This document shows, one piece after another, positions 1-64,000 of a stretch of 64,000 nt of DNA (its first letter is position 1; each line of letters opens with the position of its first letter). The DNA is taken from the NCBI GenBank assembly GCA_964408285.1, contig CAYOYV010000003.1, forward strand, positions 29,848-93,847. The letters are read 5' to 3'. This stretch comes from an uncultured Nitrososphaerota archaeon. Its GTDB lineage: Archaea > Thermoproteota > EX4484-205 > JAAOZO01. The notes beneath the pieces were generated by a model. The model ran no database searches. It worked only from the letters and a program-made list of their open reading frames with translations, and was not told where the DNA came from. A program made the translations under genes and the position numbers.

Positions 1-72
1 GCAGTTGGAAATCTTGAACGCTTATATGTAGAATACAGATCTCCCGAGATGCAAGGGGAATCCGGGCGATGA
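1..72 (+). CDS. 3' end of an upstream gene running off the window (partial)
   Basis: Frame 1 is open from base 1 (AVGNLERLYVEYRSPEMQGESGR) to TGA at 70-72, 12 nt before the next ATG; no family recognisable. Confidence 0.35.
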   Translation, partial: AVGNLERLYVEYRSPEMQGESGR

Positions 73-84
73 GGGGTTTGATAA

Positions 85-1335
85 ATGAAGATAGGTTATG
101 CGAAACGTGATGTGACCCCCCCAATCGGTGTGAGACTGGGAGGCTATGGCCACAGGATGGGAAAGCCTTCTGAGATGGTTCACGATCCCTTGTTCGCAAG
201 CGCCTTGCTGATCGAATCGTCCGGAGATTCACTGCTGTTCCTTCACGGGGATGTCCTTGGGGTTTACAAGGACTTCGCTGATAGTGTAAAGAGGAGAATT
301 CATTCTGGAATCGGCATTGAGCCAGGCAGGATTTTCTTTACTACGACGCATACCCACTCAGGTCCTGAGACCATAGTGCCAATGTGGCCTAACACATTTC
401 CGTATGATGAACAAGAAGCCAGGATCCTGAGCGACTGGGAGGCTGCATTCGCTGAGGCGATTGTCGAGGCCTCTGTTGAGGCCAATGAGCGCGCCTTGGG
501 CGGTTCGATCAGCTTAGGTACATCGAGAGCTCCCGATCTCACTCTCAATCGGACATACAAGAACAACGTGATCGATGATCAGATACCGTTCATGATTCTG
601 AGCAATGGCGTCCAGAAGGTCATAGTCGCGAACTACTGCTGCCATCCAGTATGCAACACGGATTCAGGAATATCGTCGGACTATCCTGGCGCGCTTTATG
701 CAGAATTGGACAAGTTGGGATTCAACTGCTTCTTCACCACAGGACCTGCGGGTGATGTTGATCCGCTAGGGAAGGGAAGGGAATTCATCGCCAATATGGG
801 TTCGCAGCTCTGTTCCGCCATAGTCAGAGAATCCGGCAATACGTACAGAGTGAAAGAAGATGTTATCGGTGCAGAAAGGTCGAAGATCTCCTTGAAGATG
901 AGAAATTCCAAGGGTCTGAGGCAGGCAAGGGCCAGATTCAAGGGAATAATGGAGGATTGTCAGAAGAAGCCTGATGACGCGAAATGCCTCTCTCGCCTTA
1001 TATATGCAGACGAAGAATACGAAGTGGCAAAGGACAGGAAAACCTCTGTCCAGACCCTGATACAGCTCGCCAAGATAGGCAAGGATATCGTGTTCATCTC
1101 GATCCCCGGAGAACTCTTCGTCGAATTTGGCCTGCAGATAAAGGCTCTTGCCACGAAAATGGGATATAGATCTACATTCGTTTCTACGTATTCGGAAGAC
1201 TATGTAGGATACATACCTGACAAGATGGCATTCAAGATACATTCGTATGAAGCAACCCTGGCGAGATGGAGCAGACTGACACCAGAAGCTGGAAGCTCCA
1301 TTATGAGGGAACTGACCAATTCATTGAAGCAGTGA
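85..1335 (+). CDS. Neutral/alkaline ceramidase N-terminal-domain family amidohydrolase
   Basis: G-x-AKRDVTPP, LGGYG, HDPLFASAL, THTHSGP metal motif, NYCCHP, SSDYPG, GPAGDVDP and IPGELF match the ceramidase-like family. Confidence 0.75.
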   Translation: MKIGYAKRDVTPPIGVRLGGYGHRMGKPSEMVHDPLFASALLIESSGDSLLFLHGDVLGVYKDFADSVKRRIHSGIGIEPGRIFFTTTHTHSGPETIVPMWPNTFPYDEQEARILSDWEAAFAEAIVEASVEANERALGGSISLGTSRAPDLTLNRTYKNNVIDDQIPFMILSNGVQKVIVANYCCHPVCNTDSGISSDYPGALYAELDKLGFNCFFTTGPAGDVDPLGKGREFIANMGSQLCSAIVRESGNTYRVKEDVIGAERSKISLKMRNSKGLRQARARFKGIMEDCQKKPDDAKCLSRLIYADEEYEVAKDRKTSVQTLIQLAKIGKDIVFISIPGELFVEFGLQIKALATKMGYRSTFVSTYSEDYVGYIPDKMAFKIHSYEATLARWSRLTPEAGSSIMRELTNSLKQ

Positions 1336-1590
1336 GGCTGAATCCAATAACGGGTAGTCTTTTCCTCGGGCTCCGATGATCATCTCTTATTTCTCGGAAG
1401 GGTGAATCGGCCGTGACAACGCCGTTTCGTGCGCACGTCTCGATGATCATATTGAGGAGGAACTATTGACTCAATCGCGCTATCCCGCTATTCATCGCGC
1501 TTACACCCAGAAGGGTCAAACACAACGGAGTCGACGCATAATGGAGTCTCAAATATTTAAATTCGCTATCGAATCCGCTCAAAAGAAGCG

Positions 1591-3426
1591 ATGAGCGTAG
1601 CTCGGCCGCTACTTGAGTATGTCTCGGATATCAAGACGAAAAAAAGCCTTTCCGAGACTTATCTAGCCCTCAAGAGATTGGTCTCGCATCACAAGAGGTA
1701 CTATGCGCTAATAGTTCTGACACTAGTGCTCTGCATAATCAGGTCGTATCTCTTCACCCTTGAGCCATTGTTTACTTCATACATAATCGATGAAGTGATA
1801 ATCGGCGGCAGATATGACCTGTTGCAGCAATACCTAGCGGTGATACTCCTCTCCGGATTGGGTGTCGGCGTGTCCGTTCTCCTGATATCGTATGTACATG
1901 GGACATTATCACAAAACATACTAAGGGACATAAGATCTGAATATTATAAGTCACTATCTGCGAAGTCATTCGGTTTCTATGATTCTGTAACGGTAGGCGA
2001 CCTTGTATCCAGAGCAACGATGGATCTTCAAGCAGTAGACGGATTTCTGCGGATCTGGCTTAGTACGATCTTTAATGCCTTTTTCTCGATCGTGGCAATA
2101 TTCTCAGTGATTTATTCGACAAGCCCATCAATGACTCTCGTGTCGATGGCGACGATGCCACTTATTTTTTACTTTAACACTCGACTTTTCGTGGAGACTA
2201 TGCCTCTCTTCAGGAAAATGCAGTTGATCCTTGGTCGTTTGAGCTCGTATATCCAACAGGATATCGTAGGGATGAAAACCGTTAGGATACTTGGCCTTGA
2301 AGAAGATATTGTCCAAGGATTCAAAGAAGTGGAACAGGTCTTTGTGAACACGGCGATTGCAGCTGGCAGGATACAGTCAATCTATATGCCGCTCTCCTCC
2401 ACTTTACTGACCTTGGGAATCGCGTTAGTATACGTCTATGCTGGCTATTCTATCAGCGCTGGCTATCTAGGCTTGACTATAGGCAGTATCATCCTCTTCG
2501 CGAGGTATATGATCAGGCTGACGTTTCCCCTGAGAGATCTGAGCATGATGTTAGGGGTATGGATCAACGCCTCTGCTGGATTGGAAAGGGTATTTGAAAT
2601 AATAGACATGCCAAGAATCATCGAAGATTCCCCCGGTGCCTTGGACATCATCATGCGGCAGGGGAAGGTAGAATTCGATGGCGTTACATTCGGTTATGAG
2701 AAGGACAGGCCCGTGTTGAATGGAGTTTCCTTCCAAGTGAACCCCGGGGAAAGGATAGCGATTCTTGGGGCCACAGGTTCTGGAAAGAGCACGCTGATGT
2801 TTCTTCTGCCAAGGTTCTATGACCCTGACTCTGGAAGCATAAGGATAGATGGGACAGACATAAGGCGATTCAAGCTTGCATCTTTAAGAAAACAGATAGG
2901 CGTGGTCCTACAGGATGTGTTCCTGTTCTCGGGAACAATCAGGGACAACATAGCGTTCGGGAATCCCAATGCCTCCCCGGAGCAAATCGTCCAAGTGGCC
3001 AAGACGGCCAGAATCCACGACTTCATACAATCCCTCCCTGAGGGATACGATACCAAGATAGGAGAACGAGGCGTCACCCTCTCGGGCGGTGAGAGACAAA
3101 GACTGACCATAGCAAGAGCCCTTCTCACGAATCCGAGGATCCTCATCATGGATGATTCCCTATCGTTCGTCGACTCAAAGACAGAGCAAGAGATCCAGAT
3201 CGCCATTGAGGAGGCGATGAGGACGCGAACAGCGTTCATCATCGCGCAGCGGCTCTCGACCGTAAAGAATGCAGACAAGATACTAGTTCTGGACGAAGGC
3301 AAGGTGTTGGAATTCGGACCGCACGACGAACTCATTGCAAGGAGGGGCGCATACAGGAGGATCTACGAATCGCAATTCATAGCGAAACGGCTCGAAGCAA
3401 ATCGCGAAGGTGAGAACCTGAGTTGA
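1591..3426 (+). CDS. ABC exporter, fused TMD+NBD (heterodimeric TM287/288-like, degenerate-site subunit)
   Basis: Six-TM N-half; Walker A GATGSGKS, signature LSGGERQR, Walker B ILIMDD (Glu to Asp), H-loop IAQR (His to Gln). Confidence 0.93.
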   Translation: MSVARPLLEYVSDIKTKKSLSETYLALKRLVSHHKRYYALIVLTLVLCIIRSYLFTLEPLFTSYIIDEVIIGGRYDLLQQYLAVILLSGLGVGVSVLLISYVHGTLSQNILRDIRSEYYKSLSAKSFGFYDSVTVGDLVSRATMDLQAVDGFLRIWLSTIFNAFFSIVAIFSVIYSTSPSMTLVSMATMPLIFYFNTRLFVETMPLFRKMQLILGRLSSYIQQDIVGMKTVRILGLEEDIVQGFKEVEQVFVNTAIAAGRIQSIYMPLSSTLLTLGIALVYVYAGYSISAGYLGLTIGSIILFARYMIRLTFPLRDLSMMLGVWINASAGLERVFEIIDMPRIIEDSPGALDIIMRQGKVEFDGVTFGYEKDRPVLNGVSFQVNPGERIAILGATGSGKSTLMFLLPRFYDPDSGSIRIDGTDIRRFKLASLRKQIGVVLQDVFLFSGTIRDNIAFGNPNASPEQIVQVAKTARIHDFIQSLPEGYDTKIGERGVTLSGGERQRLTIARALLTNPRILIMDDSLSFVDSKTEQEIQIAIEEAMRTRTAFIIAQRLSTVKNADKILVLDEGKVLEFGPHDELIARRGAYRRIYESQFIAKRLEANREGENLS

Positions 3427-4487
3427 TGTCAGGGCCTTGGGGCGCATTCTCTTCGAGGGAAGAGCAAGAGAAGAAAAGGACCGTTTCAGATAGAGTTCTG
3501 ATCAGAAGGCTATACGCCTATTCAGAGGAACACAGGAGAAATCTTTGGTTCGGGGTTCTCGCAATACTCCTAAGCTCCCTGATGGGGCTGGCTTCACCAT
3601 ACATGCACAAAGTGGCGATAGACGAGATAATAGGGCCAGGCAACGTATCTGGTTTCTTATGGTGGGTCCCCCTGTTCGTCATCGTGGTCGGGGGAAACTA
3701 CCTAATGCAGTACATTCAGACGTTTCAGATGCGAATAGTCGGAGAGAATGTAGTGGCGAAAATGAGGGACCGAATGCTGGAGAAATTGCAGATCATCTCA
3801 CTCAAATACTTCGCTGAAGGAGAGATTGGAAGAATCATATCGAGGCCGATTAACGATGCCAACACCATCAGAATCTTTTTGAGGATTGGAGTAACAAGTA
3901 TTTTGATAGATGCGTCTTCGATCCTAGGTTCATTCGCCATCATGTTCGCTTTGGACGCGAAACTCGCCTTGTTGGCTCTTGCCACATTGCCAATTGCAAT
4001 TGGCTTAGTCTGGTTTATGGGGAAATATTCTAGGGCAGCAGCTAGGAAGGCGCTCAGTACACTGGGCGGCTTGACCGCAAGAATGCAGGAAGACTTGTCA
4101 GGAATCAAGGTCATTCAGGCTTTCGTCGAAGAAGAACAGGCCGAGCGTACATTTGACAAGGCACAGGAGAGCAATATTGCGGCTAACATGAGGGCGATCC
4201 TCATATCCTCTTCATATATGCCTCTAGTTGCATCCATGAGACTAATCGGCACCCTCATAATCCTGTGGTTTGGAACGCTATTAGTCAAAGATGGCGCCCT
4301 ATCGATAGGAACCCTCGTTGCCTTTACAGAATATCAATTCATGTATTTCATGCCCTTGATGGATCTCGTGGTAGTATACGATCAATATCAATCCACGATG
4401 GCGGCCGTAGAGAGATCGTTCGACCTGATCGACACGAGCGTCGAGGTCAGAGAGGCACCCCTAGAGAAGAGAGTGGATCTACCATGA
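3426..4487 (+). CDS. ABC exporter second subunit, transmembrane half (split or frameshifted from the NBD)
   Basis: ABC membrane domain; TGATG overlap with the previous stop; ends in the TMD-NBD linker (RVDLP). Confidence 0.85.
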   Translation: MSGPWGAFSSREEQEKKRTVSDRVLIRRLYAYSEEHRRNLWFGVLAILLSSLMGLASPYMHKVAIDEIIGPGNVSGFLWWVPLFVIVVGGNYLMQYIQTFQMRIVGENVVAKMRDRMLEKLQIISLKYFAEGEIGRIISRPINDANTIRIFLRIGVTSILIDASSILGSFAIMFALDAKLALLALATLPIAIGLVWFMGKYSRAAARKALSTLGGLTARMQEDLSGIKVIQAFVEEEQAERTFDKAQESNIAANMRAILISSSYMPLVASMRLIGTLIILWFGTLLVKDGALSIGTLVAFTEYQFMYFMPLMDLVVVYDQYQSTMAAVERSFDLIDTSVEVREAPLEKRVDLP

Positions 4488-5239
4488 TAGATGAGATCAG
4501 TTTCCAGAATGTGGACTTTGGATACGACCCAAGAGTCTTGGTTTTGAGGAATATTAGCTTCACGTTACCCCATGACAGAAAACTTGCGATTGTCGGCAGA
4601 ACTGGAGCTGGGAAAAGCACGATTGTGAACCTCCTCGCCAGATTCTACGACCCGACAGCGGGAAGAATATGCGTCAATGGGCATGATCTTAGGGACATCG
4701 CGATTTCATCACTGAGAAAGCGTTTGGGCATAGTTCTTCAGGATTCGTTCCTGTTTCCCCTTTCCGTCAGGGAAAACATAAGGATTGGAAATCAGGGAGC
4801 CTCTGACGAAGAGATAGTTCAAGCAGCAAGATCAGTAGGAGCTCACCAATTCATAACGAGATTGCCGCGAGGATATGATTTCATGATACAAGAGAGCTCA
4901 TCGAATATCTCGATAGGGCAAAGACAGCTTATTAGTTTCGCAAGGACACTCCTGTCAAATCCAGAGATCTTAGTATTGGATGAAGCCACATCATCAGTGG
5001 ACCCCTATACTGAATTGGTGATTCAAACGGCGTTGACGAAATTGCTCAAGAACAGAATGACATTGATAGTGGCTCACAGACTATCAACCATCAAGCTTTG
5101 CGATGAGATCTTGGTGCTGGAGAATGGTCAAATAGTGGAGAAGGGCTCTCATAATGACCTCATGGAGAAGGAGGGTCTATACAGCTCCTTCTACAAACTT
5201 CAATTCCGAGAAGAAACCGGACTAGAAGGTCATCCTTAG
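4484..5239 (+). CDS. ABC exporter second subunit, nucleotide-binding half
   Basis: ATG at 4484 overlaps TGA 4485-4487; ISFQNVDFGY, GRTGAGKST, ISIGQRQ, LVLDEATS, VAHRLST. Confidence 0.85.
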   Translation: MIDEISFQNVDFGYDPRVLVLRNISFTLPHDRKLAIVGRTGAGKSTIVNLLARFYDPTAGRICVNGHDLRDIAISSLRKRLGIVLQDSFLFPLSVRENIRIGNQGASDEEIVQAARSVGAHQFITRLPRGYDFMIQESSSNISIGQRQLISFARTLLSNPEILVLDEATSSVDPYTELVIQTALTKLLKNRMTLIVAHRLSTIKLCDEILVLENGQIVEKGSHNDLMEKEGLYSSFYKLQFREETGLEGHP

Positions 5240-5254
5240 CGGGACCTTCCAAAG

Positions 5255-5755
5255 TCAGCTCCTCTTCACTGTCAATGTTATGTCATTCCAAGCCTTGACC
5301 ACAGTCCTCCCGTCCGCAGTCACTCGTAGGCTGATCGGGTATCCGGAGAAGCTCACTGTGTCTTGAAGACGTCCTTTTACCAAGAATTGCATCGAAGTTG
5401 TAGATTGCACTGATTCCAGCACGAACGAGTAGGTGAAATTGGAGCCTTCCTTCACCAATGATTCTCCGCCGGGTTTCAAAAATGAAATGGATGGATCTGC
5501 GCTGAATGTGAGCTTAACGTTGTGGCTCCTCTTGTCAAGATTCTCAAGCATTATCTTCAATGTGGAATTCTGAGCCACGCTTATCTCCGAAGGAGTCACA
5601 GAGAACTCGAGGACCTTCACAGATTCACCTGGGTTCTGAGACAGCCACCAGCTGTAAGCAAGGTACCCGACCATTACCAGAATCATCGCTGCTATCAAGA
5701 GCTTCAGCCATGGCGTCCCAGTTTCCTCCTCGGAATCTCCGGATCGGTAGAGCAT
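5255..5755 (-). CDS. Hypothetical membrane-anchored protein, single TM plus beta-rich Ig-like domain
   Basis: TM WLKLLIAAMILVMVGYLAYSWW followed by beta-strand-like segments; start at 5755 preferred over 5845. Confidence 0.6.
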   Translation of the reverse strand: MLYRSGDSEEETGTPWLKLLIAAMILVMVGYLAYSWWLSQNPGESVKVLEFSVTPSEISVAQNSTLKIMLENLDKRSHNVKLTFSADPSISFLKPGGESLVKEGSNFTYSFVLESVQSTTSMQFLVKGRLQDTVSFSGYPISLRVTADGRTVVKAWNDITLTVKRS

Positions 5756-5884
5756 CTTTTGAGGCCGTCCCCCGGTAATTCCGTGAAATGGTGCTTCAGT
5801 TAATAAATGCATTAGTGATAATGCAGTGAAGATACAAATGAGCAAGAGTCACAGATCGTTCTGCTATTTCCCGCACTGCCCTGC

Positions 5885-5908
5885 GGAAAAGATTATAAGC
5901 GACTTTCC
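5885..5908 (+). promoter_or_regulatory. grpE-dnaK-dnaJ promoter: BRE/TATA (TTATAA 5893-5898) bracketed by a GGAAA...TTTCC inverted repeat
   Basis: GGAAAAGATTATAAGCGACTTTCC; GGAGGTGA ribosome-binding site at 5946-5953. Confidence 0.5.
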
Positions 5909-5958
5909 AGCCGATTCACGGGATATTCCGATCAAGGCGTTTATTGGAGGTGAGGCTC

Positions 5959-6573
5959 TTGGCTTCAGAGCGTGATATTCCCGGGGAGGAAGATCGCTCC
6001 CGCACTGAGGAGACTTCAATGCCTGAGGATAGAAAGGGCGAAAAAATAGAGATTCACGACGATTTGGAAATCGAGGATCTAACGAAAGCAGTCGAGCATG
6101 AACGCAAGATGGCAGAGGACTTGAACAAGAAGATCCTCTATCTTCAAGCCGACTTCCAGAATTACCGTCGACGAGCAGAGGCTGAGCTCGAAGAGGTCTC
6201 ATTGTATGGGAGTCAGAATCTAATATATGGGCTATTGAAGGTGGCTGATGAGCTTGAGCTTGCAGTGAAGGCAGGAGAGGGCTCAAAGGAATCCGGTCCC
6301 CTAGTAAAGGGAGTCAAAATGGCTCTCAAGAGATTGGTTGAGTTGCTGCAAAACGAGGGGGTTTCGAGGATAGAGGCAATAGGAAAGCAATTTGATCCGA
6401 GTGTTCATGAAGCAATAGAAAGTGTTCCAACCGCGGATCTCCCCGAGGGGAGAGTCGTTGAAGAGATCAGGAGTGGATTCATGTTGAGGGGAAAGGTTAT
6501 CAGGCCCTCCCTAGTCAAGGTGTCTTGCTTGTTGACTTCGAAAGATTCTAAGAAAGGTGAATCGAAAGAATGA
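5959..6573 (+). CDS. grpE: Nucleotide exchange factor GrpE
   Basis: [21 protein letters not shown] and [16 protein letters not shown] motifs; TTG start at 5959 lies 5 nt after GGAGGTGA; operon with dnaK. Confidence 0.95.
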
Positions 6574-8453
6574 GTGAAGTGAAATTAGAGCCCGGTGAGA
6601 AGATCGTTGGAATAGACCTTGGGACGACGAATTCTGCGGCCGCCATTATGGAAGCGGGAAGGCCTCTCGTTGTGCCTAGCGCAGAAGGGCCAACTGCCGC
6701 TGGAAAGATGTTTCCTTCCGTAGTAGCGTTCACAAAGGAGGGAGAGCTTATTGTTGGAGAACCGGCGAAACGCCAGGCAGTCACAAATCCAGAGGGGACG
6801 ATCTTCGAGATAAAGAGAAAGATCGGAACCGACTACAAAGTCAAGATCGGGGGAAAGGACTACACGCCCCAGCAGATTTCCGCCTTCATACTACAGAAGA
6901 TAAAGCGAGATACTGAGACCTTCTTGGGCAGACCAATCAAGAAGGTTGTAATAACGGCTCCGGCCCATTTCAATGACAATCAGAGACAGGCAACAAAGGA
7001 TGCGGGTGAGATAGCCGGTCTCGAAGTTGTCAGAATAATCAACGAGCCCACTGCTGCTTGCTTGGCCTACGGTTTGGACAAAGCTGACAAGGAGATGAAG
7101 ATACTCGTCTTCAGCTTCGGGGGCGGGACTCATGATGTCACCATCATGGACTTCGGCCAAGGAGTATTCCAGGTAATTGCTACAAGTGGGGATACTCAGA
7201 CAGGCGGGGCGGACATCGACAACGCGATCGTCGACCTTCTCGTGGATGAATTCAGAAAGCAAAACGGAATGGATCTGAGAAAAGACAGCATGGCCATGAT
7301 CAGACTGAAGGAAGCTGCCGAAAAGGCAAAGATAGAGCTTTCCACTCTGACTACAACGGACATGGACCTGCCCTTCATAGCCCAAGACGTGAGTGGACCC
7401 AAACACTTCCATTACACTCTGACGAGGGCTAAACTCGAGGACTTGGCACTCCCCATCGTGAGAAGGGTAGAGGGCACGCTGACAAAGGTTATGACTGATG
7501 CCAAGTTCGAACCGAACAACGTAGACAAGATAATCCTGATAGGGGGTCAAACCAGAATGCCCCTCGTAAGGAAGTTCGTCGAAGATATGATGGGAAAACC
7601 GGCAGAACGAGGCGTTGATCCAATGGAGTGCGTTGCAGTTGGTGCAGCAGTTCAGGGGGCTGTTTTGGCCGGCGAAGTAAAGGATCTCGTCCTATTGGAT
7701 GTCACGCCTCTTTCATTGGGTGTGGAAACGCTTGGAGGAATCGCCACAAGAATTCTCGAAAAGAACACTACTATCCCAACGAAGAGGAGCCAGATATTTA
7801 CAACCGCGGCCGACTTCCAGACATCAGTGACAGTTCATGTGATTCAAGGGGAGAGGTCCATGGCCGCTGACAATACATCTCTCGGAATGTTCAACCTTGT
7901 GGGAATTCCACCCGCTCCGAGAGGAGTCCCTCAGATTGAGGTCACCTTCGACATCGACGCAAATGGAATATTGAATGTAGGAGCCAAAGACCTCGCTACT
8001 GGGAAGGAGAACAAGATTACGATAACTGCATCAACGAAACTCTCCAATGAGGAGAAGGAGCGGATGGTGAGGGAGGCCGGGCAATTTGCGGAGCAGGACA
8101 AGAAGAAACGCGAGAAGGCAGAGTTGCTCAACAACGCTGATTCCTTGCTCTATACCGCGGAGCGCACCAAAAAGGATCTCGAACAAAAGATAACCACTGA
8201 ACAAAAAGACAGAATAGACAAAGCCGCAGCCGAGCTTAGGCAAGCCATTGCAGCGACAGAGATTGATGAGGCTTCTGTGAAAAAGAGCATGGACAGTCTG
8301 GCGAAAATACTTCAGGAGGTAGGAACAGCTGCCTATCAACAGGTGCCTAAACAACCCCAAGAAACGAAGGAAAAACCCAGCGAATCTGGACAGAAACCGG
8401 GCGACGAAAAGGTAGTCGACGCTGATTACAAGGTCGAAGATGAGAAGAAGTAG
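6570..8453 (+). CDS. dnaK: Hsp70 chaperone DnaK
   Basis: [53 protein letters not shown]; ATGA overlap with grpE. Confidence 0.98.
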
Positions 8454-8476
8454 AGCACCGGATGTAATGTAGGCAG

Positions 8477-9592
8477 ATGTCAGAGAAGGACTACTACGAG
8501 ATCCTTGGCGTGGATAGGAATTCGACGAGGGACCAGATCAAGGAGGCATTCCGAAAGCTCGCGCTGAAGTATCATCCTGACAGGAACAAGTCGCCAGATG
8601 CGGAGGAGAAATTCAAGGAGATTTCCGAGGCATATGCTGTTCTCTCTGATGATGAGAAACGCTCACAGTATGACTCATTTGGTAGGGCAGGGATAAATCA
8701 GCGCTACACGGAGGAGGATATATTCAGAGGGGTGGACTTCGAGGACATCTTCAGGGGATTTGGATTCACTACCCCGTTTGACGACATCTTTGAAAGACTT
8801 TTCGGTGGAACCAGGACAAGGGCGGAGTCAATTCGAGGACGCGACATAGCAGTGGATCTAGATCTCACGCTCGAGCAGGTTGTCGTGGGTGTGCGGACGG
8901 AAATCTCGATACCGAGACTGGAACCCTGCGACGAATGCAGTGGATCTGGCGTTAGGGCAGGCACACAGCCTAAGGTCTGCACAAAGTGCAACGGAACAGG
9001 CCAAATCAGGACAGAGAGAAGAATCGGCTTCGCCCAATTCGTCCAAATCGTTCCCTGCGATCGATGTAGAGGGAGCGGAAGAATAGCGACTCCATGCCAA
9101 GTATGCGGGGGATCGGGCGTAGTTCGTAGGACAAGGAAGATAACAGTGAATGTTCCGCCAGGTGTGGAGGACGGAATGAGTCTGAGACTCCACGGACAAG
9201 GAGATGTGGGCCCCCGGGGAAGGACGCCAGGAGATGCCTATATCAGGGTTCGAGTAAGGCCTCACCCGATATTCGAAAGAGTTGATAACGACTTAGCATG
9301 TCAGCTCCCGATCTCGTTCTCCCAGTCCGCCCTAGGAGTGGAAGTACAAGTGCCGACCTTGGATGGCGTGGAAACACTGAGGATACCCCCAGGCACACAA
9401 GCGGATTCCACATTCACACTGAAAGGAAAAGGGCTTCCGAGGCTGAACGGAAGAGGAAGAGGGAATCTTCTGGTGAAAGTAAAGGTCAGAACACCCACGA
9501 ATCTGTCTGATCGCCAGAAATCTCTTATCAGGGAATTGTCGAGTACGATCGATCAGCAACCAAAGCCCAACAAGAGAGACGAATGGACCTAA
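8477..9592 (+). CDS. dnaJ: Chaperone DnaJ (type I)
   Basis: J-domain with HPD, G/F-rich region and four CxxCxGxG repeats. Confidence 0.98.
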
Positions 9593-9639
9593 GTGTGTGC
9601 TGACCAGCACAAGACAGAACCCTTAGTGTCATAAGGTGC

Positions 9640-10650
9640 TCAGCATTGATTCGATGATTCGCCTTGGTCGGATGAAAGGCTCGATTCAGCTTTCCTGATT
9701 TCAACTGTCTGGATCTTAAGCTGACAGGTATTGCAGATTCTTCCCGACGTCGGTTCGCCACAGAATTCACACTCATTGATGTTCTTCACGACTGTCTGAT
9801 GTCCGAGTAATGCCTCCCTGAACTTCTCGCTGCTCCTGAGGATCTGATACTTCATTCCGGTGTGCAGCGTCTCAAATTCATCGATCATCCTCTTCACATC
9901 CATCCTAATCACCTCTCCTCTGTATGGACACGTAGGGGAGAAGTCCGTATTGGGGAACTTCAACCTCGCATAGAACAGGACTTCCTGCTCGGGGCACATT
10001 CGGAGTGGCTTTATCCTCTTGATGAACTTGCTGCTAAAGACCAATCCCTCTCCTCTCATTATTCTTCTAACGTCTCCTGTAATGAAATTCATCAATACAC
10101 TTTCTGCTTCATCGTCGAGGTTATGGCCGGTGGCGAGTTTTGTTGCGCCGAGTTCTCTTGCCTTCTTGTTTAGCAGGTATCTTCTAAACACGCCGCAATT
10201 GCACAGTCCCGGCCTTACCTTTGCCATTTCGTCGACTCCGTGACCCATCTCTTGCTTGAACGAGAAGGCATATTGACGGACCCCAGTCGTTTCGCAAATC
10301 GACTTCGCGTTTTTCATGAGTCTCTCATCATATCCTCTTATGCCATGGTCTATGGTCAAGGCGAAGATGTTGGCTCTCCCTCCGGTTCGGGCGTTGAATT
10401 CGTTGAGCAGGAATAGGGCGACAACTGAATCCTTCCCGCCAGAGAGGCCCACGCATATTCTGTCGTTCTCTTGCAGATAGTGATTCTCCGCAATGGTTTT
10501 TCTGACCCTTTTCTCAAAGAACCTCGCGAAACAAGCCCGGCAAAGAAAAAGTCCGCAATATCTGAGTTCTATGACGGATTGCGCCTTTCCGCATTGGCTG
10601 CATTTCACCACGTCCAGAATCTTCGTCTCAGCCTTCAATGCCCTCGTCAT
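9640..10650 (-). CDS. ttuA: tRNA 2-thiolation enzyme, TtuA/NcsA (TtcA/Ctu1 family)
   Basis: N- and C-terminal CxxC zinc fingers, PP-loop SGGKDS, CGVFRR, GHNLDDEAE, CPY. Confidence 0.85.
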   Translation of the reverse strand: MTRALKAETKILDVVKCSQCGKAQSVIELRYCGLFLCRACFARFFEKRVRKTIAENHYLQENDRICVGLSGGKDSVVALFLLNEFNARTGGRANIFALTIDHGIRGYDERLMKNAKSICETTGVRQYAFSFKQEMGHGVDEMAKVRPGLCNCGVFRRYLLNKKARELGATKLATGHNLDDEAESVLMNFITGDVRRIMRGEGLVFSSKFIKRIKPLRMCPEQEVLFYARLKFPNTDFSPTCPYRGEVIRMDVKRMIDEFETLHTGMKYQILRSSEKFREALLGHQTVVKNINECEFCGEPTSGRICNTCQLKIQTVEIRKAESSLSSDQGESSNQC

Positions 10651-10740
10651 CTACGTCTCCTAGAGGAGCATCCTTATTTTGCTTTTCCAGATCGCTTCGA
10701 GACTTTGCATTAGGACCGTCGGCATACCTAGCGGATTCCA

Positions 10741-11121
10741 TCATTCTTCGATCCTAAGTTCTTCCCCCTCTTGAACCCTCTTGAATCTCAAGGGGTCTCC
10801 AATGACTCTGCCAAATACATTTACAGGGCTGTACGCTCTGGGCTTGTCCCCATGGCTCGCCGGGGTCCTTCCAAAGAAGATGCACATTGCCCTGCCGGGA
10901 GGCCAATAGGCTATGTCGCCAACTTCCACATCTTGAACCGCATTTTCCTCGTCAGCTTGTACTGGAATTTCCAGATATACCTCATCTCCCCATCTATTTG
11001 GGATACCCGCAAAGGGCAGGTGGTCTAGAATGGCCTTGGCTGTTTTCGGGTTCATGTCTTCCCTTACTTCTGCTGTGACTTCGCCAATCGACTTCGACCT
11101 AATCTTGAATGTTCTAGTCAT
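10741..11121 (-). CDS. Cyclophilin-like fold protein (TM1367/DUF369 type)
   Basis: PKTAKAILDHLP, WGDEVY, GDIAYWPPG, CIFFGRTP, PVNVFG. Confidence 0.85.
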   Translation of the reverse strand: MTRTFKIRSKSIGEVTAEVREDMNPKTAKAILDHLPFAGIPNRWGDEVYLEIPVQADEENAVQDVEVGDIAYWPPGRAMCIFFGRTPASHGDKPRAYSPVNVFGRVIGDPLRFKRVQEGEELRIEE

Positions 11122-11254
11122 GGGCGTGTCTCCTTCTTAGATCGTGCTTTCACTACTTATCATTTGTCGTTTCGGCTCTCGGAAATGCCCCTGAGGTTGC
11201 TCCATCTCGGGAGTTCAGAGCCGAAACTTAATAACCAGAGCCTGATGTCGGGAG

Positions 11255-11920
11255 ATGTGCTCTGGGCAATTGCTCATCGTGATGTGTGGGCTTCCTGGAA
11301 CCGGAAAGACAACAGCCGCTAGACACATGGCTCCTGCCGTCCACGCAGAGATTCTCAGCACGGATGGAGTGAGAAGGCAAATCCTCAAGGAATGCACCCT
11401 GCAGGAAATTCTCGAATCGAAGGATCCGATGCTGTGCGACATTCAAAGGGTCTTCGATGCCCTTCCCAGCATACCGAGTAAATATCAGAACATGATCTGG
11501 CTCCAGAATGAAATGGTCTACGAAGAAGTTGTCAAGAGGACATCCTACGGCCTGAAAGAGAAAAGCATGATATTGGACGGGACTTTCTCGAAGAGGAAAG
11601 TAAGAGAAAGGCTTTATGAGACTGCAAAGGATTCGAACCAAAATCCATATGTTGTTTACTGCATTTGTCCGGAGGAGATCGTCAAGAAACGATTTGACAG
11701 AAGGAGAGCAACGATAGATGAACTTAGTAACGTGGACAAGATGTCGATCTATTTCAAGGTCAAACTCGCTTTCGAGGACCCGCTGCAAGATGACGCTCCT
11801 GTTATCACATATGATAGCGAGAAGTTGTCCGTATCAATTCAGAACGCTGAGCGGGGCCTTTCATCAGAGATATCACTAATCGAGAGTCTGCTAGAGTCTA
11901 TATCTGCTCCGCGTACGTAG
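11255..11920 (+). CDS. P-loop kinase (AAA_33 / COG0645-like)
   Basis: GLPGTGKTT, LSTDGVRR, ILDGTFSKRKVR, YCICPEEIVKKR and FEDP motifs. Confidence 0.85.
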   Translation: MCSGQLLIVMCGLPGTGKTTAARHMAPAVHAEILSTDGVRRQILKECTLQEILESKDPMLCDIQRVFDALPSIPSKYQNMIWLQNEMVYEEVVKRTSYGLKEKSMILDGTFSKRKVRERLYETAKDSNQNPYVVYCICPEEIVKKRFDRRRATIDELSNVDKMSIYFKVKLAFEDPLQDDAPVITYDSEKLSVSIQNAERGLSSEISLIESLLESISAPRT

Positions 11921-12896
11921 ATGAGAGTTCGAAGTATGCCCTAGCGTTCGTTTCAGTTTTAGTCTTCTCTTCCTCGGTTGTGCGTTTATCATTTAGCCTG
12001 AAGCTTATCACTTTACCTCTGACGTATGCCCTGTAGCATTCATAGAAAGGCAGGAGGGATCTCACTTCGTCATCGGAGCTGCGCAGGAGGTATCTGTTCA
12101 AGAAATGATTCGAGAGATCATGTCTTCCATTATAGTCGAGATCCATAATTAGAAAAGCTATGTCTGCTGCGACGTCGCTGTATCTGAAGCGGGTGTTGAA
12201 CTCAATGCAATCAAAGATGTAGATCTTATCGAGCACAAAGATGCTACCAGAATGGAGATCGCCGTGGCAGTCTCTTATCCTTTCGTTTGCTATCCTTCTA
12301 AGAAACAAGGAAGGATTTTTCGACATGAACGATTCCACTTTGTGCTTCACAAAATCGAACGTGGCACCCGTTATTGTTCTGCCGATGAACTCCCTTGTCT
12401 GTTCGAAATTCTCACTCCAATTAAGTCGGATTGTGTCAACGGATCCTCCCTGATTTACGTGTGAACCTGTTTCAGCTCTGGAATGGAAGTCGGAAAGAAC
12501 CTTCGATATTAGATCCATCGTATCATTGCTCACCTTTCGCTGTTCAAGTAGGGTCGAGAGCAAAGCGTCGTGAGGAAACTCATGCATCTTCACTGCATAT
12601 TCTTGTGCCTGTCCCTTGCAGCCAATCCTGAATTGCCCATTAGAAGGCCCTATTGGAAGTACTCCGATATACATCTCAGGGGAGAGCCTTCTGTTCAGTA
12701 TGACCTCTTGCTCGCAGAAATACTTTCTTTTCTCCAAGGACGTGAAATCGAGAAACCCAAAGTTAACCGGTTTCTTCACTTTGTAGGCATACTTGCCAGT
12801 CAGGAAAACCCATGAGATATGTGTTTGGATTAATCTGATTCGCGAGACTGCCTCATCATAAGTCTCGGGTTTCATCATGACCTCGATTACGTCCAT
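11898..12896 (-). CDS. Aminoglycoside-phosphotransferase-like kinase (COG2187)
   Basis: IQTHISWVFLTG, YKVKKPVNFGFLDF, EVILNRRL, DCHGDLH, FDCIEFN, RAYVRGKV; start at 12896 preferred. Confidence 0.88.
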   Translation of the reverse strand: MDVIEVMMKPETYDEAVSRIRLIQTHISWVFLTGKYAYKVKKPVNFGFLDFTSLEKRKYFCEQEVILNRRLSPEMYIGVLPIGPSNGQFRIGCKGQAQEYAVKMHEFPHDALLSTLLEQRKVSNDTMDLISKVLSDFHSRAETGSHVNQGGSVDTIRLNWSENFEQTREFIGRTITGATFDFVKHKVESFMSKNPSLFLRRIANERIRDCHGDLHSGSIFVLDKIYIFDCIEFNTRFRYSDVAADIAFLIMDLDYNGRHDLSNHFLNRYLLRSSDDEVRSLLPFYECYRAYVRGKVISFRLNDKRTTEEEKTKTETNARAYFELSSTYAEQI

Positions 12897-13328
12897 CCGT
12901 TCCTCAAAGCATTCGGGGGCGAGGATATAAGCGAAATCTATCAAAAAAGGCTGTACTTCATGCAAGCGCACGCGCAGGGTGCTGTCCAGATCTCCTTCTT
13001 GATTGCGAAGTCGTATCGTTCATATGGATCCAATTGAGTATCTGGATCCTATGGTCTCTTCGTCAACACATGTGCCTTCAGTTATGTTCGCCGGCATGCG
13101 TATTGGGTATCGCTGTTAGACCGGTGATGTCAGAGACTGAGCCGGCAGAGAAGAGGATTCGATGGATTGAAATGTCCCCATACATCCTCCGAGTCGGACA
13201 CTCACGCGTCGCCTACCGGAATCGCTCTCTCGTAACGGGCAATGTGCGGGTTCAATGCAATTTTCCTCTCGTTCGACTTAAAGCTTTTAGACTTTCGCTG
13301 ACAAGGCCGCGTAGGTGAAAACAATACG

Positions 13329-14603
13329 ATGTGGATGTTGTCTAGCAGATTAACGCGGAACGCAAAGGCTCCATTTCTCGTATTCCTTGCATTACTTCTA
13401 TTGGTGCCGATCGTGATACATCCAGTGAATGCGGCCGGTACATCTCTTGTAGCTATCTTGTTTGATGTGGGAGGAAAAGGAGATCTGAGTTTCAATGACA
13501 TGGCCGCATATGGCGCGGAGCAAGCGAAAAAGACTCTGGCACCCCTAGGTTACCCTGTCGAAGTGAGCTACTTCACACCACGCTCAACAGCGGACTACAT
13601 TCCGAACTTGGAGAGCTATGCGTCATCAGGCAAATACACGATCCTCGCATGCATTGGTTACCTTTGGACGGATGCCTTGAACAAGACGGCTCCCAAATAC
13701 CCCAACCAGAAGTTCATGATCATTGATTCAGTGGTGAACTGGCCAAACGTCGCGTCCGTGGTATTTCGTGAAAACGAGGGCAGTGCCCTCGTCGGAGCTG
13801 CAGCAGCTGTGGCAACAAAGACAGGCAATGTCGCTGTCGTTCTCGGGATGGAAATACCTTTGCTCTGGAAGTTCGAGATTGGTTTTGCTGTTGGAGCGAA
13901 ATGGATGGCGGAAAAGCTGGGTAAGGATATCACCATAGGATATTACTACACGGGCACTTTCGGTGATCCGGCAAAAGGAAAGGAAGCCGCCATTACATTC
14001 CTAGACAAGGGCGCGGATGTAATCTACACGGCCGCTGGTGGAACCGGCTTGGGTGCACTAGACGCTTGCTACGAGAGAGCCAAATCAACTGGAAAGCCGA
14101 TATTCGGCATAGGTGTCGATGCCAACCAGGATTACGTCCATCCTGGCAATATACTTTGCTCAATGAGAAAGAAGGTCGACTTCGGCGTACAGTCGACCGT
14201 AGAAGCTGCTGTCAAAGGAACCTTCAAGGCAGGAATCGTCGACCTAGGATTGAAAGAGGGGGGAGTTAGCATGACGACGCCGGCGGACATGACGATGTGG
14301 GGAGAATTCCTCAAAGGTGCAGGCTACACCGATGCCCAAATCGCTGACGCCAAGTCGAAGATCCAGACAATGTACGACACATATCTGAGTAAGAACCAAA
14401 GGGACATTGACGAACTACAGAGCAAGATAATCAGCGGGGACGTCAAGATACCGGTTCCAGATAGCACAACGATATCGAGCCTACGCACTCAAAACATAGG
14501 GACCTTCAAGGCAGGCATACCTTTGACATGGATCATAGCGGGAGCTGCCGTTGTAATAGTAGTGCTAGGGGGGGCGTATTACTTCTTCTTCATGAAGAAG
14601 TGA
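13329..14603 (+). CDS. BMP-family (nucleoside/purine) ABC substrate-binding protein with C-terminal TM anchor
   Basis: Signal peptide; GGKGDLSFND, FRENEGSALVG, GADVIYTAAGGTGLG, GVDANQ, SMRKKVD; C-terminal hydrophobic helix. Confidence 0.92.
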   Translation: MWMLSSRLTRNAKAPFLVFLALLLLVPIVIHPVNAAGTSLVAILFDVGGKGDLSFNDMAAYGAEQAKKTLAPLGYPVEVSYFTPRSTADYIPNLESYASSGKYTILACIGYLWTDALNKTAPKYPNQKFMIIDSVVNWPNVASVVFRENEGSALVGAAAAVATKTGNVAVVLGMEIPLLWKFEIGFAVGAKWMAEKLGKDITIGYYYTGTFGDPAKGKEAAITFLDKGADVIYTAAGGTGLGALDACYERAKSTGKPIFGIGVDANQDYVHPGNILCSMRKKVDFGVQSTVEAAVKGTFKAGIVDLGLKEGGVSMTTPADMTMWGEFLKGAGYTDAQIADAKSKIQTMYDTYLSKNQRDIDELQSKIISGDVKIPVPDSTTISSLRTQNIGTFKAGIPLTWIIAGAAVVIVVLGGAYYFFFMKK

Positions 14604-14670
14604 TGCTTCCCCTAATGTTTTTTCTAAACGGAGAATGCCAATACGCATAGAGTTGGGAAGGTAGTGGGAT

Positions 14671-16185
14671 TTGGACCAGGAACGCCGCGTTCTGATGGAG
14701 GATATCCACAAGATCTACCCCGATGGCGTGGAAGCGCTTAGGGGAGTAACGATTGATTTCAAAGCAGGCGAAGTACACGGCCTGTTGGGAGAGAATGGTG
14801 CCGGCAAGTCAACTCTGATGAGAATCCTATTCGGTCAGATCAGAGGGTCAACTGGGAGGCTCCTCATAGGTGGAGAGCAGGTAGATTTCCGAAGCCCCAG
14901 GGATGCAATTGCAAAGGGCATTGGAATGGTCTTCCAGCATTTCATGCTCGTGTCCACCTTTAGCGGGCTTGAGAATATCCTGCTTGGTTTCGATTCCGAA
15001 CACGGATCAGAAGAGCGTGAATCGATAAGAAGAAACGCGATGAGCCTTGCCAGTCGTCTGGGACTGAAAGTGGACCTTGATGCGGTTGTGGAGAACATGC
15101 CAATGGGAGAGAGGCAGAGGATAGAGATCTTGAAGCTTCTTCTGAGGGAAGTGGACGTTCTGATTCTGGACGAACCGACCTCGAACCTTACCCCCTTCGA
15201 GACGGATGAACTCCTCAGGGCAATGAGGAAGCTCAGGGATGAAGGGAAGACCCTCATATTCGTCACTCATAAGCTGAGAGAGGCACTCTCCATATGCGAC
15301 AGGATAACCGTAATGAGGAAGGGCTTGAAGGTAGACACAGTAAGCGCGGCTAATGCAGACTTGTCATCACTGGCGCGAATGATGGTCGGGAAAGAGGTTA
15401 TTCTTGAGATCAAGAAAGAGTCGACCCATCTCGGATCGATACTCCTAGAAGTAAGGGGCATCACAGTCAAGAACGATCTTGGAAAGGAAGCTGTCAAGAA
15501 TGTCTCTTTCGATATTAAGTCCGGAGAGATACTGGGCATAGCAGGTGTCGCCGGAAATGGTCAGAAGGAACTGGTGGAGGCGATTACTGGACTGCGTGTA
15601 ACTGAGGCGGGCAACATATTCGTGGCTGGCGTGGATATTACCAAGAAAACTCCTGGGGAAATCTACGAGCTAGGATTATCACACATCCCGGAGGACAGAT
15701 TCGGAACCGCTGTTATCCCTGCGCTATCTGTCAAGGATAACTTGGTCTTAGGTCTTCAATTCAGGAAGGAATTCTCTGACGGGATCATGATTAGGCAAGG
15801 ATCCATCGAGGCAAATGCTGACAAACTGATCGAGCACTATTCGATAATGGGAACGAAGGAAGTGCCAGTCAAGTCTCTTTCCGGAGGGAACATACAAAGA
15901 GTCGTGATAGCCAGAGAATTCAGCAAGTCTCCCTCTATCATTGTGGCGTCTCAACCGACCACAGGATTGGACATTGGAGCGACGGAGTTCGTCAGGAACG
16001 AACTTCTCAAGATGAGAGACAATCAGAAGGCAATTCTTTTGGTTTCGTCAGAGCTGGAGGAAGTGTTGAGCTTGAGCGACAGGGTGGCGATAATGTACGA
16101 GGGGGGGTTCATGGGCGTAAAGAAACCAGAGGAATTGACTGAGGAAAAGATCGGATTGATGATGGGAGGTGTAAAGGTTGAGTAG
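14671..16185 (+). CDS. CUT2-type ABC ATPase with two NBDs (nucleoside/sugar uptake)
   Basis: GENGAGKST, LILDEPT, HIPEDR, LSGGNIQR, QPTTGLD. Confidence 0.93.
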   Translation: MDQERRVLMEDIHKIYPDGVEALRGVTIDFKAGEVHGLLGENGAGKSTLMRILFGQIRGSTGRLLIGGEQVDFRSPRDAIAKGIGMVFQHFMLVSTFSGLENILLGFDSEHGSEERESIRRNAMSLASRLGLKVDLDAVVENMPMGERQRIEILKLLLREVDVLILDEPTSNLTPFETDELLRAMRKLRDEGKTLIFVTHKLREALSICDRITVMRKGLKVDTVSAANADLSSLARMMVGKEVILEIKKESTHLGSILLEVRGITVKNDLGKEAVKNVSFDIKSGEILGIAGVAGNGQKELVEAITGLRVTEAGNIFVAGVDITKKTPGEIYELGLSHIPEDRFGTAVIPALSVKDNLVLGLQFRKEFSDGIMIRQGSIEANADKLIEHYSIMGTKEVPVKSLSGGNIQRVVIAREFSKSPSIIVASQPTTGLDIGATEFVRNELLKMRDNQKAILLVSSELEEVLSLSDRVAIMYEGGFMGVKKPEELTEEKIGLMMGGVKVE

Positions 16186-17290
16186 CACGTCCGGATCGAT
16201 TCGTGAAAAGCTATTGAGGGTACTGCAATCCGCCATCATAATCCTGGTTGGTTTTCTCGTTGGGGGCTTCTTCATGATGGCAACCGGACATGACCCAATA
16301 GTCGCCTATAGTGCGATGTTCTTTGGGAGCAAGGAAAGAGGAATGGAAGGGGCCTTCGGGGGGATGCTTGGAATAACATCGACGATTAGGGAGGCCTCTT
16401 TCATAATACTCACTGGGCTTGCAGTGCAGATGGCATTCTCCGCTGGAGTTTTCAACGTTGGGGTTGAGGGGGCGATGTACATAGGGGCCTTTGTCTCGTT
16501 TCTTGTCGGATATACTATCGCTCTTCCGCTGAACCCAGTCACGAACCTTGTACATGCCCTGCTGGCCATTGGTGCGGCAATGCTGGCCGGCGCTGCATGG
16601 ATGTACATACCTACCTATCTGAAGATCAAGAGAAGTGCGCATGAAGTCGTAACGACCATAATGCTCAACTACATCGCGACCTCAATAACTGAGCTTCTAG
16701 TGGTGACGTTCTTTCTCCCACAAACAGGAATTCCTCCTGGTGGGATACTTACGCCTGACATAAATCCGTCAGCCATGGTACCGCAGCTTCCCCTTCTTGG
16801 TGCGAATCTGAGCCTCGGAATCATCCCAACGCTGACGGTTGCTGTCTTGCTATTCATAACGACTCGAAGGTCAGTTATCGGGTATTCCATAAGAGCGGTT
16901 GGATCAAGTCCGAAAGCAGCAAGATACGGCGGCATAGATGTGGAGAAAATCGTGCTCTTGGTCATGTTGGCGGGAGGCGCCATGGCAGGACTGGCCGGCT
17001 CAATAGACGTGCAATTCACCGAATATCGATTCAGCCAATCATTCAGCCCGGGTTACGGTTTCTCCGGCATTCCTGTTGCCCTCATAGGAAGATTGGACGT
17101 CGCCGGCATAATCTTGGCGGGGCTGTTCATGAGCGCGCTCCACATCGGAGCTCTAAGCATCCAGCCAGTCACGGGGATGCCAAGGGAAATATCGATGCTT
17201 ATTGAGGGTCTTATTGTGATTTCTGCCGCACTTCCCGGGGCAATGGAACTGATCACTTCGCACCTGAGAGCGAGGAGGGAGAAGAAATGA
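16178..17290 (+). CDS. Nucleoside ABC transporter permease 1
   Basis: FNVGVEG, HEVVTTIMLNY, AARYGGI, GYGFSGIPVALIG. Confidence 0.92.
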   Translation: MSSTSGSIREKLLRVLQSAIIILVGFLVGGFFMMATGHDPIVAYSAMFFGSKERGMEGAFGGMLGITSTIREASFIILTGLAVQMAFSAGVFNVGVEGAMYIGAFVSFLVGYTIALPLNPVTNLVHALLAIGAAMLAGAAWMYIPTYLKIKRSAHEVVTTIMLNYIATSITELLVVTFFLPQTGIPPGGILTPDINPSAMVPQLPLLGANLSLGIIPTLTVAVLLFITTRRSVIGYSIRAVGSSPKAARYGGIDVEKIVLLVMLAGGAMAGLAGSIDVQFTEYRFSQSFSPGYGFSGIPVALIGRLDVAGIILAGLFMSALHIGALSIQPVTGMPREISMLIEGLIVISAALPGAMELITSHLRARREKK

Positions 17291-18216
17291 GCGAGATTTT
17301 GGTGGACCCAATAATCTTCGTCTCTCTGATTTTCGGTGCCATAAGATCCATGATCCCCCTTATTCTGGGCAGCACTGGCGAACTGACTATCGAGAAATCA
17401 GGGATTACGAACTTGGGGATAGAAGGGATAATGCTCTTGAGTGCTTTCGCTAGTGCGTATGGCTCTTGGACAACTGGTGATCCTCTTATAGGATTAGCAT
17501 ATGGCATACTGGTTGGCGCCGTCATTGGCTTCTTGTATGGATACCTTAGCATGAGACTAAGAGCCGATCAAGTTGTGTTGGGCTTGGGGCTGGGAACGCT
17601 AGCTCTGGGTCTCACTGAGATCCTGACAGTTGTCGTCTGGACGACCTATGGGTACGGCAAGAGCGTCCCGCGACTACCCTCGTTTCTCCAGATTCCAATC
17701 GGGCCATTCATAGTCTACGAAATTTCCTATTTCCTTCCGATCTCCATCGGGATTGCTTTGGTGGCCTATTATGTCCTGTACAAGACTAGATATGGCTTGA
17801 TGATCAGAAGCTGTGGCGAGAACGCATTGGCCGCTGACGCAGCTGGCATCGATGTCCCATTGGTGAGGTATCTGACCTCGACGTTCGGCGGCATACTCTT
17901 TGGGCTAGCTGGAACCTACATAGCCATAGATTGGAATAACATATTCGTAAGAGCCATGACTGGTGGAAGAGGTTGGGTATCGATTTCTCTCGTAATATTC
18001 TCAGGATGGAATCCTTTGGTGGCAATAGGAGGCAGTCTGCTTTTTGGCCTTTTCGATACGCTTCAATATTGGGTGGCAGCTTCCGTTGGGTCCAGTCTTC
18101 TGCCCGCTCAAGTCCCTAGGATGATACCCTATCTAGTTACTGTTATCGTGCTCGCTCTATATGGGAAGAAGGCAAGGGGGCCCTCAGAAGCGGGCAAGCC
18201 ATACGTGAAGGAATGA
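17287..18216 (+). CDS. Nucleoside ABC transporter permease 2
   Basis: EKSGITNLGIEG, GENALAADAAGI, GRGWVSI; ATGA overlap with permease 1. Confidence 0.92.
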   Translation: MSEILVDPIIFVSLIFGAIRSMIPLILGSTGELTIEKSGITNLGIEGIMLLSAFASAYGSWTTGDPLIGLAYGILVGAVIGFLYGYLSMRLRADQVVLGLGLGTLALGLTEILTVVVWTTYGYGKSVPRLPSFLQIPIGPFIVYEISYFLPISIGIALVAYYVLYKTRYGLMIRSCGENALAADAAGIDVPLVRYLTSTFGGILFGLAGTYIAIDWNNIFVRAMTGGRGWVSISLVIFSGWNPLVAIGGSLLFGLFDTLQYWVAASVGSSLLPAQVPRMIPYLVTVIVLALYGKKARGPSEAGKPYVKE

Positions 18217-18337
18217 TGCGATTTGAAAGTCAGAACTATATTCTGGGGGGGATGGTGTCTTCTTCCTATCTCGCGCGCGAACTTGACTAGAGTATGAAGG
18301 GATTTTAGCCTAGGAGTGAGATGTGTGGCCCTCTTCA

Positions 18338-19264
18338 ATGGAACTCAAGTCATTCGCAAAGACCGATGTCAAGATCTCAGCAATCGGACTGGGGACTTGG
18401 GGCTGGGGAGACTGGTATTGGGGATATGGGTCGCGCTACGTGAAACAGGATTTGGTGTCCGCCCTTAGCAAGTCTCTCGATCTGGGGGTGAATCTAATCG
18501 ACACAGCTGAAGCATATGGATGGGGATTGTCCGAAAAAATCATCGGTGAGGTGCTAGCTGGCAGACAGGATGAGGTGTTCATAGTGACGAAATACCTCCC
18601 ACTTCACATCTTCTCCTCTTCGATGATAAAAGCTGTCGAGAATAGCCTGAAGCGCCTCCAGACTAGGACGATAGACCTGTATCTCGTCCATAGACCGAGC
18701 CCCATCATGCCGATATCTGCCATGATGAGAATTATGGAGTCTCTGGTCAAGGAAGGAAAGATCAAATATATCGGGGTGAGCAACTTCAATCTGGATCAAG
18801 TCAGGAAGGCCCAATATTCTCTGAGGGGAGAAGGATTGTCCTGTATTGAGAACGAGTACAGCATTCTCCAGAGAAGTCCTGAGACCAATGGGCTCTTGAG
18901 ATTCTGCGCGGAAAACAAGATGACCTTCGTTGCCTACAGCCCATTGGCTCAGGGAATGTTGACTGGCAGATATCCTTCGGGATTCAAGGCCGTCAGAGAT
19001 CTCAGGAGATTCACTCGTGTCTACTCTGAGGAGAAGCTCCGCAGAATAGCTATGTTAGTGGATTCGCTACGTATGATAGGAGACAAATATGGAAAATCGA
19101 TAGGCCAGGTCTCGCTCAATTGGCTTATCCGTGACCCCATGGTCATACCAATTCCGGGAGCTAAGAACGCATCTCAGGCCGAACAGAACGCCGAGTCCTC
19201 TGGCTGGAGACTGTCAGACTCAGACTGGCAAGCTATTGAGAGGACAAGTCGAGCTCTTGATTAG
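18338..19264 (+). CDS. Aldo/keto reductase
   Basis: GLGTWGWG, DTAEAYG, DLYLVH, IGVSNF, AYSPLAQG, IPIPGAK. Confidence 0.93.
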   Translation: MELKSFAKTDVKISAIGLGTWGWGDWYWGYGSRYVKQDLVSALSKSLDLGVNLIDTAEAYGWGLSEKIIGEVLAGRQDEVFIVTKYLPLHIFSSSMIKAVENSLKRLQTRTIDLYLVHRPSPIMPISAMMRIMESLVKEGKIKYIGVSNFNLDQVRKAQYSLRGEGLSCIENEYSILQRSPETNGLLRFCAENKMTFVAYSPLAQGMLTGRYPSGFKAVRDLRRFTRVYSEEKLRRIAMLVDSLRMIGDKYGKSIGQVSLNWLIRDPMVIPIPGAKNASQAEQNAESSGWRLSDSDWQAIERTSRALD

Positions 19265-19354
19265 TACGGACCAACAACGGATTACTTTAATCAATCAAGT
19301 TTGTGGGTGGATGAATCGGAAAGCTTTTTCTATCATCGAAAAGCCCAGTCAAAC

Positions 19355-21163
19355 ATGGAAAGAAAGGGAAGCCTTGTGCTTGTAACGGCTCTTGTGTTTC
19401 TTCAGGTTCTTCTGAGCTATCACACGGCAAATGGCTCCCCTGAATTCGACGTGAAATACTACATTAAATCCGTCACGGATGGTACAATTGGTTCCAATGA
19501 GTATCCGGTCTCCTATCCCGCGGGGACAGGTTGCACTGTGTTCCTATCTGAAGATGGGAAGTCTCTCAACATAGGAGCACAGTTCGTAGATACCACAGAG
19601 AACGGGCACAAGGACGCCGTGCTGATATTCCTCGACAAGGAGGGTCATAGATCAACGACGACTATGATAGATGATGTGAGGATAAACGTCACCAGAGGTG
19701 GACTTCTGGAATACAGCTGGGCACCGGCCGGAATGTGGCAGATCATTCAAGCGCCGACCAACCTTACTTGGGGAGTAACCTCTTCAGGTAGCCAATGGAG
19801 CGTGGAAGTGTCAATTCCATATGAGGAAATGGCCCTGACACCTGGTACACAGCACACCGTCGGCTTCATGATAAGTGTGATAAACAATGGACTCATCTCA
19901 CTAGCATATCCCCCAACAGGCAACTCAACGAACCCATCAACCTGGGAAAGACTGACCTCCTCTTCCATGTGGGGCATAGTGGATGTGGCTGCAAAGGCGA
20001 TTGCGATAAAGCCATCACTTCCGAAAGTGGGTCAGCCTTGCACACTGATCGTTTTCTTCCAGAATGTGCAGACTACACCGATAGGGGGTATAAAGGTCGA
20101 GCTAAAGAAGGGCGATACCTCTCTTGGCACGGTCAGCTACCCTCGGACACTGAGGGCAGGAGAGATAGGGAATGTCAGCTTCCCTTGGACTGCCGAACGC
20201 GGATCTTGGAGGTTCAACACCTACGTGAGCATCGAGGGGAATCCCTTCGAAAAGGATCTAGAGAACAACGGAGCATCATCGGCCACGATCACTCCTGTTT
20301 TCATTACCCTCACTGTGAAAGGACCACTTGGAGCCCTTGTCAGTACATTGAATGCGGATGGAAATGAAACGGTGCAAATGACCGGCGATCCGGCTCAATT
20401 CCAGAAAAGCTATGGTCCGATCATCGTGAGCATATCGAAAACGGTGGAAACTGGCGGAGTCAGGTGGCTTTTCAGCGAATGGAAGGACAAGGGAATCCAG
20501 AACAACGCATTGAAGCTCAATCTCACTGAAGAGACTACTGTCGAAGCGTTGTACACGCCATACTACAGATGTGCCTTCTCTTTCATTGATAAGGCCAACA
20601 GAAGGGCAGACAACGTGACTTACAGAATCAGATTCCCGAATGCGACCGAACGAGATTTCGCTGCTCCAGGCTTGATCTACGTACCTCAAGGCACTTCGAA
20701 GATCCTCGCAGTATACGCTGGCGGCGTTAATGTCCTTGAGGAGGTTCAGACGGTATACGTAGAGACGCCCATAGATCAGACATACGTGATCAACCTTAGG
20801 GATGTGACCATTAAGGTAGCTGACATATTCGGATTCCCAGTTCAAGGAGCAAGTGTAAAAGTGCTCTTCCTGAACGGCACTGAGATCAATCTGGATCTTC
20901 CTCAGGATGGCATTATCGTGATGAAGAAGCTTCCCTATGGTCGCTTGAACGTAACGGCCTCATACATGTCCGCAAAATCGCAGATTCAGGTCGACGCAAC
21001 ATCGAATCCTGCCAAGGTAGAGTGGAAGTTGGTGCTCTCCCTCTCACTGCCTGTGTTGGCCGTCATGATCGGTGTTACTTTCGTGTTACTCGTTGTCGTT
21101 TTCACCGTGTTGTTCTGGTCCAGATTGAGACCGAGAAAGAAGGAACAACCCATCGCTCAATGA
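19355..21163 (+). CDS. Cell-surface protein: signal peptide, CBM9/DOMON-like domain, CARDB-like domain, Ig-like repeats, C-terminal TM
   Basis: N-terminal hydrophobic signal; WSVEVSIPY...VGFMISV; NVSFPW...DLENNGA; C-terminal TM followed by basic residues. Confidence 0.6.
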   Translation: MERKGSLVLVTALVFLQVLLSYHTANGSPEFDVKYYIKSVTDGTIGSNEYPVSYPAGTGCTVFLSEDGKSLNIGAQFVDTTENGHKDAVLIFLDKEGHRSTTTMIDDVRINVTRGGLLEYSWAPAGMWQIIQAPTNLTWGVTSSGSQWSVEVSIPYEEMALTPGTQHTVGFMISVINNGLISLAYPPTGNSTNPSTWERLTSSSMWGIVDVAAKAIAIKPSLPKVGQPCTLIVFFQNVQTTPIGGIKVELKKGDTSLGTVSYPRTLRAGEIGNVSFPWTAERGSWRFNTYVSIEGNPFEKDLENNGASSATITPVFITLTVKGPLGALVSTLNADGNETVQMTGDPAQFQKSYGPIIVSISKTVETGGVRWLFSEWKDKGIQNNALKLNLTEETTVEALYTPYYRCAFSFIDKANRRADNVTYRIRFPNATERDFAAPGLIYVPQGTSKILAVYAGGVNVLEEVQTVYVETPIDQTYVINLRDVTIKVADIFGFPVQGASVKVLFLNGTEINLDLPQDGIIVMKKLPYGRLNVTASYMSAKSQIQVDATSNPAKVEWKLVLSLSLPVLAVMIGVTFVLLVVVFTVLFWSRLRPRKKEQPIAQ

Positions 21164-21432
21164 CCCAAATCGTCGTAGCTACTGAGAAGTACGCATTTAA
21201 CCACATGTCAGCCATTATGGCAGCCAAACTTCTGTCGATGAAAACCGGAATACCGATGGTGGTAAGAAACTCAGACTACCTTCTGAGGTTGGGTCTCAAG
21301 CCGTATGTGCCCGCTTTTTTGGTGGAAAGCGATGCGGGTTCTGCCATCATGCTCAAATCAGGCTGCAGCTCTCGTCATTGGGAAGTTATGAGACAGCTTG
21401 AGAACGCGCTTCGGGACCTCAGAATCACTTAG
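21160..21432 (+). CDS. Small hypothetical protein (90 aa)
   Basis: ATG at 21160 overlaps the upstream TGA (ATGA coupling); no family recognised. Confidence 0.5.
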   Translation: MTQIVVATEKYAFNHMSAIMAAKLLSMKTGIPMVVRNSDYLLRLGLKPYVPAFLVESDAGSAIMLKSGCSSRHWEVMRQLENALRDLRIT

Positions 21433-21904
21433 GCAGAAGCACAACTGCAGAGAGGGCGGCCCCGTGCCTTCTACGTATATCTAGGGTCGATATCTCAAAG
21501 GAGGTTTCTTCGATCTTCATCCCTCTCGCATCCGCCATCTCCAGAAGGGAGGACCGTAGTCTTTCCCTTATCTGATCCGCAGTCCCTCTTCCTTCAGTCT
21601 CGACTATCATGTTATGCGAACCTTTTCTAGTTTTTGCTATGCCGATGCCGGCTGAGATCTTTTCCCCCGATTGTCCGATCGCCTTCGAGAGCACTACGAA
21701 CGTGATCGCACCTGGTTTCACTTCTTGAAACGATGTTCTTTTGGCCTTTTTCGGTAGGATGGAGGAAACACTTACTAGGTTACATTGTGCGATTCCTGCG
21801 TTCATCAGAGCCCTGTCAAATGCATTTAGTTGGGAGGTATCGCTCTCTCCCACTCCTTTGGTCACGAAATATTTCTTTGGTACTTCGTTCATCGAATTTC
21901 TCAC
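21425..21904 (-). CDS. pdaD: Pyruvoyl-dependent arginine decarboxylase
   Basis: VPKKYF, LNAFDRALMNAGIAQCNLVSVSSILP with the Ser-Ser self-cleavage site. Confidence 0.93.
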   Translation of the reverse strand: MRNSMNEVPKKYFVTKGVGESDTSQLNAFDRALMNAGIAQCNLVSVSSILPKKAKRTSFQEVKPGAITFVVLSKAIGQSGEKISAGIGIAKTRKGSHNMIVETEGRGTADQIRERLRSSLLEMADARGMKIEETSFEISTLDIRRRHGAALSAVVLLPK

Positions 21905-21931
21905 CGAACTCCGCGCATATTCCTGTAATTA

Positions 21932-22273
21932 CTATTGTGTGCTCTGCTTTAATGTTTTTCTTATATCACTAATGAGACTTTCGACTTTTTCAGCCAAATC
22001 ATCTAGCTCTATGTCTTGCACTCGGCTCATTGCATTGTGTTTTCGAACAAGCTCATCGGTTTCTGCTATGACCAAGTCCATGTGCCCAAGGAATTTGACA
22101 ATCTGATCCTGGACATCCATGCGCAGCCCTGAATCTTGTGGGAGATGCCTCTGTGTCGAGTTGATAGGCAAAGCTCTTGCCTTTGGGGTAATTTGATCAA
22201 GGCCATACGAACCTCCTCTTCTCAGGAGCTCGAGGGCTTCCTCACACAGCCTTAGAGCCTCATCATATGCCAT
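21932..22273 (-). CDS. Hypothetical helical protein
   Basis: Overlaps the endonuclease IV stop in a co-oriented operon; amphipathic helices; no family recognised. Confidence 0.6.
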   Translation of the reverse strand: MAYDEALRLCEEALELLRRGGSYGLDQITPKARALPINSTQRHLPQDSGLRMDVQDQIVKFLGHMDLVIAETDELVRKHNAMSRVQDIELDDLAEKVESLISDIRKTLKQSTQ

Positions 22274-23147
22274 GGGACATTCGGCTTCCTGTTGGCATGC
22301 TAGCTATCTTGCGCTCTAATATCCTTTTCATCTCAATGGAGTCGAGTTCAAGTAGCGGAGATTCGCTGATGATGACGAATCTATATCCATTCTCCGCTAT
22401 CACCCCTGCGAGCCAGTCAAAGCGAGGCCCGAAATCGCTGCCAAGCCTGTGGTGCCTTCTCTCACCTATCCCAGATTTGGTCGGCTCGACCTCTGAGAAG
22501 TGTATCGGAAGCCCGTTCATTCTGGCTGCCCCTAACTCATTCTCAATGAGCGACAATATTCTCTGATAATCCCTTGCGCTGGTTATCCTAGAATCAGGGC
22601 TTCTGACGTGCATGTGCCCGAAATCTATAGTCGGTCGGACTCCTGGAATTTCCTTTGCTATCCGAAGGACTTCCAAGAGGGATCCAAACTGGCTTTCCTT
22701 TCCTGTGGTTTCAGGTCCGATCTCGACTCGTATTCCTAATCTCTCCATACTTTTCTCTACATCTGATATGGCCTCCAGCTGCATTGCATAGACCTCGTCC
22801 ATGCTTCTGTTTCCGTAGTATCCAGGGTGAAAAGTAACATGAATCGCACCCATTCTCTGAGCAGCTATTGCGGATTTCAGGAGCCTCTTCTTGGATGCAG
22901 TTATCTTCTTCCGGTCTTCCGAGGAGAAATTGATTGCATAGGGGGCATGGAGACTAAGAACAATCCCATTCTCCAATGCTGCAGCTCCAAGTCTGCGGGC
23001 AGATTTCGCGCCAATGCCAACCTTCCGGACCGCTTGATATTCCATTGCCTGCAAACCCAAAGAGGCGAGATAGCTCATGGAATCAGGCCCAGAAGGTCCT
23101 CTCAAGGGAAATCCAGCCGGACCGAATATCGTCACATCCAATGGCAT
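22263..23147 (-). CDS. nfo: Endonuclease IV-like AP endonuclease (TIM barrel)
   Basis: SLHAPYAIN, FHPGYYG, GPETTGKESQFG, TIDFGH, HFSEVE, ERRH, IISESP. Confidence 0.85.
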   Translation of the reverse strand: MPLDVTIFGPAGFPLRGPSGPDSMSYLASLGLQAMEYQAVRKVGIGAKSARRLGAAALENGIVLSLHAPYAINFSSEDRKKITASKKRLLKSAIAAQRMGAIHVTFHPGYYGNRSMDEVYAMQLEAISDVEKSMERLGIRVEIGPETTGKESQFGSLLEVLRIAKEIPGVRPTIDFGHMHVRSPDSRITSARDYQRILSLIENELGAARMNGLPIHFSEVEPTKSGIGERRHHRLGSDFGPRFDWLAGVIAENGYRFVIISESPLLELDSIEMKRILERKIASMPTGSRMSHGI

Positions 23148-23171
23148 AGAATCCGAAGTTGCTCCCGTGAT

Positions 23172-24788
23172 TTAATGATTAGCTTTCCTTTCCTTCACTT
23201 GCCCGAGCTTTCGGAAAACGACATCCTTATCCAGGGTAGCCAAGAAATTTCCGAGTCTTGGGCCAGATTCACTTCCCAGGAATAACCTATATCCGACTTT
23301 GAAGAACTCGCTTGGCGCGATCCCGTACTCCTTTGCGACTTTATATAGAAGGGCCTGCAAACGTTCACCTTCCGGTTCTTCCCTGCTGTACTCGTCGCGT
23401 AGCTTGGCGAAAGCCTTGACGACCTGTGGGCTTTCTTCAAGGATCTCTCCGTCTTCGATGGGCTTTGTCCTCCTCTCTGGAAACATTCTCACCCAATTGG
23501 AAGCCAGCACTAGTCTCTTGATTGCAGAGGCCTTTTCCTGATCGGTTAGGCTGGGTGAAACAAGGCCGCCCATAACGAGTCTCTCTAGAGCGACACGCGG
23601 TTGATAGAATTGGACCATGGAAGCAGCCAGTTGGTAAGGTATCCTGATTGGAGGTTTCTCAGCCTCCAGATTCCCGCAGTATGAGTAATATATCTTCGCT
23701 TCATCTGCCCTTTCCCCCTTTTCTTCGAAGGCCAGCCGCTCGATTTCATCGAATTCGAGGACAAGCCTATCTACATTCTTTACCGCTATGTCGCGCTGAA
23801 CAAGTGGTTTCTTGACGTACATGTATCGAACCACTTCTGGCTCAACGAGCTTCAACATATCCGAGATTGTGTAGACGTTGCCCAACCTGCTCGCCATCTT
23901 TTCCCCATCCACCAAGAAGAATTCGTATACCAATGGAACGGGAGGCTCGAAGCCATAGATCTCTTTCGCCAGCACGCGCCCAGATTTCCAAGAGCCCTCA
24001 TAATGATCCTTCCCAAATGGCTCAGCATCGGTGAGAAAGATCTTCCAATCAGCAACCCATTCGAACCTCCATGGCAATTTCGCATTTCTCATATCCCCAT
24101 GTGCCCTGTAACCACATCCCTTCACCTCATACTTTCCATGCAGGGTTCTGGTTACGCATTCATATTCAACCTGTCTGGATTCAAGATCGATGGATAATAC
24201 CTTAGCATTCAACTTGCCGCAATTCGCGCACACAGGAGTGAGCGGGACCCAATCAGCTGGAATGCGCGTCTGAAACTTCCTCAAGACTTCCCTAATCTGC
24301 TTGACCTTTGACATGGTCTCAAACATGAAGTCATAGTATAGGCCCTCTCGGTACATCCTGCTAACATGGAATAGCTCCGGACGCACCTCCAATGCATAGA
24401 GGTCCGCCATCATGAGCGAAGTGAAGTGCTCTGAGTATGAGATGTGGCAATCGAATGGGTCATGAACGGATGAAACTGGCTTTCCCAATTCAGATCTCAG
24501 GCTTCTCTTTGCTTCTTCTCCCAATTCCTGCCAATCGCCTGCACAGTTGGGTATCCTCGCAGGTATTGATCTGAGTGGGTCCATGTCATCGGTCGTCAGA
24601 ACGAATCTGCTCTTTCTATTCAGCGCATCAATGCTCATTCTTATGAAGTGAGCTCTGACTTGGTCATTCATGTTTCCTATGTGTTTTGGACCGGATGGAG
24701 AAGCTCCGGCCCTCACGGTCACCAACGCATGACTGGTCTTCTCTGCCTGGGCAATAGCTTCTCTTGCAACCTTTTTGGCCCAGAACAT
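23172..24788 (-). CDS. lysS: Class I lysyl-tRNA synthetase
   Basis: GASPSGPKHIGN, DDMDPLR, KLPWRFEW, EPFGKDH, KMASRLGN; true start MFWAKK at 24788 because the longer ORF overlaps the tRNA. Confidence 0.96.
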   Translation of the reverse strand: MFWAKKVAREAIAQAEKTSHALVTVRAGASPSGPKHIGNMNDQVRAHFIRMSIDALNRKSRFVLTTDDMDPLRSIPARIPNCAGDWQELGEEAKRSLRSELGKPVSSVHDPFDCHISYSEHFTSLMMADLYALEVRPELFHVSRMYREGLYYDFMFETMSKVKQIREVLRKFQTRIPADWVPLTPVCANCGKLNAKVLSIDLESRQVEYECVTRTLHGKYEVKGCGYRAHGDMRNAKLPWRFEWVADWKIFLTDAEPFGKDHYEGSWKSGRVLAKEIYGFEPPVPLVYEFFLVDGEKMASRLGNVYTISDMLKLVEPEVVRYMYVKKPLVQRDIAVKNVDRLVLEFDEIERLAFEEKGERADEAKIYYSYCGNLEAEKPPIRIPYQLAASMVQFYQPRVALERLVMGGLVSPSLTDQEKASAIKRLVLASNWVRMFPERRTKPIEDGEILEESPQVVKAFAKLRDEYSREEPEGERLQALLYKVAKEYGIAPSEFFKVGYRLFLGSESGPRLGNFLATLDKDVVFRKLGQVKERKANH

Positions 24789-24828
24789 CTCCTGTTTGCT
24801 TGGCAAACTGGTTGGTCGGGTCAGTCCG

Positions 24829-24839
24829 AATATTTTAAT
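24829..24839. promoter_or_regulatory. AT-rich TATA element between the divergent lysS and tRNA-Arg genes
   Basis: AATATTTTAAT is the only AT-rich tract in the 73-bp gap, about 25 nt upstream of the tRNA. Confidence 0.5.
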
Positions 24840-24861
24840 CTGTGGCAAATCCACGATCTGT

Positions 24862-24950
24862 GGGCCCGTGGCCAAGTCCGGATCAAGGCATCGGCCTTCG
24901 GTCCTTTGGAAGAAAGCCGATGATCGGGGGTTCAAATCCCTTCGGGCCCG
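24862..24950 (+). tRNA. tRNA-Arg(TCG) with a 13-nt canonical-position intron (24902-24914), no encoded CCA
   Basis: Acceptor GGGCCCG/CGGGCCC; D-arm GCC...GGC; anticodon stem TCGGC/GCCGA; T-loop TTCAAAT; BHB helix CTTC/GAAG with two 3-nt bulges. Confidence 0.95.
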
Positions 24951-25197
24951 TGTTCTGTCACCAAATGGAAATGTACCGCGATTTCCGTGAATCCTTCATG
25001 AAGCATTTGGAGCCTCATCGGAATTAGAGGTTCTGATTCTGGACGTTCAGATTCATGGATGGCTCCCGTTGGAAGCCTGCATTCGATTCTATCTGCGTTC
25101 TAGAAAACCCTGAACCATTGGGGACGAAAGAAAGAAGGCGCGGCCCTTCGAATCGTCCTTGATGGCATGAGCTTCATTGATTCCCCTAGGAGAGAAC

Positions 25198-26271
25198 CTA
25201 CATTCTCCTGGGCTTCCTGTCTGCTGGGCTTGGAAGCTCTGCAAATCGCTTGTGAGGCTCGTTCTGATACCAGTATGCGACGCTTGAGTAGTCATTACCT
25301 TGGTCATTCGCATGGCCGTGCTCTATGGTGACTCTGATAGATTTCGTGAATCTGGCTGGATCTTCGAGATGGAACCTGTACACACTCCATTTGCCTGACC
25401 ATTCCTTAGTGTCGCCTGCCAAGGATACACCGTGATAAGGTCCAGAGTATTCCCCGCATGGAAATCCCCATGCAGCAAGGAAATAGTCCTCGGTGCCTGT
25501 TCCATGTATGCTGGGGGGCCATCTCTCACCATCGATGAATATCATGTCGTCGCCTTCTCCGAACCAAGTATAGTTTTGATGGAAGGCATTGAAATTATCA
25601 ACATTTAGGACACATCCGACATAGTGGCCGGTTCCTTCAGCATCAAGTATGAGGTAGTTCTCTTCTCCGGTTGTGTTCAGCTCCTCTCCCTCGTATTTGG
25701 CTGCGGCACAAGGATTCTCTCTATTCCACCAAGCATGGAAAAAGCCGTAGTCCGCAGGTAGGGAATCAGTCTCCTCGTAGTCGACATGATAGTAGAAACT
25801 TCTGATTTCAATGTCACTCTGGTTCTCTATCTCGATTCTAGCTCCTCTACTGAAAGGCATCGGGAAGTAGCAATTCATGGCAGCGTTCGCCCCCGTTCCC
25901 GGCCCTCTTATCATACTAAGTGGCAGAGATACATAGTGATTGGTCACACCATGCCCTACTCCAAAGAAGTCTCCCAAGGGAGTTTCAACGCTTGGATTGG
26001 CTTCTTCGTCCCAGTACATTCTCAAGACTGTATCCCTGAGATAGTGCTTGTTGCTTGAGCTTACAGTGAACCAGATGTGTCTAACGATCCCTGGGCCCTT
26101 GATATTCGCGATGTTGACCTTCCCAAAGGGCTTGATCGCAATGCAGTCCCTGTTGCCGCCCGTCCTGTCGTAGGACGATATCCTCTTGGATTTTCGATTG
26201 CTTATTTTCGGAAGATTCGAAAGTGGCCCGCTGACCGAATCAAAGTCTGACATACAGTGAAGTGCGGCCAT
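25198..26271 (-). CDS. Glycoside hydrolase family 172 (DUF2961)
   Basis: SSYDRTGGN, GPGIVRHIWFT, LRMYWD, PLGDFFG, NCYFPMPF, GEGDDMI, GTGTEDYF. Confidence 0.9.
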   Translation of the reverse strand: MAALHCMSDFDSVSGPLSNLPKISNRKSKRISSYDRTGGNRDCIAIKPFGKVNIANIKGPGIVRHIWFTVSSSNKHYLRDTVLRMYWDEEANPSVETPLGDFFGVGHGVTNHYVSLPLSMIRGPGTGANAAMNCYFPMPFSRGARIEIENQSDIEIRSFYYHVDYEETDSLPADYGFFHAWWNRENPCAAAKYEGEELNTTGEENYLILDAEGTGHYVGCVLNVDNFNAFHQNYTWFGEGDDMIFIDGERWPPSIHGTGTEDYFLAAWGFPCGEYSGPYHGVSLAGDTKEWSGKWSVYRFHLEDPARFTKSIRVTIEHGHANDQGNDYSSVAYWYQNEPHKRFAELPSPADRKPRRM

Positions 26272-26364
26272 ATTTCTTTTAAGTCTTTAATCGATTCTGA
26301 ACGAATGCCCAAGATCATAAATCCAGAGAGGCGGGAGGAACGTGGACAGCACAACAAGCAATCC

Positions 26365-27291
26365 TTATTTGCCCTGTGCTCTTCCGGAGTTCTCCTGAGT
26401 AGTTGTTCTCAGTATTAGCCAACATCCGGACAGCGCCACCAACGAGAAGAACAGCTTCATTGGGGGCATCGGTTCTCCGAAAATGGCAAGAGAAAGGATT
26501 CCCGTGAAAACGGGAACCAGAAGTTGGAGATTCGTCGAGAGAGAAGCACCCAGCCGTTGAATGGCATAGTTGTTCAAGAGGTTGCCAATACCAACGGAAA
26601 GAATTCCGGAGACTATGAGATAGAAAATGACCATCCAACTCACGTCAGTTATCTGGTAGATGCCATTAGAGATCACGGACAATGGGAGGTACATGAGGCC
26701 AGAGATGACAAAGACATTTGTTGTTGCGGAAAGAGGGTCAACTTTCTCCAGTAGGATCTTCGTTGACACAATATACCCTGCCCAGAGAACCGAGGTGACG
26801 ATCAAGCTGAATCCGCCCAGCAGAAGCATGTTGCCAGAGCCACCAACAGGGAAAAGGCTCGATGAACTCAGAATGACTCCGGAAGTACCGATCAGTGCTA
26901 TTGCGCTTCCGATCAGGAAGTTTCTGTCCCTAAGGACTGCCTTCTCGTCCGGAAAAATGAAAAAGGAGAAAATGTCCACGAAGATCACGCTCAATCTTGT
27001 GACTAGAGTGGCAATGGTTGGCGTGGTCAGAGCGATTCCGAATACGTTAAAGATCTGGAACAGGAATACGATAATCGTCGGGACCAAGAGCTTCCTAAGA
27101 CTCTTGAATGAGAAGAGGTACTTCTCTCTATTGAATATCAACGATATGATAAGGAGGACCAGACCAGCAGAGGTGAACCTAAAGAAGTTCTGCGTATAGT
27201 TATCGAGGAACAGATTGAGATATGCGATGAAGATATACCCCAAGGCCCAGAGTAGAATCGTCAGCAATTCGGCAAGTAAGGCTAGATTCAT
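26365..27291 (-). CDS. DMT/EamA-family transporter
   Basis: Ten TM helices in two EamA repeats; AIQRLGA...LLVPVF. Confidence 0.85.
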   Translation of the reverse strand: MNLALLAELLTILLWALGYIFIAYLNLFLDNYTQNFFRFTSAGLVLLIISLIFNREKYLFSFKSLRKLLVPTIIVFLFQIFNVFGIALTTPTIATLVTRLSVIFVDIFSFFIFPDEKAVLRDRNFLIGSAIALIGTSGVILSSSSLFPVGGSGNMLLLGGFSLIVTSVLWAGYIVSTKILLEKVDPLSATTNVFVISGLMYLPLSVISNGIYQITDVSWMVIFYLIVSGILSVGIGNLLNNYAIQRLGASLSTNLQLLVPVFTGILSLAIFGEPMPPMKLFFSLVALSGCWLILRTTTQENSGRAQGK

Positions 27292-27438
27292 TGAGGACGC
27301 CCGAGGCTAGCCCCTTATCAACTTTGGCCCTCACTGATGAGACCAGCACTAGTCACATAAGATATGTTGAACGCACTTCTCAGAACTATCGAAAAGCGCG
27401 TGATGGAATTGCCTGGACGCAGGTGATTTGGGAAGCCT

Positions 27439-28365
27439 CTATTGTGCGGTGGAAGTTGCTATAGAGACATTCGCCAATATCGTCTTCGCGATTTCCAAAG
27501 GCGTACGTCTCAATCCACAGTCTGGATGCACATATGAGATCAATTCCTGTCCGAAAGAGGTCTTGACTGCCTCAATTGTCAAGGCTATTTCATTGGCCTT
27601 GTCCGTGTCTCCGATTTCTGCGACATCGACCCGAGCACATCCTGCAGCAATATTCTTCCTCGACGACAGCAATTGCTGTCTAGTAATCACTTTGACATTT
27701 TCTGGCTGAGAAGCAAAGGCAAGACTGAGTGTATCGACATTTTCCAGAGACAGAAGGGCTCTGCTGAGATTCGGCGTAATCCTACCACATACATGAACAA
27801 TCGTCTTCGGTTGTTTCAATTCGCCCGTTATTACTTGGAGGTACTTGGTTGATGAAGCGGGTTCCATGAAGCCGGCGGAAAGACCCGGCTCATCTATCTG
27901 AGTAATGGCGCCAAGTTTCTGAACTCTCTGTACTATCGGAAGCAGCGCTGAAGATGTATCTTGGTATAATCTGGGATCTCTTATGCTGGAATAGGGACCT
28001 AGATTGCCCAATGCGCAAGTGAAACCGAGTGTAATGGGGCCGGTTAGTGCTACCTTTGCTGTTCCCTCGATTCCCCTTAGGTGAATGCATCGCTCCAAAT
28101 ATTTCAGGTCGACTATCTTCGAAAAGGCATCAATATCTTGAGGGGAGCGAACCCTGCCAGTGATGGAAGGTCTGCCTCTGAGAACTCCGAGGCCTTCAAT
28201 TCCTGAAAGGAAATAACCTATCATGTCATTTCTTGGCTCTCCATCCGTAAACACATCGAATCTAAGGTCACGCTGCAGATCACAGAAGAGTTCGATCGAT
28301 CTTTGGACGGATGTGTCTTCCATGACCGGAAAGCTTCCAACGGAAGTCAAAAGGGGACGTGTCAT
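27439..28365 (-). CDS. Core-MetE-type (catalytic-domain-only) methionine synthase / methyltransferase
   Basis: TSVGSFP, TDGEPR, LTGPITL, QIDEPG, HVCG, HPDCGLR; start MTRPLL at 28365. Confidence 0.8.
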   Translation of the reverse strand: MTRPLLTSVGSFPVMEDTSVQRSIELFCDLQRDLRFDVFTDGEPRNDMIGYFLSGIEGLGVLRGRPSITGRVRSPQDIDAFSKIVDLKYLERCIHLRGIEGTAKVALTGPITLGFTCALGNLGPYSSIRDPRLYQDTSSALLPIVQRVQKLGAITQIDEPGLSAGFMEPASSTKYLQVITGELKQPKTIVHVCGRITPNLSRALLSLENVDTLSLAFASQPENVKVITRQQLLSSRKNIAAGCARVDVAEIGDTDKANEIALTIEAVKTSFGQELISYVHPDCGLRRTPLEIAKTILANVSIATSTAQ

Positions 28366-28453
28366 ATCCCTACTCACCGCGAACATAGTCCGATTTCCTG
28401 TGAAGGTTTTATGTCTTGCTTGAGAGTGGCTTGCCCTCCCACGATACGCTTCA

Positions 28454-29572
28454 CTATTTCGCAATCTTGTGTGTCGCGACCACTGCAAGAGTGCCCAGGC
28501 ATACAGTCGCACAGGCAATATATGGTCCCTGCAGCGCATATTGTGCTACCCATCCTCCCACGAAAGGGCCTAAGAGATAACCCAATCCAATGCTTCCTTC
28601 GAAGAAACCGGCATACCTCGTTCTATTTCTAGCTTGAACGCTTAGGGCCGTTCTTATAGATGCTGCATAAACCAAACCGGCGCCGAACCCGAGGAACATG
28701 CCGAAAGAGAGAACCATCTCAGGATTCCTGCTCAAGGAAACGGGCATTATTGCCAAGGCCATCAGCGCGGATCCGGCGATAGCAAGTGAGCCAAAACTTC
28801 TCCCCAGCTTCCTGAAAAGCAAGAAGATCAGGGTTCTTCCGGTCATTATGGAGGCGACGACAAGCCCTATGATGAAGTCGGGGATCCCTATCAACTTGGC
28901 ATATGGCGGATAGAGAGAGAACACAGTTCCTTGGCAGAAGGAATAGAGAAAGGCTGTGAGCCACACCGGTTTCAGAGCCAATGGGTCTGGTGGCTCTGCT
29001 TCATTCCCCATATCGTTTGTCTCATTTCGCTCTTCCCGACTGATAGATACAAATGCAAGGGCGGCGACACAGAGGCATAGCGACATCACCATCCCCGGGA
29101 GAAAGGCGTCTCGATATCCCCCAATTCCAAGAAACCAGCTTGAGCCCAATGCACCTGCAGCTGCACCAAGGCTCCACGCAACGCCGAAGTTGGAGACCAT
29201 CTCTGGACCTCCAAGTCCAGCGCTCTCAGCCAATAGGGCCTCGACTGCAGGCCATAGCAGGGCCATTCCAATACCATCAACAAGCCTCGCACCCATCAGA
29301 TGAAGGGGAGAAGAAGATGTGAAATAGAGCAAGCAAGCCAAGGAGTAGGTCAACGCACTGGCCGCTAGCAAGATTCTCTTGCCGAATCTTAGAGCAAGCT
29401 TTCCCGCAATGAATGATAAAGGAATGTATACGAGGAAGGTGGCACTTCCGATGAAGCCCAACTCGATTTGGGAAGCGCCCATGCTCAATCCCAATAGAGG
29501 AACAATGGGGGTGAACAATCCATTCAACAGGGACATCAGGAAACTTGCCGCATATGAGAAGCGGACATTCAT
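28454..29572 (-). CDS. MFS transporter
   Basis: Twelve TM helices; motif A-like AGKLALRFGKR; ARLVDGIG. Confidence 0.88.
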   Translation of the reverse strand: MNVRFSYAASFLMSLLNGLFTPIVPLLGLSMGASQIELGFIGSATFLVYIPLSFIAGKLALRFGKRILLAASALTYSLACLLYFTSSSPLHLMGARLVDGIGMALLWPAVEALLAESAGLGGPEMVSNFGVAWSLGAAAGALGSSWFLGIGGYRDAFLPGMVMSLCLCVAALAFVSISREERNETNDMGNEAEPPDPLALKPVWLTAFLYSFCQGTVFSLYPPYAKLIGIPDFIIGLVVASIMTGRTLIFLLFRKLGRSFGSLAIAGSALMALAIMPVSLSRNPEMVLSFGMFLGFGAGLVYAASIRTALSVQARNRTRYAGFFEGSIGLGYLLGPFVGGWVAQYALQGPYIACATVCLGTLAVVATHKIAK

Positions 29573-29709
29573 TTCCCTTCTTCCACTGTCCAATGCCCCC
29601 CTCCTTCTCCTTGAGCTATACAATGTCACAGAAAAAGGTTCCTAACCTTGTATCGAGACTCCACCAATGAAAGCCCCAATTGAAGTCTTATGGCAGCTGT
29701 CTGTTAGAT

Positions 29710-30279
29710 TCACGGTGCTGCATGCCCAAGGAGTGCGGAAATCTCCTTGCAGATAATCAAAGGCAATTCATGCCTGTTCTTGATGGTGATTTCTATTGTC
29801 TTTGAGTCGGGACGAGAGCGTACTTCCTCTATCAATGAGTTTCTTGCCCTGAAATGAATTGTGGCAAGGATTGGTTTTTCCACTCGAATCGCCTTTCTCA
29901 CGATGCTTCTGAATTCAGGACTCAGAAGCTCCATCGGACCGATCTCGTCAATACCTATCAAATCACAATACTCTATTGCTCGGTCTATAGCGCCTACTCC
30001 TATTGCCAGAAGATCCACAAGATTGACTCCATATTTCCCCAGTCGGGGTCCGTCGAGGTTCGCAACGGACGCAAGCTCACCAATCCTCCCGGTATTGATG
30101 TCCCTGATGCTGAAACCAATCCTGTCATTCCCTCTGACGAGCTCAGAGGTGACCATTCCCCCGACATCATATCCCAAGTTCTTCATCAAGTCAATCGTCT
30201 TCAAGAACGCCGTGGTTTTTCCGATTCTAGGGGGCCCAGTTAGAAGGAAGATCTTGGATCGGCCTTCTCTGTCGTTCAA
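29710..30279 (-). CDS. Nucleoside-triphosphatase (THEP1/NTPase_1 family)
   Basis: LTGPPRIGKTT, GGMVTSE, RIGF, GKYGV, IDEIGPMEL. Confidence 0.92.
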   Translation of the reverse strand: MNDREGRSKIFLLTGPPRIGKTTAFLKTIDLMKNLGYDVGGMVTSELVRGNDRIGFSIRDINTGRIGELASVANLDGPRLGKYGVNLVDLLAIGVGAIDRAIEYCDLIGIDEIGPMELLSPEFRSIVRKAIRVEKPILATIHFRARNSLIEEVRSRPDSKTIEITIKNRHELPLIICKEISALLGHAAP

Positions 30280-30402
30280 CTGATTGGTCGCCCCAGAGGA
30301 TCTTCCCCAAGAACTTAAGCACTTTGCGCCAGCTATTCAAGAATCATAAAGCGGAAATCGAAAAAGGAAATCCTTAAAATGGGTATTCGAAGAACGCTTT
30401 CA

Positions 30403-30738
30403 ATGGCAGCAACAATAGTTCTGGCGGCCTCGAAGTCAAGCAAGGCTTGCAGGGCATTTGCAAGGGAACTCGTGAACAGAGGACTGGTGGCAAGCGCAAC
30501 TTTGTTTCCCGCGCCAGTCTCAGTAATCAGAAGCACCGGGGAGGGGACGGAGAAAGTCGTGGAATATTTGACAATGTTAGTGACAGATGACAAGGTTGTT
30601 TCCAATGTGGTGGATTTTCTCAAGGCAGGTCCAGCATATCAGATAACGAAGGTAATAGCAGTCCCGATTTCCGGCGGAGCTTGGGACTATCTGAGCAAGG
30701 TCTCAGGAATGGCTTCTTCAAACAAGAATCTGAGATAG
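30403..30738 (+). CDS. Divergent CutA-like protein
   Basis: ARELVNRGLVA...AYQITKVIAVPISGGAWDYL aligns by eye with CutA; TATA CTTAAAA about 25 nt upstream supports the 30403 start. Confidence 0.6.
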   Translation: MAATIVLAASKSSKACRAFARELVNRGLVASATLFPAPVSVIRSTGEGTEKVVEYLTMLVTDDKVVSNVVDFLKAGPAYQITKVIAVPISGGAWDYLSKVSGMASSNKNLR

Positions 30739-30787
30739 CCCTGTGGTTGGGACCACGTTTATTTCCCGACCCTCAGTTGGTATGCAC

Positions 30788-31780
30788 ATGGCACCAAGAT
30801 ATGTTGCCGGATTCGATGGGGGAGCCACCAAGACGAATGCCATGATCGCAACCGAGGACGGTAATGTGCTGAGCCTCGCGACAAGTGGCCCTTCAAACTA
30901 TCACGTGGTTGGACTGAAAGGAGCCGGTGAATCTATCTTGAACTCCTTCCAAGAGGCAGCCAAGAAAGCAGGACTGAGAAAAAAGAAAGTGGATGTCGCG
31001 ATTGCGGGTCTCGCAGGTCTTGATTGTGGCTATGATGAGAGAGTCCTCAGCAGTGCTTTGACCGGGTTGGGACTCGCTGATCAGTTCAAGGTGGTTCACG
31101 ATACCACGATCGCGCTCTATGGCGCCACCGGTGGCCAAGCAGGGGTCATCGTGATAGCAGGCACCGGTTCCGTTGCCGCGGGAATGGACGGAAAAGGCGC
31201 AGCTTTCAGAGTTGGCGGATGGGGGCCCACCTTGGGAGACGAGGGAAGTGGCTACGAGATCGGCCGTAAAGCTCTTTCTGCAGCAATGATGGCTTTTGAC
31301 GGTCGGCTTCCCAGGACAGAACTAGAGGAAGAGATCAGAAGGGCGCTCAGACTGGATTCGACCGACGGGATCATGATGAAAGTCTATGGAGAGAGAATGA
31401 GCGTCACGCAAATCGCCGCACTGGCACCGATCGTCACAGAACTGGCCAAGAAAGGAGATCAGGTGGCTTCGAACATAGTCAGAGAGACAGTGGAATCCTT
31501 GGCATCCTTAGCAAAGGCGACAATAGTAAGGACCGGACTGAAGAACCGAACCTTCCCATTGGCCACAATAGGGGGCGTTTTCCGAGCAGGTGATGTAATC
31601 GTTAGACCCTTCACTCTCTCAGTAATGCTAGAGGCTCCGGGAGCAATGATAGGAAAGCCTAGGATGGGGCCCGCTCTTGGTTCGGTCCTAGCGGCGCTCG
31701 AGATCGCGAAGGGCGGACTGACTCAGGAGATCATCGACAAGGTGGAGCAAACTGGAAGGGAGATAGAGACTACAGGTTAG
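30788..31780 (+). CDS. BadF/BadG/BcrA/BcrD-family sugar kinase (GlcNAc/MurNAc kinase-like)
   Basis: GFDGGATKT, GPSN, GLAG, HDTTIAL, IAGTGS, GGWGPTLGDEGSG. Confidence 0.88.
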   Translation: MAPRYVAGFDGGATKTNAMIATEDGNVLSLATSGPSNYHVVGLKGAGESILNSFQEAAKKAGLRKKKVDVAIAGLAGLDCGYDERVLSSALTGLGLADQFKVVHDTTIALYGATGGQAGVIVIAGTGSVAAGMDGKGAAFRVGGWGPTLGDEGSGYEIGRKALSAAMMAFDGRLPRTELEEEIRRALRLDSTDGIMMKVYGERMSVTQIAALAPIVTELAKKGDQVASNIVRETVESLASLAKATIVRTGLKNRTFPLATIGGVFRAGDVIVRPFTLSVMLEAPGAMIGKPRMGPALGSVLAALEIAKGGLTQEIIDKVEQTGREIETTG

Positions 31781-33149
31781 CCCCCTGGTTCCTTAGGGCT
31801 TCTCTAAGCTTCTTGCCATCAAGCTTTCTCGGCATGATGCCCAGCCTAACGCAAAGAGATGCAGCTGTGCCCGCTGCTTCGCCGACGGCCCTCATGTTTG
31901 GGATAATCCTCACGGCTGCCTGCGCCTCGAAGGTTGCAGATAGGCATCTGCCTGACACCAATAGTCCGTCAATGATCTGTGGCACAAGGCATCTGTAAGG
32001 AATCTCGTGGTATTCGTCCGGCCTAAGTTCCCTTTGCCCAGCCAGCATAGGCATCGGAAGATGAATATCGATGGGATATCTGTTTCGGGCGATTGCATCG
32101 TCGAACTTCCGTGCACGGAAATAGTCATCCGCAGTGAGCACATACTCTCCCTTTATCCTTCTCGACTCTCTGACGCCAATCATGGGTGCGACCTGGGACA
32201 AATAGGCCTCCTCAAAGCCCTCTAGATATCTTCTCATGAATCTAACGAGACGCGCTATCCTCTCCCTGCCTTGTATCTGGGCCTGAGTCAAGTGCGAAGG
32301 ATCAAACCCCTTCAGATTGCCCATGATCCTTGGGCAGTTGAAACCAATTTCGCCTGGTCTTCCGGGTATCTCAAATGCTTGGAAATAGGCTGTGTCTTCC
32401 TCCTGCAATATCCCCTCTCTGACTGCCTTTCGAAATGTCTCCTCAAGCGGATGATCTCTGCCTGGAACCATCCAGAATTCAAGACCTGGCCTTCCATATT
32501 CGCCTTGGGGATCCTTCCCCTTGATGAATCGTCGCAGCCTTTCCAGATCCACATTTCCCACGAAAAATCTCAGTGACATAGGCTGGCTGACACCGTCTGA
32601 TCTGCCAGACTCACACGGGACCCCTGCCCTGAACGAAATGTCCGCGTCTCCCGTAGCATCGATAGTTATCCTTGACATTATCGCGCTTCTCCCAGATTTC
32701 GATTCGATCATGACTCCCTTGACAGTGTTCCCTTCCATAATCGGCTTGGTGGCAAAAATGTGATACAGAAGACCGCATCCAGACGTGAGTGCCATTTCTT
32801 CCAGAACGATTTTCAACGCTTCAGGATTGAACCAGCTTTCGCTCCCCCAGCTGTTCTGTCCTCCTTCTCCCATACTCGCGAGCTTCCCCTGGATTTCCGA
32901 CGAGATGCCGGTGTTCAGCGGCTGTGAATTGACATGGTTGAGCATCATCGGAAAGACCAGACCTCCGGTTGTCGTGCCACCGAGGAAGCCCAGTTGCTCA
33001 ATCACCAAGGTCTTCACCCCATTTCTTGCAGCCGCAATGCCAGCAACGGATCCAGCAGTTCCGCCCCCTACAACAAGCACATCAACATCTGCAGTGACTG
33101 GAATGTTTGCGTTCACCTCATGGATCTCATCAGGGAGAGTCTGTTGCAT
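31770..33149 (-). CDS. FAD-dependent oxidoreductase (FAD_oxidored-type family)
   Basis: GGGTAG dinucleotide fold, LGGTTTGG, IDATGDAD, GVRESRRI, IPYRCLVP, GRCLSA, GEAAG. Confidence 0.9.
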   Translation of the reverse strand: MQQTLPDEIHEVNANIPVTADVDVLVVGGGTAGSVAGIAAARNGVKTLVIEQLGFLGGTTTGGLVFPMMLNHVNSQPLNTGISSEIQGKLASMGEGGQNSWGSESWFNPEALKIVLEEMALTSGCGLLYHIFATKPIMEGNTVKGVMIESKSGRSAIMSRITIDATGDADISFRAGVPCESGRSDGVSQPMSLRFFVGNVDLERLRRFIKGKDPQGEYGRPGLEFWMVPGRDHPLEETFRKAVREGILQEEDTAYFQAFEIPGRPGEIGFNCPRIMGNLKGFDPSHLTQAQIQGRERIARLVRFMRRYLEGFEEAYLSQVAPMIGVRESRRIKGEYVLTADDYFRARKFDDAIARNRYPIDIHLPMPMLAGQRELRPDEYHEIPYRCLVPQIIDGLLVSGRCLSATFEAQAAVRIIPNMRAVGEAAGTAASLCVRLGIMPRKLDGKKLREALRNQGANL

Positions 33150-33248
33150 CGTCTATGCTTGTGGGCGCGCAATCATAAACGTATCCGCGGATGGCTGGCA
33201 AGCCCGTTACTTGAGACAGAGCTGCAAAGCCATTGAACGAAATTGCTG

Positions 33249-33716
33249 CTAGAGGCATTCGCGCGATCGTTCGAACTGGGGAAACGGGCTCTGAGATTGT
33301 TCTCCGATGCAGGTAACAGTCAGTCTCCTGTCCCTCGACCTGGTATCAAGTTCCATGAAGACCACTTGTTGCCATGTTCCGGTCTCGAGTTTGCCCTCTG
33401 TGATGGGAATGGTGAGGCTGGGTCCAATCATGGAAGCCCTCACGTGAGAATGTCCGTTTCCATCATGCCACATTTTCTCATGCTCGTATTCGGCGTTCCT
33501 AGGCGCGATTCTCTCAAGAGCATATTCCAGATCTTTCATCAGGCCGGGTTCGTATTCGATTGTGGTAATCGCTCCGGTCGAGCCAGCAACGAAAACATTG
33601 AGCAATCCCTCCCTTATCTCGGATTTGGAGACAATATCCTGTAGTCTATCTGTTATGTTTGTGATGGTCATCTCGCCTCTCGTCGTAAGGTCAAGCTGCA
33701 CCCGCCTTATTTTCAA
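33249..33716 (-). CDS. yjbQ: YjbQ/UPF0047 family protein
   Basis: GSTGAIT, YEH, DGNGHSH, GTWQQVVFMELD, R-x-R. Confidence 0.92.
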   Translation of the reverse strand: MKIRRVQLDLTTRGEMTITNITDRLQDIVSKSEIREGLLNVFVAGSTGAITTIEYEPGLMKDLEYALERIAPRNAEYEHEKMWHDGNGHSHVRASMIGPSLTIPITEGKLETGTWQQVVFMELDTRSRDRRLTVTCIGEQSQSPFPQFERSRECL

Positions 33717-33902
33717 CCTAAGTCAAGACCTCCGTGAACGGGACTTAGGGGAACGTTTTAAGACATTCGCATTCTCATTGATCTGTACATGATTACGTCT
33801 TGCTTTGCGATTTTCCTCTCGACATTTCCACTTTATCGGTCCCCTGTCTCCCGGGAATAACTAACCCCACAGTTAATCTATCTATAGTCAAGAATCCGTT
33901 CG

Positions 33903-34469
33903 ATGTTGAAGGTAATAGTGGGACCTTCTGATGGCTATGTTGAAAGTGAAATAGCATCGAATAGGAAAAAAGGAAAGAAAGTGGTGGTAATCTCGTCAGA
34001 ACATGGATTTGATCCGCTGGAGCTTGCGAGAATCTCCAAGATGAATGCACTGGATCCAAAGTTCATCTTAAGCGGGGTATACGTGTCTCGAGCTTTCAAT
34101 GTGTTTCAGGCTGAGAAACTTGTCTCTGAACTTGGTCCGGAGAAAGCTAACTCGTTGCATGCTTCCCTTCTAGTTGCGATAGATGTCCATACCCTCTTCT
34201 TGGATGAAGGAATCTCAATAAAAGGCCTCAAGAGGTTCAGCCATTGTATATCTGAACTTAAGCGCAGGTCATCAAATCTAAGGTGCATTTTCGTCTTCAA
34301 GTCTACGCTAGCTCGTGGCACATCTTCCTTGGTAGAAGAGGCCTCACTTCAAGCTGACGAGTTAACAACCTTCGACTATTCGGGCGAGAATTGCCGGAGT
34401 TGTCGCCCAAATCCTCTTCCACTTTCTTCAGACCCTCCCTCCCTAGAAGGCATTAACTCCGTCGATTAA
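33903..34469 (+). CDS. Inactivated RadA/Rad51-like protein of the PolB2 cassette
   Basis: FDPLELARI...LSGVYVSRAFNVFQ resembles the RadA core; Walker A is degenerate (GPSDGY); context of polB2. Confidence 0.65.
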   Translation: MLKVIVGPSDGYVESEIASNRKKGKKVVVISSEHGFDPLELARISKMNALDPKFILSGVYVSRAFNVFQAEKLVSELGPEKANSLHASLLVAIDVHTLFLDEGISIKGLKRFSHCISELKRRSSNLRCIFVFKSTLARGTSSLVEEASLQADELTTFDYSGENCRSCRPNPLPLSSDPPSLEGINSVD

Positions 34470-34503
34470 ATCTCTTCTAAAGGGAAGTTACTGGAAGGTT
34501 GAC

Positions 34504-34764
34504 ATGGGCAGGTCGACACCAACACTTAGGGAATATCTGAGGTCTGAATTCGACAGCTGGTTCAAGATGTCGAAAGTTCTATCCGATGGAGAAAAAAGAG
34601 CACTAAAGGAGCTCTTGAACGCTGCAGTGTCTATGTCAGATGCCGGCTCTTTAGTTCCAAACCCAGTTCCAAGCGAAACCACGTTCATGCTAATGCTCCT
34701 TCACTTAAAGACAAGACTCAACGATCTAGAGGCGAAGCTGGAGAAGGATATCCGACTACCATAA
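34504..34764 (+). CDS. Small PolB2-associated protein (arCOG07300/PPB2-like)
   Basis: MGRSTPTLR...P..SETTFMLMLL pattern, directly upstream of polB2. Confidence 0.75.
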   Translation: MGRSTPTLREYLRSEFDSWFKMSKVLSDGEKRALKELLNAAVSMSDAGSLVPNPVPSETTFMLMLLHLKTRLNDLEAKLEKDIRLP

Positions 34765-34797
34765 GTCTCCTCTGATTAAAATGGAGATCTCCTTGGG

Positions 34798-36984
34798 GTG
34801 TCTTCAATGAAAGGTTGGCTTCTCGACATAAATGAAGAGGAACCTGGCATCGTGGCAGTTTGGATTAGGACACAGAGTGGTGCCACGGTCAAACTTCTAG
34901 AAAAATATGAGCCATACTTCTACATCTTTGCTCCCTCTTGGAAATTGGATAGTCTTTCGAATTCGATCACGAAGCCTGGTGAAGTATCGACAAGTTACGA
35001 GCCAGTTCTGACGCCTCAGGGGAAGGTGAATAGAATGTTGCTCGTGAGGACAAAGAGCGACATCTCCAGAAGGAGCTTGGTGAAATCTCTGATGGAACAG
35101 GATGTTTCGCTGTTTAACGCGGACATATCCTTGGAACAACAATACCTCTTCGAAAGACACATCTTTCCCTTTGCTAGAATAGATGTCTGTTCATCCAGCA
35201 ATTCAATGAATTTCAACTTGAGGGATGATATAGAATCTCTAGACTTCGATTTACCTAGATTGAGGGAAGCAACACTCGATGTAAGAACTTCCAAGCCTTT
35301 AGGATTCGGAGAACTCATTGAGATAGGTCTTTCATTTCCGGACGGATTCTCTGTGAATTTTGATCCGAAAGACCCTGAAAGCCTAATTGAGCTCTCAGAG
35401 GAGATTCAGCGCAAAGGCGTTGATCTGCTCTTCACAGAGGGAGGAGACGGCAGAGTTTTGCCGTCCTTGATAGAAGTAGCGTCGAAACTTGGGATTCGAA
35501 ATGATTTCACATTGAATAGGGATCTAAGTCCAATGTCCTTCAGGCGTGGTGGGTTCTCATATGTGAGCTATGGAACCGTTGGTTGGAAATCAAAACCTGC
35601 CCTTCTCAGGGGAAGGTATCACATAGATCTTGATAATTTCATGGCCCCCCCCGATGGTGGTCTACAGGGTCTGTTCGAATTCTCGAGGGTGTGTAGTGTT
35701 CCAGCACAAAGGATGGCTAGAATGGGGATAGGAAGTATCATGTCAGCTTTGGAGGCATTAGTGGCATTTAGAAGGCAAATCGCAATTCCAACCAAAGAAG
35801 CTGCACCTGAACACTTCAAAAACGCTCTGTCTTTGATTAAATCCGATAGGGGCGGTTTTGTCATGAATCCAAAGCCTGGTATACACGAAGATGTTCTAGA
35901 AGTGGATTTTACCTCTCTCTATCCATCGATAATAGCTGTCAAGAACATATCCGCCGAGACCGTTGATCCCTCTCTTTCCGAAACTCCACTCGAAGTTCCG
36001 GAAATTAACTTCGGAATAACCGCAAATAGGTTTGGCATAGTCTCAGATGCTGTTGCTTTTCTGCTGAGGAGAAGAATGTCTTATCTCTCAAAGTCATCAT
36101 GCGAGGATGATATATATGATGCGAGACAGAAGGCCATAAAGCTAGTACTATGCGCTGCCTTCGGGTACTTGGGTTTTAAGAAAGCAAAATTCGGTAGAGT
36201 GGACGCGCACATGGCGACAACAGCATTTGCTAGAGATATTCTACTCAAGGCCATTAGACTGGCCGAGACTAAAGGATTCGAAGTCGTGCATGCAATAGTG
36301 GACGCCCTTTGGATAAAGGGAGGAACAGATAGAGAAAAGAATAACTTCATTTCAGAAATATCTGAAGCGATAGGAATACCTGCTAAGGCAAAAGCCAACT
36401 ACAGATGGATTGCCTTCTTAAGGTCCAGGGCAAATCCTGATGTTCCCGTGCCGACAAGGTACTTCGGAGTTTTGCGAGAGGGGAAATCAAAGATGAGGGG
36501 TATAGAAGCGAGGAGGCATGACACTCCACAATTTATAGCCGAAACTCAAATCGCCATGTTAGAAGCCATGGCTAATGTCGACCTGCCAAAAGCGTCAATG
36601 GCAGCACTCCATGTACTCACTAGAAGCATGTCGCTCCTTATGAAGGGCGAGGTTCCGATCAACTCCTTAGTCATTACTAGAAGGCTCTCAAAATCGCCAT
36701 GGGAATACAGGAATAGGATCGCTCAAGCTTTAGTCGCTTGGAAAGTCAAGAAAATGGGAATTGAGCTGATGCCGGGCATGGAACTGTCTTTCGTAATGAC
36801 CGAGAATGGCCCGTCAACGTTGGATTTCATCAACGCACCACTGGATTTGCGATTCTACAGGAAATTGCTACTGAGGGCTTCTCACTCAATACTTGAGCCT
36901 TTCCACTGGAATCCTCAAAGCATCGAATTCGAAGTTCAGCGTCATTCCCTTCTTTCACCTTTCTTGATTCCGGACAAAAGATAA
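34798..36984 (+). CDS. polB2: Family B DNA polymerase, PolB2 group
   Basis: DFTSLYPSII, QKAIKLVLCAAFGYLG, HAIVDALW (in place of YGDTDS), RGIEARRHD; exonuclease motifs eroded. Confidence 0.9.
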   Translation: MSSMKGWLLDINEEEPGIVAVWIRTQSGATVKLLEKYEPYFYIFAPSWKLDSLSNSITKPGEVSTSYEPVLTPQGKVNRMLLVRTKSDISRRSLVKSLMEQDVSLFNADISLEQQYLFERHIFPFARIDVCSSSNSMNFNLRDDIESLDFDLPRLREATLDVRTSKPLGFGELIEIGLSFPDGFSVNFDPKDPESLIELSEEIQRKGVDLLFTEGGDGRVLPSLIEVASKLGIRNDFTLNRDLSPMSFRRGGFSYVSYGTVGWKSKPALLRGRYHIDLDNFMAPPDGGLQGLFEFSRVCSVPAQRMARMGIGSIMSALEALVAFRRQIAIPTKEAAPEHFKNALSLIKSDRGGFVMNPKPGIHEDVLEVDFTSLYPSIIAVKNISAETVDPSLSETPLEVPEINFGITANRFGIVSDAVAFLLRRRMSYLSKSSCEDDIYDARQKAIKLVLCAAFGYLGFKKAKFGRVDAHMATTAFARDILLKAIRLAETKGFEVVHAIVDALWIKGGTDREKNNFISEISEAIGIPAKAKANYRWIAFLRSRANPDVPVPTRYFGVLREGKSKMRGIEARRHDTPQFIAETQIAMLEAMANVDLPKASMAALHVLTRSMSLLMKGEVPINSLVITRRLSKSPWEYRNRIAQALVAWKVKKMGIELMPGMELSFVMTENGPSTLDFINAPLDLRFYRKLLLRASHSILEPFHWNPQSIEFEVQRHSLLSPFLIPDKR

Positions 36985-37011
36985 ATCCGTTGGCGTGATG
37001 AATTCGTCAAC

Positions 37012-38262
37012 TTGCCAGAAAGGACAATGGAAGACTTCAGACCCACAGAAATCGCCGAGCAGTATGGAACGCCTACGTATGTCATGAATCTGGACATTGT
37101 CAGGGACAACTTCAAAGGGCTGGAGAAATCAATAACAAAAGTCGCCCGGGAATCAAAGCTGTTCTATGCAGTTAAGGCGAATCCGCTATTGTCCATTCTG
37201 ACCGCGATAAGGAACATGGGCGGTGGGGCTGAGGTTGTGTCAAGAGGGGAGATCGAAGCCGCAGTTCGGGCCGGTTTCAGGGGAGATGATATGATATTCA
37301 ATGGTCCGGGGAAGACTCGTGGTGAAATAGAAAGGGCACTTGGACTGGGAGTATATTCCATCAATGTTGAATCGTTGGAGGAGCTAGTGGAGACAGAGAA
37401 GATTGCTAAGGCCCTTTCTACTCGATGCAGGGTCGGATTCAGGATAAATCCAGGTCTCTTGGTGAGAACTCATAAGTACCTTGCAGTGGCTTCCAGAGGA
37501 AGCAAGTTCGGCCTAGACCCCAGAAATTACGTTAGGGCCCTCGAAGCAGCATCCCGGAGTGATTACCTCAGGCCGGTCGGCATACATATGCACATTGGTT
37601 CGCAAATATCCCTTATTTCAGAATTCAAAAGGGCCTTTGGAATTGCGATGCACTTCGTCAGGGTCTTTGAGGATATGATTGGCGAGGCCCCGGATTTCAT
37701 TGACCTAGGCGGAGGCATTGCCTTGAACTACAAGACCGGCAGGCCATCAATTGCGTGGGATAGGATATCAAGCGAAGCCATATCCGAACTCACTGAGTCC
37801 CACGCATGGCCAAGGGGAGCCAAACTCCTTATGGAACCAGGAAGGGCAATAGTCGGAAACGCCGGAATACTCCTGACGAGGGTTCTCTACGTTAAGGAAT
37901 CGACAAGAACGAACTGGGCGATCACGGATGCTGGTATGAACTGCCTCATGAGAACGGCCCTCTATGGAACCAAACATAGGATAGCTAGTCTAGCTGGGAA
38001 ACGCGGAAAGCGGACAGCATACATGATCGGAGGTCCGATTTGTGAGTCCGGAGACACTTTTGGGAGGTATTTCTTGCCAGCTCTAGCAAGGGGAGATCTC
38101 CTTGCAATCCTTGACGCAGGAGCCTATGGCTCGTCTATGTCAAGCAACTACAATGGCCAACCTAGACCTGCAACTGTGGTCGTTGATTCTGGTTCTTTTC
38201 GAATGGCAGAAAGGAGAGAAGACTTGGAGGATCTCTTCATAAGGCAGATCGGGCCTCAATGA
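37012..38262 (+). CDS. lysA: Diaminopimelate decarboxylase
   Basis: YAVKAN (PLP Lys), FNGPGKT, SKFG, HIGSQ, EPGR, GPICESGD, GAYG..MSSNYN. Confidence 0.9.
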   Translation: MPERTMEDFRPTEIAEQYGTPTYVMNLDIVRDNFKGLEKSITKVARESKLFYAVKANPLLSILTAIRNMGGGAEVVSRGEIEAAVRAGFRGDDMIFNGPGKTRGEIERALGLGVYSINVESLEELVETEKIAKALSTRCRVGFRINPGLLVRTHKYLAVASRGSKFGLDPRNYVRALEAASRSDYLRPVGIHMHIGSQISLISEFKRAFGIAMHFVRVFEDMIGEAPDFIDLGGGIALNYKTGRPSIAWDRISSEAISELTESHAWPRGAKLLMEPGRAIVGNAGILLTRVLYVKESTRTNWAITDAGMNCLMRTALYGTKHRIASLAGKRGKRTAYMIGGPICESGDTFGRYFLPALARGDLLAILDAGAYGSSMSSNYNGQPRPATVVVDSGSFRMAERREDLEDLFIRQIGPQ

Positions 38263-38266
38263 TGTC

Positions 38267-39379
38267 TTATGGTCTCAGAACAACAATCGGTTGCCCCAGC
38301 TTCTTCTTTTTTGGACTGAGATCTCCTAACCCTGGCGAATCTTGGACCCCTCTTTCGCCATGGTCAGTCCATGCAGCTCCGTGATCCAGCAAGTCCTCCT
38401 CCAACATCAGATCAGAGTCTAGATCAGCGAATCGCACGGCCTCAGAACCGAGGGCGAAATGGACTCCGGCGGCTATGCTTATTCCACTTTCATTATAGCA
38501 ACCCACCATGCAACCAATTCCCTCTGCCTCACAAACAGCTGCGATTTTCAGCGCTCCGTATGTGCCAGCACTCTTCATGAGCTTGATGTTGATGAACTCG
38601 CAAGCATCAGCCCTGATTGCCGCCATGGCGTTCCTTTCATCTACAATGTCCTCATCCAGCATAATCGGCACGTGTGTTCTTTTCCTGAGAAGAGCCAAGT
38701 CCTGAAGATGGCCTCTCGGGATTGGCTGCTCCACGAATTGGACGTTAGTGTATTTCTCAAGAAGTCTCATCATCTCGAGGGCCTGACTTACATCGTATCC
38801 TTGGTTACAGTCCACTCTCATCTTCACGGTGTCTCCGATTGCCTCGTGAACTAGGTCGATCCTTTCGGCGTCACGGTTCAGATCCTCTCCGATCTTCACT
38901 TTTATTGCAGTGAACCCCTCTGCCACTTTCTCACTCGCCTCTTTTGCCATCTGGATCGGATGATCGATGCCTATTGTGTAGCTCGTCTCAATCCTTTCCT
39001 TGTTGCCTCCCAGAAACCTGTAGACTGGGACCTTTAGCTGCTTGCATAGGATATCGTGAAGCGCTTGATCGATTGAGGCTTTTGCTGACCTTCCCCTCTC
39101 GACAGTCGGGACCGTTCTTGTGAGCAATTGACCATACTCTGAAACGTCTTTTCCAATCAGCCTCCTTAGCAGTGGCTCAAAAAGCTCCTCGATGCTTTCG
39201 GATGTTTCCCCAAGTACTCTGAGGGAAGGGCTTGCCTCTCCCCAGCCTACATTGCCCTCAGAATCAGTGAGCTTGACTATGAAATTCGTTGTGCTTTTTC
39301 TACTGTCCAGGGCTGTCCTGAACTCCTTTCTAGATGCTACACATACCTTGAAAACTTCGGCCAACGATATTCTCGGCAT
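38267..39379 (-). CDS. L-Ala-D/L-Glu dipeptide epimerase (enolase superfamily)
   Basis: GWGEASP, KVKIG, DCNQG, EQP, LDE, IKLMKSAG, MVGC, DLD; F-x-T-A-L N-terminal pattern. Confidence 0.85.
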   Translation of the reverse strand: MPRISLAEVFKVCVASRKEFRTALDSRKSTTNFIVKLTDSEGNVGWGEASPSLRVLGETSESIEELFEPLLRRLIGKDVSEYGQLLTRTVPTVERGRSAKASIDQALHDILCKQLKVPVYRFLGGNKERIETSYTIGIDHPIQMAKEASEKVAEGFTAIKVKIGEDLNRDAERIDLVHEAIGDTVKMRVDCNQGYDVSQALEMMRLLEKYTNVQFVEQPIPRGHLQDLALLRKRTHVPIMLDEDIVDERNAMAAIRADACEFINIKLMKSAGTYGALKIAAVCEAEGIGCMVGCYNESGISIAAGVHFALGSEAVRFADLDSDLMLEEDLLDHGAAWTDHGERGVQDSPGLGDLSPKKKKLGQPIVVLRP

Positions 39380-39451
39380 TGACTAGATCCATCGAATGCC
39401 CAATAAAAACAATTTCTGAATGGGCCGATGTGAATTCCGTTCGACCATCTA

Positions 39452-40765
39452 CTAGGTGGCGATTCTCTGCCCCATAACAGGAATTCGGACGTCCGCACCG
39501 AGATCGCTCACATATTTGGCAAAGGCCGCTGGATGTTCGCCATGCATTGGCACGACGACTCTGGGTCTGACTTCCTTCACAAGTCTCCTTAGATCAATTG
39601 GCATCGCATGGCCGGATACATGTATGCCATAGACTCCCATTCCGAGCGCATCAAGCCAGTTTGTCAACCTTTCATAATCAAGTTCCATTTCCTCATTGAA
39701 TGGCTCAGAGGATGAGAAGACAAAGATGCTTCCCGCTTTGGGCCCTATTCTCATCACTCCCTGCAGCTCGCTTGTAGGGACTACAAGCAAGTTGTCTCTT
39801 TGGTGTGATGATATCTCTGATAGGGCCACTGTTCCCCACTTGCGACAAACTCTTTCCTCCCACTGCTGTACCTTGACCCTTTCTCTTTCCAATACACACA
39901 CCCCGTCGCGAGGACCAGGAAGTCTGAGAGTCGAGTCAGATGAGATTCTGTCAAGAAGATAGGCCCTCCTCGCAGAGATCACAAGCTTTCTGTTGGCCTG
40001 CCTTGCAGCTCTGTAAAATGATCTATATCTATCAACATCTGCGAGCGCGAAATCCCCAACAATCAGGGATGGGCACTCTGCAACGACCGAGGACAATTTC
40101 CTTTGAACTTCGCTCTCAGATGATACTTCTCCATCGGCGATATTCGTGTGTTCCACCAAGAGCATATCCGGCCTGTCTTTCTTCATTGCGTCTATGAAAT
40201 CCAGGGTCATGTCAGATCTAGGTCCATGAATTCTGAAGTCGCCTGAGTACGCGATTATGGATGACGGCGTCCTTATGATGAAACCGTAAGCGCCAGGGAT
40301 TGAGTGATCGACATGTATTGGACTTATCTCTATGGAGTCAAACACGACGGAATCTCCGGTGTGGAATTTCTTGATCGCTTTGCCTCCAATGTAGAATTCC
40401 ATTTCCTTTCGTGAGATGTCTTTGTAAGCTTCAAGTATCAACTGAGAAGCCTCGCCCGCATAAATAGGTATGTCGTCTCTGAGCAGCCCGATATGCCCTG
40501 CGTGGTCTCTGTGGGCGTGTGATAGGAGAACAGCGCTGAATGGCTTTGGTCCTTCTTTCGAATAGGCGCCCGGAATATCAGGCAATATCCCCAGTTCCAG
40601 CATAACCCTCAGATCTCGTGGCTTTAGGAAAGGATCCGTGAAGAATTTGCCCCTCTGCCTGTATGACAGCCCGAAGTCGATCATTATTGACGATTCTTCG
40701 TCTCTCAACAGAAACTTGTTCCCGCCGACCTCATCAATGCCACCGTAGGCCACTATCGAAGCCAA
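39452..40765 (-). CDS. Beta-CASP metallo-beta-lactamase, RNase J/aCPSF-like
   Basis: EVGGNK, DFG, HAHRDH, DHSIPG, GDFR, HVSGH, PMHG. Confidence 0.82.
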   Translation of the reverse strand: MASIVAYGGIDEVGGNKFLLRDEESSIMIDFGLSYRQRGKFFTDPFLKPRDLRVMLELGILPDIPGAYSKEGPKPFSAVLLSHAHRDHAGHIGLLRDDIPIYAGEASQLILEAYKDISRKEMEFYIGGKAIKKFHTGDSVVFDSIEISPIHVDHSIPGAYGFIIRTPSSIIAYSGDFRIHGPRSDMTLDFIDAMKKDRPDMLLVEHTNIADGEVSSESEVQRKLSSVVAECPSLIVGDFALADVDRYRSFYRAARQANRKLVISARRAYLLDRISSDSTLRLPGPRDGVCVLERERVKVQQWEERVCRKWGTVALSEISSHQRDNLLVVPTSELQGVMRIGPKAGSIFVFSSSEPFNEEMELDYERLTNWLDALGMGVYGIHVSGHAMPIDLRRLVKEVRPRVVVPMHGEHPAAFAKYVSDLGADVRIPVMGQRIAT

Positions 40766-40857
40766 TCTGCCATTGTCTTCGCACCTCTGCTAATATCGAT
40801 TTCCTCTCCCCTCTCGCGGAAACGCTTTTCTAGTCAAGCCAAATCCAGCTATATGTC

Positions 40858-41604
40858 ATGGCGAGTTTCACATTTATGGAGAAGAAAAGGGTTCAAGATG
40901 GAAGCCTTGTGTTGGATGGACTGCCCGATACGGGCCTTGTTGGGACTATAGCTGCCCTCCACCTTGTCAGGGCTAAGGGCATGTCCCCCATGGTGAGGAT
41001 AGATTCCGATCTATTGCCTCCTGTCGCAATCGTGAAGGAAATGAATCTTTTCGAACCACTCATGATATACAGCTCTGATGGCGTTTCAGTAATAGCCTCT
41101 GAGATCCCGATTCCCACGGAAATCACGAAACCTTTTGCGAGAGAATTGGTGGTCTGGATCAAGGATCATCGCTGCAGGGCCGTAATTTCGATTGGTGGAA
41201 TCCCAGAACCCGCCAGATCGGAGATTGAGGAACCAGAGGTGTTCTATCTGACGAACTCGACTGAGGCATTCTCAGCCACGATAGATCTGGGAAAGACCAA
41301 GCAATTGGATTCGGCATTCCTAGTTGGTCCAAAGGCTGCCTTCTTGCTGGAGTGTTTCAGGGAGGAGATACCAACGATTGGCCTATTCGCTCAATCGTTT
41401 CCGAATTACCCAGATCCGGGTGCAGCAGCATCTGCACTCACCCTGCTAAGGCGCTCAAACGTTTTCCAAGTCGATCTTGAGGAACTGGTGAAATCCGGCG
41501 AAGAGATGCGCGTGAGGTTCAGGGATCTCATGAGGAGAACAATGGGAGAGATGGAGAGAGCTCAGAAATCGAGGGAAATGGAGTCTCCCTCGCTTCTGGT
41601 GTGA
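40858..41604 (+). CDS. PAC2-family proteasome assembly chaperone
   Basis: GLPDTGLVG, LFAQS, YPDPGAAA, VDLEELVK. Confidence 0.88.
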   Translation: MASFTFMEKKRVQDGSLVLDGLPDTGLVGTIAALHLVRAKGMSPMVRIDSDLLPPVAIVKEMNLFEPLMIYSSDGVSVIASEIPIPTEITKPFARELVVWIKDHRCRAVISIGGIPEPARSEIEEPEVFYLTNSTEAFSATIDLGKTKQLDSAFLVGPKAAFLLECFREEIPTIGLFAQSFPNYPDPGAAASALTLLRRSNVFQVDLEELVKSGEEMRVRFRDLMRRTMGEMERAQKSREMESPSLLV

Positions 41605-41615
41605 GGTGATCCAGA

Positions 41616-42035
41616 ATGTCCCTTGGCTTTTCAGACGAATTCGACGAGAGATTCAGGAGGCTAATCTTGGAGGCTAGGAGAACAGAAGAGAGGATGGCAA
41701 GGGCTCTGAAGGAATTCGAGCGCTCAGAGAGATGCGTAGTCCCCCTACATGAGCTGAGGCCAACAACCGATGGATACACATTGACAGTGGATTTGCCCGG
41801 TGTGCAGAAGGATGAGGTAGGCCTAACGTTGGAGGGCACCTCATTGTTCATGACAGCTCCCTGCAAATCCATTACAGAGAAGAGGAGAAGACATGCAAAA
41901 GAACTGAACTACATAATCGAGATATCTCTCCCCGGTGATGTCGACACCAAGACCATCAAGGCCACAATGCGGAATGGTTTACTGAGACTAGAAATGAAAA
42001 AACGCATAGGGGGTTACAAGATAAGGATAGATTAG
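41616..42035 (+). CDS. Small heat-shock protein (Hsp20)
   Basis: VDLPGVQKDEV, ISLPGDVD, ATMRNGLLRL; GAGGTGA ribosome-binding site upstream. Confidence 0.88.
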   Translation: MSLGFSDEFDERFRRLILEARRTEERMARALKEFERSERCVVPLHELRPTTDGYTLTVDLPGVQKDEVGLTLEGTSLFMTAPCKSITEKRRRHAKELNYIIEISLPGDVDTKTIKATMRNGLLRLEMKKRIGGYKIRID

Positions 42036-42043
42036 AATACCAC

Positions 42044-43336
42044 ATGACAGGCCAGTCAAAGCTCCTCCCCGGTCTGGGTCCAGTCAGGAAGCTGAGTGGT
42101 GAGCCTTCAATATGCTTACTGTGTAGAGGTTCGAAGCTCCTTTGCGGGAAGCCAGCTTGCCCAGCACTGATGAGGGCTAACAGCATCGCAAGGCTCAATC
42201 TCACACGTTCCTCCCTGGAAGTTGAGGGTTCCTCTCCCCCTAGCGTTTTCGTTGGAAGAATGGGTTATCCTAGGGTGAGCATTGGACCAATGGTCCCACC
42301 ATTGTCCGGAGACACGTCGCACATGAATGATCCTTCTCTCTGGTATAGGATGCAGATATCCGAATTCGTGCAAATGATCACCTCTCTTTTCAGAGGAACC
42401 TTTCCAGCGACCGTGAACAAACCGGAAGAGGGAGGAAGGTTGCTCCAAGAGCTCCAGGAATTGGCGCTCTCATCGAGATCTCCTGATACAGATGTGATCT
42501 TCTCAAGACCCCTGAGTGCTGGGATATCACTCAGCTCCGACGTTCAACCTTTTGGACCCTCTGCTCCATTAAGCAAGATGCAGGTCTCAGGGACAAGGTC
42601 GAATCTGAAGCTTGAAAGGGCGTTCTATGATGAGGATCTCAAGGCAGCAGACGCCATGTGGAATATATATCGGAGTGGAGAACCCGTGCAATCGATCCAG
42701 AGGGTACTAAGCCTAGCTATGCTTGGAGTTGCGAATAATAGGAGGCTCGTCCCGACAAGATGGAGCATAACGGCAGTCGATGATACTTTGGGAAAAAGGC
42801 TAAGAGATAGAGTGATAAGATATGAGCAGTTAGGGGAATTCCGCCTGCATTACTCGAGAAGCATGGGGAATCTTTACGCAGTGTTGCTGGTGCCAGGCTT
42901 CTGGAGCTATGAGTTGATGGAGATATTTCACAGTGGTTCGGTATGGAATCCCTCGGGAGGCGAAGTCGCCATAGCAGGAGACTGTGAGGGGACCAAAGAA
43001 CGTTCCTCGTACGCTTCAATAGGTGGCTGCTATTATTCTGCAAGGCTGGCAGTCCTAGAGCATCTTGATGCCATACGGAAGTGCGCTACTGTCATAGTGA
43101 TAAGGGAAGCATTGCCGAGCTATCTGCTGCCTGTTGGTGTTTGGACTGTGAGAGAAGGGATAAGAGACGCAATGAGATCCAAACCTCAGACGTTTTCGGA
43201 CATGAAATCATCCCTGTCTGCCCTTTCAGAGCTGACGAAGGCAAGTATGGCAATTATTATCGAGGAATCCAGTCTGTTGAGAAGGATGATATATCAGAGT
43301 AGACTGACACGATTCCTCATGGGAGACTCCTCCTGA
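42044..43336 (+). CDS. nreA: PCNA-interacting DNA repair protein NreA
   Basis: CLLCRGSKLLCGKPAC, GSSPPSVFVG, RRLVPTRWSITAVD, GGCYYSARL, PVGVWTVRE; C-terminal PIP box QSRLTRFL. Confidence 0.95.
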   Translation: MTGQSKLLPGLGPVRKLSGEPSICLLCRGSKLLCGKPACPALMRANSIARLNLTRSSLEVEGSSPPSVFVGRMGYPRVSIGPMVPPLSGDTSHMNDPSLWYRMQISEFVQMITSLFRGTFPATVNKPEEGGRLLQELQELALSSRSPDTDVIFSRPLSAGISLSSDVQPFGPSAPLSKMQVSGTRSNLKLERAFYDEDLKAADAMWNIYRSGEPVQSIQRVLSLAMLGVANNRRLVPTRWSITAVDDTLGKRLRDRVIRYEQLGEFRLHYSRSMGNLYAVLLVPGFWSYELMEIFHSGSVWNPSGGEVAIAGDCEGTKERSSYASIGGCYYSARLAVLEHLDAIRKCATVIVIREALPSYLLPVGVWTVREGIRDAMRSKPQTFSDMKSSLSALSELTKASMAIIIEESSLLRRMIYQSRLTRFLMGDSS

Positions 43337-43473
43337 AGCGCGTCTTGGGAATGGGGTTCAGGGACAGATGGAAGGGGATCAGTCCGCATCCTTCACCGAG
43401 CCGAGCTCATACGTAGAATCACTTCATGGTGAATCATTATAAAGCATCAAACGCAACTCTTCGAGGGGAATCA

Positions 43474-44298
43474 ATGGAAGAGGAACCAGTGTCTTTCACG
43501 AATGAGGGAGAGAAGCTGTCTGGGATGTTCCATTTGCCAGAAAAAACGCCTGCCCCTTCTATAGTATATTGCCCTGGTTTCACCGGGCACAAGATCGAGG
43601 CCCACAGGCTATTTGTCCATGCGGCGAGATACATGGCTAGAGCAGGTTTCCTAGTTCTTCGCTTTGATTTCAGGGGATCTGGAGAAAGCGAGGGGATGTT
43701 CGAATCAATGACCGTTTCTGGCGAAATAAGCGATCTCAAAAAAGCTATAACCCTCACACTTGGCAGAAAAGAAGCCCAGGGTAAGAAGGTAGGAGTGCTC
43801 GGACTGAGTCTCGGCGCAGCGGTTTCTATTCTGACAGCGGCCGACGATGATAGAATAGGAGCCGTCTGCTCGTGGTCTGGTCCGGCGAGTTTCAATGCAT
43901 CCTTCCAAGCCGCCGAATCAATCATGGGCAGGCCGATCAACATGGCCAATCTGAGTCAAATGGACTACATCGATATGCCTAGCGGATACAGGCTCGGCAG
44001 AGCATTCCTGTTGGATATCATGAAGCATGATGTCTCGGGTAGTTGTGCCAGAATCTCTCCTAGACCTATTCTCATAGTACATGGAACACTAGATCAGCTT
44101 GTGCCTGTTCAGGATGCGGAAAGGCTGTTCCTATCAGCTAGAGAACCGAAGGAGAAAATACTCATACATGAAGCAGATCATACGTACAATCGGATTGATT
44201 GGCAATCGGAGGTGATTGAACGCACTACCGAGTGGTTTAACCGAACGTTGACCTCGGGCAAAGGGAGCTTGATTGGCAAGAACGATTCCACGACCTGA
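43474..44298 (+). CDS. Alpha/beta hydrolase
   Basis: RFDFRGSGESEG, GLSLG nucleophile elbow, HGTLDQLV, ADH. Confidence 0.9.
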   Translation: MEEEPVSFTNEGEKLSGMFHLPEKTPAPSIVYCPGFTGHKIEAHRLFVHAARYMARAGFLVLRFDFRGSGESEGMFESMTVSGEISDLKKAITLTLGRKEAQGKKVGVLGLSLGAAVSILTAADDDRIGAVCSWSGPASFNASFQAAESIMGRPINMANLSQMDYIDMPSGYRLGRAFLLDIMKHDVSGSCARISPRPILIVHGTLDQLVPVQDAERLFLSAREPKEKILIHEADHTYNRIDWQSEVIERTTEWFNRTLTSGKGSLIGKNDSTT

Positions 44299-44318
44299 GT
44301 TCCTTTGCCAGTATTCAA

Positions 44319-46748
44319 TCAAGCGCGATATGCCGCCAATTCGCCGATTTCTGTCCTTCTGATTTCGCCAACCTTCAGGTTCCGGAGCTTATGGGCCGCC
44401 ACCAAGTCCTTGGTGAATGGGGCGAGTTTTGGATTCATGAATATCGTCTCGTCCAGTGCCGAATTGAGACTGAGGCCCCTGTTCTTCTTCTCGCTCCAAA
44501 TGAATGAGTTGAATTGGGTAATCAACTCAAGGGATTCTCTTTCCGCTTCGTCCAGACTGGGACGCTTTTCGGGGAAGCTCTCGAACATCACGGATTTGCC
44601 ATATATTTCGCCATATATGTAGTCCGTGATGACCGGCATTATCGGGTGAAGCGCGATGAGTGTCATCCTCAATATCGTGTGCGTGGCGGCTCTCGCGGAG
44701 ACACTGTCGCGGTCCCCCAACTGAGAGTACAGGCGCGGCTTGACCATCTCTAGATAGTGGTCAGCTATTCGGTTCCACAGGAAATCCCTTACAGACGTCC
44801 CGGCTGGAAATGGATCCAGACTCTCGTAGCCCTCTTCGGCCTGTGCGATAGCGGCACCCGTTGCTTTCACGAAGAGCTTGTCGAGATTCTCCGAGATCTC
44901 ATCCTCCTCGGCTGGTGCGAACTGAGACACGAATCGGGACACATTCCAGAGCTTGGTTATGAAGAGAGATGCTGCTTTGACCCTTTCTTCAGACCATCTG
45001 TAGTTTGATCCGAGCTTCGCTTCGGATGCTGCCCATAACCTGAATGCATCTGCACCATATTTCTCGAGAGGACCCTCGGGATATATCACATTTCCTTTTG
45101 ACTTATGCATGACCTCTCCCTTCTCATCAACGCCCATTCCGCTTATCCTGACTTGCCGAAAGGGTCTATCATTCAGGAGCAAGAGATTTCTCAGAATGGA
45201 GTAATACAACCAGTTCCTGACTATGTCAACTCCTTGTGGCCTCAGATTTGCTGGTCTTGCCTTGCGAAACAGCAGATCATCACGCATGTATCCTATGATA
45301 TATAGCTGAGAGATGCTGGAGTCCATCCAAGTATCCAGTACCCTTTCTTCACCGACGAATTCTCCTCCCCCGCAAACTGGACATCTAGAGCCTTGGGGGG
45401 GAGGGCTCTTCCAAGGCTGGTAGTAGGATCCCTTAGGAGGAACGTATTGGTTCCTACATTTGATGCAATACCACAGGGGAACTTCTGTGGCATAGTATCT
45501 TCTTCTTGATATCGGCCAATCCTGACTTATGCTTTCGATCCAATTGTACAGTATCTGTTTCATGAAGGGGGGCTGGAATTCCATACTATCCGACATCTTT
45601 CTGACCATATCCCTGAATTCGATTTGCCTCAGATAGAATTCCTTCATTTCTATGATCTCAACTGGAGTCGCGCATCTCCAGCAGGTAGGAGTCCTGTGTA
45701 GGGCGTATTGCTCCTTTAGGACGAGAGATCGATCCTTCAATACCCTGTGGATCTCACGTCTTGCGTCCTCAACTGCTAGTCCCGAGAGCTCGCGAGATAC
45801 CTCGTTCATCTTCCCATCCCCCTCTATTGCGATCTCGGGTTCTAGCCTCAGTTCCCTGAAGAGTCGGACATCTGTGAAGTCCCCGTAACTGCATATCATA
45901 ACGATTCCTGTCCCGAATTCTATTTTGGCTGCATTGTGAGGGATTATCTTGACCTCCTTCTGATAGATTGGAACTATCGCAGTTTTGCCCTCAAGCTTCT
46001 GATATCTCTTATCCTGGGGATTATATATGACAGCGGCGCATGAAGCCAGTAACTCTGGCCTGGTTGTGGCAATAATCACATCTTCGCCAGTTTCTTTAAC
46101 CTTGAATCTGACGTAGACTAGTCTGGAAGGCAAGTCGCGATACTCAATGTCGGCATCGGCCATTGGTGTCCTACATCTTGGGCACCAGTTCACAGGTCTG
46201 AGGTCCTCGTAGATGAGGCCTTGCTGGAAAAGATCGATGAAAGTGGACTGGGTTATTGCCCTGTATTCAGGGGAATCGGTCATATAGTAGCTTTGCAGGT
46301 CGACGCCCATTGCAAGCAGCCTCACCTGATTCAGCACCTCCTTCTCAACAACATCCAGGTATTGTCTACACAGCTCAAGGAATTCTTGACGGGGCATTTC
46401 CTTGGCGCTGACATTCCTCTCCCTCTCCACCATGACCTCTATCGGGAGCCCATTGCGGTCAGCACCAAAAGGAAACAGGACGTTGAATCCCTTAAGCCTC
46501 TTGTATCTGGCTACCATATCGATTTGGGAATAGTGAGCTGCACCGCCAACATGCCACTTGTTCGAAATATAGGGCGGGGGCGTGTCTATGGAGTATATTT
46601 CTCCAGGTCGCGATGGATCGAACCGAAACATCCCCAAGCTGTGCCATTTCTCAATGACTCCCCTCTCAAGGTCCCTGGTCCATCTAGTCTGCTTTAGCTT
46701 CGGCACTTCTTTGCTCTTTTCCCGGGTTTCTGTGTCGCTCGATTCCAT
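44319..46748 (-). CDS. valS: Valyl-tRNA synthetase
   Basis: DTPPPY, GADRNGLP, ATTRPEL, FGTGIVMICSYGD, WPISRRR, DTWMDSS, QGVDIVR, MHKSKGN. Confidence 0.95.
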   Translation of the reverse strand: MESSDTETREKSKEVPKLKQTRWTRDLERGVIEKWHSLGMFRFDPSRPGEIYSIDTPPPYISNKWHVGGAAHYSQIDMVARYKRLKGFNVLFPFGADRNGLPIEVMVERERNVSAKEMPRQEFLELCRQYLDVVEKEVLNQVRLLAMGVDLQSYYMTDSPEYRAITQSTFIDLFQQGLIYEDLRPVNWCPRCRTPMADADIEYRDLPSRLVYVRFKVKETGEDVIIATTRPELLASCAAVIYNPQDKRYQKLEGKTAIVPIYQKEVKIIPHNAAKIEFGTGIVMICSYGDFTDVRLFRELRLEPEIAIEGDGKMNEVSRELSGLAVEDARREIHRVLKDRSLVLKEQYALHRTPTCWRCATPVEIIEMKEFYLRQIEFRDMVRKMSDSMEFQPPFMKQILYNWIESISQDWPISRRRYYATEVPLWYCIKCRNQYVPPKGSYYQPWKSPPPQGSRCPVCGGGEFVGEERVLDTWMDSSISQLYIIGYMRDDLLFRKARPANLRPQGVDIVRNWLYYSILRNLLLLNDRPFRQVRISGMGVDEKGEVMHKSKGNVIYPEGPLEKYGADAFRLWAASEAKLGSNYRWSEERVKAASLFITKLWNVSRFVSQFAPAEEDEISENLDKLFVKATGAAIAQAEEGYESLDPFPAGTSVRDFLWNRIADHYLEMVKPRLYSQLGDRDSVSARAATHTILRMTLIALHPIMPVITDYIYGEIYGKSVMFESFPEKRPSLDEAERESLELITQFNSFIWSEKKNRGLSLNSALDETIFMNPKLAPFTKDLVAAHKLRNLKVGEIRRTEIGELAAYRA

Positions 46749-46875
46749 TGTCGTCTTTCCTCGCTGAAGTGGAATTTAGTCTTTTCCAACGTGCGCTACT
46801 CTGTCATCAAACCTTGCCCACATGGCAATCGCTCATGGGATCGGAAGACAAGTGCCTCTAGGCTAAGGATGGAAC

Positions 46876-47646
46876 TCAGAAAGCGCCTGCTATCCTCAAT
46901 GCTTTCTCGAATTGATCTTCCGTCCTTAAATCAAGAACAGTTACTGATACAGAAGCTTGATCCCTGACTACACTTACGTCGGTGTTTGTGTCATCGGATC
47001 CGTAAAGACCCAATTCCCATCGTTTCATCGCATAGCCAGTTGAAGTCCTCTTATGGATGGAGTGTAGTGCCCTCTTGCTTAGCATGCAAGGTCTAATCCC
47101 CCTCACAACTGGATAGGGAATGTTCATGGAGACGATTTCGCCTTCTCTCAGGATTCCGAGACTCGACATCGCCGCCCTCAGAACTCGATTGACTGTTTGC
47201 CGAGTCTCGGGGGTCTGATACTCTAGGGACTCCCTCTGCTCTTTGGATATCGCAAGAGAAAGGGCTATAGCGATTTTCCCATGTATTGCCCCCTCGATAG
47301 CTGCCCCTATGGTTCCGGAATCAAAGAAATCCTCTATGCCCAAGTTCGGGCCGAGATTGACTCCACAGAGGATGATGTCAGGCTCGTTGGGGAGAAGGTA
47401 CTCAATTCCAAGTAGAACCGCGTCAGCAGGCGTGCCGTCTATGGCGTATGCTTCCGAGCTGCGCTCGAATTCGTATTTTCGAACATTGACCTCGCCAAGT
47501 GTTATAGCTTTCCCTATGCCACTTCTTTCTCTGAGTGGGGCCACAACGTATACGCTTCCGAATTCCTGCGCAGCTTCAGCCAACATGTGAAGCCCCGGTG
47601 AATCTATTCCGTCATCATTCACTGCTAGGATGGTTCTGTTCTCCAT
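46876..47646 (-). CDS. surE: 5'/3'-nucleotidase SurE
   Basis: NDDGIDSPG, SGIG, GTPAD, GVNLGPN, SGTIGAA. Confidence 0.93.
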   Translation of the reverse strand: MENRTILAVNDDGIDSPGLHMLAEAAQEFGSVYVVAPLRERSGIGKAITLGEVNVRKYEFERSSEAYAIDGTPADAVLLGIEYLLPNEPDIILCGVNLGPNLGIEDFFDSGTIGAAIEGAIHGKIAIALSLAISKEQRESLEYQTPETRQTVNRVLRAAMSSLGILREGEIVSMNIPYPVVRGIRPCMLSKRALHSIHKRTSTGYAMKRWELGLYGSDDTNTDVSVVRDQASVSVTVLDLRTEDQFEKALRIAGAF

Positions 47647-47656
47647 TGTACCTCGT

Positions 47657-47683
47657 GGAAACTATATGCTTTTAAATGGTTTC
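47657..47683. promoter_or_regulatory. Bidirectional promoter with one TTTAAA box (47671-47676) for surE and the rhomboid gene
   Basis: The palindromic TATA lies the same distance (25 positions) from both ATGs, flanked by GGAAAC and GTTTC BRE-like tracts. Confidence 0.65.
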
Positions 47684-47700
47684 TTCCGGATATCGACTGA

Positions 47701-48411
47701 ATGCTCCCAATTGGAGATGAGAATCCACGTGGTTCGGCCCCGATCGTTACTTACATCCTGATCGCGGCAAATGTCGTGGTATTCTTGTATGAATTCATGC
47801 TGCCAGATGTCGCTTTCGAGGGATTGATTGTCAAATATGGATTCGTTCCTTCTAGCCTATCCTCGAATATCAGTACACTTGCGGTCGCTACGATTTTCAC
47901 ATCGATGTTTCTTCACGCGGACGTAACACACATTTTCGGAAACATGCTTTTCCTATATATATTTGGAGACAACATTGAGGATGCAATCGGTCATTTGCCT
48001 TACTTTCTCTTCTACATGATCTGTGGAGTCGCGGCCAGCTTCTTCCAATTCATAACGGATCCGCTATCGACCATCCCTGCGATAGGCGCCTCTGGAGCGA
48101 TATCGGGTGTACTTGGAGCCTACATACTGCTGTATCCAAGGGCAAGGGTGAGAACTCTGGTCTTTCTCGGTCTCTTCTTGACATTCGCCAGGATCCCTGC
48201 CCTAATATATCTAGGCATATGGTTCCTTTATCAGATTCTTTACGCCTCCTTACCAGAGGTCTCGGGAGTGGCATATTGGGCTCACATTGGGGGATTCATC
48301 ACCGGTCTAGTGATCATGAGGCTGTATCCATGGAAGAGAAAGCCAATCCCTCCGCCTCCTCCGCCTCCAGCCTACCCGATTCAAGAGTTGCCTCAGCCGT
48401 ATCGCGTCTGA
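47701..48411 (+). CDS. Rhomboid intramembrane serine protease
   Basis: FTSMFLH, HIFGNM, GASGAISG (Ser), AHIGG (His); proline-rich tail. Confidence 0.95.
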   Translation: MLPIGDENPRGSAPIVTYILIAANVVVFLYEFMLPDVAFEGLIVKYGFVPSSLSSNISTLAVATIFTSMFLHADVTHIFGNMLFLYIFGDNIEDAIGHLPYFLFYMICGVAASFFQFITDPLSTIPAIGASGAISGVLGAYILLYPRARVRTLVFLGLFLTFARIPALIYLGIWFLYQILYASLPEVSGVAYWAHIGGFITGLVIMRLYPWKRKPIPPPPPPPAYPIQELPQPYRV

Positions 48412-48518
48412 GCGGCTTCAACGCCAGTTTGAAAGGAATCTGGATTCTCCGTGATTGCGAATTCGGATCTCGGTATGAGTGCGATTCGAGGCCGTATAAT
48501 GATCTCTCTGGATGAACT

Positions 48519-49475
48519 TCAAGCGCAGCCCCAAAGTTGCCTCGAGAACCTCAACACCTGCTTGGCAAGCCTAACTCTGCCCCTCTGTCCGGCCATGAAT
48601 GTATCAGTCACAAAGGGCGTGATCCCTAGTTGCTCGATTTCGTGCCGAAGCTGAGAGTCACTTCTATCTATTACAAATGCGTCGATTATGTCCCGATACA
48701 TGCTTGCCACTTCCAATGAAGTGGTTTCTCTTTTGAAGGTCTTCAGCATCAGACTAAGGGGCCCCTTCACGACCTTTCCTCCAATTATCGGCGAGATGGC
48801 GATCGTAGGCTCGTTCCTGCTGCGCATGAGCTCCCTCACACTGTCAACGGAGAGGATCGGTCCTATGCTCACAAATGGATTGCTTGGGGAGAGAATAACT
48901 AGATCAGAGTGAGTTATCGCGCTCGTCACGCCTGGAGAGGCTCTAGCGCCAGACATCCCTCTGAATCTAATAGCGTTTATCTTGTCTCGCATCCTCCTTT
49001 TCACTAGATATTCCTGAAAGTGAAGATCGCCCGCCTTTGCAATGATTCGGGTCTCAACATGTGAATCTGTCATCGGGATTATCCTGCATTTCAGCCCAAA
49101 GGCTTTTCTGAAAAGTTCAGTTACCCGGGACAACGAATGGCCCTTCTGAAGCAATTCCGTTCTGACGATGTGGATGGCGATATCCATATCTCCCAGTCTG
49201 AACCACGTTTCTTGTCCGATCCTATCGAGCATTCTCATGCATCGAAATGTGTCCCCGGTGATCCCCCACCCCTTTGACTCATCAACGATACGAGCAAGCG
49301 AGTATGTTATGATGTCAATGTCTGGTGATACATAGAGACCATGAGTGATTATGTCGTCCGCAGTATTCACTATCGCGGTTACCCCCTTCTCAGGGAAAAC
49401 ACTAACCAGCCCAGTCAGAAATTTGGCTGCGCCGACCCCTCCGCAGAGGACCGTTATTTGTTTCGGCCAGGTCAT
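48519..49475 (-). CDS. cofD: 2-phospho-L-lactate/PEP transferase for F420 biosynthesis
   Basis: GGVGAAKF, NTADD, SPDID, WFRLGD, PMTD, PSNPFVSIGPIL, SPIIGG. Confidence 0.95.
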   Translation of the reverse strand: MTWPKQITVLCGGVGAAKFLTGLVSVFPEKGVTAIVNTADDIITHGLYVSPDIDIITYSLARIVDESKGWGITGDTFRCMRMLDRIGQETWFRLGDMDIAIHIVRTELLQKGHSLSRVTELFRKAFGLKCRIIPMTDSHVETRIIAKAGDLHFQEYLVKRRMRDKINAIRFRGMSGARASPGVTSAITHSDLVILSPSNPFVSIGPILSVDSVRELMRSRNEPTIAISPIIGGKVVKGPLSLMLKTFKRETTSLEVASMYRDIIDAFVIDRSDSQLRHEIEQLGITPFVTDTFMAGQRGRVRLAKQVLRFSRQLWGCA

Positions 49476-50080
49476 TTCCAAACTGAGACCTCCCTCAAGA
49501 GTCTGCGACGGGGTGGGCTAGGTCTTTCACATGATTTCCCCAGGGCGATCATGGCAATCGGTTCCCATTTCTTACCGACTCCTAGGACGCTGGCAACCTC
49601 TCTTCTGGCGAATAGCGGCGCACAACTCCATCTTGCTCCGATTCCAATTGCGTGGGCCATCAGCAACATGTTCTGGATGGCTGCCGATGCACTCTGAATC
49701 GCCATAGTTCTTTCAGCCGAATTCCTTATCTCATCACTATATACGTCCATATCTTCCATCGTCACTGCGACAACTATTATGACCGAGGTATGAAGAAATC
49801 TGTTCGTTGAGGATGCAATCACACGTTCGGCCTCAGCTGATCCTATGCCATCCCCTTCAAGGTCCTCTCTCCACTTCCTGCCCATCGCAACCAGCATTTT
49901 GTGCTTGTTCCTTTGATTCCTAACGATCACGAACCGCCAAGGTTGCGCATTATGAGCAGAAGGTGCCCATATGCCAGCAGAAAGGATTCTTTCTATTGTT
50001 CGCCTCCCTATAGACATCTCCCTGAGCTTCCTTACTGTTCTTCTGCCCTTGATGAAACGCAATAGTCGACTAGGATCCAT
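49472..50080 (-). CDS. Nitroreductase-family protein resembling the FbiB C-terminal domain (stand-alone)
   Basis: RRTVRK, APSAHNAQPWRF, MGRKWREDLEGDG, AERTMA..SASAAIQNMLL; ATGA overlap with cofD. Confidence 0.85.
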   Translation of the reverse strand: MDPSRLLRFIKGRRTVRKLREMSIGRRTIERILSAGIWAPSAHNAQPWRFVIVRNQRNKHKMLVAMGRKWREDLEGDGIGSAEAERVIASSTNRFLHTSVIIVVAVTMEDMDVYSDEIRNSAERTMAIQSASAAIQNMLLMAHAIGIGARWSCAPLFARREVASVLGVGKKWEPIAMIALGKSCERPSPPRRRLLREVSVWK

Positions 50081-50220
50081 TGTGGAGTTCTCCGCAGCGG
50101 GAGGTTTTAAGCGAGAGATGCCTCCGATCGAAGCCGACCTCGTCAGCTGGGGAAAAAGGATTGGCCGGATGGCTTGGGAGCTTCCGCGCATGCAACTCCA
50201 TCAGATAGCGATGGAAGCAT

Positions 50221-50865
50221 CTATTCGCGCATGAAACTGTCCAAGTCCGACACAAGAGCCTCGAATGTTTGGCCGAATATCCTCAAACCGATTTCCGGAT
50301 TCGCCTTTTTCGGATCTCCCGTCACCCCGAATGAGGGATCGGCGTACTTCATCATCTCTAATTTCGCCATACTTGGCCTAAGGTAGAGGATTTGAGATGT
50401 GAGGAAAGGATTGCCGGGGGAAAGCGGATCCTCGCCTTCAAGCTCAGGTACCTTCGGATAGTTCTGCCACAGTCCCAGTGCCTTCTTCTTTCCGGGGATC
50501 TGACCAAGAACAGTCTGGCATGCTTCAAGGTCTTTTTTGCCATTGCACAGAATGGCCGTCCTTTCGATTCTTAGCGTCTTGAGGCCTTTGGAGGATTCCA
50601 GAATTGCAGCCTTGAAAGCACTTTCTGAGGAAGGCAACAAGCTCCTTTCACTCAGGGTGGTTAGGACGATCGGGTTGAGGAATAGATATGGATGCAGCCT
50701 CTCTGTAAGTCTATGTGAATATTCCCCGACCAGTTCTATTTCCGATCCAGAAGCAAGATGAGGACCATGGTCCACAAGACCAGCGATTGGAATCAAGCCT
50801 GCCAAGGCCTGCTTCGATCTGTATCTGAATTCCGGACCTGTCATCTCGCCTGTTGAAGGTAGCAT
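50221..50865 (-). CDS. Creatininase/ArfB-family homologue with degenerate metal site
   Basis: LIPIAGLVDHGPHLASGSE resembles xPxGSxEQHGPHLPxGTD; GVTGDPKKANPEIG C-terminal motif; the NGHGGN and HAG..ETS motifs are lost. Confidence 0.65.
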   Translation of the reverse strand: MLPSTGEMTGPEFRYRSKQALAGLIPIAGLVDHGPHLASGSEIELVGEYSHRLTERLHPYLFLNPIVLTTLSERSLLPSSESAFKAAILESSKGLKTLRIERTAILCNGKKDLEACQTVLGQIPGKKKALGLWQNYPKVPELEGEDPLSPGNPFLTSQILYLRPSMAKLEMMKYADPSFGVTGDPKKANPEIGLRIFGQTFEALVSDLDSFMRE

Positions 50866-50885
50866 GGGCCACGGAATCAGCAAGC

Positions 50886-50896
50886 CATTAATATAG
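50886..50896. promoter_or_regulatory. Shared TATA (TTAATATA) for the divergent creatininase-like and HDAC genes
   Basis: Lies 23-30 nt from ATG 50865 (minus strand) and about 29 nt from ATG 50924 (plus strand). Confidence 0.5.
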
Positions 50897-50923
50897 CTTC
50901 CGACTTTACGCGCAGTGGACTCA

Positions 50924-51883
50924 ATGGTTCAATCACAGCGCAGGGCCCTTGGCTTGGTCTATGGAAAAGAACTGCTATCATACGATTTCGGCCCTAATCA
51001 CTATATGAACGCAAAGAGGCTGATATCTTTTTTCGAGGCAGTTCAGTCATCAAGTCTATTGACCGATAGAAGAATATCCGTTCTGAATCCGAGGAAGGCA
51101 ACACGAGAGGAATTAGCGCTCTATCACGATGAAACTTACATAGGATTCGTCAAGAAGGCATCGGAAAGAGGAACGGGCCTGCTGGACTATGGAGACACTC
51201 CTGTGTTTCCAGGGATTTTCGAAGCAGCATCATATGTGGTTGGGTCCTCTCTCGCGGCATTGGATGCCGTGATGAAGGGAGAAGTGACCTACTCCATGAA
51301 TCCAATGGGAGGAATGCATCATGCAAGGAAGAATCGAGCAGCTGGCTTCTGCGTCTTCAATGATGTAGGGGTCATAATCGAAAAGTCAAGAAGGGAATAT
51401 GGCCTTGCCAGGATCCTGTATGTGGATCTGGATGCCCATCACGGGGACGGCGTGATGTATGACTATTATGACGATCCTAACCTGTACATCGCGGACTTCC
51501 ATGAGGATGGGAGATACCTATATCCTGGAACAGGATTCACCGATGAGACAGGGGGTTCCAATGCTGCCGGGACAAAATTGAACTTGCCCCTAAGGCCGGG
51601 CGCCAGAGATGCCGAATTCCTCGACAAGTTCCAAACGATGAAGGAGTTCGTATCTGCACTCTCCGTCGATCTGACAATAGTGCAGGCTGGCGTCGACTCC
51701 ATCGCCGGAGACCTTTCTCACCTAGATTTGACCATGAATTCGCATCTTGCTGTCATCTCTTTCCTAAAGAAGCGCGCCGCATCGAGTTCGAAAGGTCCCT
51801 TGATCGTTCTGGGGGGAGGCGGTTATAATCCCAGAAATACTTCGGCAGTCTGGCTCTCAATAGTCAAGAATCTCATCGGATGA
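50924..51883 (+). CDS. Zn-dependent histone deacetylase superfamily protein (AcuC-like)
   Basis: FGPNH, GDTP, GGMHHA, GFCVFND, DLDAHHGDG, GVDS, GGGGY. Confidence 0.93.
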   Translation: MVQSQRRALGLVYGKELLSYDFGPNHYMNAKRLISFFEAVQSSSLLTDRRISVLNPRKATREELALYHDETYIGFVKKASERGTGLLDYGDTPVFPGIFEAASYVVGSSLAALDAVMKGEVTYSMNPMGGMHHARKNRAAGFCVFNDVGVIIEKSRREYGLARILYVDLDAHHGDGVMYDYYDDPNLYIADFHEDGRYLYPGTGFTDETGGSNAAGTKLNLPLRPGARDAEFLDKFQTMKEFVSALSVDLTIVQAGVDSIAGDLSHLDLTMNSHLAVISFLKKRAASSSKGPLIVLGGGGYNPRNTSAVWLSIVKNLIG

Positions 51884-51953
51884 TCATTGGCAGACACCCT
51901 TTTGCCGAATAAAAGAAGGATTTTTTATACTTCTGAAGATGGATTTCCTATGT

Positions 51954-54674
51954 ATGAGGATAAGGGGTATCTATCTACATTGCCTCGTTATAGTGGCAAT
52001 CGGGCTATCTGCCTTAGAACCGGGAACAAGTGCCTCGGAATCGGCCCCAGAGCGATTTGAGGGAACTGGCCCCGTTCTCTCAAGCAGAATCGTGGCGAAG
52101 ACCTCTTCGGAGACATTCACGATGAAAGGAATCATTCAAGGAGTTCCAGGTTATTCAGCTGGGAATTTGGAATCCGCGGCTTCTGCTGGTTCCGTTGCTG
52201 TAGGAATCTTCCAATCTCCCAAATGGTCAGATGTATATTGGGCCATGAGAAACTATGGGAGTTCGACGAGCGGGGAATTCGTCCTATTCCAGAATGATGT
52301 ATTCCAGGTCCGCTATGGCAATTACAATACATGGAAGTATGTTGCATTGAATTCGAGCTATCCAAGTTTGAGGCAGAATTTCACTGTTCCTTCTTCCTCA
52401 GTCGGATTCACTACCAACTATACATGGCTAGTGGTCAGAGTCAACTCGGGAACCGCGAGATTCCATCTCGAGATCTGGAATTACGGGCTGATAAGTTTCG
52501 GAATAACGTCTCAATCAGTTGAGGTTTCAGGACCGTATGACCCCTGGTGGGTCTCTCTAAGGATGCCCAGCACTAGGAATCTCACAAATGAAACATACAG
52601 GATAGAGGCAGTCTGGGAATCGGGTTCAGGACTTGAAGTCCTGTTGATAGACAACTTCAGAGACGCCGATGACAGGGCTTCAGGGAATGCGCAATTGCTC
52701 AATTCAACATCATCGATTTACCTGAACATGTCGGGACTCATGATGGAGAGCGTGCTGACACAACCAGAATTGGATTCGTATTCGACCTTCTTTAGTGCTT
52801 GGCAGGGCTCTCTACGCCTTCGCAACTTGATCATCTACCTTAAGGGAAGAAATCTGCCCCAAAGCAACGTAACTGCTTCCGTCAATTCCACGCAGTTCGG
52901 CAAGGGCCTTGTTCCGGCAATATACCTCCCGTTTCCTTTTGACCAGATTGGGTTCACATCAACTGTAAGGGGATCCGCGTCTTTTTCAGGAGGAACCATA
53001 TCGTTTTCATCGGATCTAAACAAGCTCAACCAGAGCCGAGTCAAGTACGATAGAGATCACATCCCTCCTTTTCCAAGACCTTTCGCCTATCTGTCAATCA
53101 AGACGGATTCCGTCGAAAAACCGTGGGCATACTGGGAGATCTCTGCTGTGGATTGGTCTGTGCGAGTGCAGGATGCATACGGAGCTCTGCACCCTCTACC
53201 TGCCACAGAAGTAAGACAACTGGAGTCGGGATTGAAGGTCAGCTATCCTATCTATGTCTTCCCCAATGCATTCCCGTCCTATGGCTTCCTCAACTTCACG
53301 ATGGCTCTCAACTACACGATAGAGGCTTCGTCGAACGGGCCTCAATTCTTCACTAACTATACAGTGTTTCCGGAAAGCCTTGCTCGCTGGATGATTTCGA
53401 ATCCTGCAGTAGCTTTCACAGCAGCACGTGGATCAAATGTGACGATCAAGATAGACTCCATACCGAACGAATGGGACATACGAAGCGCGAGCGTTACAGC
53501 AGGTCCCGGAGGAGGAATCCCGGTTGTTTTGATCCAGACAGGCAGTATCCTAATTCGCAACATTCTGATGGGGAATATGACATCATACTCTGGCTCAGTT
53601 ATTCTCAACATGGATGCACCCAATTTCCTTGATACGCTGACTTCCTATGTGCAATACAGATGGAAGAATTCGACAACCTCTTTCTTCTTGAGGGGGGACG
53701 CAATGAGAATTGATGCAAGGGCCTCTTCTACCCTGCCCGACTATCCCCCAGGAAAGATCTCACTGGAAGTTAAAGGGCCTTCTGGTTCTATATTTAGCCA
53801 AGTTTTCGGCCAAGAAAACGAGAACGGTGTTGCCACTGGCGACATTCAGCTGAGCCTAGCTGGGACGCACATCGTGATCGCTACATACAGATCTCTCGAT
53901 GGATTCAGAGTTGGTATATTCAGGGGAGAATGCGGCGTACTACAAGTCAGAAGTGCTATCGAGAAGGACAGGGTTCTCTTGAGTTCCGCAAGAGTGTCAA
54001 TAGAACTTGAACCCTCAGACATGGGACTAGTGGGTTCTGGCACGTTAGCGCTTGTCTCCCCCAATGGAACCATTTCAGGCTTATCAACTGATAGGATCAA
54101 TAACAAACTGGTGAAGACGATTTCTTTCCTGCAGACGGATCCAAGTGTGATAGGTAATTGGAGTGTCATACCTTCGATTGTCTTCCCGAATGGTCTATCA
54201 AGGGATCTCTCCCCGCTTAGATTCCGAGTGCTCGATGATATCCCACCTAACATCACGAATGTATTTCAATTGCCAAAGGAGACCACCTTTCTTGATCCTG
54301 TGAATGTGACGATCGTGGTCGACGATAAGGGAACGGGAGTGAATTCGGTCTGGATTTCTTACTCGATCGGAGATAGCAGCACGAGAAATAACATCACCGC
54401 CGTGAGACTTCGCCAAGGAATCTATTCTGCAACCATTCCGCGGCAATCCCCCTTCACAAGGGTCTCGTATTGGGTCTGTGCCGATGATAAGGCGAAGAAC
54501 TCTAGTGAGCTGGGGCCATACTCATACGAGGTTTTGATACCCATCTGGATGTGGGCCGTTGCAGCCGCGATACTCATTCTATTGGGAATAGGGATCCTAA
54601 TCCAATACAGGCAAGAAGCACGAAAATCAGAGCCCGGTGCCCCTCCGGCGCCGATTCAACCTCTTGGCACGTGA
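51954..54674 (+). CDS. Large secreted, C-terminally anchored surface glycoprotein
   Basis: Signal peptide, many N-x-S/T sequons, beta-rich body, DDIPPNITNV Ig-like domain, C-terminal TM; TATA position favours ATG 51954. Confidence 0.7.
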   Translation: MRIRGIYLHCLVIVAIGLSALEPGTSASESAPERFEGTGPVLSSRIVAKTSSETFTMKGIIQGVPGYSAGNLESAASAGSVAVGIFQSPKWSDVYWAMRNYGSSTSGEFVLFQNDVFQVRYGNYNTWKYVALNSSYPSLRQNFTVPSSSVGFTTNYTWLVVRVNSGTARFHLEIWNYGLISFGITSQSVEVSGPYDPWWVSLRMPSTRNLTNETYRIEAVWESGSGLEVLLIDNFRDADDRASGNAQLLNSTSSIYLNMSGLMMESVLTQPELDSYSTFFSAWQGSLRLRNLIIYLKGRNLPQSNVTASVNSTQFGKGLVPAIYLPFPFDQIGFTSTVRGSASFSGGTISFSSDLNKLNQSRVKYDRDHIPPFPRPFAYLSIKTDSVEKPWAYWEISAVDWSVRVQDAYGALHPLPATEVRQLESGLKVSYPIYVFPNAFPSYGFLNFTMALNYTIEASSNGPQFFTNYTVFPESLARWMISNPAVAFTAARGSNVTIKIDSIPNEWDIRSASVTAGPGGGIPVVLIQTGSILIRNILMGNMTSYSGSVILNMDAPNFLDTLTSYVQYRWKNSTTSFFLRGDAMRIDARASSTLPDYPPGKISLEVKGPSGSIFSQVFGQENENGVATGDIQLSLAGTHIVIATYRSLDGFRVGIFRGECGVLQVRSAIEKDRVLLSSARVSIELEPSDMGLVGSGTLALVSPNGTISGLSTDRINNKLVKTISFLQTDPSVIGNWSVIPSIVFPNGLSRDLSPLRFRVLDDIPPNITNVFQLPKETTFLDPVNVTIVVDDKGTGVNSVWISYSIGDSSTRNNITAVRLRQGIYSATIPRQSPFTRVSYWVCADDKAKNSSELGPYSYEVLIPIWMWAVAAAILILLGIGILIQYRQEARKSEPGAPPAPIQPLGT

Positions 54675-55924
54675 TCAGCGTTCGATTGGACTAGTTTGCT
54701 ATATATCTCAAGTGTCTGGTTCGCCACCATTTCCCAAGTGAAATATTTCTCTGCTCTTCTCCTGCCATTTATGCCCCACCTCTTCGCATCTCCTGGATTT
54801 CCAAGCATGGCTTTGATTCCCCATCCAATGTCCGTAGGCTCGTTTCCGTTGACATGTATCCCGCACTGGTCCGGACCCGAAGGTACTACTTGTTCCCTAA
54901 AGCCAACGACGCCGTTTGCGCCCACGACAACTGGCTTCTCCATGGCCATGGCCTCGAGACAAACGATTCCGAAGGGTTCATATGTGCTTGGGAACACAGC
55001 CGCATCGCACGCTGCGTAATGGAGTATCCTCTCGTCCTCAGGAATGAACTCATACCTCACCTTTATGTTCTTCTTAATCCCGAGTCTCTCTGCCAGTTCT
55101 ATTATGTAGTCCTGCTGTTCGCCTTTTCCCAAGATGACAAGCTTTGTCTTCGGATGCTCTGCTAGGACGTCAGGCATTGCCTGGATCAGATTCGCAATGC
55201 CCTTAATCCAAGTCAGTCTACCTATGAAAAGCAGCATATTCTCATCATCCGCTATCTCATAGAACTTCCTGATCTCCTTGACTTTTTCGACTGGGGCCTT
55301 CGCAGGATCATACGTATCGATATCAATCCCATTCCACACGACAGAGATCTTGTCGCTTGGCCAACCGTGTTTCTCCAAGTCATCCTTCATTGCATAGCTG
55401 ACCGTGATGATCCTATCTACTGAGCGAGATGCCTCAAGTTCCAAGTGACTGATGATTCTAGAGCCTTCTCCTGACCTCCCCCATTCTGTGGAGTGGACAT
55501 GGAAGATGCTGGGTATCCTCGGCAATTCGTTCTTAATGCTTATACCTGAAAGTGCGCTGAGCCAATCATGGAATGCTACTATACTGTGTTCCAGCTTCAG
55601 CTTCTTCTCCAATTGGTTCACGAACTTAGCAGTCGAGAGAACATTGTAGACCAACACGTCATTGAAGAACCTGATCTGAGGCCCCCATTTTATGATATCA
55701 TCGGTCACAAACAGGGGGAAGACATTCGATATGTTGACAAGCTTGGGTCGATGTACTTCTACGCCTTGCGTTACTTCTCTTGTGGGTAGATTGCCGGGAT
55801 TCAGGCTTAGGACCGTAACATCATGTCCCTTCTTCACGAATTCCCGGGTTATGTATCCAGCATATGTACCCAGACCACCAACGAGCATGGGTGGATATTC
55901 CCAGACAAGAAAGGCAAGTCTCAT
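54656..55924 (-). CDS. Glycosyltransferase family 4 (glycogen-synthase-like)
   Basis: WEYPP..VGGLG, HDWL, HSTE, NGID, FIGRL..KG, PSTYEPFGIVCLEAMA. Confidence 0.92.
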   Translation of the reverse strand: MRLAFLVWEYPPMLVGGLGTYAGYITREFVKKGHDVTVLSLNPGNLPTREVTQGVEVHRPKLVNISNVFPLFVTDDIIKWGPQIRFFNDVLVYNVLSTAKFVNQLEKKLKLEHSIVAFHDWLSALSGISIKNELPRIPSIFHVHSTEWGRSGEGSRIISHLELEASRSVDRIITVSYAMKDDLEKHGWPSDKISVVWNGIDIDTYDPAKAPVEKVKEIRKFYEIADDENMLLFIGRLTWIKGIANLIQAMPDVLAEHPKTKLVILGKGEQQDYIIELAERLGIKKNIKVRYEFIPEDERILHYAACDAAVFPSTYEPFGIVCLEAMAMEKPVVVGANGVVGFREQVVPSGPDQCGIHVNGNEPTDIGWGIKAMLGNPGDAKRWGINGRRRAEKYFTWEMVANQTLEIYSKLVQSNADHVPRG

Positions 55925-56005
55925 CTTACATCGTATTGTTTGTCCTACGATTATATAAGGTTCGTGATGAGCATGGTTAAAAATCAGCCTTGACGCACGT
56001 AGAGC

Positions 56006-56380
56006 ATGAAGGAAGCAATCCTATCAGAAAAGGCACCGAGGCCCATCGGTCCATATTCACAGGCAATAAAGATAGGGGGACTCGTGTTTCTTTCAGGGAT
56101 AATTCCCCTTCGGCCGAGTTGCGAGGTATTGAAAGGCAACATGGCAGACCAATTCCGCTTGATCATTGAGAACGCCAAGGCGATTTTGGAATCGGCCGGG
56201 ACTTCTATGGATGACGTGATCAAGGTCACGGTCTACATGAAGGATCTGAAGGACTTCGATGCAATGAACGAGGTTTATGCTTCAGTCTTTCGGCCTCCTT
56301 TTCCAGCCAGAAGTACCGTCCAGGTTGCAGCGTTGCCAAGAAACGTGGACATTGAAGTTGACTTGATTGCAGCTGTTTAG
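56006..56380 (+). CDS. ridA: RidA-family enamine/imine deaminase
   Basis: APRPIGPYSQA, SGIIP, KVTVY, F..MNEVY, PARST (catalytic Arg), LP..V.IEVD. Confidence 0.92.
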   Translation: MKEAILSEKAPRPIGPYSQAIKIGGLVFLSGIIPLRPSCEVLKGNMADQFRLIIENAKAILESAGTSMDDVIKVTVYMKDLKDFDAMNEVYASVFRPPFPARSTVQVAALPRNVDIEVDLIAAV

Positions 56381-56387
56381 TGGCGGT

Positions 56388-57077
56388 TCAAGCTCTGTGT
56401 TTCAACAGAAAAAGCAACAATGCGAATGGCTCCTTTATCGGATCTAGTTTGCTCCTCCCCCGTTTCCTGTCCTCGAATCTAATGGGGACCTCTTTGACCG
56501 ATAGTCCTTCTTTCAACACAAGCCATGTTGCCTCGACTTGGAAGGAACGTCCGTCTGAGCTCGTTCTTTCAGAGAGTAGTCTTGCCACTCTCTCGTTGTA
56601 ACTTCTGAAGCCGGATGTGGAATCGCTGACATCAATGCCCAGAAACGAGCGGGCCAGTGAATTCGCAGTGAGAGAGATCAGCCAACGGAATCTCGACCTT
56701 TCTCCTGTCGTAGCTCCCGTGATGTACCTAGAACCTATGATCATGTCTGCCTCCGTTCCCAGCAACTTAGGAGCATCCCTTGGATCATGACTGAGATCGG
56801 CGTCCATCTGAACATATCTCTGAATGTCAGGAATCTCAAGGGCTTTCCTAAGACCTTCACGTATTGCAGATCCAATTCCCATCGGCTTGCTTCTTTGTAT
56901 CAGAACCAGATCGCCGCAAGTCCCGGCAAGGGTCTTGATTGATTCTATTGTTCCGTCTTGTGAGCCGTCATCAACTATGACTATTTTGGAGATATCTTGG
57001 TTGCTCCTCAGCTGGCCAATCAGATCAATTAGATTGTCTGCCTCATTTAGGGTCGGGATGATGACAGCAGCCCTCAA
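56388..57077 (-). CDS. GT2 polyprenol-phosphate mannose synthase-like (Dpm1 family)
   Basis: IPTLNE, VDDGSQDGT, QMDADLSHDP, GSRY, DSTSGFR, FEDRKRGRSK. Confidence 0.9.
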   Translation of the reverse strand: MRAAVIIPTLNEADNLIDLIGQLRSNQDISKIVIVDDGSQDGTIESIKTLAGTCGDLVLIQRSKPMGIGSAIREGLRKALEIPDIQRYVQMDADLSHDPRDAPKLLGTEADMIIGSRYITGATTGERSRFRWLISLTANSLARSFLGIDVSDSTSGFRSYNERVARLLSERTSSDGRSFQVEATWLVLKEGLSVKEVPIRFEDRKRGRSKLDPIKEPFALLLFLLKHRA

Positions 57078-57108
57078 GGTCTTTCTCCTTTATCGATGAG
57101 AAGAACGT

Positions 57109-58329
57109 TCAGGAGATTTCAAATGTGAACCCCTGCGCACTCAGGCAATCGGTCAGCTGCTGAAAGCTCTCTCCTATCTGAATTTCCATAGTTATCTGCA
57201 CAGTAGCCATTGACGGAGGCACATTGGGCTCATCTCTGATATGAGCCAGATCAACGACGTTGGCCCTTGCGGATGCTATGCATCCGAGGACTGTTCTAAG
57301 ACTGCCCGGCCTATCTGGTATAGTGACTGTCAGTCTTGTCAGCCTCCCGGTCTTTCTGAGACCCTGCGTGATGACCCTAGCGAGAAGAAGAGGATTCGCG
57401 TTGCCTCCGCTGACTATTGCACCGACTCTCTTTCCTGACAAGTCCATCTTTCCTGAAATTGCGCCAGCCAAGGAAGCAGCACCCGCTGGTTCAGCAACCA
57501 TTTTTGACCTTTCCAGAAGCATGAACATCGCTTTTCCGATCTCATCATCCGTGACGGTTATCATGTCGTCTATGACCTCCATGGCGATGTTGAACGTCAA
57601 TTCCCCGGGCTTCTTGACGGATATGCCATCGGCTATGGTCGCTCCCCTCTTGACTTCCGTCAATTGTCTGCGCCTGAACGATTCATAGAATGCTGGATAC
57701 TCGGAAGATTGAACACCCACTATCTTCGTGGCGGGACTCAGCTTTTTCATAACGCTCCCCAGACCGGAAATCAAGCCGCCTCCGCCAACAGGAACGAGGA
57801 GGAAATCGAGCTTTGGCGCCTGCTCATGAAGCTCGAGCCCCATCGTTCCCTGACCAGCAGCAACGTCCAGATCATCAAATGCATGAATGAACCTTGCTTT
57901 CCTTTCAATCGCATATTCTCTTGCCGATTCGTAGGAATCGTCGTAGGTATCGCCCTTAAGATGTATGACCGCCCCATATGATCTCGTAGCTTCTATCTTG
58001 TTTGGTGATGCGTATTCCGGCATGAACACATGAGTCTCTAATCCTAATGAAGATCCAGCATAGGCTACCCCTTGACCATGATTTCCAGCTGAAGAAGTGA
58101 CAACGATTCTCTCTCCTCGGCCTTTTGCCTTCCAACAGGCGTTCAGCGCGCCCCTTATCTTGAATGCCCCGGTCTTCTGCATATTCTCAAGCTTCATGAA
58201 AACCTCAGCTCCCGTGGCCTTGCTGAACGCGGCGCTCCTGACTAAGTCTGTCTTACGGACATACGCAACGATGTTTTCCATAGCCTTCTTCGATTCCTCA
58301 TAGACTTCGTCGACCCGAGAGCCTCTCAT
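57109..58329 (-). CDS. ilvA: Threonine ammonia-lyase with C-terminal ACT domain
   Basis: KLENMQKTGAFKIRGA, SAGNHGQG, PVGGGGL, EPAGA, SGGN, ACT motif PDRPGSL. Confidence 0.94.
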   Translation of the reverse strand: MRGSRVDEVYEESKKAMENIVAYVRKTDLVRSAAFSKATGAEVFMKLENMQKTGAFKIRGALNACWKAKGRGERIVVTSSAGNHGQGVAYAGSSLGLETHVFMPEYASPNKIEATRSYGAVIHLKGDTYDDSYESAREYAIERKARFIHAFDDLDVAAGQGTMGLELHEQAPKLDFLLVPVGGGGLISGLGSVMKKLSPATKIVGVQSSEYPAFYESFRRRQLTEVKRGATIADGISVKKPGELTFNIAMEVIDDMITVTDDEIGKAMFMLLERSKMVAEPAGAASLAGAISGKMDLSGKRVGAIVSGGNANPLLLARVITQGLRKTGRLTRLTVTIPDRPGSLRTVLGCIASARANVVDLAHIRDEPNVPPSMATVQITMEIQIGESFQQLTDCLSAQGFTFEIS

Positions 58330-58337
58330 ACTAGGTA

Positions 58338-58351
58338 TGAGTTCGAACTCA
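58338..58351. promoter_or_regulatory. Perfect 14-bp palindrome TGAGTTCGAACTCA between the ilvA TATA and start
   Basis: Read directly; 9-22 nt upstream of ATG 58329, next to a TATA-like ATAAAT on the minus strand. Confidence 0.45.
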
Positions 58352-58539
58352 AGGATTTATGATTTGGCTTGGCGTGCGCGCGTGACAGAGCCAAGATAAA
58401 TATCTCAATGGGGAACCCATGCGCCCATTTCCAATACTTGTCCGATCCTATGGCTGTTGAGAGACTCTCTCAGCCTCTTGGACAGTCCCCTCGGGATTTC
58501 TCTGAAACTCTAAATCCACCGTAATTGCAGGAGGAACGC

Positions 58540-59388
58540 TCATTTGACCTCAGCGCAGATCCTTTTTGCCCCAACCAAGAGCGGCTTCAGCGAGTCAAGG
58601 CTCTGTACCAGTACCTTGCCCTCCGTTCCCGAGGCGTGCACAATCTGCTTGCTTTCGATGAAAAGTGCAACATGGCCAACCCTTCTCTCAGAAGGTTGTT
58701 TGAAGAACAGCAGATCTCCAGGAAGAATCCGCGCGAAGTCAACCAGAAAGCCAGCTGTGTCATACTGCATGTGCGCATCCCTCTTCAGGCGATATCCATT
58801 CATTCCGAACACAAGCTGGGAGAACCCAGAGCAGTCCAATCCCCAAGGCGTGGTTCCGCCCCACAGATAGGGAACCCCTTGAAGGCTCAATGCTGTTTCA
58901 ATCACATCCTGACAACCCTTTCTGGGAAATGGATCTGCTGCTTGCCTTGTTATCCCGAAGGTCGTGTAGCCAATTCCACCATCAGGTAGAGCCAAAACCT
59001 TCTTGCCCTTCTTTTCCCCCGCTAGTGAGAGGCGGCTCCCCATCGGAGCTACTAAGAAAGGCTGGAATCTGGCTAAGCTCGAAGATATCGGTGTGAACGG
59101 ATCGTCGAATACAACCACTTCGCCTTGCTGACCATAAGAACGAGATCCACTTCGCATTATGCCTTTCCTTCTTATCCAACCGACATAACCATCCTCGCAT
59201 TCAACAAGAGAGAATACACCATGCTTCTTGGTCTCTTTCAGATTCTCCCCGAGTCTGGCCTGTGTCACCCTTTCCGCATCATGTCTCGGATTCGTAAGAA
59301 CATCAATGAAGGAGTCAAGAACTACCAGATTCATCTCGAACCAGTACGCCTCTATCTGATATTTAGCGCTTAGCGTGACTGCAGGCAA
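58540..59388 (-). CDS. SH3b-NlpC/P60 (C40) peptidase, YkfC/dipeptidyl-peptidase VI-like
   Basis: PYLWGG, GLDCSG (Cys), RDAHMQ, GDLLFF, HVAL (His), IVHAS (His); N-terminal VTQARLGE...DGYVGWI SH3b pattern; no signal peptide. Start may be 59334. Confidence 0.9.
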   Translation of the reverse strand: MPAVTLSAKYQIEAYWFEMNLVVLDSFIDVLTNPRHDAERVTQARLGENLKETKKHGVFSLVECEDGYVGWIRRKGIMRSGSRSYGQQGEVVVFDDPFTPISSSLARFQPFLVAPMGSRLSLAGEKKGKKVLALPDGGIGYTTFGITRQAADPFPRKGCQDVIETALSLQGVPYLWGGTTPWGLDCSGFSQLVFGMNGYRLKRDAHMQYDTAGFLVDFARILPGDLLFFKQPSERRVGHVALFIESKQIVHASGTEGKVLVQSLDSLKPLLVGAKRICAEVK

Positions 59389-59534
59389 TGTCCATGTGGG
59401 GGTAGTTCGACTGAGTTCGAGTCACACGGCAAAGGTGATAGGATGAAGGAGTCCTTCGCAATGATGATCAAGCCCTTGAGCACAATGAATAAATTGCCGA
59501 ATCAAGAGCGGAGAATGAACAGGAAGCGCAAAGA

Positions 59535-60125
59535 ATGTCTTGGGATGCTGTCCAGAGGAAGCCAAGCGAAGAAAAGCGAGTTGAGCTTGAGTCCATCAGA
59601 GACATGATATCGGAGCTTTCGGAGGTAGGAACATACTATTCGGTGAGGGCCCCTTCTGCCCCTCTTGCTGAGTTTCTTTGCGCAAGGAAGGGACATCAGA
59701 CATCAATATTTGGGGAAGAGACATCCGTAATCAGGATTTTCGAGGTGGATAGAGTTCTGTCATCCAGATTCGGAATAGCGTTCGCGCTGAACTGGGAAAG
59801 GGGTTTACTATCCTCTAAGCCGTTTCTCGAGGCGGTGGACAACAACTATGAGCGCATTGTGAAGGATCTGAATATGGACGCCCAACTCATGGCAAGACTA
59901 CTTGAACTGAAGCCGAGCCTTCTTGAGACATCCTACATAGGGGATGGAGAACAAGGTCCGGGCGTGTATGGCGCTCCCGAGATCATGATCAGGAAGCCAA
60001 CCATGTGCATCGAAATGAGATTCCCTATCTCGAAATTAGGGAACACGAGGGAGACATTCCTCTCCGGATTAAGGGCTATCAAACGAATCGAGCACAAGAT
60101 CCTCTCCGACCGGGAGAATCACTGA
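59535..60125 (+). CDS. Hypothetical protein
   Basis: 196-aa ORF filling the gap, protein-like composition; no family recognised. Confidence 0.6.
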   Translation: MSWDAVQRKPSEEKRVELESIRDMISELSEVGTYYSVRAPSAPLAEFLCARKGHQTSIFGEETSVIRIFEVDRVLSSRFGIAFALNWERGLLSSKPFLEAVDNNYERIVKDLNMDAQLMARLLELKPSLLETSYIGDGEQGPGVYGAPEIMIRKPTMCIEMRFPISKLGNTRETFLSGLRAIKRIEHKILSDRENH

Positions 60126-60290
60126 ATGCGCCAGGGCTTGATATGCCCCGATTCCCGGTTCATGTGGGGAATCTCATCTAGCCTCATCTGACGGTCTGAT
60201 CTCCCGGGAAGCGACCTTCTTCGAATCGAAGGGCCAAATCCTTGGCGTTTCGTGATGGGATGCGCTTTTTGGTGACGCCTAAGAACACTT

Positions 60291-60582
60291 TGCATTATCC
60301 AGGAATCGGTCGAAAGAGTTCTCGTATTCGTCGGTCATCCGGATGACGAGATAATTGGTGCCGGAGGAACAATAAGCAAGCTTCACTCCGTCGCTTCTTG
60401 TTGAAATAACCGAATTCATGGAGAAGAAAAGCAAGGCCATGTCGCTCTATTCCTCTCAGGTTCGGGCTTTTCCACAGATCATGGACCATCTGAAAGCACT
60501 TGCAGAAGTGAGGGGAGTGGAAGCCGGGGCTAGATACGCTGAGGCGTTCCTCAGGGCGCCAGTCCTGCTCGAACTCAGATGA
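60291..60582 (+). pseudogene. PIG-L/LmbE-family N-acetyl-sugar deacetylase remnant with internal deletion and frameshift
   Basis: RVLVFVGHPDDEIIGAGGTISKL (60315-60383) is joined in another frame to PSLLVEITEFMEKK...YSSQ...RYAEAF (60388-60582). Confidence 0.8.
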
Positions 60583-60621
60583 TAGGATGAATCCTCTACC
60601 CAATGGTTCTTCTGTGATGAT

Positions 60622-61320
60622 TCACTGTAGGATGGACTCCAGGAGATCGAAGACAGCGGCAGCACCAGAACTTGCCGACACCGCCTCCGATGGGGCAGAA
60701 ACAACGATCACGATGTCTCCTTGCTCTGAGGTGTGTCCAAGAATCTCTTTTTCGTCCTTGGATGAGAAGTCGGCCAGCCATTCTCCAATGCCGATTATCT
60801 GAATCCTGCCCTTGTCCAAGAGGCATGTGGTAGCACCTGTGCCCCCATACCTGACCACCAGGTCCCGGAGCCTGATTGGATTCACTGCACTCACTTCAAT
60901 CCGCCTCAAGATGTAAAGGGCCTGTTTCCTGTCGAGGCCAAGATATTCAACGCTGATTGGGAAGGGGCCAAGCAATACGTTCATGATTGATGCAAGAATC
61001 TCATGCCCAAAGGGCCCGAGTCGGAAGCCGGTAGCTGATGCTATCGCCACGTGGTTCAATACGAGCCGACCCATCAAGCTTCTGATCGATCCGGTTCCAA
61101 GGCCAAGGCTCGATTTCATTTCGCTTCTGGGGGTGACTTCCTTTCTCCCTAGAAAGATCACACTCAGCAAAAGATGACCGTGATTGAAACCAACTGGCTT
61201 CTTCCTATCTTGCGCCATGATGGACCGCAATAATCGAAAGGCGTCCTTGTGCTCCATTGCTATTTGATACTGTCCAAAGTTACTAAAGGCTTTCGTCGTG
61301 CTCTCGTATCCATAGCACAT
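60622..61320 (-). CDS. DUF4443-like archaeal protein with N-terminal winged HTH
   Basis: R...SSLGLGTGSIRSLMGRL and LRDLVVRYGGTGATT patterns; start may be 61257. Confidence 0.7.
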   Translation of the reverse strand: MCYGYESTTKAFSNFGQYQIAMEHKDAFRLLRSIMAQDRKKPVGFNHGHLLLSVIFLGRKEVTPRSEMKSSLGLGTGSIRSLMGRLVLNHVAIASATGFRLGPFGHEILASIMNVLLGPFPISVEYLGLDRKQALYILRRIEVSAVNPIRLRDLVVRYGGTGATTCLLDKGRIQIIGIGEWLADFSSKDEKEILGHTSEQGDIVIVVSAPSEAVSASSGAAAVFDLLESILQ

Positions 61321-61368
61321 AGATTGATTTGTCCATACCTAGTCAGAGAGTAGCCATCAGTGGGGGGA

Positions 61369-62703
61369 TCAGGGATTCTCAAGCTCTGGCCATTTCGAGA
61401 CATCTTGGTAATACCAAGCCACTGATTCTCCATCACTTACCGTATATGCATCGGCTCCGACCTGTCCGGATTGCCATTCTTTCTGATCCGCGTTCCATCT
61501 CCACCAAAGCCAACCGTGGTTGCTTTTTGTGATCTTGCCGCCGACTCCTGCAATAGACTTGACGAATGAACCGTATTGAGATTGGACGTTTTCTACTTGG
61601 GTGCTCCCCAAGACTTCGATGGTTAGGTTAAGGAGGGTTGATCCATTTGGGACTCTAGTGCCATTGAACCATACCCTTGTGCCGTTCCCGAAATTCACCA
61701 GGAGATTGCTTCTGACAGTATATCTAGACAGAAGCAATTCCAATCTGGCGACTCTGCTGTTCACGTCGACTAACTGGGAATTGAGGTAGAGGGATAGGCT
61801 AGCTAGCAACACGCAACCTATCAGGGCAGCAACTGCAATGGTCGGCCATATTCCTCTGTCGCCCGTGAAGGATTGGCGCCGGGACTCGGTTCGCCTGCCC
61901 TCCTCCCCTCCAACGGAGGCAAGGGCATCAAGATGAAGAGGGATCTGCCTAGGCCTCAGCACAAGAGTCAGGACAAGCACGAATGAAGCTGATATCATGA
62001 CGAGCCAAGTGGCTAGTGGGAATGCTCCTGAATAGAACGAGATGTATATTGAGCTTACCCATAAGATGGATGCGATCACGACCCACGGTTCTCGAAGATA
62101 TGGCGCCAGCTCATGACTCAGACGAACTACTAGATCTGAAAGCTTAACTGGCAGTGCCTTGCCTGGTTCAGGCTTGGCATGAAGTGACAATAGGCTGATG
62201 ATGGGCGGTCCAGCTATTCCAAAGAAAACGACATTCGACAGCTGATGTACAAGGCCAACCGGGAGTGGGAAATTCATCGTTACGATTCCAGCCCAAAATG
62301 ACCCGTAGAACATGATTCCCGTCAGAGCATTCGTGTACAAGTCATATGCCAGCGTGAACAATCCTCCAAGGAATCCAAGAAACAGTGCCCTCGGGGGAAT
62401 TGGACTCGTCTTCGATGCCAGATATGCTGCCACGACGTAAAACAGCTCGCCAGTGATCACTATAGCAAGAGTTATCAGATTCGTGCCATAGGGATTGAGG
62501 GTTCCGTAGACAATCCAGGTCATGGCTCCCACAAGTGATCCCCAGATAGGGCCCATCAGATACGCCCCCACGAAAACCAGAAGATCCATTAATTTCACAT
62601 TAGGGATGTTGATCAAGAGATAGTTGGTTGACAGCGCAAGGGCGATCAGCAATGATGTGAGCGCGAGCCTGAGAGTCGGTCTGGCTCTTGGGCTTCTGAT
62701 CAT
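61369..62703 (-). CDS. ECF S-component (CbrT-like) fused to a C-terminal DUF4430 transcobalamin-like domain
   Basis: N-terminal IPNVKLMD..VFVG...GP..G S-component helices; C-terminal NFGNGT, YGSFVKSIAGV, WLWW, VGADAY.VSDGESVAW; own TATA CTTAAATA at 62729-62736. Confidence 0.75.
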   Translation of the reverse strand: MIRSPRARPTLRLALTSLLIALALSTNYLLINIPNVKLMDLLVFVGAYLMGPIWGSLVGAMTWIVYGTLNPYGTNLITLAIVITGELFYVVAAYLASKTSPIPPRALFLGFLGGLFTLAYDLYTNALTGIMFYGSFWAGIVTMNFPLPVGLVHQLSNVVFFGIAGPPIISLLSLHAKPEPGKALPVKLSDLVVRLSHELAPYLREPWVVIASILWVSSIYISFYSGAFPLATWLVMISASFVLVLTLVLRPRQIPLHLDALASVGGEEGRRTESRRQSFTGDRGIWPTIAVAALIGCVLLASLSLYLNSQLVDVNSRVARLELLLSRYTVRSNLLVNFGNGTRVWFNGTRVPNGSTLLNLTIEVLGSTQVENVQSQYGSFVKSIAGVGGKITKSNHGWLWWRWNADQKEWQSGQVGADAYTVSDGESVAWYYQDVSKWPELENP

Positions 62704-62741
62704 TGGAACGGGTCGAATTGACCCGCTCTATTTAAGTCTTA

Positions 62742-63803
62742 CTATTCCCTCTTTGTGGGTTCTGCCAAGGCTTGGAGCAGCTTCTCCTCATCATAAGTGA
62801 TGAAGTTCAACCTAGCTCCCATGCATGACCATCCATCAAGCTGTGAGGTCGAATAATAGGCAGTTGCCAATCGGCCGCTGTCGAGAAGAACTGTGCTGGG
62901 ATATCCACAGTCCGCATTCGGGCAATCGTCGCCGAATATCATCTCTTTCTGGGTAATCCATGTTCGTCCTGCATCTGTGCTGAGGAGAGCTCTTGCTCCG
63001 AAGGGATTGGCTCTTCTGCCGTAGGAGAGCAGGACTTCACCTCCTGAGAGAAGGGTCAGGCAAGCAGGATGTTCATATTCGTGAGTGATGTCCTGATGAA
63101 ATTGCCAAGTTCGGCCTTCGTTATGACTGAAGCTTGTTGAAAGATGACTGTCCTTTTCCGATCTCATTGCAGCCATCATCTCTCCATTTGGAAGCATTAG
63201 GATGGATGACTCGTTCTCGTTTTCAGCCAATGTGGCATAGTGCTGCCAAGTGACTCCACTGTTCTCCGAGCACAGAATATGAGTGCGGACGACTTCCACT
63301 TTTCCTTCCTCATGTCTGCAAGGACCATATATGGGCATGAGAAGGCTCCCGTTTTGCAGGGTCAGCATCTGGCCATAAGGTGAGTATCCACGGAAATCCC
63401 TGACGTTCAGTTCATATGGTTCTTCCCAAGTTCTCCCGCCATCATGAGATCTCGCAAGATATGTGTATAGCCTATTCATTGTCGGATCGCATCGCTCATC
63501 GCCAACGTAATTGCCGTTTACATGATAAGCAACCACCACAATCCCATCCTTTGTCACTCCAATTGAGGGATTCCTATCGTCCAGTGGAGAGTCAGCGACA
63601 ACGATTGGATCAGTCCAACACAAGCCATCATCGTGAGATATTATCGCCTCAAGCCTCCCGTTGATGCCCATGTGACCTGCCCCCGCTCGATACACAATGA
63701 GAATGTGTTCGCCCCCCATGGTACTGACAACAGGAAAATATCCGCAATCCCTGCCTAGGACCAGCTTTCTTGAAGAAGGCAACTCCTCAATCTTCACGGG
63801 CAT
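62742..63803 (-). CDS. Sialidase-like beta-propeller (BNR/Asp-box repeats)
   Basis: Five Asp-boxes: SHDDGLCW, SHDGGRTW, SENSGVTW, SHNEGRTW, STDAGRTW; YRAG, DDRNP, GYPS; no signal peptide. Confidence 0.85.
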   Translation of the reverse strand: MPVKIEELPSSRKLVLGRDCGYFPVVSTMGGEHILIVYRAGAGHMGINGRLEAIISHDDGLCWTDPIVVADSPLDDRNPSIGVTKDGIVVVAYHVNGNYVGDERCDPTMNRLYTYLARSHDGGRTWEEPYELNVRDFRGYSPYGQMLTLQNGSLLMPIYGPCRHEEGKVEVVRTHILCSENSGVTWQHYATLAENENESSILMLPNGEMMAAMRSEKDSHLSTSFSHNEGRTWQFHQDITHEYEHPACLTLLSGGEVLLSYGRRANPFGARALLSTDAGRTWITQKEMIFGDDCPNADCGYPSTVLLDSGRLATAYYSTSQLDGWSCMGARLNFITYDEEKLLQALAEPTKRE

Positions 63804-63870
63804 GATGCGTGCCTTACATCGGAAATCCATTTAAGGATTGAATGCCACCATGACTCCATTGTCTATGTAG

Positions 63871-63893
63871 CCATGAAGTGATATACTTCATGG
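63871..63893. promoter_or_regulatory. Perfect 9-bp inverted repeat CCATGAAGT-GATAT-ACTTCATGG upstream of the sialidase-like gene
   Basis: Read directly; followed by a GGAAC/GTTCC hairpin. Confidence 0.45.
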
Positions 63894-64000
63894 AACGCGC
63901 GTGTTCCTTCGACCCTATTGGGCTTATTTCGCGCTCTTGGGCGGATCGTCTGTCCGTTGCCGGATGATCTTGAATTCAGCTCCTCTGAGAAGGCCATAGG

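Follow-up and report, generated by a model that had tools for sequence, protein, structure and literature searches.

Much carbon and nitrogen in sediments and soils is stored as peptidoglycan, the degraders of which are poorly known. Archaea are usually omitted from among them because they do not make this polymer. The 64-kb stretch of DNA analysed here (hereafter, the window) raises the question of whether an archaeon may feed on bacterial wall peptides, as the first-pass annotation had proposed from three of its genes, which code for a diaminopimelate (DAP) decarboxylase (lysA), an enolase-superfamily epimerase and an NlpC/P60 peptidase. The three open reading frames are found at the positions originally given. 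The identity of their products, the evidence that joins them and the other explanations that they admit are considered below.

The contig and its gene order

The source contig is genuinely archaeal and comes from a member of the Thermoproteota whose nearest named relatives are Brockarchaeota. The archaeal setting, on which the first-pass annotation also relied, is confirmed by the neighbouring genes, among them those for a family-B DNA polymerase (PolB), Nre, PAC2, CofD, class I LysRS, a pyruvoyl arginine decarboxylase and a DUF4443/PH0730-like protein. Additionally, genes for GH106, BNR_2, DUF2961, ceramidase and peptidase-like hydrolase proteins are found around them, a content that fits the lifestyle of a polymer-degrading heterotroph; Brockarchaeota have been described in these terms (PMC8065059).

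At one end of the region of interest, gene calls and Pfam place a DUF8156 gene and the PolB gene (34504–36984, forward strand), which are context outside the proposed pathway. They are followed by lysA (37027–38262, forward strand), whose TGA stop codon (38260–38262) is separated by 4 bp, as had been stated, from the stop codon of the epimerase gene (38267–38269) on the opposite strand. The same block, with lysA and the epimerase gene facing each other, is also present in two relatives (L088 and L094), where it is conserved at a housekeeping level of identity (~55–60%) and lies inside a broadly syntenic region. Given the synteny of the region as a whole and the convergent orientation of lysA and the epimerase gene, their adjacency is weak evidence for a shared function. 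The peptidase gene is located 19 kb from that of the epimerase, amid unrelated genes (ilvA, ridA and glycosyltransferase genes), and the three genes are spread over 22 kb; as was recognised from the start, they do not form one operon.

The first-pass annotation had also suggested looking for the other components that such a pathway would need. In the window and ~9 kb of its flanks, there is no peptide importer or other peptide transporter, LD-carboxypeptidase, amidase or dipeptidase, and none of asd, dapA, dapB, dapL, dapD/C/E and dapF is found; Peptidase_S66, Opp/Dpp and M19/M20 dipeptidase are likewise absent within the window. The genes of the window do not make up a murein-peptide catabolic cluster of the ykfABCD type, as those of the peptidase and epimerase are dispersed and no transporter or LD-carboxypeptidase was found there.

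The peptidase and its origin

The largest possible reading frame of the peptidase gene (58540–59388, reverse strand) extends to a TTG at 59388. Translation probably starts at the ATG at 59334, giving a protein of 264 amino acids (58540–59334), because the relatives of the protein begin there and a TATA-like box (TAAATAT, 59359–59365, same strand, by direct reading) lies 25–31 nt upstream. The box would weakly favour this shorter start and a promoter belonging to the gene itself.

The protein has an SH3b1-SH3b2-NlpC/P60 architecture (Pfam SH3_16 and NLPC_P60), and its sequence matches in the PDB are 3npf, 3pvq and 3h41. The Cys-His-His triad is intact, as had been claimed: C168, H221 and H233 (264-residue numbering) align with Cys238, His291 and His303 of BcYkfC, and neither the Cys nor the first His varies among 43 homologs, in which the second His is nearly invariant. 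The residues of the S1 site for γ-D-Glu (Y156, W158, D167, S169 and A187) correspond to Tyr226, Trp228, Asp237, Ser239 and Ser257 of BcYkfC, where position 257 is defined by a small residue (PMC2954226). The S2 clamp is represented by Y50, in a DGYVGW motif, and by D186, after R185; these residues, both invariant, correspond to Tyr118, on strand βD of the SH3b domain, and Asp256, respectively. The segments D167-C168-S169 and R185-D186-A187 match Asp237-Cys238-Ser239 and Arg255-Asp256-Ser257, and all of the signature residues by which the YkfC subfamily has been defined (PMC2954226) are present and kept across the archaeal cluster and the 43 homologs.

The predicted fold leads to the same assignment. 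The AF2 model of the peptidase (pLDDT 96.7, pTM 0.93) gave, in Foldseek, TMq values of 0.87–0.90 and an rmsd of 2.7 Å over ~280–307 columns against 3npf, 4r0k and 3h41, and its SH3b domains and catalytic domain overlay the full-length three-domain folds of 3npf and 3h41. By all the defining features of sequence and modelled fold, the protein belongs fully to the YkfC/DPP-VI subfamily, which bears out the YkfC-type assignment of the first-pass annotation. It is a cytoplasmic enzyme and, in agreement with the claim that it is signal-less, lacks a signal peptide and any membrane or hydrophobic segment (averaged over 19 residues, its Kyte-Doolittle hydropathy peaks at 1.27). The activity predicted for a protein of this subfamily is the hydrolysis of the bond between γ-D-Glu and mDAP or Lys in L-Ala-γ-D-Glu-mDAP/Lys, with none on N-blocked muropeptides; the S2 clamp of YkfC-type enzymes requires a free N-terminal L-Ala (PMC2954226). 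A role of the peptidase in murein-peptide salvage is plausible.

A 2010 description of the YkfC subfamily placed it predominantly in four bacterial phyla (PMC2954226); the present case shows that it has crossed into Archaea. Close relatives of the peptidase are limited to about six related clusters, and all others are bacterial and at most 35% identical. It might be argued from this distribution that the bacterial-type peptidase gene derives from an assembly chimera or bacterial contamination, an objection that the first-pass annotation had itself foreseen. However, several independent assemblies have the same gene order around the peptidase, as does a relative with a 79%-identical peptidase, the flanking genes (such as the DUF4443/PH0730-like one) are archaeal, and the GC content and codon usage of the peptidase, epimerase and lysA genes are typical of the window, so that a chimera is extremely improbable. 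As the archaeal cluster spans 44–80% identity with triad and clamp residues intact, and the codon use of the gene is native to the window, the peptidase gene is old and maintained. The most likely working model is that a YkfC/DPP-VI-type peptidase was taken up from bacteria by this lineage and kept under selection.

The neighbourhoods of the bacterial relatives bear on the function of the gene. The link between ykfB and ykfC, together with the cytoplasmic, signal-less nature of B. subtilis YkfC, has been described (PMC2954226), and an enolase-type epimerase gene directly adjoins that of a peptidase of this subfamily in 10 of 80 bacterial loci, which belong to many phyla. In one bacterial locus (L039), an epimerase, a peptidase and an M19 dipeptidase are encoded in a single cluster with lysA, the product of which scores above the TIGR01048 cut-off. 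These bacterial neighbourhoods support the functional link between peptidase and epimerase proposed in the first-pass annotation; in the window, the two genes lie far apart.

LysA and the epimerase

The lysA gene probably starts at the ATG at 37027, which gives 411 amino acids; an alternative TTG start is present at 37012. The product contains Orn_Arg_deC_N and Orn_DAP_Arg_deC (Pfam) and passes the TIGR01048 equivalog model (393 bits, cut-off 298), whereas it reaches only 202 bits with the D-Orn/D-Lys decarboxylase model, whose cut-off is 700. Its best PDB matches (2p3e, 3c5q and 1twi) are all DAP decarboxylases. The PLP-Lys, HxGSQ, EPGR, R..LY, CESGD and GAYG..M.S.YN motifs align with those of DAP decarboxylases (2p3e and 3c5q), so the DAP-type CESGD motif that had drawn attention to this gene is indeed present. 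The nearest named relatives are from Brockarchaeota and Thermoproteota (50–57%).

The stop codon of PolB is located 42 bp before the lysA ATG, no TATA-like box was found on reading this gap, and lysA is probably co-transcribed with PolB. Because of this position, and because the block is conserved at the level given above, lysA looks like a housekeeping gene. Thus, the dedicated catabolic LysA of the first-pass annotation is not supported: the gene is linked to PolB in a conserved housekeeping block of a syntenic region, and its product most likely serves first in the last step of lysine synthesis, with salvaged mDAP as a side benefit.

The epimerase gene (38267–39379, reverse strand) codes for a protein of 370 amino acids from the MLE subgroup of the enolase superfamily (Pfam MR_MLE_N and MR_MLE_C). 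A TATA-like box (TTTTTATT, 39402–39409, same strand), also read directly, lies 23–30 nt upstream of its ATG and suggests that the gene has its own promoter. Among PDB entries, B. subtilis YkfB (1jpm/1tkk, E 1e-64) matches it best, followed by other dipeptide epimerases. Among 17 homologs, K160, K162, D190, E217, D242, K266 and D319-x-D321 are invariant, and the catalytic and metal residues align with K160/K162/K268 and D191/E219/D244 of YkfB, of which we take the KxK and the second Lys to be the acid/base catalysts and the Asp, Glu and Asp to be the Mg ligands. D319-L-D321 is aligned with the DfD, DfD, DlD, DlD and DlD of 1jpm, 3q45, 3jva, 3rit and 2zad, respectively; such a DxD after the last barrel strand was reportedly found by Lukk et al. 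in 2012 to bind the N-terminal ammonium of the dipeptide. As judged from these motifs, the reaction class is that of a dipeptide epimerase.

While the fold family and motifs thus agree with the first-pass annotation, the Ala-Glu specificity that it assumed is not supported. In YkfB, Arg24, or a neighbouring Arg in YcjG-like enzymes, presumably binds the side-chain carboxylate of Glu. The corresponding position is Asp25 in the epimerase, with Arg27 and Lys28 just after it. An Arg occupies this position in the syntenic orthologs P0123/4/7/8/9. Of the bacterial epimerases encoded beside YkfC-like genes, seven had a usable N-terminus, and six of these carry an Arg at position 23 or 24. Both NCBIfam models for L-Ala-D/L-Glu epimerases (AEE) give scores below their cut-offs (248 bits against 500 for NF041118 and 89 against 343 for NF011708), and the model of the N-acetyl-D-Glu racemase DgcA matches at 148 bits. 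The epimerase also evolves faster than the neighbouring housekeeping genes. Bathyarchaeia and Thermoplasmatota, which lack close relatives of the peptidase, commonly have homologs of this dipeptide epimerase, and AEE-family members in archaea were noted long ago (PMC3605383); novelty of the epimerase itself is not supported. Its participation in murein-peptide salvage is possible.

A candidate salvage route, its rivals and known systems

The best explanation, which we put forward tentatively, is that a heterotrophic member of the Thermoproteota (Archaea), close to Brockarchaeota, acquired a bacterial peptidase and salvages murein peptides, with a mainly housekeeping LysA. Bacteria, whether living or dead, would shed free stem peptides whose N-terminal L-Ala is unblocked (L-Ala-γ-D-Glu-mDAP or -Lys, some also carrying D-Ala), and these would enter through a putative transporter. 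The cytoplasmic peptidase, whose class and recognition residues are read from sequence and fold, would then cut the bond between γ-D-Glu and the diamino acid. The epimerase, although its substrate is uncertain, may convert the resulting L-Ala-D-Glu to L-Ala-L-Glu for a general dipeptidase, and the released mDAP would be turned into lysine by LysA, an enzyme of established identity. The three proteins would form a pathway only in a loose sense. Since a conserved cytoplasmic YkfC-type peptidase is a clonable gene, archaeal feeding on bacterial wall peptides becomes testable. A dedicated route, the first in Archaea, seems quite unlikely. In it, imported L-Ala-γ-D-Glu-mDAP would be split by the peptidase, lysA and the epimerase gene would be a true unit that converts the products to L-amino acids, and LysA would be an orphan without a DAP pathway, with lysine drawn from bacterial necromass. 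Were this the case, a dependence on necromass for lysine would be implied, and the present evidence stops short of it.

The three genes may also be unrelated, which we consider rather unlikely. LysA would then end a complete DAP-type pathway encoded elsewhere, the epimerase would have N-acyl amino acids or different dipeptides as its substrates and the peptidase another γ-glutamyl amide, the pathway reading being borrowed from Bacillus. Several features of the epimerase point this way (no equivalent of Arg24, scores below the AEE cut-offs, the match to DgcA), as does the wide distribution of its family in archaea without such a peptidase; the functions of AEE-family members in archaea are noted as probably different (PMC3605383). 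The dispersal of the genes and the position of lysA, which follows PolB as part of a conserved housekeeping block, agree with this explanation, and so does a 57% lysA homolog that stands alone in another locus (L093), with no epimerase or dap genes nearby. By contrast, we know of no endogenous L-Ala-γ-D-Glu compound in archaea.

Two further explanations assign the epimerase to biosynthesis. In the first, which is very unlikely, the epimerase and a Ddl-like ATP-grasp ligase would make a peptide with D-residues, or a component of the envelope or an osmolyte, and the NlpC/P60 protein would trim or recycle the product. A Ddl-like ligase (L005:869-2089), which scores 154 bits with NF002378 (cut-off 243), is encoded on the same contig at a distance of ~8 kb past the peptidase gene, and ATP-grasp homologs and a lysine-2,3-aminomutase-like gene lie 2–5 kb from the epimerase homolog P0125 (L095/L096). 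However, the ligase gene adjoins neither that of the epimerase nor that of the peptidase, genes of wall synthesis, such as those for Mur-type ligases or MraY, are not seen in the window, and the unblocked L-Ala terminus that the S2 clamp requires (PMC2954226) is characteristic of degradation products. More improbable still is a biosynthetic unit in which the enolase-type enzyme stands in for DapF, or has an N-acyl-DAP intermediate as its substrate, and supplies LysA with meso-DAP. The two genes are adjacent in at least three genomes, with 41–47% epimerase identity and different genes on the other side of the epimerase, and matching lengths of contigs point to three further cases; yet synteny of the whole region and the convergent orientation weaken this argument, and both the DxD motif and the best structural relatives of the epimerase indicate dipeptide substrates. 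To our knowledge, there is no DAP epimerase in the enolase superfamily.

The preferred reading, salvage through an acquired peptidase, may be compared with known systems. The peptidase shares with YkfC/DPP-VI enzymes the SH3b1-SH3b2-NlpC/P60 fold, the Cys-His-His triad, the S1 residues for γ-D-Glu and the Tyr(SH3b)/Asp clamp, and it is signal-less, like B. subtilis YkfC. By contrast, it is encoded by an archaeal gene, shows 22–26% identity with the structures solved so far and no more than 35% with any homolog from bacteria, and its gene adjoins no epimerase, LD-carboxypeptidase or peptide transporter gene. Similarly, the epimerase has the TIM-barrel enolase fold signature, KxK and K, D/E/D ligands and DxD of YkfB/YcjG and other dipeptide epimerases (1tkk, 3q45, 3jva, 3rit and 2zad), but differs from YkfB/YcjG L-Ala-D/L-Glu epimerases in its Asp at the place of YkfB Arg24 and in falling below both NCBIfam cut-offs. 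As with the B. subtilis ykfABCD operon and the L039 cluster, these enzyme types are found here together in a single genome, and L039 indicates that lysA can belong to such a group; in the archaeon, however, the genes are scattered, and a YkfA-type LD-carboxypeptidase, dipeptidase and transporter were not found in the window and flanks searched. Additionally, as this host makes no murein, in contrast to B. subtilis, any murein substrate must be foreign. Finally, a glutamate racemase has been described in ammonia-oxidising archaea in a study that also cites the DgcN/DgcA pathway for D-Glu in haloarchaea (PMC12363236). In those systems, as in the route proposed here, carbon and nitrogen are recovered from D-amino acid compounds derived from bacterial walls, but they start from free D-Glu, whereas the present route would begin with a stem peptide that is still intact and that a YkfC-type peptidase cuts.

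A YkfC-type peptidase in an archaeon

The first-pass annotation proposed that three genes, coding for a YkfC-like peptidase, an enolase-superfamily epimerase and LysA, serve the catabolism of bacterial stem peptides. All three ORFs are present, and the finding is at its firmest for the peptidase. A domain search locates SH3_16 and NLPC_P60 domains in the ORF at 58540-59388 (reverse strand), and alignment with its relatives sets the start at the ATG at 59334, giving a protein of 264 aa with a TAAATAT box 25-31 nt upstream. The whole protein has no hydrophobic segment and is, consequently, cytoplasmic, as is the case for B. subtilis YkfC (PMC2954226).

The YkfC subfamily was defined by Xu et al. 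through four features; its triad is Cys238-His291-His303, and its gamma-D-Glu site comprises Tyr226, Trp228, Asp237 and Ser239 along with a small residue at position 257 (PMC2954226). The counterparts of this signature in the archaeal protein are C168, H221, H233, Y156, W158, D167, S169, A187, Y50 and D186, each of them kept in all or nearly all of 43 homologs. Additionally, an AlphaFold model built on the homolog alignment (pLDDT 96.7) overlays DPP VI (3npf, 4r0k) and BcYkfC (3h41) over its full length, with TMq values of 0.87-0.90. The description of a signal-less, YkfC-like peptidase with a Cys-His-His triad is thus upheld by the signature residues, the fold and the absent hydrophobic segment. 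Judging from sequence and model, the enzyme very probably acts on murein stem peptides; as its host is an archaeon, these would have to come from other organisms. A role as a lysin or antibacterial weapon was ruled out, since the protein carries no signal peptide and the S2 clamp requires a free L-Ala N-terminus.

Close relatives of the peptidase are rare. Among 5.8 billion proteins searched, those at 44-99% identity formed only about six clusters, and all others, almost entirely bacterial, were at or below 35%. When GTDB species representatives were scanned with the alignment of the archaeal cluster, there was no close relative among the matches listed, all of which were bacterial loci with identities of no more than 34%. 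A metagenome scan with the peptidase alone yielded nothing beyond two short contigs, nearly identical to each other, and distant matches in bacteria. The gene seems to have passed long ago from bacteria into a small archaeal lineage and to have been kept there by selection. What is new is a bona fide member of the YkfC subfamily in Archaea; the enzymes and the logic of the pathway are already known from bacteria. No account of a YkfC-type pathway in archaea turned up in the literature on Brockarchaeota, Bathyarchaeia, archaea, peptidoglycan and dipeptide epimerases, which does hold related ideas on the archaeal use of D-amino acids. As the three proteins can be expressed, the finding is readily testable.

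LysA and the epimerase

The lysA gene (37027-38262, forward strand, with an alternative TTG start at 37012) codes for a protein in which both domains of fold-type III decarboxylases were found by domain search. It scores 393 bits on the TIGR01048 equivalog (cut-off 298), and the closest solved structures are all DAP decarboxylases (2p3e, 3c5q, 1twi). The PLP lysine and the HxGSQ, EPGR, R..LY, CESGD and GAYG..M.S.YN motifs all align with those of solved relatives, so the claim of a DAP-type CESGD motif holds. By contrast, the product falls far under the cut-offs of the models for D-ornithine/D-lysine, arginine and carboxynorspermidine decarboxylases; the first of these identities was ruled out at 202 bits versus a cut-off of 700. 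Its nearest named relatives, at 50-57% identity, belong to Brockarchaeota and Thermoproteota MAGs. A catabolic LysA had been suggested, but the gene lies 42 bp behind PolB with no TATA-like box in the gap, and the likeliest reading of the protein is a housekeeping enzyme, which would turn any released mDAP into lysine as well.

The epimerase gene (38267-39379, reverse strand, identified by domain search) has a TTTTTATT box 23-30 nt ahead of its ATG. The closest solved relative of its product is the L-Ala-D/L-Glu epimerase YkfB of B. subtilis (1jpm/1tkk, E 1e-64), and the next four are dipeptide epimerases as well; K160/K162, K266, D190, E217, D242 and D319-x-D321 are invariant in 17 homologs. 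Judged by these motifs, the protein is a dipeptide epimerase. Its Asp25, which is followed by Ser26, Arg27 and Lys28, aligns with Arg24 of YkfB, the residue that binds the glutamate side chain; the roles given here to DxD and Arg24 are taken in part from the molecule names of PDB entries. The position of Arg24 is occupied by Arg in the syntenic orthologs of related genomes and by Gly in Bathyarchaeia homologs, and six of the seven bacterial epimerases that directly adjoin a YkfC-like gene and have a usable N-terminus carry Arg at position 23 or 24. The protein also remains under both NCBIfam cut-offs for Ala-Glu epimerases (248 versus 500 bits and 89 versus 343 bits). Consequently, although the dipeptide epimerase part of the original assignment is borne out by the motifs, its Ala-Glu part is weakened by Asp25 and the two missed cut-offs, and L-Ala-D-Glu may or may not be the substrate.

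Bathyarchaeia and Thermoplasmatota have numerous homologs that carry the dipeptide epimerase annotation and are about 40% identical. Archaeal proteins of the AEE family were noted earlier, with the remark that other functions are possible (PMC3605383). In one Bathyarchaeia MAG (L089:11456-12157), the homolog P0142 lies next to an MFS transporter gene and 2.4 kb from an Asp/Glu racemase-family gene, a hint that this lineage handles D-amino acids.

As had been noted, the stops of lysA (38260-38262) and of the epimerase gene on the opposite strand (38267-38269) are only 4 bp apart. The block DUF8156-PolB-lysA with the convergent epimerase gene also occurs in two related genomes, L088 and L094 (epimerases 47% and 41% identical, respectively), and contigs of equal length in the lists of lysA and epimerase homologs suggest three further cases. 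Housekeeping proteins of the block-bearing relatives are 54-61% identical to those of the window and, as much of the surrounding region is syntenic too, the adjacency says little on shared function. The epimerase has diverged beyond its neighbours (41-47% identity, versus 48-52% for LysA and 54-61% for PolB and an aminoacyl-tRNA synthetase), and in another MAG, epimerase and dap genes are both absent from the vicinity of a lysA homolog at 57% identity.

Genomic surroundings and host

A bacterial chimera, named at the outset as a possible objection, is very unlikely. The neighbouring genes are archaeal (family-B DNA polymerase, Nre, PAC2, CofD, a THEP1-type NTPase, class I lysyl-tRNA synthetase, pyruvoyl arginine decarboxylase and a DUF4443/PH0730-like protein), the gene order of the window recurs in several independent assemblies, and a relative with a 79% identical peptidase shares the surroundings of that gene. 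Furthermore, the three genes do not stand out from the rest of the window in GC, GC3 or codon usage. An origin in a prophage or mobile element was ruled out by the neighbours of the peptidase: ilvA (threonine ammonia-lyase; TIGR01127, 449 versus 379 bits), ridA and glycosyltransferases.

The search for further parts of the pathway, which had been recommended, covered all ORFs of appreciable size in the window and in flanks of about 9 kb, where no oligopeptide/muropeptide importer, LD-carboxypeptidase, amidase, dipeptidase, D-glutamate enzyme, dap gene or lysW-type gene was found. Just past the window end, about 8 kb from the peptidase, lies a D-Ala-D-Ala-ligase-like ATP-grasp gene (L005:869-2089, approximately window 67300-68520; NF002378, 154 bits versus a cut-off of 243). 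Two ATP-grasp genes, one of which shares 36% identity with it, lie together with a lysine-2,3-aminomutase-like gene 2-5 kb from another epimerase homolog, P0125 (L095/L096:12945-16127). The 196-aa genes adjoining the peptidase and the L095 ATP-grasp genes were compared and are unrelated.

Other features concern the host. Genes for a neutral ceramidase, DUF2961, BNR_2 sialidase-like and GH106 proteins (window 85-1335, 25198-26271, 62742-63803 and L005:2376-5465) point to a polymer-degrading heterotroph, in line with reports on Brockarchaeota. The BcrAD_BadFG-family ATPase at 30743-31780 matches an N-acetylglucosamine kinase model too weakly (127 versus 370 bits) for a link to amino-sugar salvage. 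The genes at 48519-50883, for CofD, a nitroreductase-family protein (10-bp overlap with the CofD gene) and a creatininase-family protein (under the Pfam cut-off), resemble an F420-related cluster. Two large ORFs, at 51939-54674 (911 aa) and 19301-21163 (620 aa), may code for surface proteins; they have a faint Ig-like Big_3_5 match and otherwise no family match. The tRNA-Glu(TTC) at 24862-24950 (89-91 nt), which overlaps the class I LysRS gene as its ORF was called, at too great a length, probably contains an intron, while the ARAGORN call of a tRNA-Thr at 44068-44147, inside an alpha/beta-hydrolase ORF and without Rfam confirmation, is probably false.

Bacterial parallels

Taken together, the observation behind the stem-peptide pathway is confirmed and its interpretation is partly supported. 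Among the 80 bacterial loci retrieved with the window peptidase, 10, from diverse phyla, have an enolase-type epimerase directly adjoining the peptidase, in agreement with the ykfB-ykfC association described previously (PMC2954226). In one of the retrieved loci, from an uncultured bacterium (L039:8937-12893), the epimerase, an SH3b-NlpC/P60 peptidase, an M19 dipeptidase and lysA form one tight cluster; its LysA passes TIGR01048 (304 versus 298 bits), and its epimerase scores highest on the model of the N-acetyl-D-Glu racemase DgcA. This cluster is exactly the stem-peptide pathway proposed for the archaeon, but in a bacterium.

Follow-up and report, generated by a model that had tools for sequence, protein, structure and literature searches.

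The origin of the lactyl side chain of F420 in archaea is disputed: no enzyme that forms 2-phospholactate (2-PL) is known in any organism (PMC6450877), and the in vitro data on CofC conflict. A locus from an uncultured, Brockarchaeia-like Thermoproteota archaeon of freshwater sediment, its lineage inferred from ValRS hits, raises this question in a specific form. Here a gene for a stand-alone nitroreductase-fold protein, P0001, overlaps cofD, and we ask whether its product may be a dehydro-F420-0 reductase, as would be expected if F420 were made from phosphoenolpyruvate (PEP). There is a bacterial precedent. A stand-alone nitroreductase (NTR) of Thermomicrobium roseum reduces dehydro-F420 according to PMC8498797, which cites Braga 2020, and this enzyme of Braga et al. 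2020 (AEM) is named FbiE by Grinter and Greening 2021 (PMC8498797). The same account, again citing Braga 2020, mentions independent FbiE homologues in predicted archaeal F420 producers and suggests the PEP route there. The idea of an archaeal FbiE with a PEP route is thus already published and is not new here. The analysis covered a window of 64 kb, that is, the whole stretch of DNA, together with homologous loci from other genomes.

Organization of the reductase gene and cofD

The features of the locus are listed in Table 1. P0001 matches PF00881 at 106 bits. Its reading frame is open as far upstream as 50191, and we rejected a start there because the N-termini of homologues, which are 199-210 aa long, align at the MDPSRL position where they begin, and because the apparently 'conserved' upstream residues correspond to the TTAAAA box. 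The residues 'LKPPA', in frame 5' of the reductase ATG, are also found in a 78%-identical homologue (P0003); together with the TTAAAA box, this recurrence would fit a conserved promoter better than coding sequence. The reductase mRNA appears, from the sequence, to be leaderless and to start from this TATA box, about 27 nt 5' of the ATG; a search for RNA runs turned up DNA metagenomes from sediment only.

Table 1. Features of the reductase-cofD locus (positions in the window)
Feature	Position	Strand	Remarks
cofD (2-phospho-L-lactate / enolpyruvyl transferase, FbiA homologue), P0002	48519..49475	minus	318 aa; TIGR01819 and PF01933
ATGA stop/start overlap, reductase/cofD	49472..49475	minus	plus-strand 'tcat', read directly
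Stand-alone nitroreductase-fold gene, fbiE-like, P0001	49472..50080	minus	202 aa; predicted FMN-dependent dehydro-F420-0 reductase
GGAGG, Shine-Dalgarno-like	49489..49493	minus	in reductase 3' end; putative ribosome-binding site
TTAAAA, TATA-like box	50105..50110	minus	25-30 nt 5' of reductase ATG; read from sequence, putative promoter element

The identity of cofD is clear from its scores against TIGR01819 (299.3 bits, cut-off 257.45) and PF01933 (165 bits). The ATGA overlap described in the first-pass annotation is present on the minus strand as the reductase stop and the cofD start, the TGA of the one and the ATG of the other having three bases in common. Public gene calls use an alternative cofD start, the TTG at 49481, which gives a protein of 320 aa and an overlap of 10 nt, so that cofD overlaps the reductase gene with either start (ATG 49475 or TTG 49481). 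The GGAGG lies 7 nt 5' of this TTG and 13 nt 5' of the ATG. The 4-nt overlap is identical in a syntenic relative (L093/L094) and recurs in 11 of the 58 related loci that have both genes on one strand, among the matches listed; some overlap of the two genes is seen in about 40 of these 58, again among the matches listed and with rough choices of start. From this arrangement, the translation of cofD appears to be coupled to the reductase gene. A 4-nt overlap by itself is common in operons. What goes beyond chance is that the reductase gene is conserved directly 5' of cofD across several phyla.

Conservation of the linkage across genomes

At least 80 homologue loci were present in the contig listing, of which 76 could be evaluated; the genome of P0001 is not itself among the matches listed. 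The order NTR then cofD is found in 59 of the 76 evaluable loci among these matches, in Bathyarchaeia, Brockarchaeota, Nitrososphaerota, Asgard archaea, Korarchaeota and Chloroflexota. Adjacency to cofD across genomes, which had been proposed as a check on the first reading of the locus, is therefore strongly conserved. Of the NTR-cofD loci listed, 28 have cofC as the next gene and nine have cofE close by. The linkage is not universal, since 17 listed loci of one Bathyarchaeia subclade have no cofD near the NTR. In the 64-kb window, tblastn with CofC, CofE and LLM seeds found no cofC, cofE or F420-dependent LLM genes.

Fusions within the clade that contains P0001 (clade B, below) join the same functions in single proteins: NTR-CofD (P0146), CofC-NTR (P0123, P0184) and CofE-NTR (P0177, P0129). 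Other members of this clade, on plasmids of Paraburkholderia and Variovorax, have surroundings that are not F420-related.

Phylogeny

The main tree was inferred with IQ-TREE under LG+C20 from 102 sequences and rooted on the Listeria and Halocatena NTRs, a root that is a choice and not a proof. In this tree clade B (UFBoot 93 / SH-aLRT 88) holds P0001, all of the cofD-adjacent archaeal NTRs, the Chloroflexota proteins including that of T. roseum, and the C-terminal domain of actinobacterial FbiB (FbiB-C). NTRs of the 3gfa/Clostridia type form the sister clade A, outside clade B, under the same chosen root. A first tree (LG+G4, 219 sequences) had placed the 3gfa/Clostridia clade beside the P0001 branch with a weak support of 80, a placement that is gone in the LG+C20 tree, for which close homologues were added to split the long branch of P0001 and bootstraps were run. 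As the pairing was lost after denser sampling and with LG+C20, we regard it as a long-branch effect. The first-pass annotation had set clustering with generic nitroreductases as a test of its proposal; P0001 falls instead in one clade with FbiB-C and the free-standing enzyme of T. roseum. With the root as chosen, bacterial FbiE and FbiB-C nest within archaeal (Asgard-adjacent) diversity. Clade membership and the conserved linkage to cofD together support the proposal of an FbiB-C-like nitroreductase of the FbiE type, coupled to cofD.

Family scores, fold and pocket residues

The best NCBIfam models for P0001 are FbiB (PRK13294, 126 bits) and FbiB_CTERM (TIGR03553, 118.9 bits), followed by BluB at 75.9 bits, with no other model above 36. 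P0001 lies below the cut-off of TIGR03553 (F420_FbiB_CTERM), which is 249.55 bits. The stand-alone protein of T. roseum fails this cut-off too (163.4 bits), Rhodococcus FbiB passes it (315.6) and a clade-A protein scores 61. Since the T. roseum protein fails, the cut-off is suited only to the domain as fused in Actinobacteria. With an HMM built on the archaeal proteins, the NTR of the T. roseum cluster scores 248 bits, FbiB-C 132-138 and unrelated NTRs 68-78. The segments AMGRKWREDLEGDG and AERTMA, likened to FbiB in the first-pass annotation, are indeed present in P0001 and both align with FbiB-C of Mycobacterium tuberculosis (Mtb), the former with RMKDKWRSDLTSDG and the latter with AEHTMF.

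The RRxxR motif in nitroreductases usually binds the phosphate of FMN. In P0001 it is N-terminal, and its R13, R14 and R17 are retained by 90% or more of the family. The AF2 model of P0001 has a pLDDT of 95 and fits FbiB-C best (4XOO, which is FMN-bound, and 4XOQ; TM 0.87-0.88, rmsd 1.8-2.8 Å), as compared with TM 0.80 and rmsd 4.8 Å for 3gfa; in the fold search, BluB structures rank far below FbiB-C. H43 is invariant throughout clade B and missing from clade A. In Mtb FbiB, P289, R337 and M372 are the modelled substrate-pocket residues, M372 lying in the methylene pocket (PMC6450877). M372 corresponds to M126 of P0001, and Met is found at this position in 40 of 44 archaeal sequences. The counterpart of P289 is A42; at this site 42 of the 44 archaeal sequences carry Ala, and the T. 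roseum protein carries Pro. R337 aligns with S90 and has no aligned Arg; the nearest, R94, is four residues on, where the aligned residue of the T. roseum protein is likewise an Arg.

Comparison with known proteins

The T. roseum homologue WP_012643075, presumed from its cluster position to be the assayed enzyme, is 40% identical to P0001 and is encoded in a megaplasmid cluster (cofD-cofC-DMT-NTR). Both proteins, the one from a Thermomicrobium and the other from a Thermoproteota archaeon, consist of a single nitroreductase-fold domain of about 200-225 aa, belong to the same clade and have H43, M126, R94 and the motif YxD..R..AE..M. They differ at the position of Mtb P289 (see above) and in gene order: in T. 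roseum the cluster has the order given above, whereas at the P0001 locus NTR and cofD overlap and there is no cofC nearby. FbiB-C of M. tuberculosis (4XOM/4XOO/4XOQ), the best structural match, has the KWR.DL..DG and AE.TM motifs and the M372 equivalent in common with P0001. Its identity to P0001 is about 26-30%, the equivalents of R337 and P289 differ, and the domain is fused to CofE, whereas P0001 is free-standing.

Among solved structures the top sequence score of P0001 is to CD3205 of Clostridioides difficile (3GFA), at 93.8 bits and 32% identity compared with 75.5 bits for FbiB-C. Unlike P0001, CD3205 belongs to clade A and has neither H43 nor an equivalent of M372 nor the YPD..R..AE motif. 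Its relatives include fusions to DJ-1 and TPR and lie in plasmid neighbourhoods without F420 genes. C. difficile is not known as an F420 maker.

Proposed role of P0001 and alternatives

Homology, clade membership, the fold of the AF2 model, conserved synteny and gene fusions point to P0001 as an archaeal orthologue of FbiE, the free-standing reductase of dehydro-F420-0 and counterpart of the C-terminal domain of actinobacterial FbiB, which would act in a PEP-route scheme with CofC, CofD and CofE. We give this reading a probability of roughly 0.68. In this scheme PEP would be activated by CofC with GTP, and CofD, from the overlapping gene, would move enolpyruvyl phosphate onto FO to give dehydro-F420-0. 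The predicted FMN-bound dimer of nitroreductase fold would then transfer a hydride from FMNH2 to the enolpyruvyl methylene, giving F420-0, which CofE would glutamylate. The reductase gene and cofD would form a small unit, probably read as one leaderless mRNA from the TATA box, with translation of cofD perhaps achieved through coupling or through re-initiation, either at the ATGA or at the TTG 6 nt upstream. From these features we infer the enzymatic activity of P0001 and, for the organism, PEP as the main source of the side chain; as the first-pass annotation suggested, it is plausible that the archaeon takes the route by way of PEP and dehydro-F420 and not that by way of 2-PL. Even in vitro, CofC assays leave users of PEP indistinguishable from users of 2-PL, and the choice of substrate is not readable from sequence (PMC8764529). 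Two archaeal CofC/CofD pairs are 2-PL-specific in vitro (PMC8764529). A check on whether FbiE-bearing lineages were their source traced them to Hydrothermarchaeota and one unclassified archaeon, so that they have no direct bearing on P0001.

An alternative is that P0001 reduces dehydro-F420 for repair or proofreading. F420 would then be made chiefly from 2-PL, and labile dehydro-F420-0 would be rescued when promiscuous CofC and CofD sometimes take PEP. In every CofC tested, PEP accounts for 3.5-30% of total substrate use and 2-PL is favoured in vitro, and the CofD of M. jannaschii has a relaxed specificity towards EPPG (PMC8764529); the tight coupling to cofD would be equally suited to capturing a labile CofD product. 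However, T. roseum, which reportedly uses the DF420 route, likewise has a CofC that favours 2-PL in vitro, a 2-PL-forming enzyme is known in no organism (PMC6450877), and the reductase gene is kept across whole phyla, which suggests an essential step. We therefore consider a repair function unlikely. It is more doubtful still that P0001 is F420-linked with some other role, either as a non-redox partner of CofD or CofE or as a reductase of another deazaflavin or side-chain intermediate. FbiB's C-terminal domain does bind F420 and is needed to lengthen the glutamate tail of F420-0 (PMC6450877), and two of the three modelled pocket residues, P289 and R337, are not kept position for position in P0001. 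Yet the retention of RRxxR, H43 and the M372 equivalent points to a probably active flavoenzyme, and the T. roseum protein, reported as experimentally active, has the same R94-type arrangement.

The least probable reading, and one that we regard as very improbable, is that P0001 lies beside cofD by chance and is simply a BluB-like enzyme, a flavin reductase or a generic nitroreductase using NAD(P)H. Its best sequence match in the PDB is the uncharacterised C. difficile nitroreductase, and some proteobacterial members of clade B occur in contexts unrelated to F420. Against this stand the adjacency to cofD across phyla in most of the loci listed and the fusions of the clade to CofC, CofD and CofE, while 3gfa falls in the sister clade and superposes worse. 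For BluB (5,6-dimethylbenzimidazole synthase) in particular, the score of P0001 against TIGR02476 is 75.9 bits, below the cut-off of 150 bits.

Implications for archaeal F420 biosynthesis

Bashiri et al. 2019 sought a 'CofX' beside cofE and did not find it there. We offer as a tentative suggestion, in which we place somewhat less than even confidence, that fbiE beside cofD is this 'CofX'. In that case the TACK and Asgard archaea at large would start from PEP and make F420 by way of dehydro-F420-0, while the route through 2-phospholactate would be a speciality of methanogens and Euryarchaeota. The nesting of bacterial FbiE and FbiB-C in archaeal diversity suggests that the reductase and the PEP route could be archaeal in origin, having passed to Chloroflexota and Actinobacteria. 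The TACK and Asgard lineages concerned are Bathyarchaeia, Brockarchaeia-like Thermoproteota, Nitrososphaerota and the Kor-, Hel-, Hermod-, Thor-, Odin- and Promethearchaeota.

For annotation, what had been a 'nitroreductase family protein' can be called a probable dehydro-F420-0 reductase, and the published pattern of FbiE gains one lineage, that of the sediment archaeon studied here. A cofD-linked reductase across most non-euryarchaeal lineages that encode F420 synthesis would provide a clonable candidate with which the PEP/dehydro-F420 route may be probed.

Gene pair and proposed transcription unit

The first-pass annotation had described an FbiB-C-like nitroreductase (FbiB-C being the C-terminal domain of actinobacterial FbiB) coupled to cofD through an ATGA overlap, and the sequence confirms the coordinates and the overlap. 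In the gene calls of public assemblies, which have the same sequence, cofD starts at TTG 49481, six bases 5' of the ATG, giving a protein of 320 aa and an overlap of 10 nt with the reductase gene. The reductase ORF is open as far as 50191 and the spacer between the gene and its upstream neighbour is 140 nt. Starts up to 50191 were rejected in favour of 50080 on the lengths (199-210 aa) and N-termini (at the MDPSRL position) of the homologues and on the TTAAAA in the spacer. An in-frame LKPPA upstream of the ATG is apparently kept in P0003, a metagenomic homologue 78% identical, but because TTAAAA lies there this stretch is more likely to be a promoter than coding sequence. From the distance between TTAAAA and the start at 50080, we read the pair as a putative leaderless bicistronic unit in which cofD would be translationally coupled, both promoter and coupling being predicted. 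Sequencing runs matching this stretch were DNA metagenomes, with no RNA run among them.

Features of the reductase-cofD region and of related loci (L handles are loci encoding relatives; other positions are in the window)
Feature	Position	Strand	Remark
Nitroreductase-fold (NTR) gene, P0001, 202 aa	49472-50080	-	PF00881 nitroreductase family (Pfam), 106 bits
cofD, P0002, 318 aa	48519-49475	-	TIGR01819, 299.3 bits (cut-off 257.45)
ATGA	49475-49472	-	NTR stop TGA and cofD ATG, three bases in common
GGAGG	49493-49489	-	13 nt ahead of cofD ATG, 7 nt ahead of TTG 49481
TTAAAA	50110-50105	-	25-30 nt 5' of NTR ATG, within spacer
Putative creatininase-fold gene	50221-50883	-	directly upstream of NTR; weak PF02633, 29.7 bits (cut-off 31.3)
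Membrane-protein cluster 12	L001:11680-12225, L002, L006, L008, L026, L027, L065
Membrane-protein cluster 32	L007, L015, L033, L036
Membrane-protein cluster 33	L009, L012, L031, L069
Membrane protein of syntenic relative	L093:11601-12119
Plasmid gene, Paraburkholderia sp. PGU19	L082:5950-6624		clade B
Plasmid gene, Variovorax sp. PBL-E5	L083:4899-5594		clade B

Relationship to FbiB-C and FbiE

The best NCBIfam model for P0001 was full-length FbiB (PRK13294, 126 bits, over its C-terminal part), followed by the FbiB C-terminal domain (TIGR03553, 118.9 bits, under the cut-off of 249.55) and BluB (75.9 bits), with all remaining models at 36 bits or less. A tblastn search of plasmid records led to the Thermomicrobium roseum megaplasmid, where a protein with 40% identity to P0001 (WP_012643075, 'nitroreductase family protein') is encoded within a cofD-cofC-DMT-NTR cluster. 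This protein is presumed to be FbiE, the stand-alone enzyme whose reduction of dehydro-F420 PMC8498797 and PMC8764529 credit to Braga et al. 2020. It too falls under the TIGR03553 cut-off (163.4 bits), whereas a fused Rhodococcus FbiB passes it (315.6), so the cut-off captures only the fused domain of actinobacteria. Scored with an HMM of 36 archaeal homologues, the T. roseum protein reached 248 bits, FbiB-C 132-138, 3gfa (an uncharacterised Clostridioides difficile nitroreductase) 137 and unrelated nitroreductases 68-78. The two peptide segments noticed at the outset are present and align with M. tuberculosis FbiB-C, KWREDLEGDG with KWRSDLTSDG and AERTMA with AEHTMF.

By sequence the top solved structure is 3gfa (93.8 bits), with FbiB-C next (75.5 bits). 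The AlphaFold model of P0001 (pLDDT 95, pTM 0.90) superposes best on FbiB-C (4XOO/4XOQ/4XOM, TM 0.86-0.88, rmsd 1.8-2.8 Å) and worse on 3gfa (TM 0.80, rmsd 4.8 Å). The backbone was not resolved in a quick tree of 219 sequences, which placed the Clostridia/3gfa group beside the long branch of the window protein with weak support. To break this branch, eleven closer homologues were included in a careful tree, computed for 102 sequences under LG+C20 PMSF with ultrafast bootstrap and SH-aLRT, Listeria and Halocatena nitroreductases being chosen as root. In it, 3gfa and other Clostridia-type proteins make up clade A (96/78, 18 sequences). The 82 sequences of clade B (93/88) comprise the window protein, all archaeal homologues encoded next to cofD, Chloroflexota proteins including that of T. 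roseum, the actinobacterial FbiB C-domains and proteins from Proteobacteria. Within clade B the window protein shares a subclade, with good support, with metagenomic P0003-P0014 and a Brockarchaeota MAG. The ValRS of the window has its nearest matches in proteins that carry the labels Thermoproteota archaeon (63%) and Brockarchaeota (54%). The bacterial FbiE and actinobacterial FbiB-C sequences branch from within the archaeal ones, as sisters of a Thor/Odin group (99/94), and one protein from Dehalococcoidales (L063) falls with Helarchaeota (98/95). The direction depends on the root, and with the chosen root the tree hints that the reductase may have passed from archaea to bacteria.

Of the three residues named by Bashiri et al. 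2019 (PMC6450877) for the dehydro-F420-0 pocket of M. tuberculosis FbiB, M372 corresponds to M126 of P0001 (Met in 40/44 archaeal sequences), P289 to A42 (Ala in 42/44; Pro in T. roseum) and R337 to S90, with no aligned Arg; R94, four residues on, aligns with an Arg of the T. roseum protein. H43 is invariant across clade B and missing from clade A, and the N-terminal Arg motif is kept in the family.

Gene neighbourhoods and fusions

With each species represented by one genome, a scan gave relatives of 38-49% identity at 80 loci or more, the matches listed including Bathyarchaeia, Brockarchaeota, Nitrososphaerota/Caldarchaeales, Korarchaeota, Nezhaarchaeota, Asgard archaea (Hermod-, Prometh-, Thor-, Hel- and Odinarchaeota) and Chloroflexota. 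Among these matches, cofD is at most 400 bp away from the gene for the reductase in 59/80 loci (58 directly downstream on the same strand, one divergent upstream); the contig ends before any cofD is visible in 4/80, and cofD is absent from the flank in 17/80. When neighbouring genes were clustered and cluster representatives scanned, cofC (TIGR03552, 166 bits) followed cofD in 28 of the loci listed and cofE (TIGR01916, 188 bits) was nearby in nine. With start picks that are rough, about 40 of the 58 same-strand pairs listed have an inferred cofD start inside the 3' end of the reductase gene, the overlap being four bases in 11; in L039, L076 and L078 (Caldarchaeales/Nitrososphaerota) no in-frame ATG, GTG or TTG occurs between the reductase stop and the start of the cofD alignment. 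The syntenic relative L093/L094 (54% identity) has the four-base overlap of the window and shares with it the order deacetylase, creatininase-fold gene, rhomboid, surE, nreA, valS. Its creatininase-fold gene, a strong PF02633 match, is about 4 kb upstream and not adjacent, which makes a functional tie of the window counterpart (no match in an NCBIfam scan) to the F420 genes doubtful.

Directly beside the gene pair, at least 15 of the 80 loci listed, and also the syntenic relative of the window, encode small membrane proteins (polytopic, about 170-200 aa). They match ECF S-component families weakly (PF07155 ECF-ribofla_trS, ThiT) and could be uptake components for riboflavin or FO/deazaflavin; the window has no such gene.

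Fusions were collected by exhaustive search of representative proteins and Pfam scans. In clade B the reductase domain is joined to CofD (P0146, order NTR-CofD, 535 aa), to CofC (P0123 and P0184, order CofC-NTR, 393 and 411 aa), to CofE in FbiB-like manner (P0177, P0129) and to a PNPOx/FDOR-like domain (P0141 and P0153, 343 and 370 aa); the CofD, CofC and PNPOx/FDOR-like fusions are additions to the known CofE fusion, FbiB. Clade A partners are DJ-1, SnoaL or TPR modules. The clade B fusions to CofD, CofC and CofE therefore link the family to F420 side-chain synthesis independently of the window locus. At the level of homology and linkage, family models, tree, synteny and fusions support the initial reading of an FbiB-C-like reductase linked to cofD.

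Function and route

The most likely identity of P0001 is an FMN-dependent dehydro-F420-0 reductase of FbiE type, and its substrate would be what the co-translated CofD makes. This suggests that the archaeon may make F420 by the PEP route, as first proposed. The same data are also compatible with a role of P0001 in repairing mis-incorporated PEP. CofC assays cannot tell PEP users from 2-phospholactate users (PMC8764529), and a tblastn search of the 64-kb window gave no cofC, cofE or F420-dependent LLM gene. Some clade B genes occupy other surroundings. Around the two plasmid genes (40-43% identity to P0001) are FAD oxidoreductase, amidohydrolase and acyl-CoA genes, and the nearest 5-6 kb contain none for F420 biosynthesis. 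A Bathyarchaeia subclade with no cofD nearby (L010, L025, L042-L045, L048, L053, L055, L056, L058, L060, L070, L077) neighbours an LsrF-type aldolase (NF006081, 360 bits), a zinc alcohol dehydrogenase and a cupin, and could comprise paralogues with another substrate or merely unlinked fbiE.

Bashiri et al. 2019 (PMC6450877) inspected the genes around archaeal cofE, identified no convincing candidate for the reductase and proposed an unknown 'CofX'. Grinter & Greening 2021 (PMC8498797), citing Braga 2020, report independent FbiE homologues in predicted archaeal F420 producers and suggest a possible PEP route in diverse archaea. Archaeal FbiE homologues are thus already published, and the window, whose sequence is present in metagenomes of freshwater and other sediments, adds another example, a real observation that was correctly read.

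Follow-up and report, generated by a model that had tools for sequence, protein, structure and literature searches.

An archaeal ECF S-component fused to a membrane-tethered transcobalamin-beta-like domain: a candidate corrinoid capture and uptake protein

The DNA analysed here, a stretch of 64,000 nucleotides from an uncultured Nitrososphaerota archaeon (hereafter the window), encodes a protein of 444 amino acids (P0001) in which an ECF S-component and a DUF4430 domain resembling the beta domain of transcobalamin are joined in one chain. We propose that one end of this protein is a tethered catcher of corrinoids which supplies a carrier of the CbrT type at the other end, a reading to which we assign a probability of roughly 0.6. 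The fusion is genuine and not an artefact, and it is no new system but a rare variant, due to stop loss, of an archaeal operon that is common and translationally coupled. The parts of the fused gene, and the gene downstream of it, are the following:

61369..62703, minus strand: whole fused gene (P0001), 444 amino acids plus stop
62176..62703, minus strand: CbrT-like ECF S-component domain, residues 1-176 (PF12822, profile A2, AF2 and Foldseek)
62089..62175, minus strand: linker, residues 177-205, predicted cytoplasmic, with a helix at 188-203 (5 Lys+Arg; pLDDT 61-71)
61960..62088, minus strand: hydrophobic hairpin of two transmembrane (TM) helices, residues 206-248 (hydropathy; pLDDT about 50-60)
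61852..61959, minus strand: residues 249-284, an Arg-rich loop predicted to be disordered and to lie in the cytoplasm (7 Lys+Arg; pLDDT below 50 in parts)
61723..61851, minus strand: membrane anchor and helical stalk, residues 285-327 (one helix in both models)
61372..61722, minus strand: DUF4430 / transcobalamin-beta-like domain, residues 328-444 (sequons at N340, N347, N353 and N359)
60622..61320, minus strand: downstream winged helix-turn-helix (wHTH) and DUF4443 protein, 232 amino acids (PF14544, E 5.7e-10)

Translation of the window gives a frame of 444 codons that starts with ATG and contains no internal stop, so that the single frame described by the first-pass annotation of this DNA stands. 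Its anatomy of the protein, namely an S-component, a two-helix insert, a TM plus coiled segment and a DUF4430 domain with sequons, was right in every item as judged by Pfam, AF2 and a sequon scan, and the domain search that it proposed matched both PF12822 and PF14478. The full-length AF2 model (80-row alignment) has a mean pLDDT of 81.4 and a pTM of 0.54, a value at which the relative placement of the S and DUF4430 domains is not reliably predicted. Within this model, residues 7-176 form a helical bundle with pLDDT mostly above 90 and residues 328-444 an alpha/beta domain with pLDDT above 90. The two helices of the hairpin, at 206-224 and 230-248, are modelled at pLDDT 50-60 and have mean Kyte-Doolittle hydropathies of 1.57 and 2.35. 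The loop 249-284 is disordered, and it is followed by a single long helix, 285-327, which comprises a TM segment and a stalk and is homologous to the N-terminal signal-anchor of stand-alone proteins of the DUF4430 type (hereafter D proteins, as opposed to S proteins, which consist of the S-component).

The orientation of the chain in the membrane can be predicted from its charges. Basic loops face the cytoplasm according to the positive-inside rule, and P0001 has 3 lysines and arginines at its N-terminus; loop 177-205 contains 5 of these residues and loop 249-284 contains 7. All four N-x-S/T sequons of the protein are located in the C-terminal domain, and the median number of sequons per protein is four in the D family and zero in the S family. 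These basic loops, the odd number of TM helices and the confinement of sequons to the D part fit a topology with the N-terminus inside, nine TM helices and the C-terminus outside, in which the C-terminal domain probably faces outward and is N-glycosylated.

The assignment of the N-terminal half to the CbrT type, also implied by the first-pass annotation, is supported by comparison of sequence profiles. PF12822 (ECF_trnsprt) matches residues 12-138 of P0001 with an E-value of 6e-7 and a score of 30.1 bits, just short of the cut-off at 30.7, and passes it with 33.7 bits in a six-frame search of the genome. No NCBIfam model matched P0001, and a single-sequence search of the PDB with P0001 returned nothing relevant. 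Among the relatives listed there are 74 S-type homologues, including three fused proteins of 444 residues. A profile of the S family (A2, 61 S sequences), when compared with all PDB chains, matched CbrT (6FNP_A) over its full length with an E-value of 3.2e-11 and matched no other S-component at E-values up to 10. Among the S-components of known structure, CbrT is thus the only one with which the S half groups. With the full AF2 model as query, Foldseek returned PanT (6ZG3_C), 4HUQ_S, TmRibU and FolT at probability 1.00, with target-normalised TM scores of 0.60-0.73, and also ranked the ThiT S-component among the fold matches; 6FNP was absent among the 49 matches listed. The six-helix S fold is generic and Foldseek does not single out CbrT, and therefore it is sequence and not fold that points to the CbrT type. 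A small-xxx-small (AxxxA) motif in helix 1 of S-components serves docking on EcfT; the A2 family has the consensus A..A...AL at this place, and P0001 has S17-x-x-x-A21.

In the report on ECF-CbrT of Lactobacillus delbrueckii (6FNP; Santos et al. 2018, eLife, PMC5997447), this transporter is described as moving cobalamin and cobinamide in an ATP-dependent manner, with hemin not acting as a competitor, and a cbrS gene is named beside cbrT. The L. delbrueckii cluster has the order nrdJ-cbrS-cbrT-pduO. The likeness to our protein goes beyond the full-length profile match, as both systems are of group II with a common EcfAA'T module and both hosts are apparent B12 auxotrophs. There are also differences. 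CbrT is a stand-alone protein of 182 amino acids which is active in proteoliposomes without an extracellular partner (PMC5997447), whereas P0001 has three more TM helices and a predicted extracellular domain of 117 residues, belongs to an archaeal host and has neither nrdJ nor pduO as a neighbour.

The genome from which the window was taken (1.82 Mb, 46 contigs, 93.7% complete) contains the machinery with which such an S-component would have to work. The first-pass annotation had suggested that ecfA and ecfT genes be sought, and a single ecfA-ecfA'-ecfT module was found elsewhere in the genome, on contig C12, where PF02361 scores 107.6 bits and is preceded by two ABC ATPase genes. One other S-component, RibU-like, is encoded in the genome (contig C2). 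This layout is that of group II, in which S-components use one common module. The same annotation had called the fused protein self-contained, and this part of its claim has to be given up, as P0001 still needs the ECF module on another contig.

Five proteins with a B12-binding domain (PF02310) are encoded in the same genome. An MtaC-like corrinoid protein adjoins MtaB, a second corrinoid protein adjoins a methyltransferase of the URO-D type, and the remaining three are B12-binding radical SAM enzymes. No match was found in this 93.7%-complete genome for CbiC, CobD/CbiB, CobS or the PduO-type adenosyltransferase. BtuC was not found either, the sole FecCD match in the genome being an ABC-3 permease of the Zn/Mn type. 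The organism, as far as its incomplete genome reveals, thus appears to be a B12 auxotroph that uses the cofactor and makes none. On a wider scale, among 401 genomes of the phylum the S/D family occurs in 145 and CbiC in 110; the two occur together in 3 genomes, 142 have the S/D module without CbiC, 107 have CbiC without the module and 149 have neither, so that CbiC is present in 3 of 145 module carriers and in 107 of 256 non-carriers. Within the mixed family f15, all six genomes with the module were without CbiC and all fifteen with CbiC were without the module. The genomes compared are related to one another, and shared descent or habitat might account for this anti-correlation.

With this in mind, one may outline how the protein would work. 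According to this proposal, the domain held on its helical stalk above the membrane would catch a corrinoid that is present in the pore water of the sediment, be it cobalamin or a different cobamide, and its local concentration at the S-component would thereby rise. The S-component would then bind the corrinoid and dock on the EcfA-EcfA'-EcfT module encoded elsewhere, and ATP hydrolysis would lead to release of the corrinoid into the cytoplasm. There the imported cofactor may serve the MtaB/MtaC-like methyltransferase system and the B12-binding radical SAM enzymes. We infer that corrinoid is the ligand, that it is handed over to the S-component, that the gene is expressed and that the S-component can dock on EcfT in spite of the additional helices. 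If the proposal is true, a fused S-component would have to be able to topple and to reach EcfT even with one to three additional membrane helices in tow, and the toppling model would be constrained by the extra membrane mass that is tolerated.

Among the rival explanations, the strongest concerns the cargo. According to it the architecture is as described, but the transcobalamin-like domain has been re-used for a substrate other than corrinoids, which would be heme or some other large molecule, a tetrapyrrole or a cofactor. The only printed analogue that we found speaks in its favour. In Lactobacillus sakei, the operon lsa1836-1840 encodes an ECF S-component, AA' and T together with a secreted transcobalamin beta-like protein (Lsa1839) and an alpha-like protein (Lsa1840), and in a preprint (bioRxiv 10.1101/864751) the operon is proposed to serve heme uptake and its S-component is said to be without cobalamin-binding residues. 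An ECF-type heme import system is also reported in S. lugdunensis (PMC7299338), and DUF4430 occurs in varied surface proteins. The evidence against heme as the cargo of P0001 is that the S profile matches CbrT, whose cobalamin uptake is not competed by hemin (PMC5997447). In addition, the S/D module is nearly exclusive of CbiC, which is corrin-specific, and the genome has corrinoid-dependent enzymes while the synthesis markers tested were not found. We consider a cargo other than corrinoid unlikely.

The L. sakei operon is instructive also for the working of the archaeal pair, as both systems couple an ECF S-component genetically to a transcobalamin-beta-like protein. The authors of the preprint propose that the beta-like protein picks up the ligand, which they assign as heme, and delivers it to the S-component (bioRxiv 10.1101/864751). 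That operon is bacterial, its alpha-like and beta-like proteins are separate, and it includes the ECF module; in P0001, by contrast, the beta-like domain is present alone and is membrane-anchored and fused, and the ECF module lies elsewhere. No printed account of the archaeal S-DUF4430 pair or of its fused form was found in our literature search, most subscription journals being outside its reach.

The C-terminal half bears on a second alternative. PF14478 (DUF4430) matches residues 368-433 of P0001 with an E-value of 8.5e-5 and a score of 23.4 bits, slightly below the cut-off at 23.8; when the genome was searched in six frames it passed the cut-off with 26.2 bits, and homologues score up to 101 bits. 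The domain has the fold of the transcobalamin beta domain, in agreement with the resemblance to the C-terminal domain of transcobalamin noted in the first-pass annotation. Its identity to the beta domains of transcobalamin, intrinsic factor and haptocorrin, and to the bacterial DUF4430 structure 3U7Z, is 15-20%, and by sequence the D-side profile (A1) reached haptocorrin with an E-value of 0.35 only. Unlike these vitamin carriers, P0001 is membrane-tethered and joined to a transporter subunit, and it has no alpha domain: neither Pfam nor AF2 revealed an alpha6/alpha6 barrel in its 444 residues. The protein is therefore not a member of the transcobalamin family, with which it has the beta domain alone in common. 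Among 110 neighbouring proteins at 20 loci, none had a Pfam match of the prenyltransferase/terpene-cyclase type. With no partner of the alpha-domain type among these neighbours, binding of the ligand would have to differ from that in transcobalamin. BtuH of Bacteroides, considered as a possible DUF4430 protein, was dropped, since it was absent from the fold-search matches and the BtuH paper mentions neither transcobalamin nor Pfam (PMC8941943).

According to the second alternative, the C-terminal domain is an accessory and no receptor. It would stabilise or position the S-component under the S-layer, or shield or gate its pocket, while the S-component would bind the substrate unaided, as it does, to our knowledge, in all characterised ECF transporters. 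The lack of an alpha-domain partner among the 110 neighbours is in line with such a role, as are the DUF4430 repeats found in large surface proteins together with PKD, dockerin, NosD or CarboxypepD_reg domains, from which it follows that B12 uptake is not necessarily the task of this domain in every protein. A further argument is that CbrT alone works in liposomes (PMC5997447). We regard a purely accessory domain as improbable, and continue with the tethered catcher as the preferred reading.

The fused protein is the exception in its family. A search of 1.84 billion representative proteins gave 491 relatives at E-values up to 1e-3, and 150 representatives were listed (not counting P0001 and P0002, which are the window's own protein, or P0004, which came from a separate search). 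Of these 150, 71 consist of S only, 63 of D only with the build anchor-stalk-domain, 10 are tandem D repeats, 5 are fusions, namely P0003 and four shorter forms with 320-351 residues, and one is a fragment of 79 residues; a further row, P0023 (212 residues), is an odd form with half an S-component and a D domain. A scan of loci, with one genome per prokaryote species, gave 80 loci, all of them archaeal and assigned by their record titles to Brockarchaeota, Bathyarchaeia, Conexivisphaerales, Marsarchaeota, Thermofilaceae and other Thermoproteota. At 67 of the 80 loci S is followed by D as adjacent, separate genes on the same strand, mostly with overlaps of 4-26 nt, and at 4 the two are fused, which bears out the statement of the first-pass annotation that such parts are usually separate genes. 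The remaining loci have S only (5, some at contig ends), fall outside the adjacency rule (3) or have neither half called (1). When true ORFs were considered in foreign loci, 4 of 29 were fused; at two others (L013 and L014) direct translation revealed stops between the S and D halves. Among genomes first scored as having D only, a divergent S-component was found beside D at 8 of 12 loci.

Compared with the split S-then-D operon of other Thermoproteota, the halves of P0001 are orthologous at 36-50% identity, have the same order and strand and the same anchor-stalk-domain build of D, and often have the DUF4443 neighbour in common. The split operon consists of two genes, usually with an overlap of a few bases or a short spacer with a ribosome-binding site, whereas the window encodes one chain. 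In the three genomes of the sister genus g3, S and D lie in one frame, and between them there are one TGA, a ribosome-binding site of the GGTGA type and an ATG, so that a single substitution is enough to join the two genes or to separate them. In terms of topology, too, fusion is a trivial step, since the C-terminus of the S-component and the N-terminus of D are both cytoplasmic. In the window's family, fused forms are found in genera g1 and g2; in a second family they are found in 2 of 17 sampled genomes of genus g4, where S and D are split in most genomes whose locus was examined. Their presence in two families suggests, from distribution and not from a tree, that fusion or fission occurred more than once.

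By textbook definition, ECF transporters work without an extracytoplasmic binding protein. A natural ECF S-component with a tethered extracellular domain bears on the question of receptor-like accessories of ECF systems, and the fusions are of value as natural 'Rosetta-stone' evidence that S and D act together. One may go further and speculate that in a large part of the Archaea ECF transporters routinely work with a tethered transcobalamin-beta-like catcher which hands corrinoids to a CbrT-type S-component; for this generalisation, which also builds on the fusions, we would offer slightly less than even odds. Corrinoid enzymes are in use in most of the sediment archaea that belong to these lineages, but few of them can make B12. 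The S/D family, found in 145 of the 401 sampled genomes of the phylum, is a concrete and widespread candidate for B12 acquisition. For Bathyarchaeia, one study reports B12 synthesis in two genera only and makes no mention of ECF transporters (PMC10321748). The fused form offers the simplest test construct, consisting of one gene and the ECF module.

As to the reality of the junction, two contigs (not raw reads) from two other public runs, belonging to different studies, are identical to the window at 61491-62760 (X3) and 61300-62562 (X4), with 0 other letters and 0 gaps, and together they independently reproduce the whole inter-domain region. On the point for which the first-pass annotation had suggested a check of read coverage, the contigs of both runs show no stop between the domains. 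An orthologue of 444 residues, P0003, is 78% identical and has the same architecture including the insert. Shorter fused forms of 320-354 residues were found in other protein clusters (P0004, P0005, P0006 and P0013), and four species-level genomes have shorter fused forms as well (loci L009, L010, L016 and L022, the same as L063, L064, L065 and L068). The hairpin and the Arg-rich loop are confined to P0001 and P0003 among the 10 fused forms, and are a difference from the split operon of the Thermoproteota too. A gene for a two-TM protein between S and D was considered as a source of the insert and rejected, as the long S-D gaps of loci L012 and L020 contain no such ORF.

That the fusion is an accident, whether an error of assembly or sequencing or a recent stop-loss read-through without a function of its own in an organism that uses two proteins or a damaged one, is hardly credible: the low model confidence of the insert and the genus g3 relatives, in which a single base change would fuse the two genes, could be cited for it, but the junction has the same sequence in the contigs of two other runs, the 78%-identical orthologue keeps both the 444-residue frame and the insert, four additional species-level genomes and other protein clusters also contain fused forms, and the topology of the fusion is coherent.

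In the window, the upstream neighbour is a BNR-repeat protein, and no B12 gene adjoins the fused gene. No Rfam match to a cobalamin riboswitch was found at window positions 60000-64000 with E-values up to 1, and at 13 of the 20 related loci the only matches at the Rfam gathering score were tRNAs. A DUF4443 protein such as the one downstream adjoins the S-D pair at 11 of 20 loci, and at 37 of 80 in the larger set. This wHTH protein was considered as a B12-sensing regulator and rejected: its family occurs in 311 of the 401 genomes, mostly in single copy and also in CbiC-positive families, and is so widespread that no specific functional link to the S-D pair can be claimed. In favour of the corrinoid reading, the pair at one related locus (L051) is found between two CdhD genes, RACo, the reductive activator of corrinoid proteins, and an ATPase of the CooC/CbiA type.

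In the sister genus g3 (loci L014, L018 and L023), the S-component half (S) and the anchor-stalk-DUF4430 half (D), which form one chain in the window, are split and share a common reading frame; nothing but TGA, a ribosome-binding site of the GGTGA type and ATG lies between them. The split state in this genus is therefore a single substitution short of fusion.

Two genes flank the fused gene in the window:

60622-61320, minus strand: gene for a wHTH + DUF4443 protein (PF14544 with PH0730-like_N/CggR_N)
62742-63830, minus strand: gene for a 362-aa, sialidase-like BNR/Asp-box protein (PF13088)

The BNR/Asp-box gene lies upstream and in the same orientation, with 38 nt between its end and the fused gene, and no such gene was found beside the S-D pair in the other loci scanned (20 loci). 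The wHTH-DUF4443 gene, which belongs to an uncharacterised family for which one paper, mentioning PH0730, was found, adjoins the pair, either directly downstream or divergently, in 11 of the 20 loci and 37 of the 80 loci in addition to the window (loci given: L036-L047, L055 and 37 of L062-L141). This synteny is real. Since the DUF4443 family occurs in 311 of the 401 sampled genomes of the phylum, mostly in single copy and with B12 producers included, no specific link between it and the S-D module can be claimed. In genus g4 at several loci, and once more in a different family (L036, L039, L040 and L055), the DUF4443 gene is followed by a RimK-like ATP-grasp gene and an unassigned gene of ~206 aa.

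Clearly B12-linked surroundings of the S-D pair were found at one locus only among the 20, in another sampled genome:

L051 (G338:C2:59500-72500), 1158-7775: S-D pair and B12-linked genes

Here the pair is flanked by two genes for CdhD, the corrinoid Fe-S protein of CODH/ACS, by a gene for a RACo-type protein, which reductively activates corrinoid proteins, and by one for a CooC/CbiA-type ATPase.

In the host genome (G000), corrinoid methyltransferase genes lie outside the window:

G000:C13:18058-21396 (L056) and G000:C45:1-1613 (L059): corrinoid methyltransferase gene loci

MtaB adjoins the gene of a corrinoid protein resembling MtaC, and the gene of a second corrinoid protein adjoins one for a URO-D-type methyltransferase. 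These genes represent a methanol-type corrinoid methyltransferase system. The nearest relatives of the host archaeon are Brockarchaeota or Thermoproteota according to their record labels.

The D-type domain also occurs in large surface proteins (P0009, P0012, P0019, P0022, P0053, P0055, P0107 and P0139), in two to four tandem copies and together with PKD, CarboxypepD_reg, dockerin or NosD beta-helix domains.
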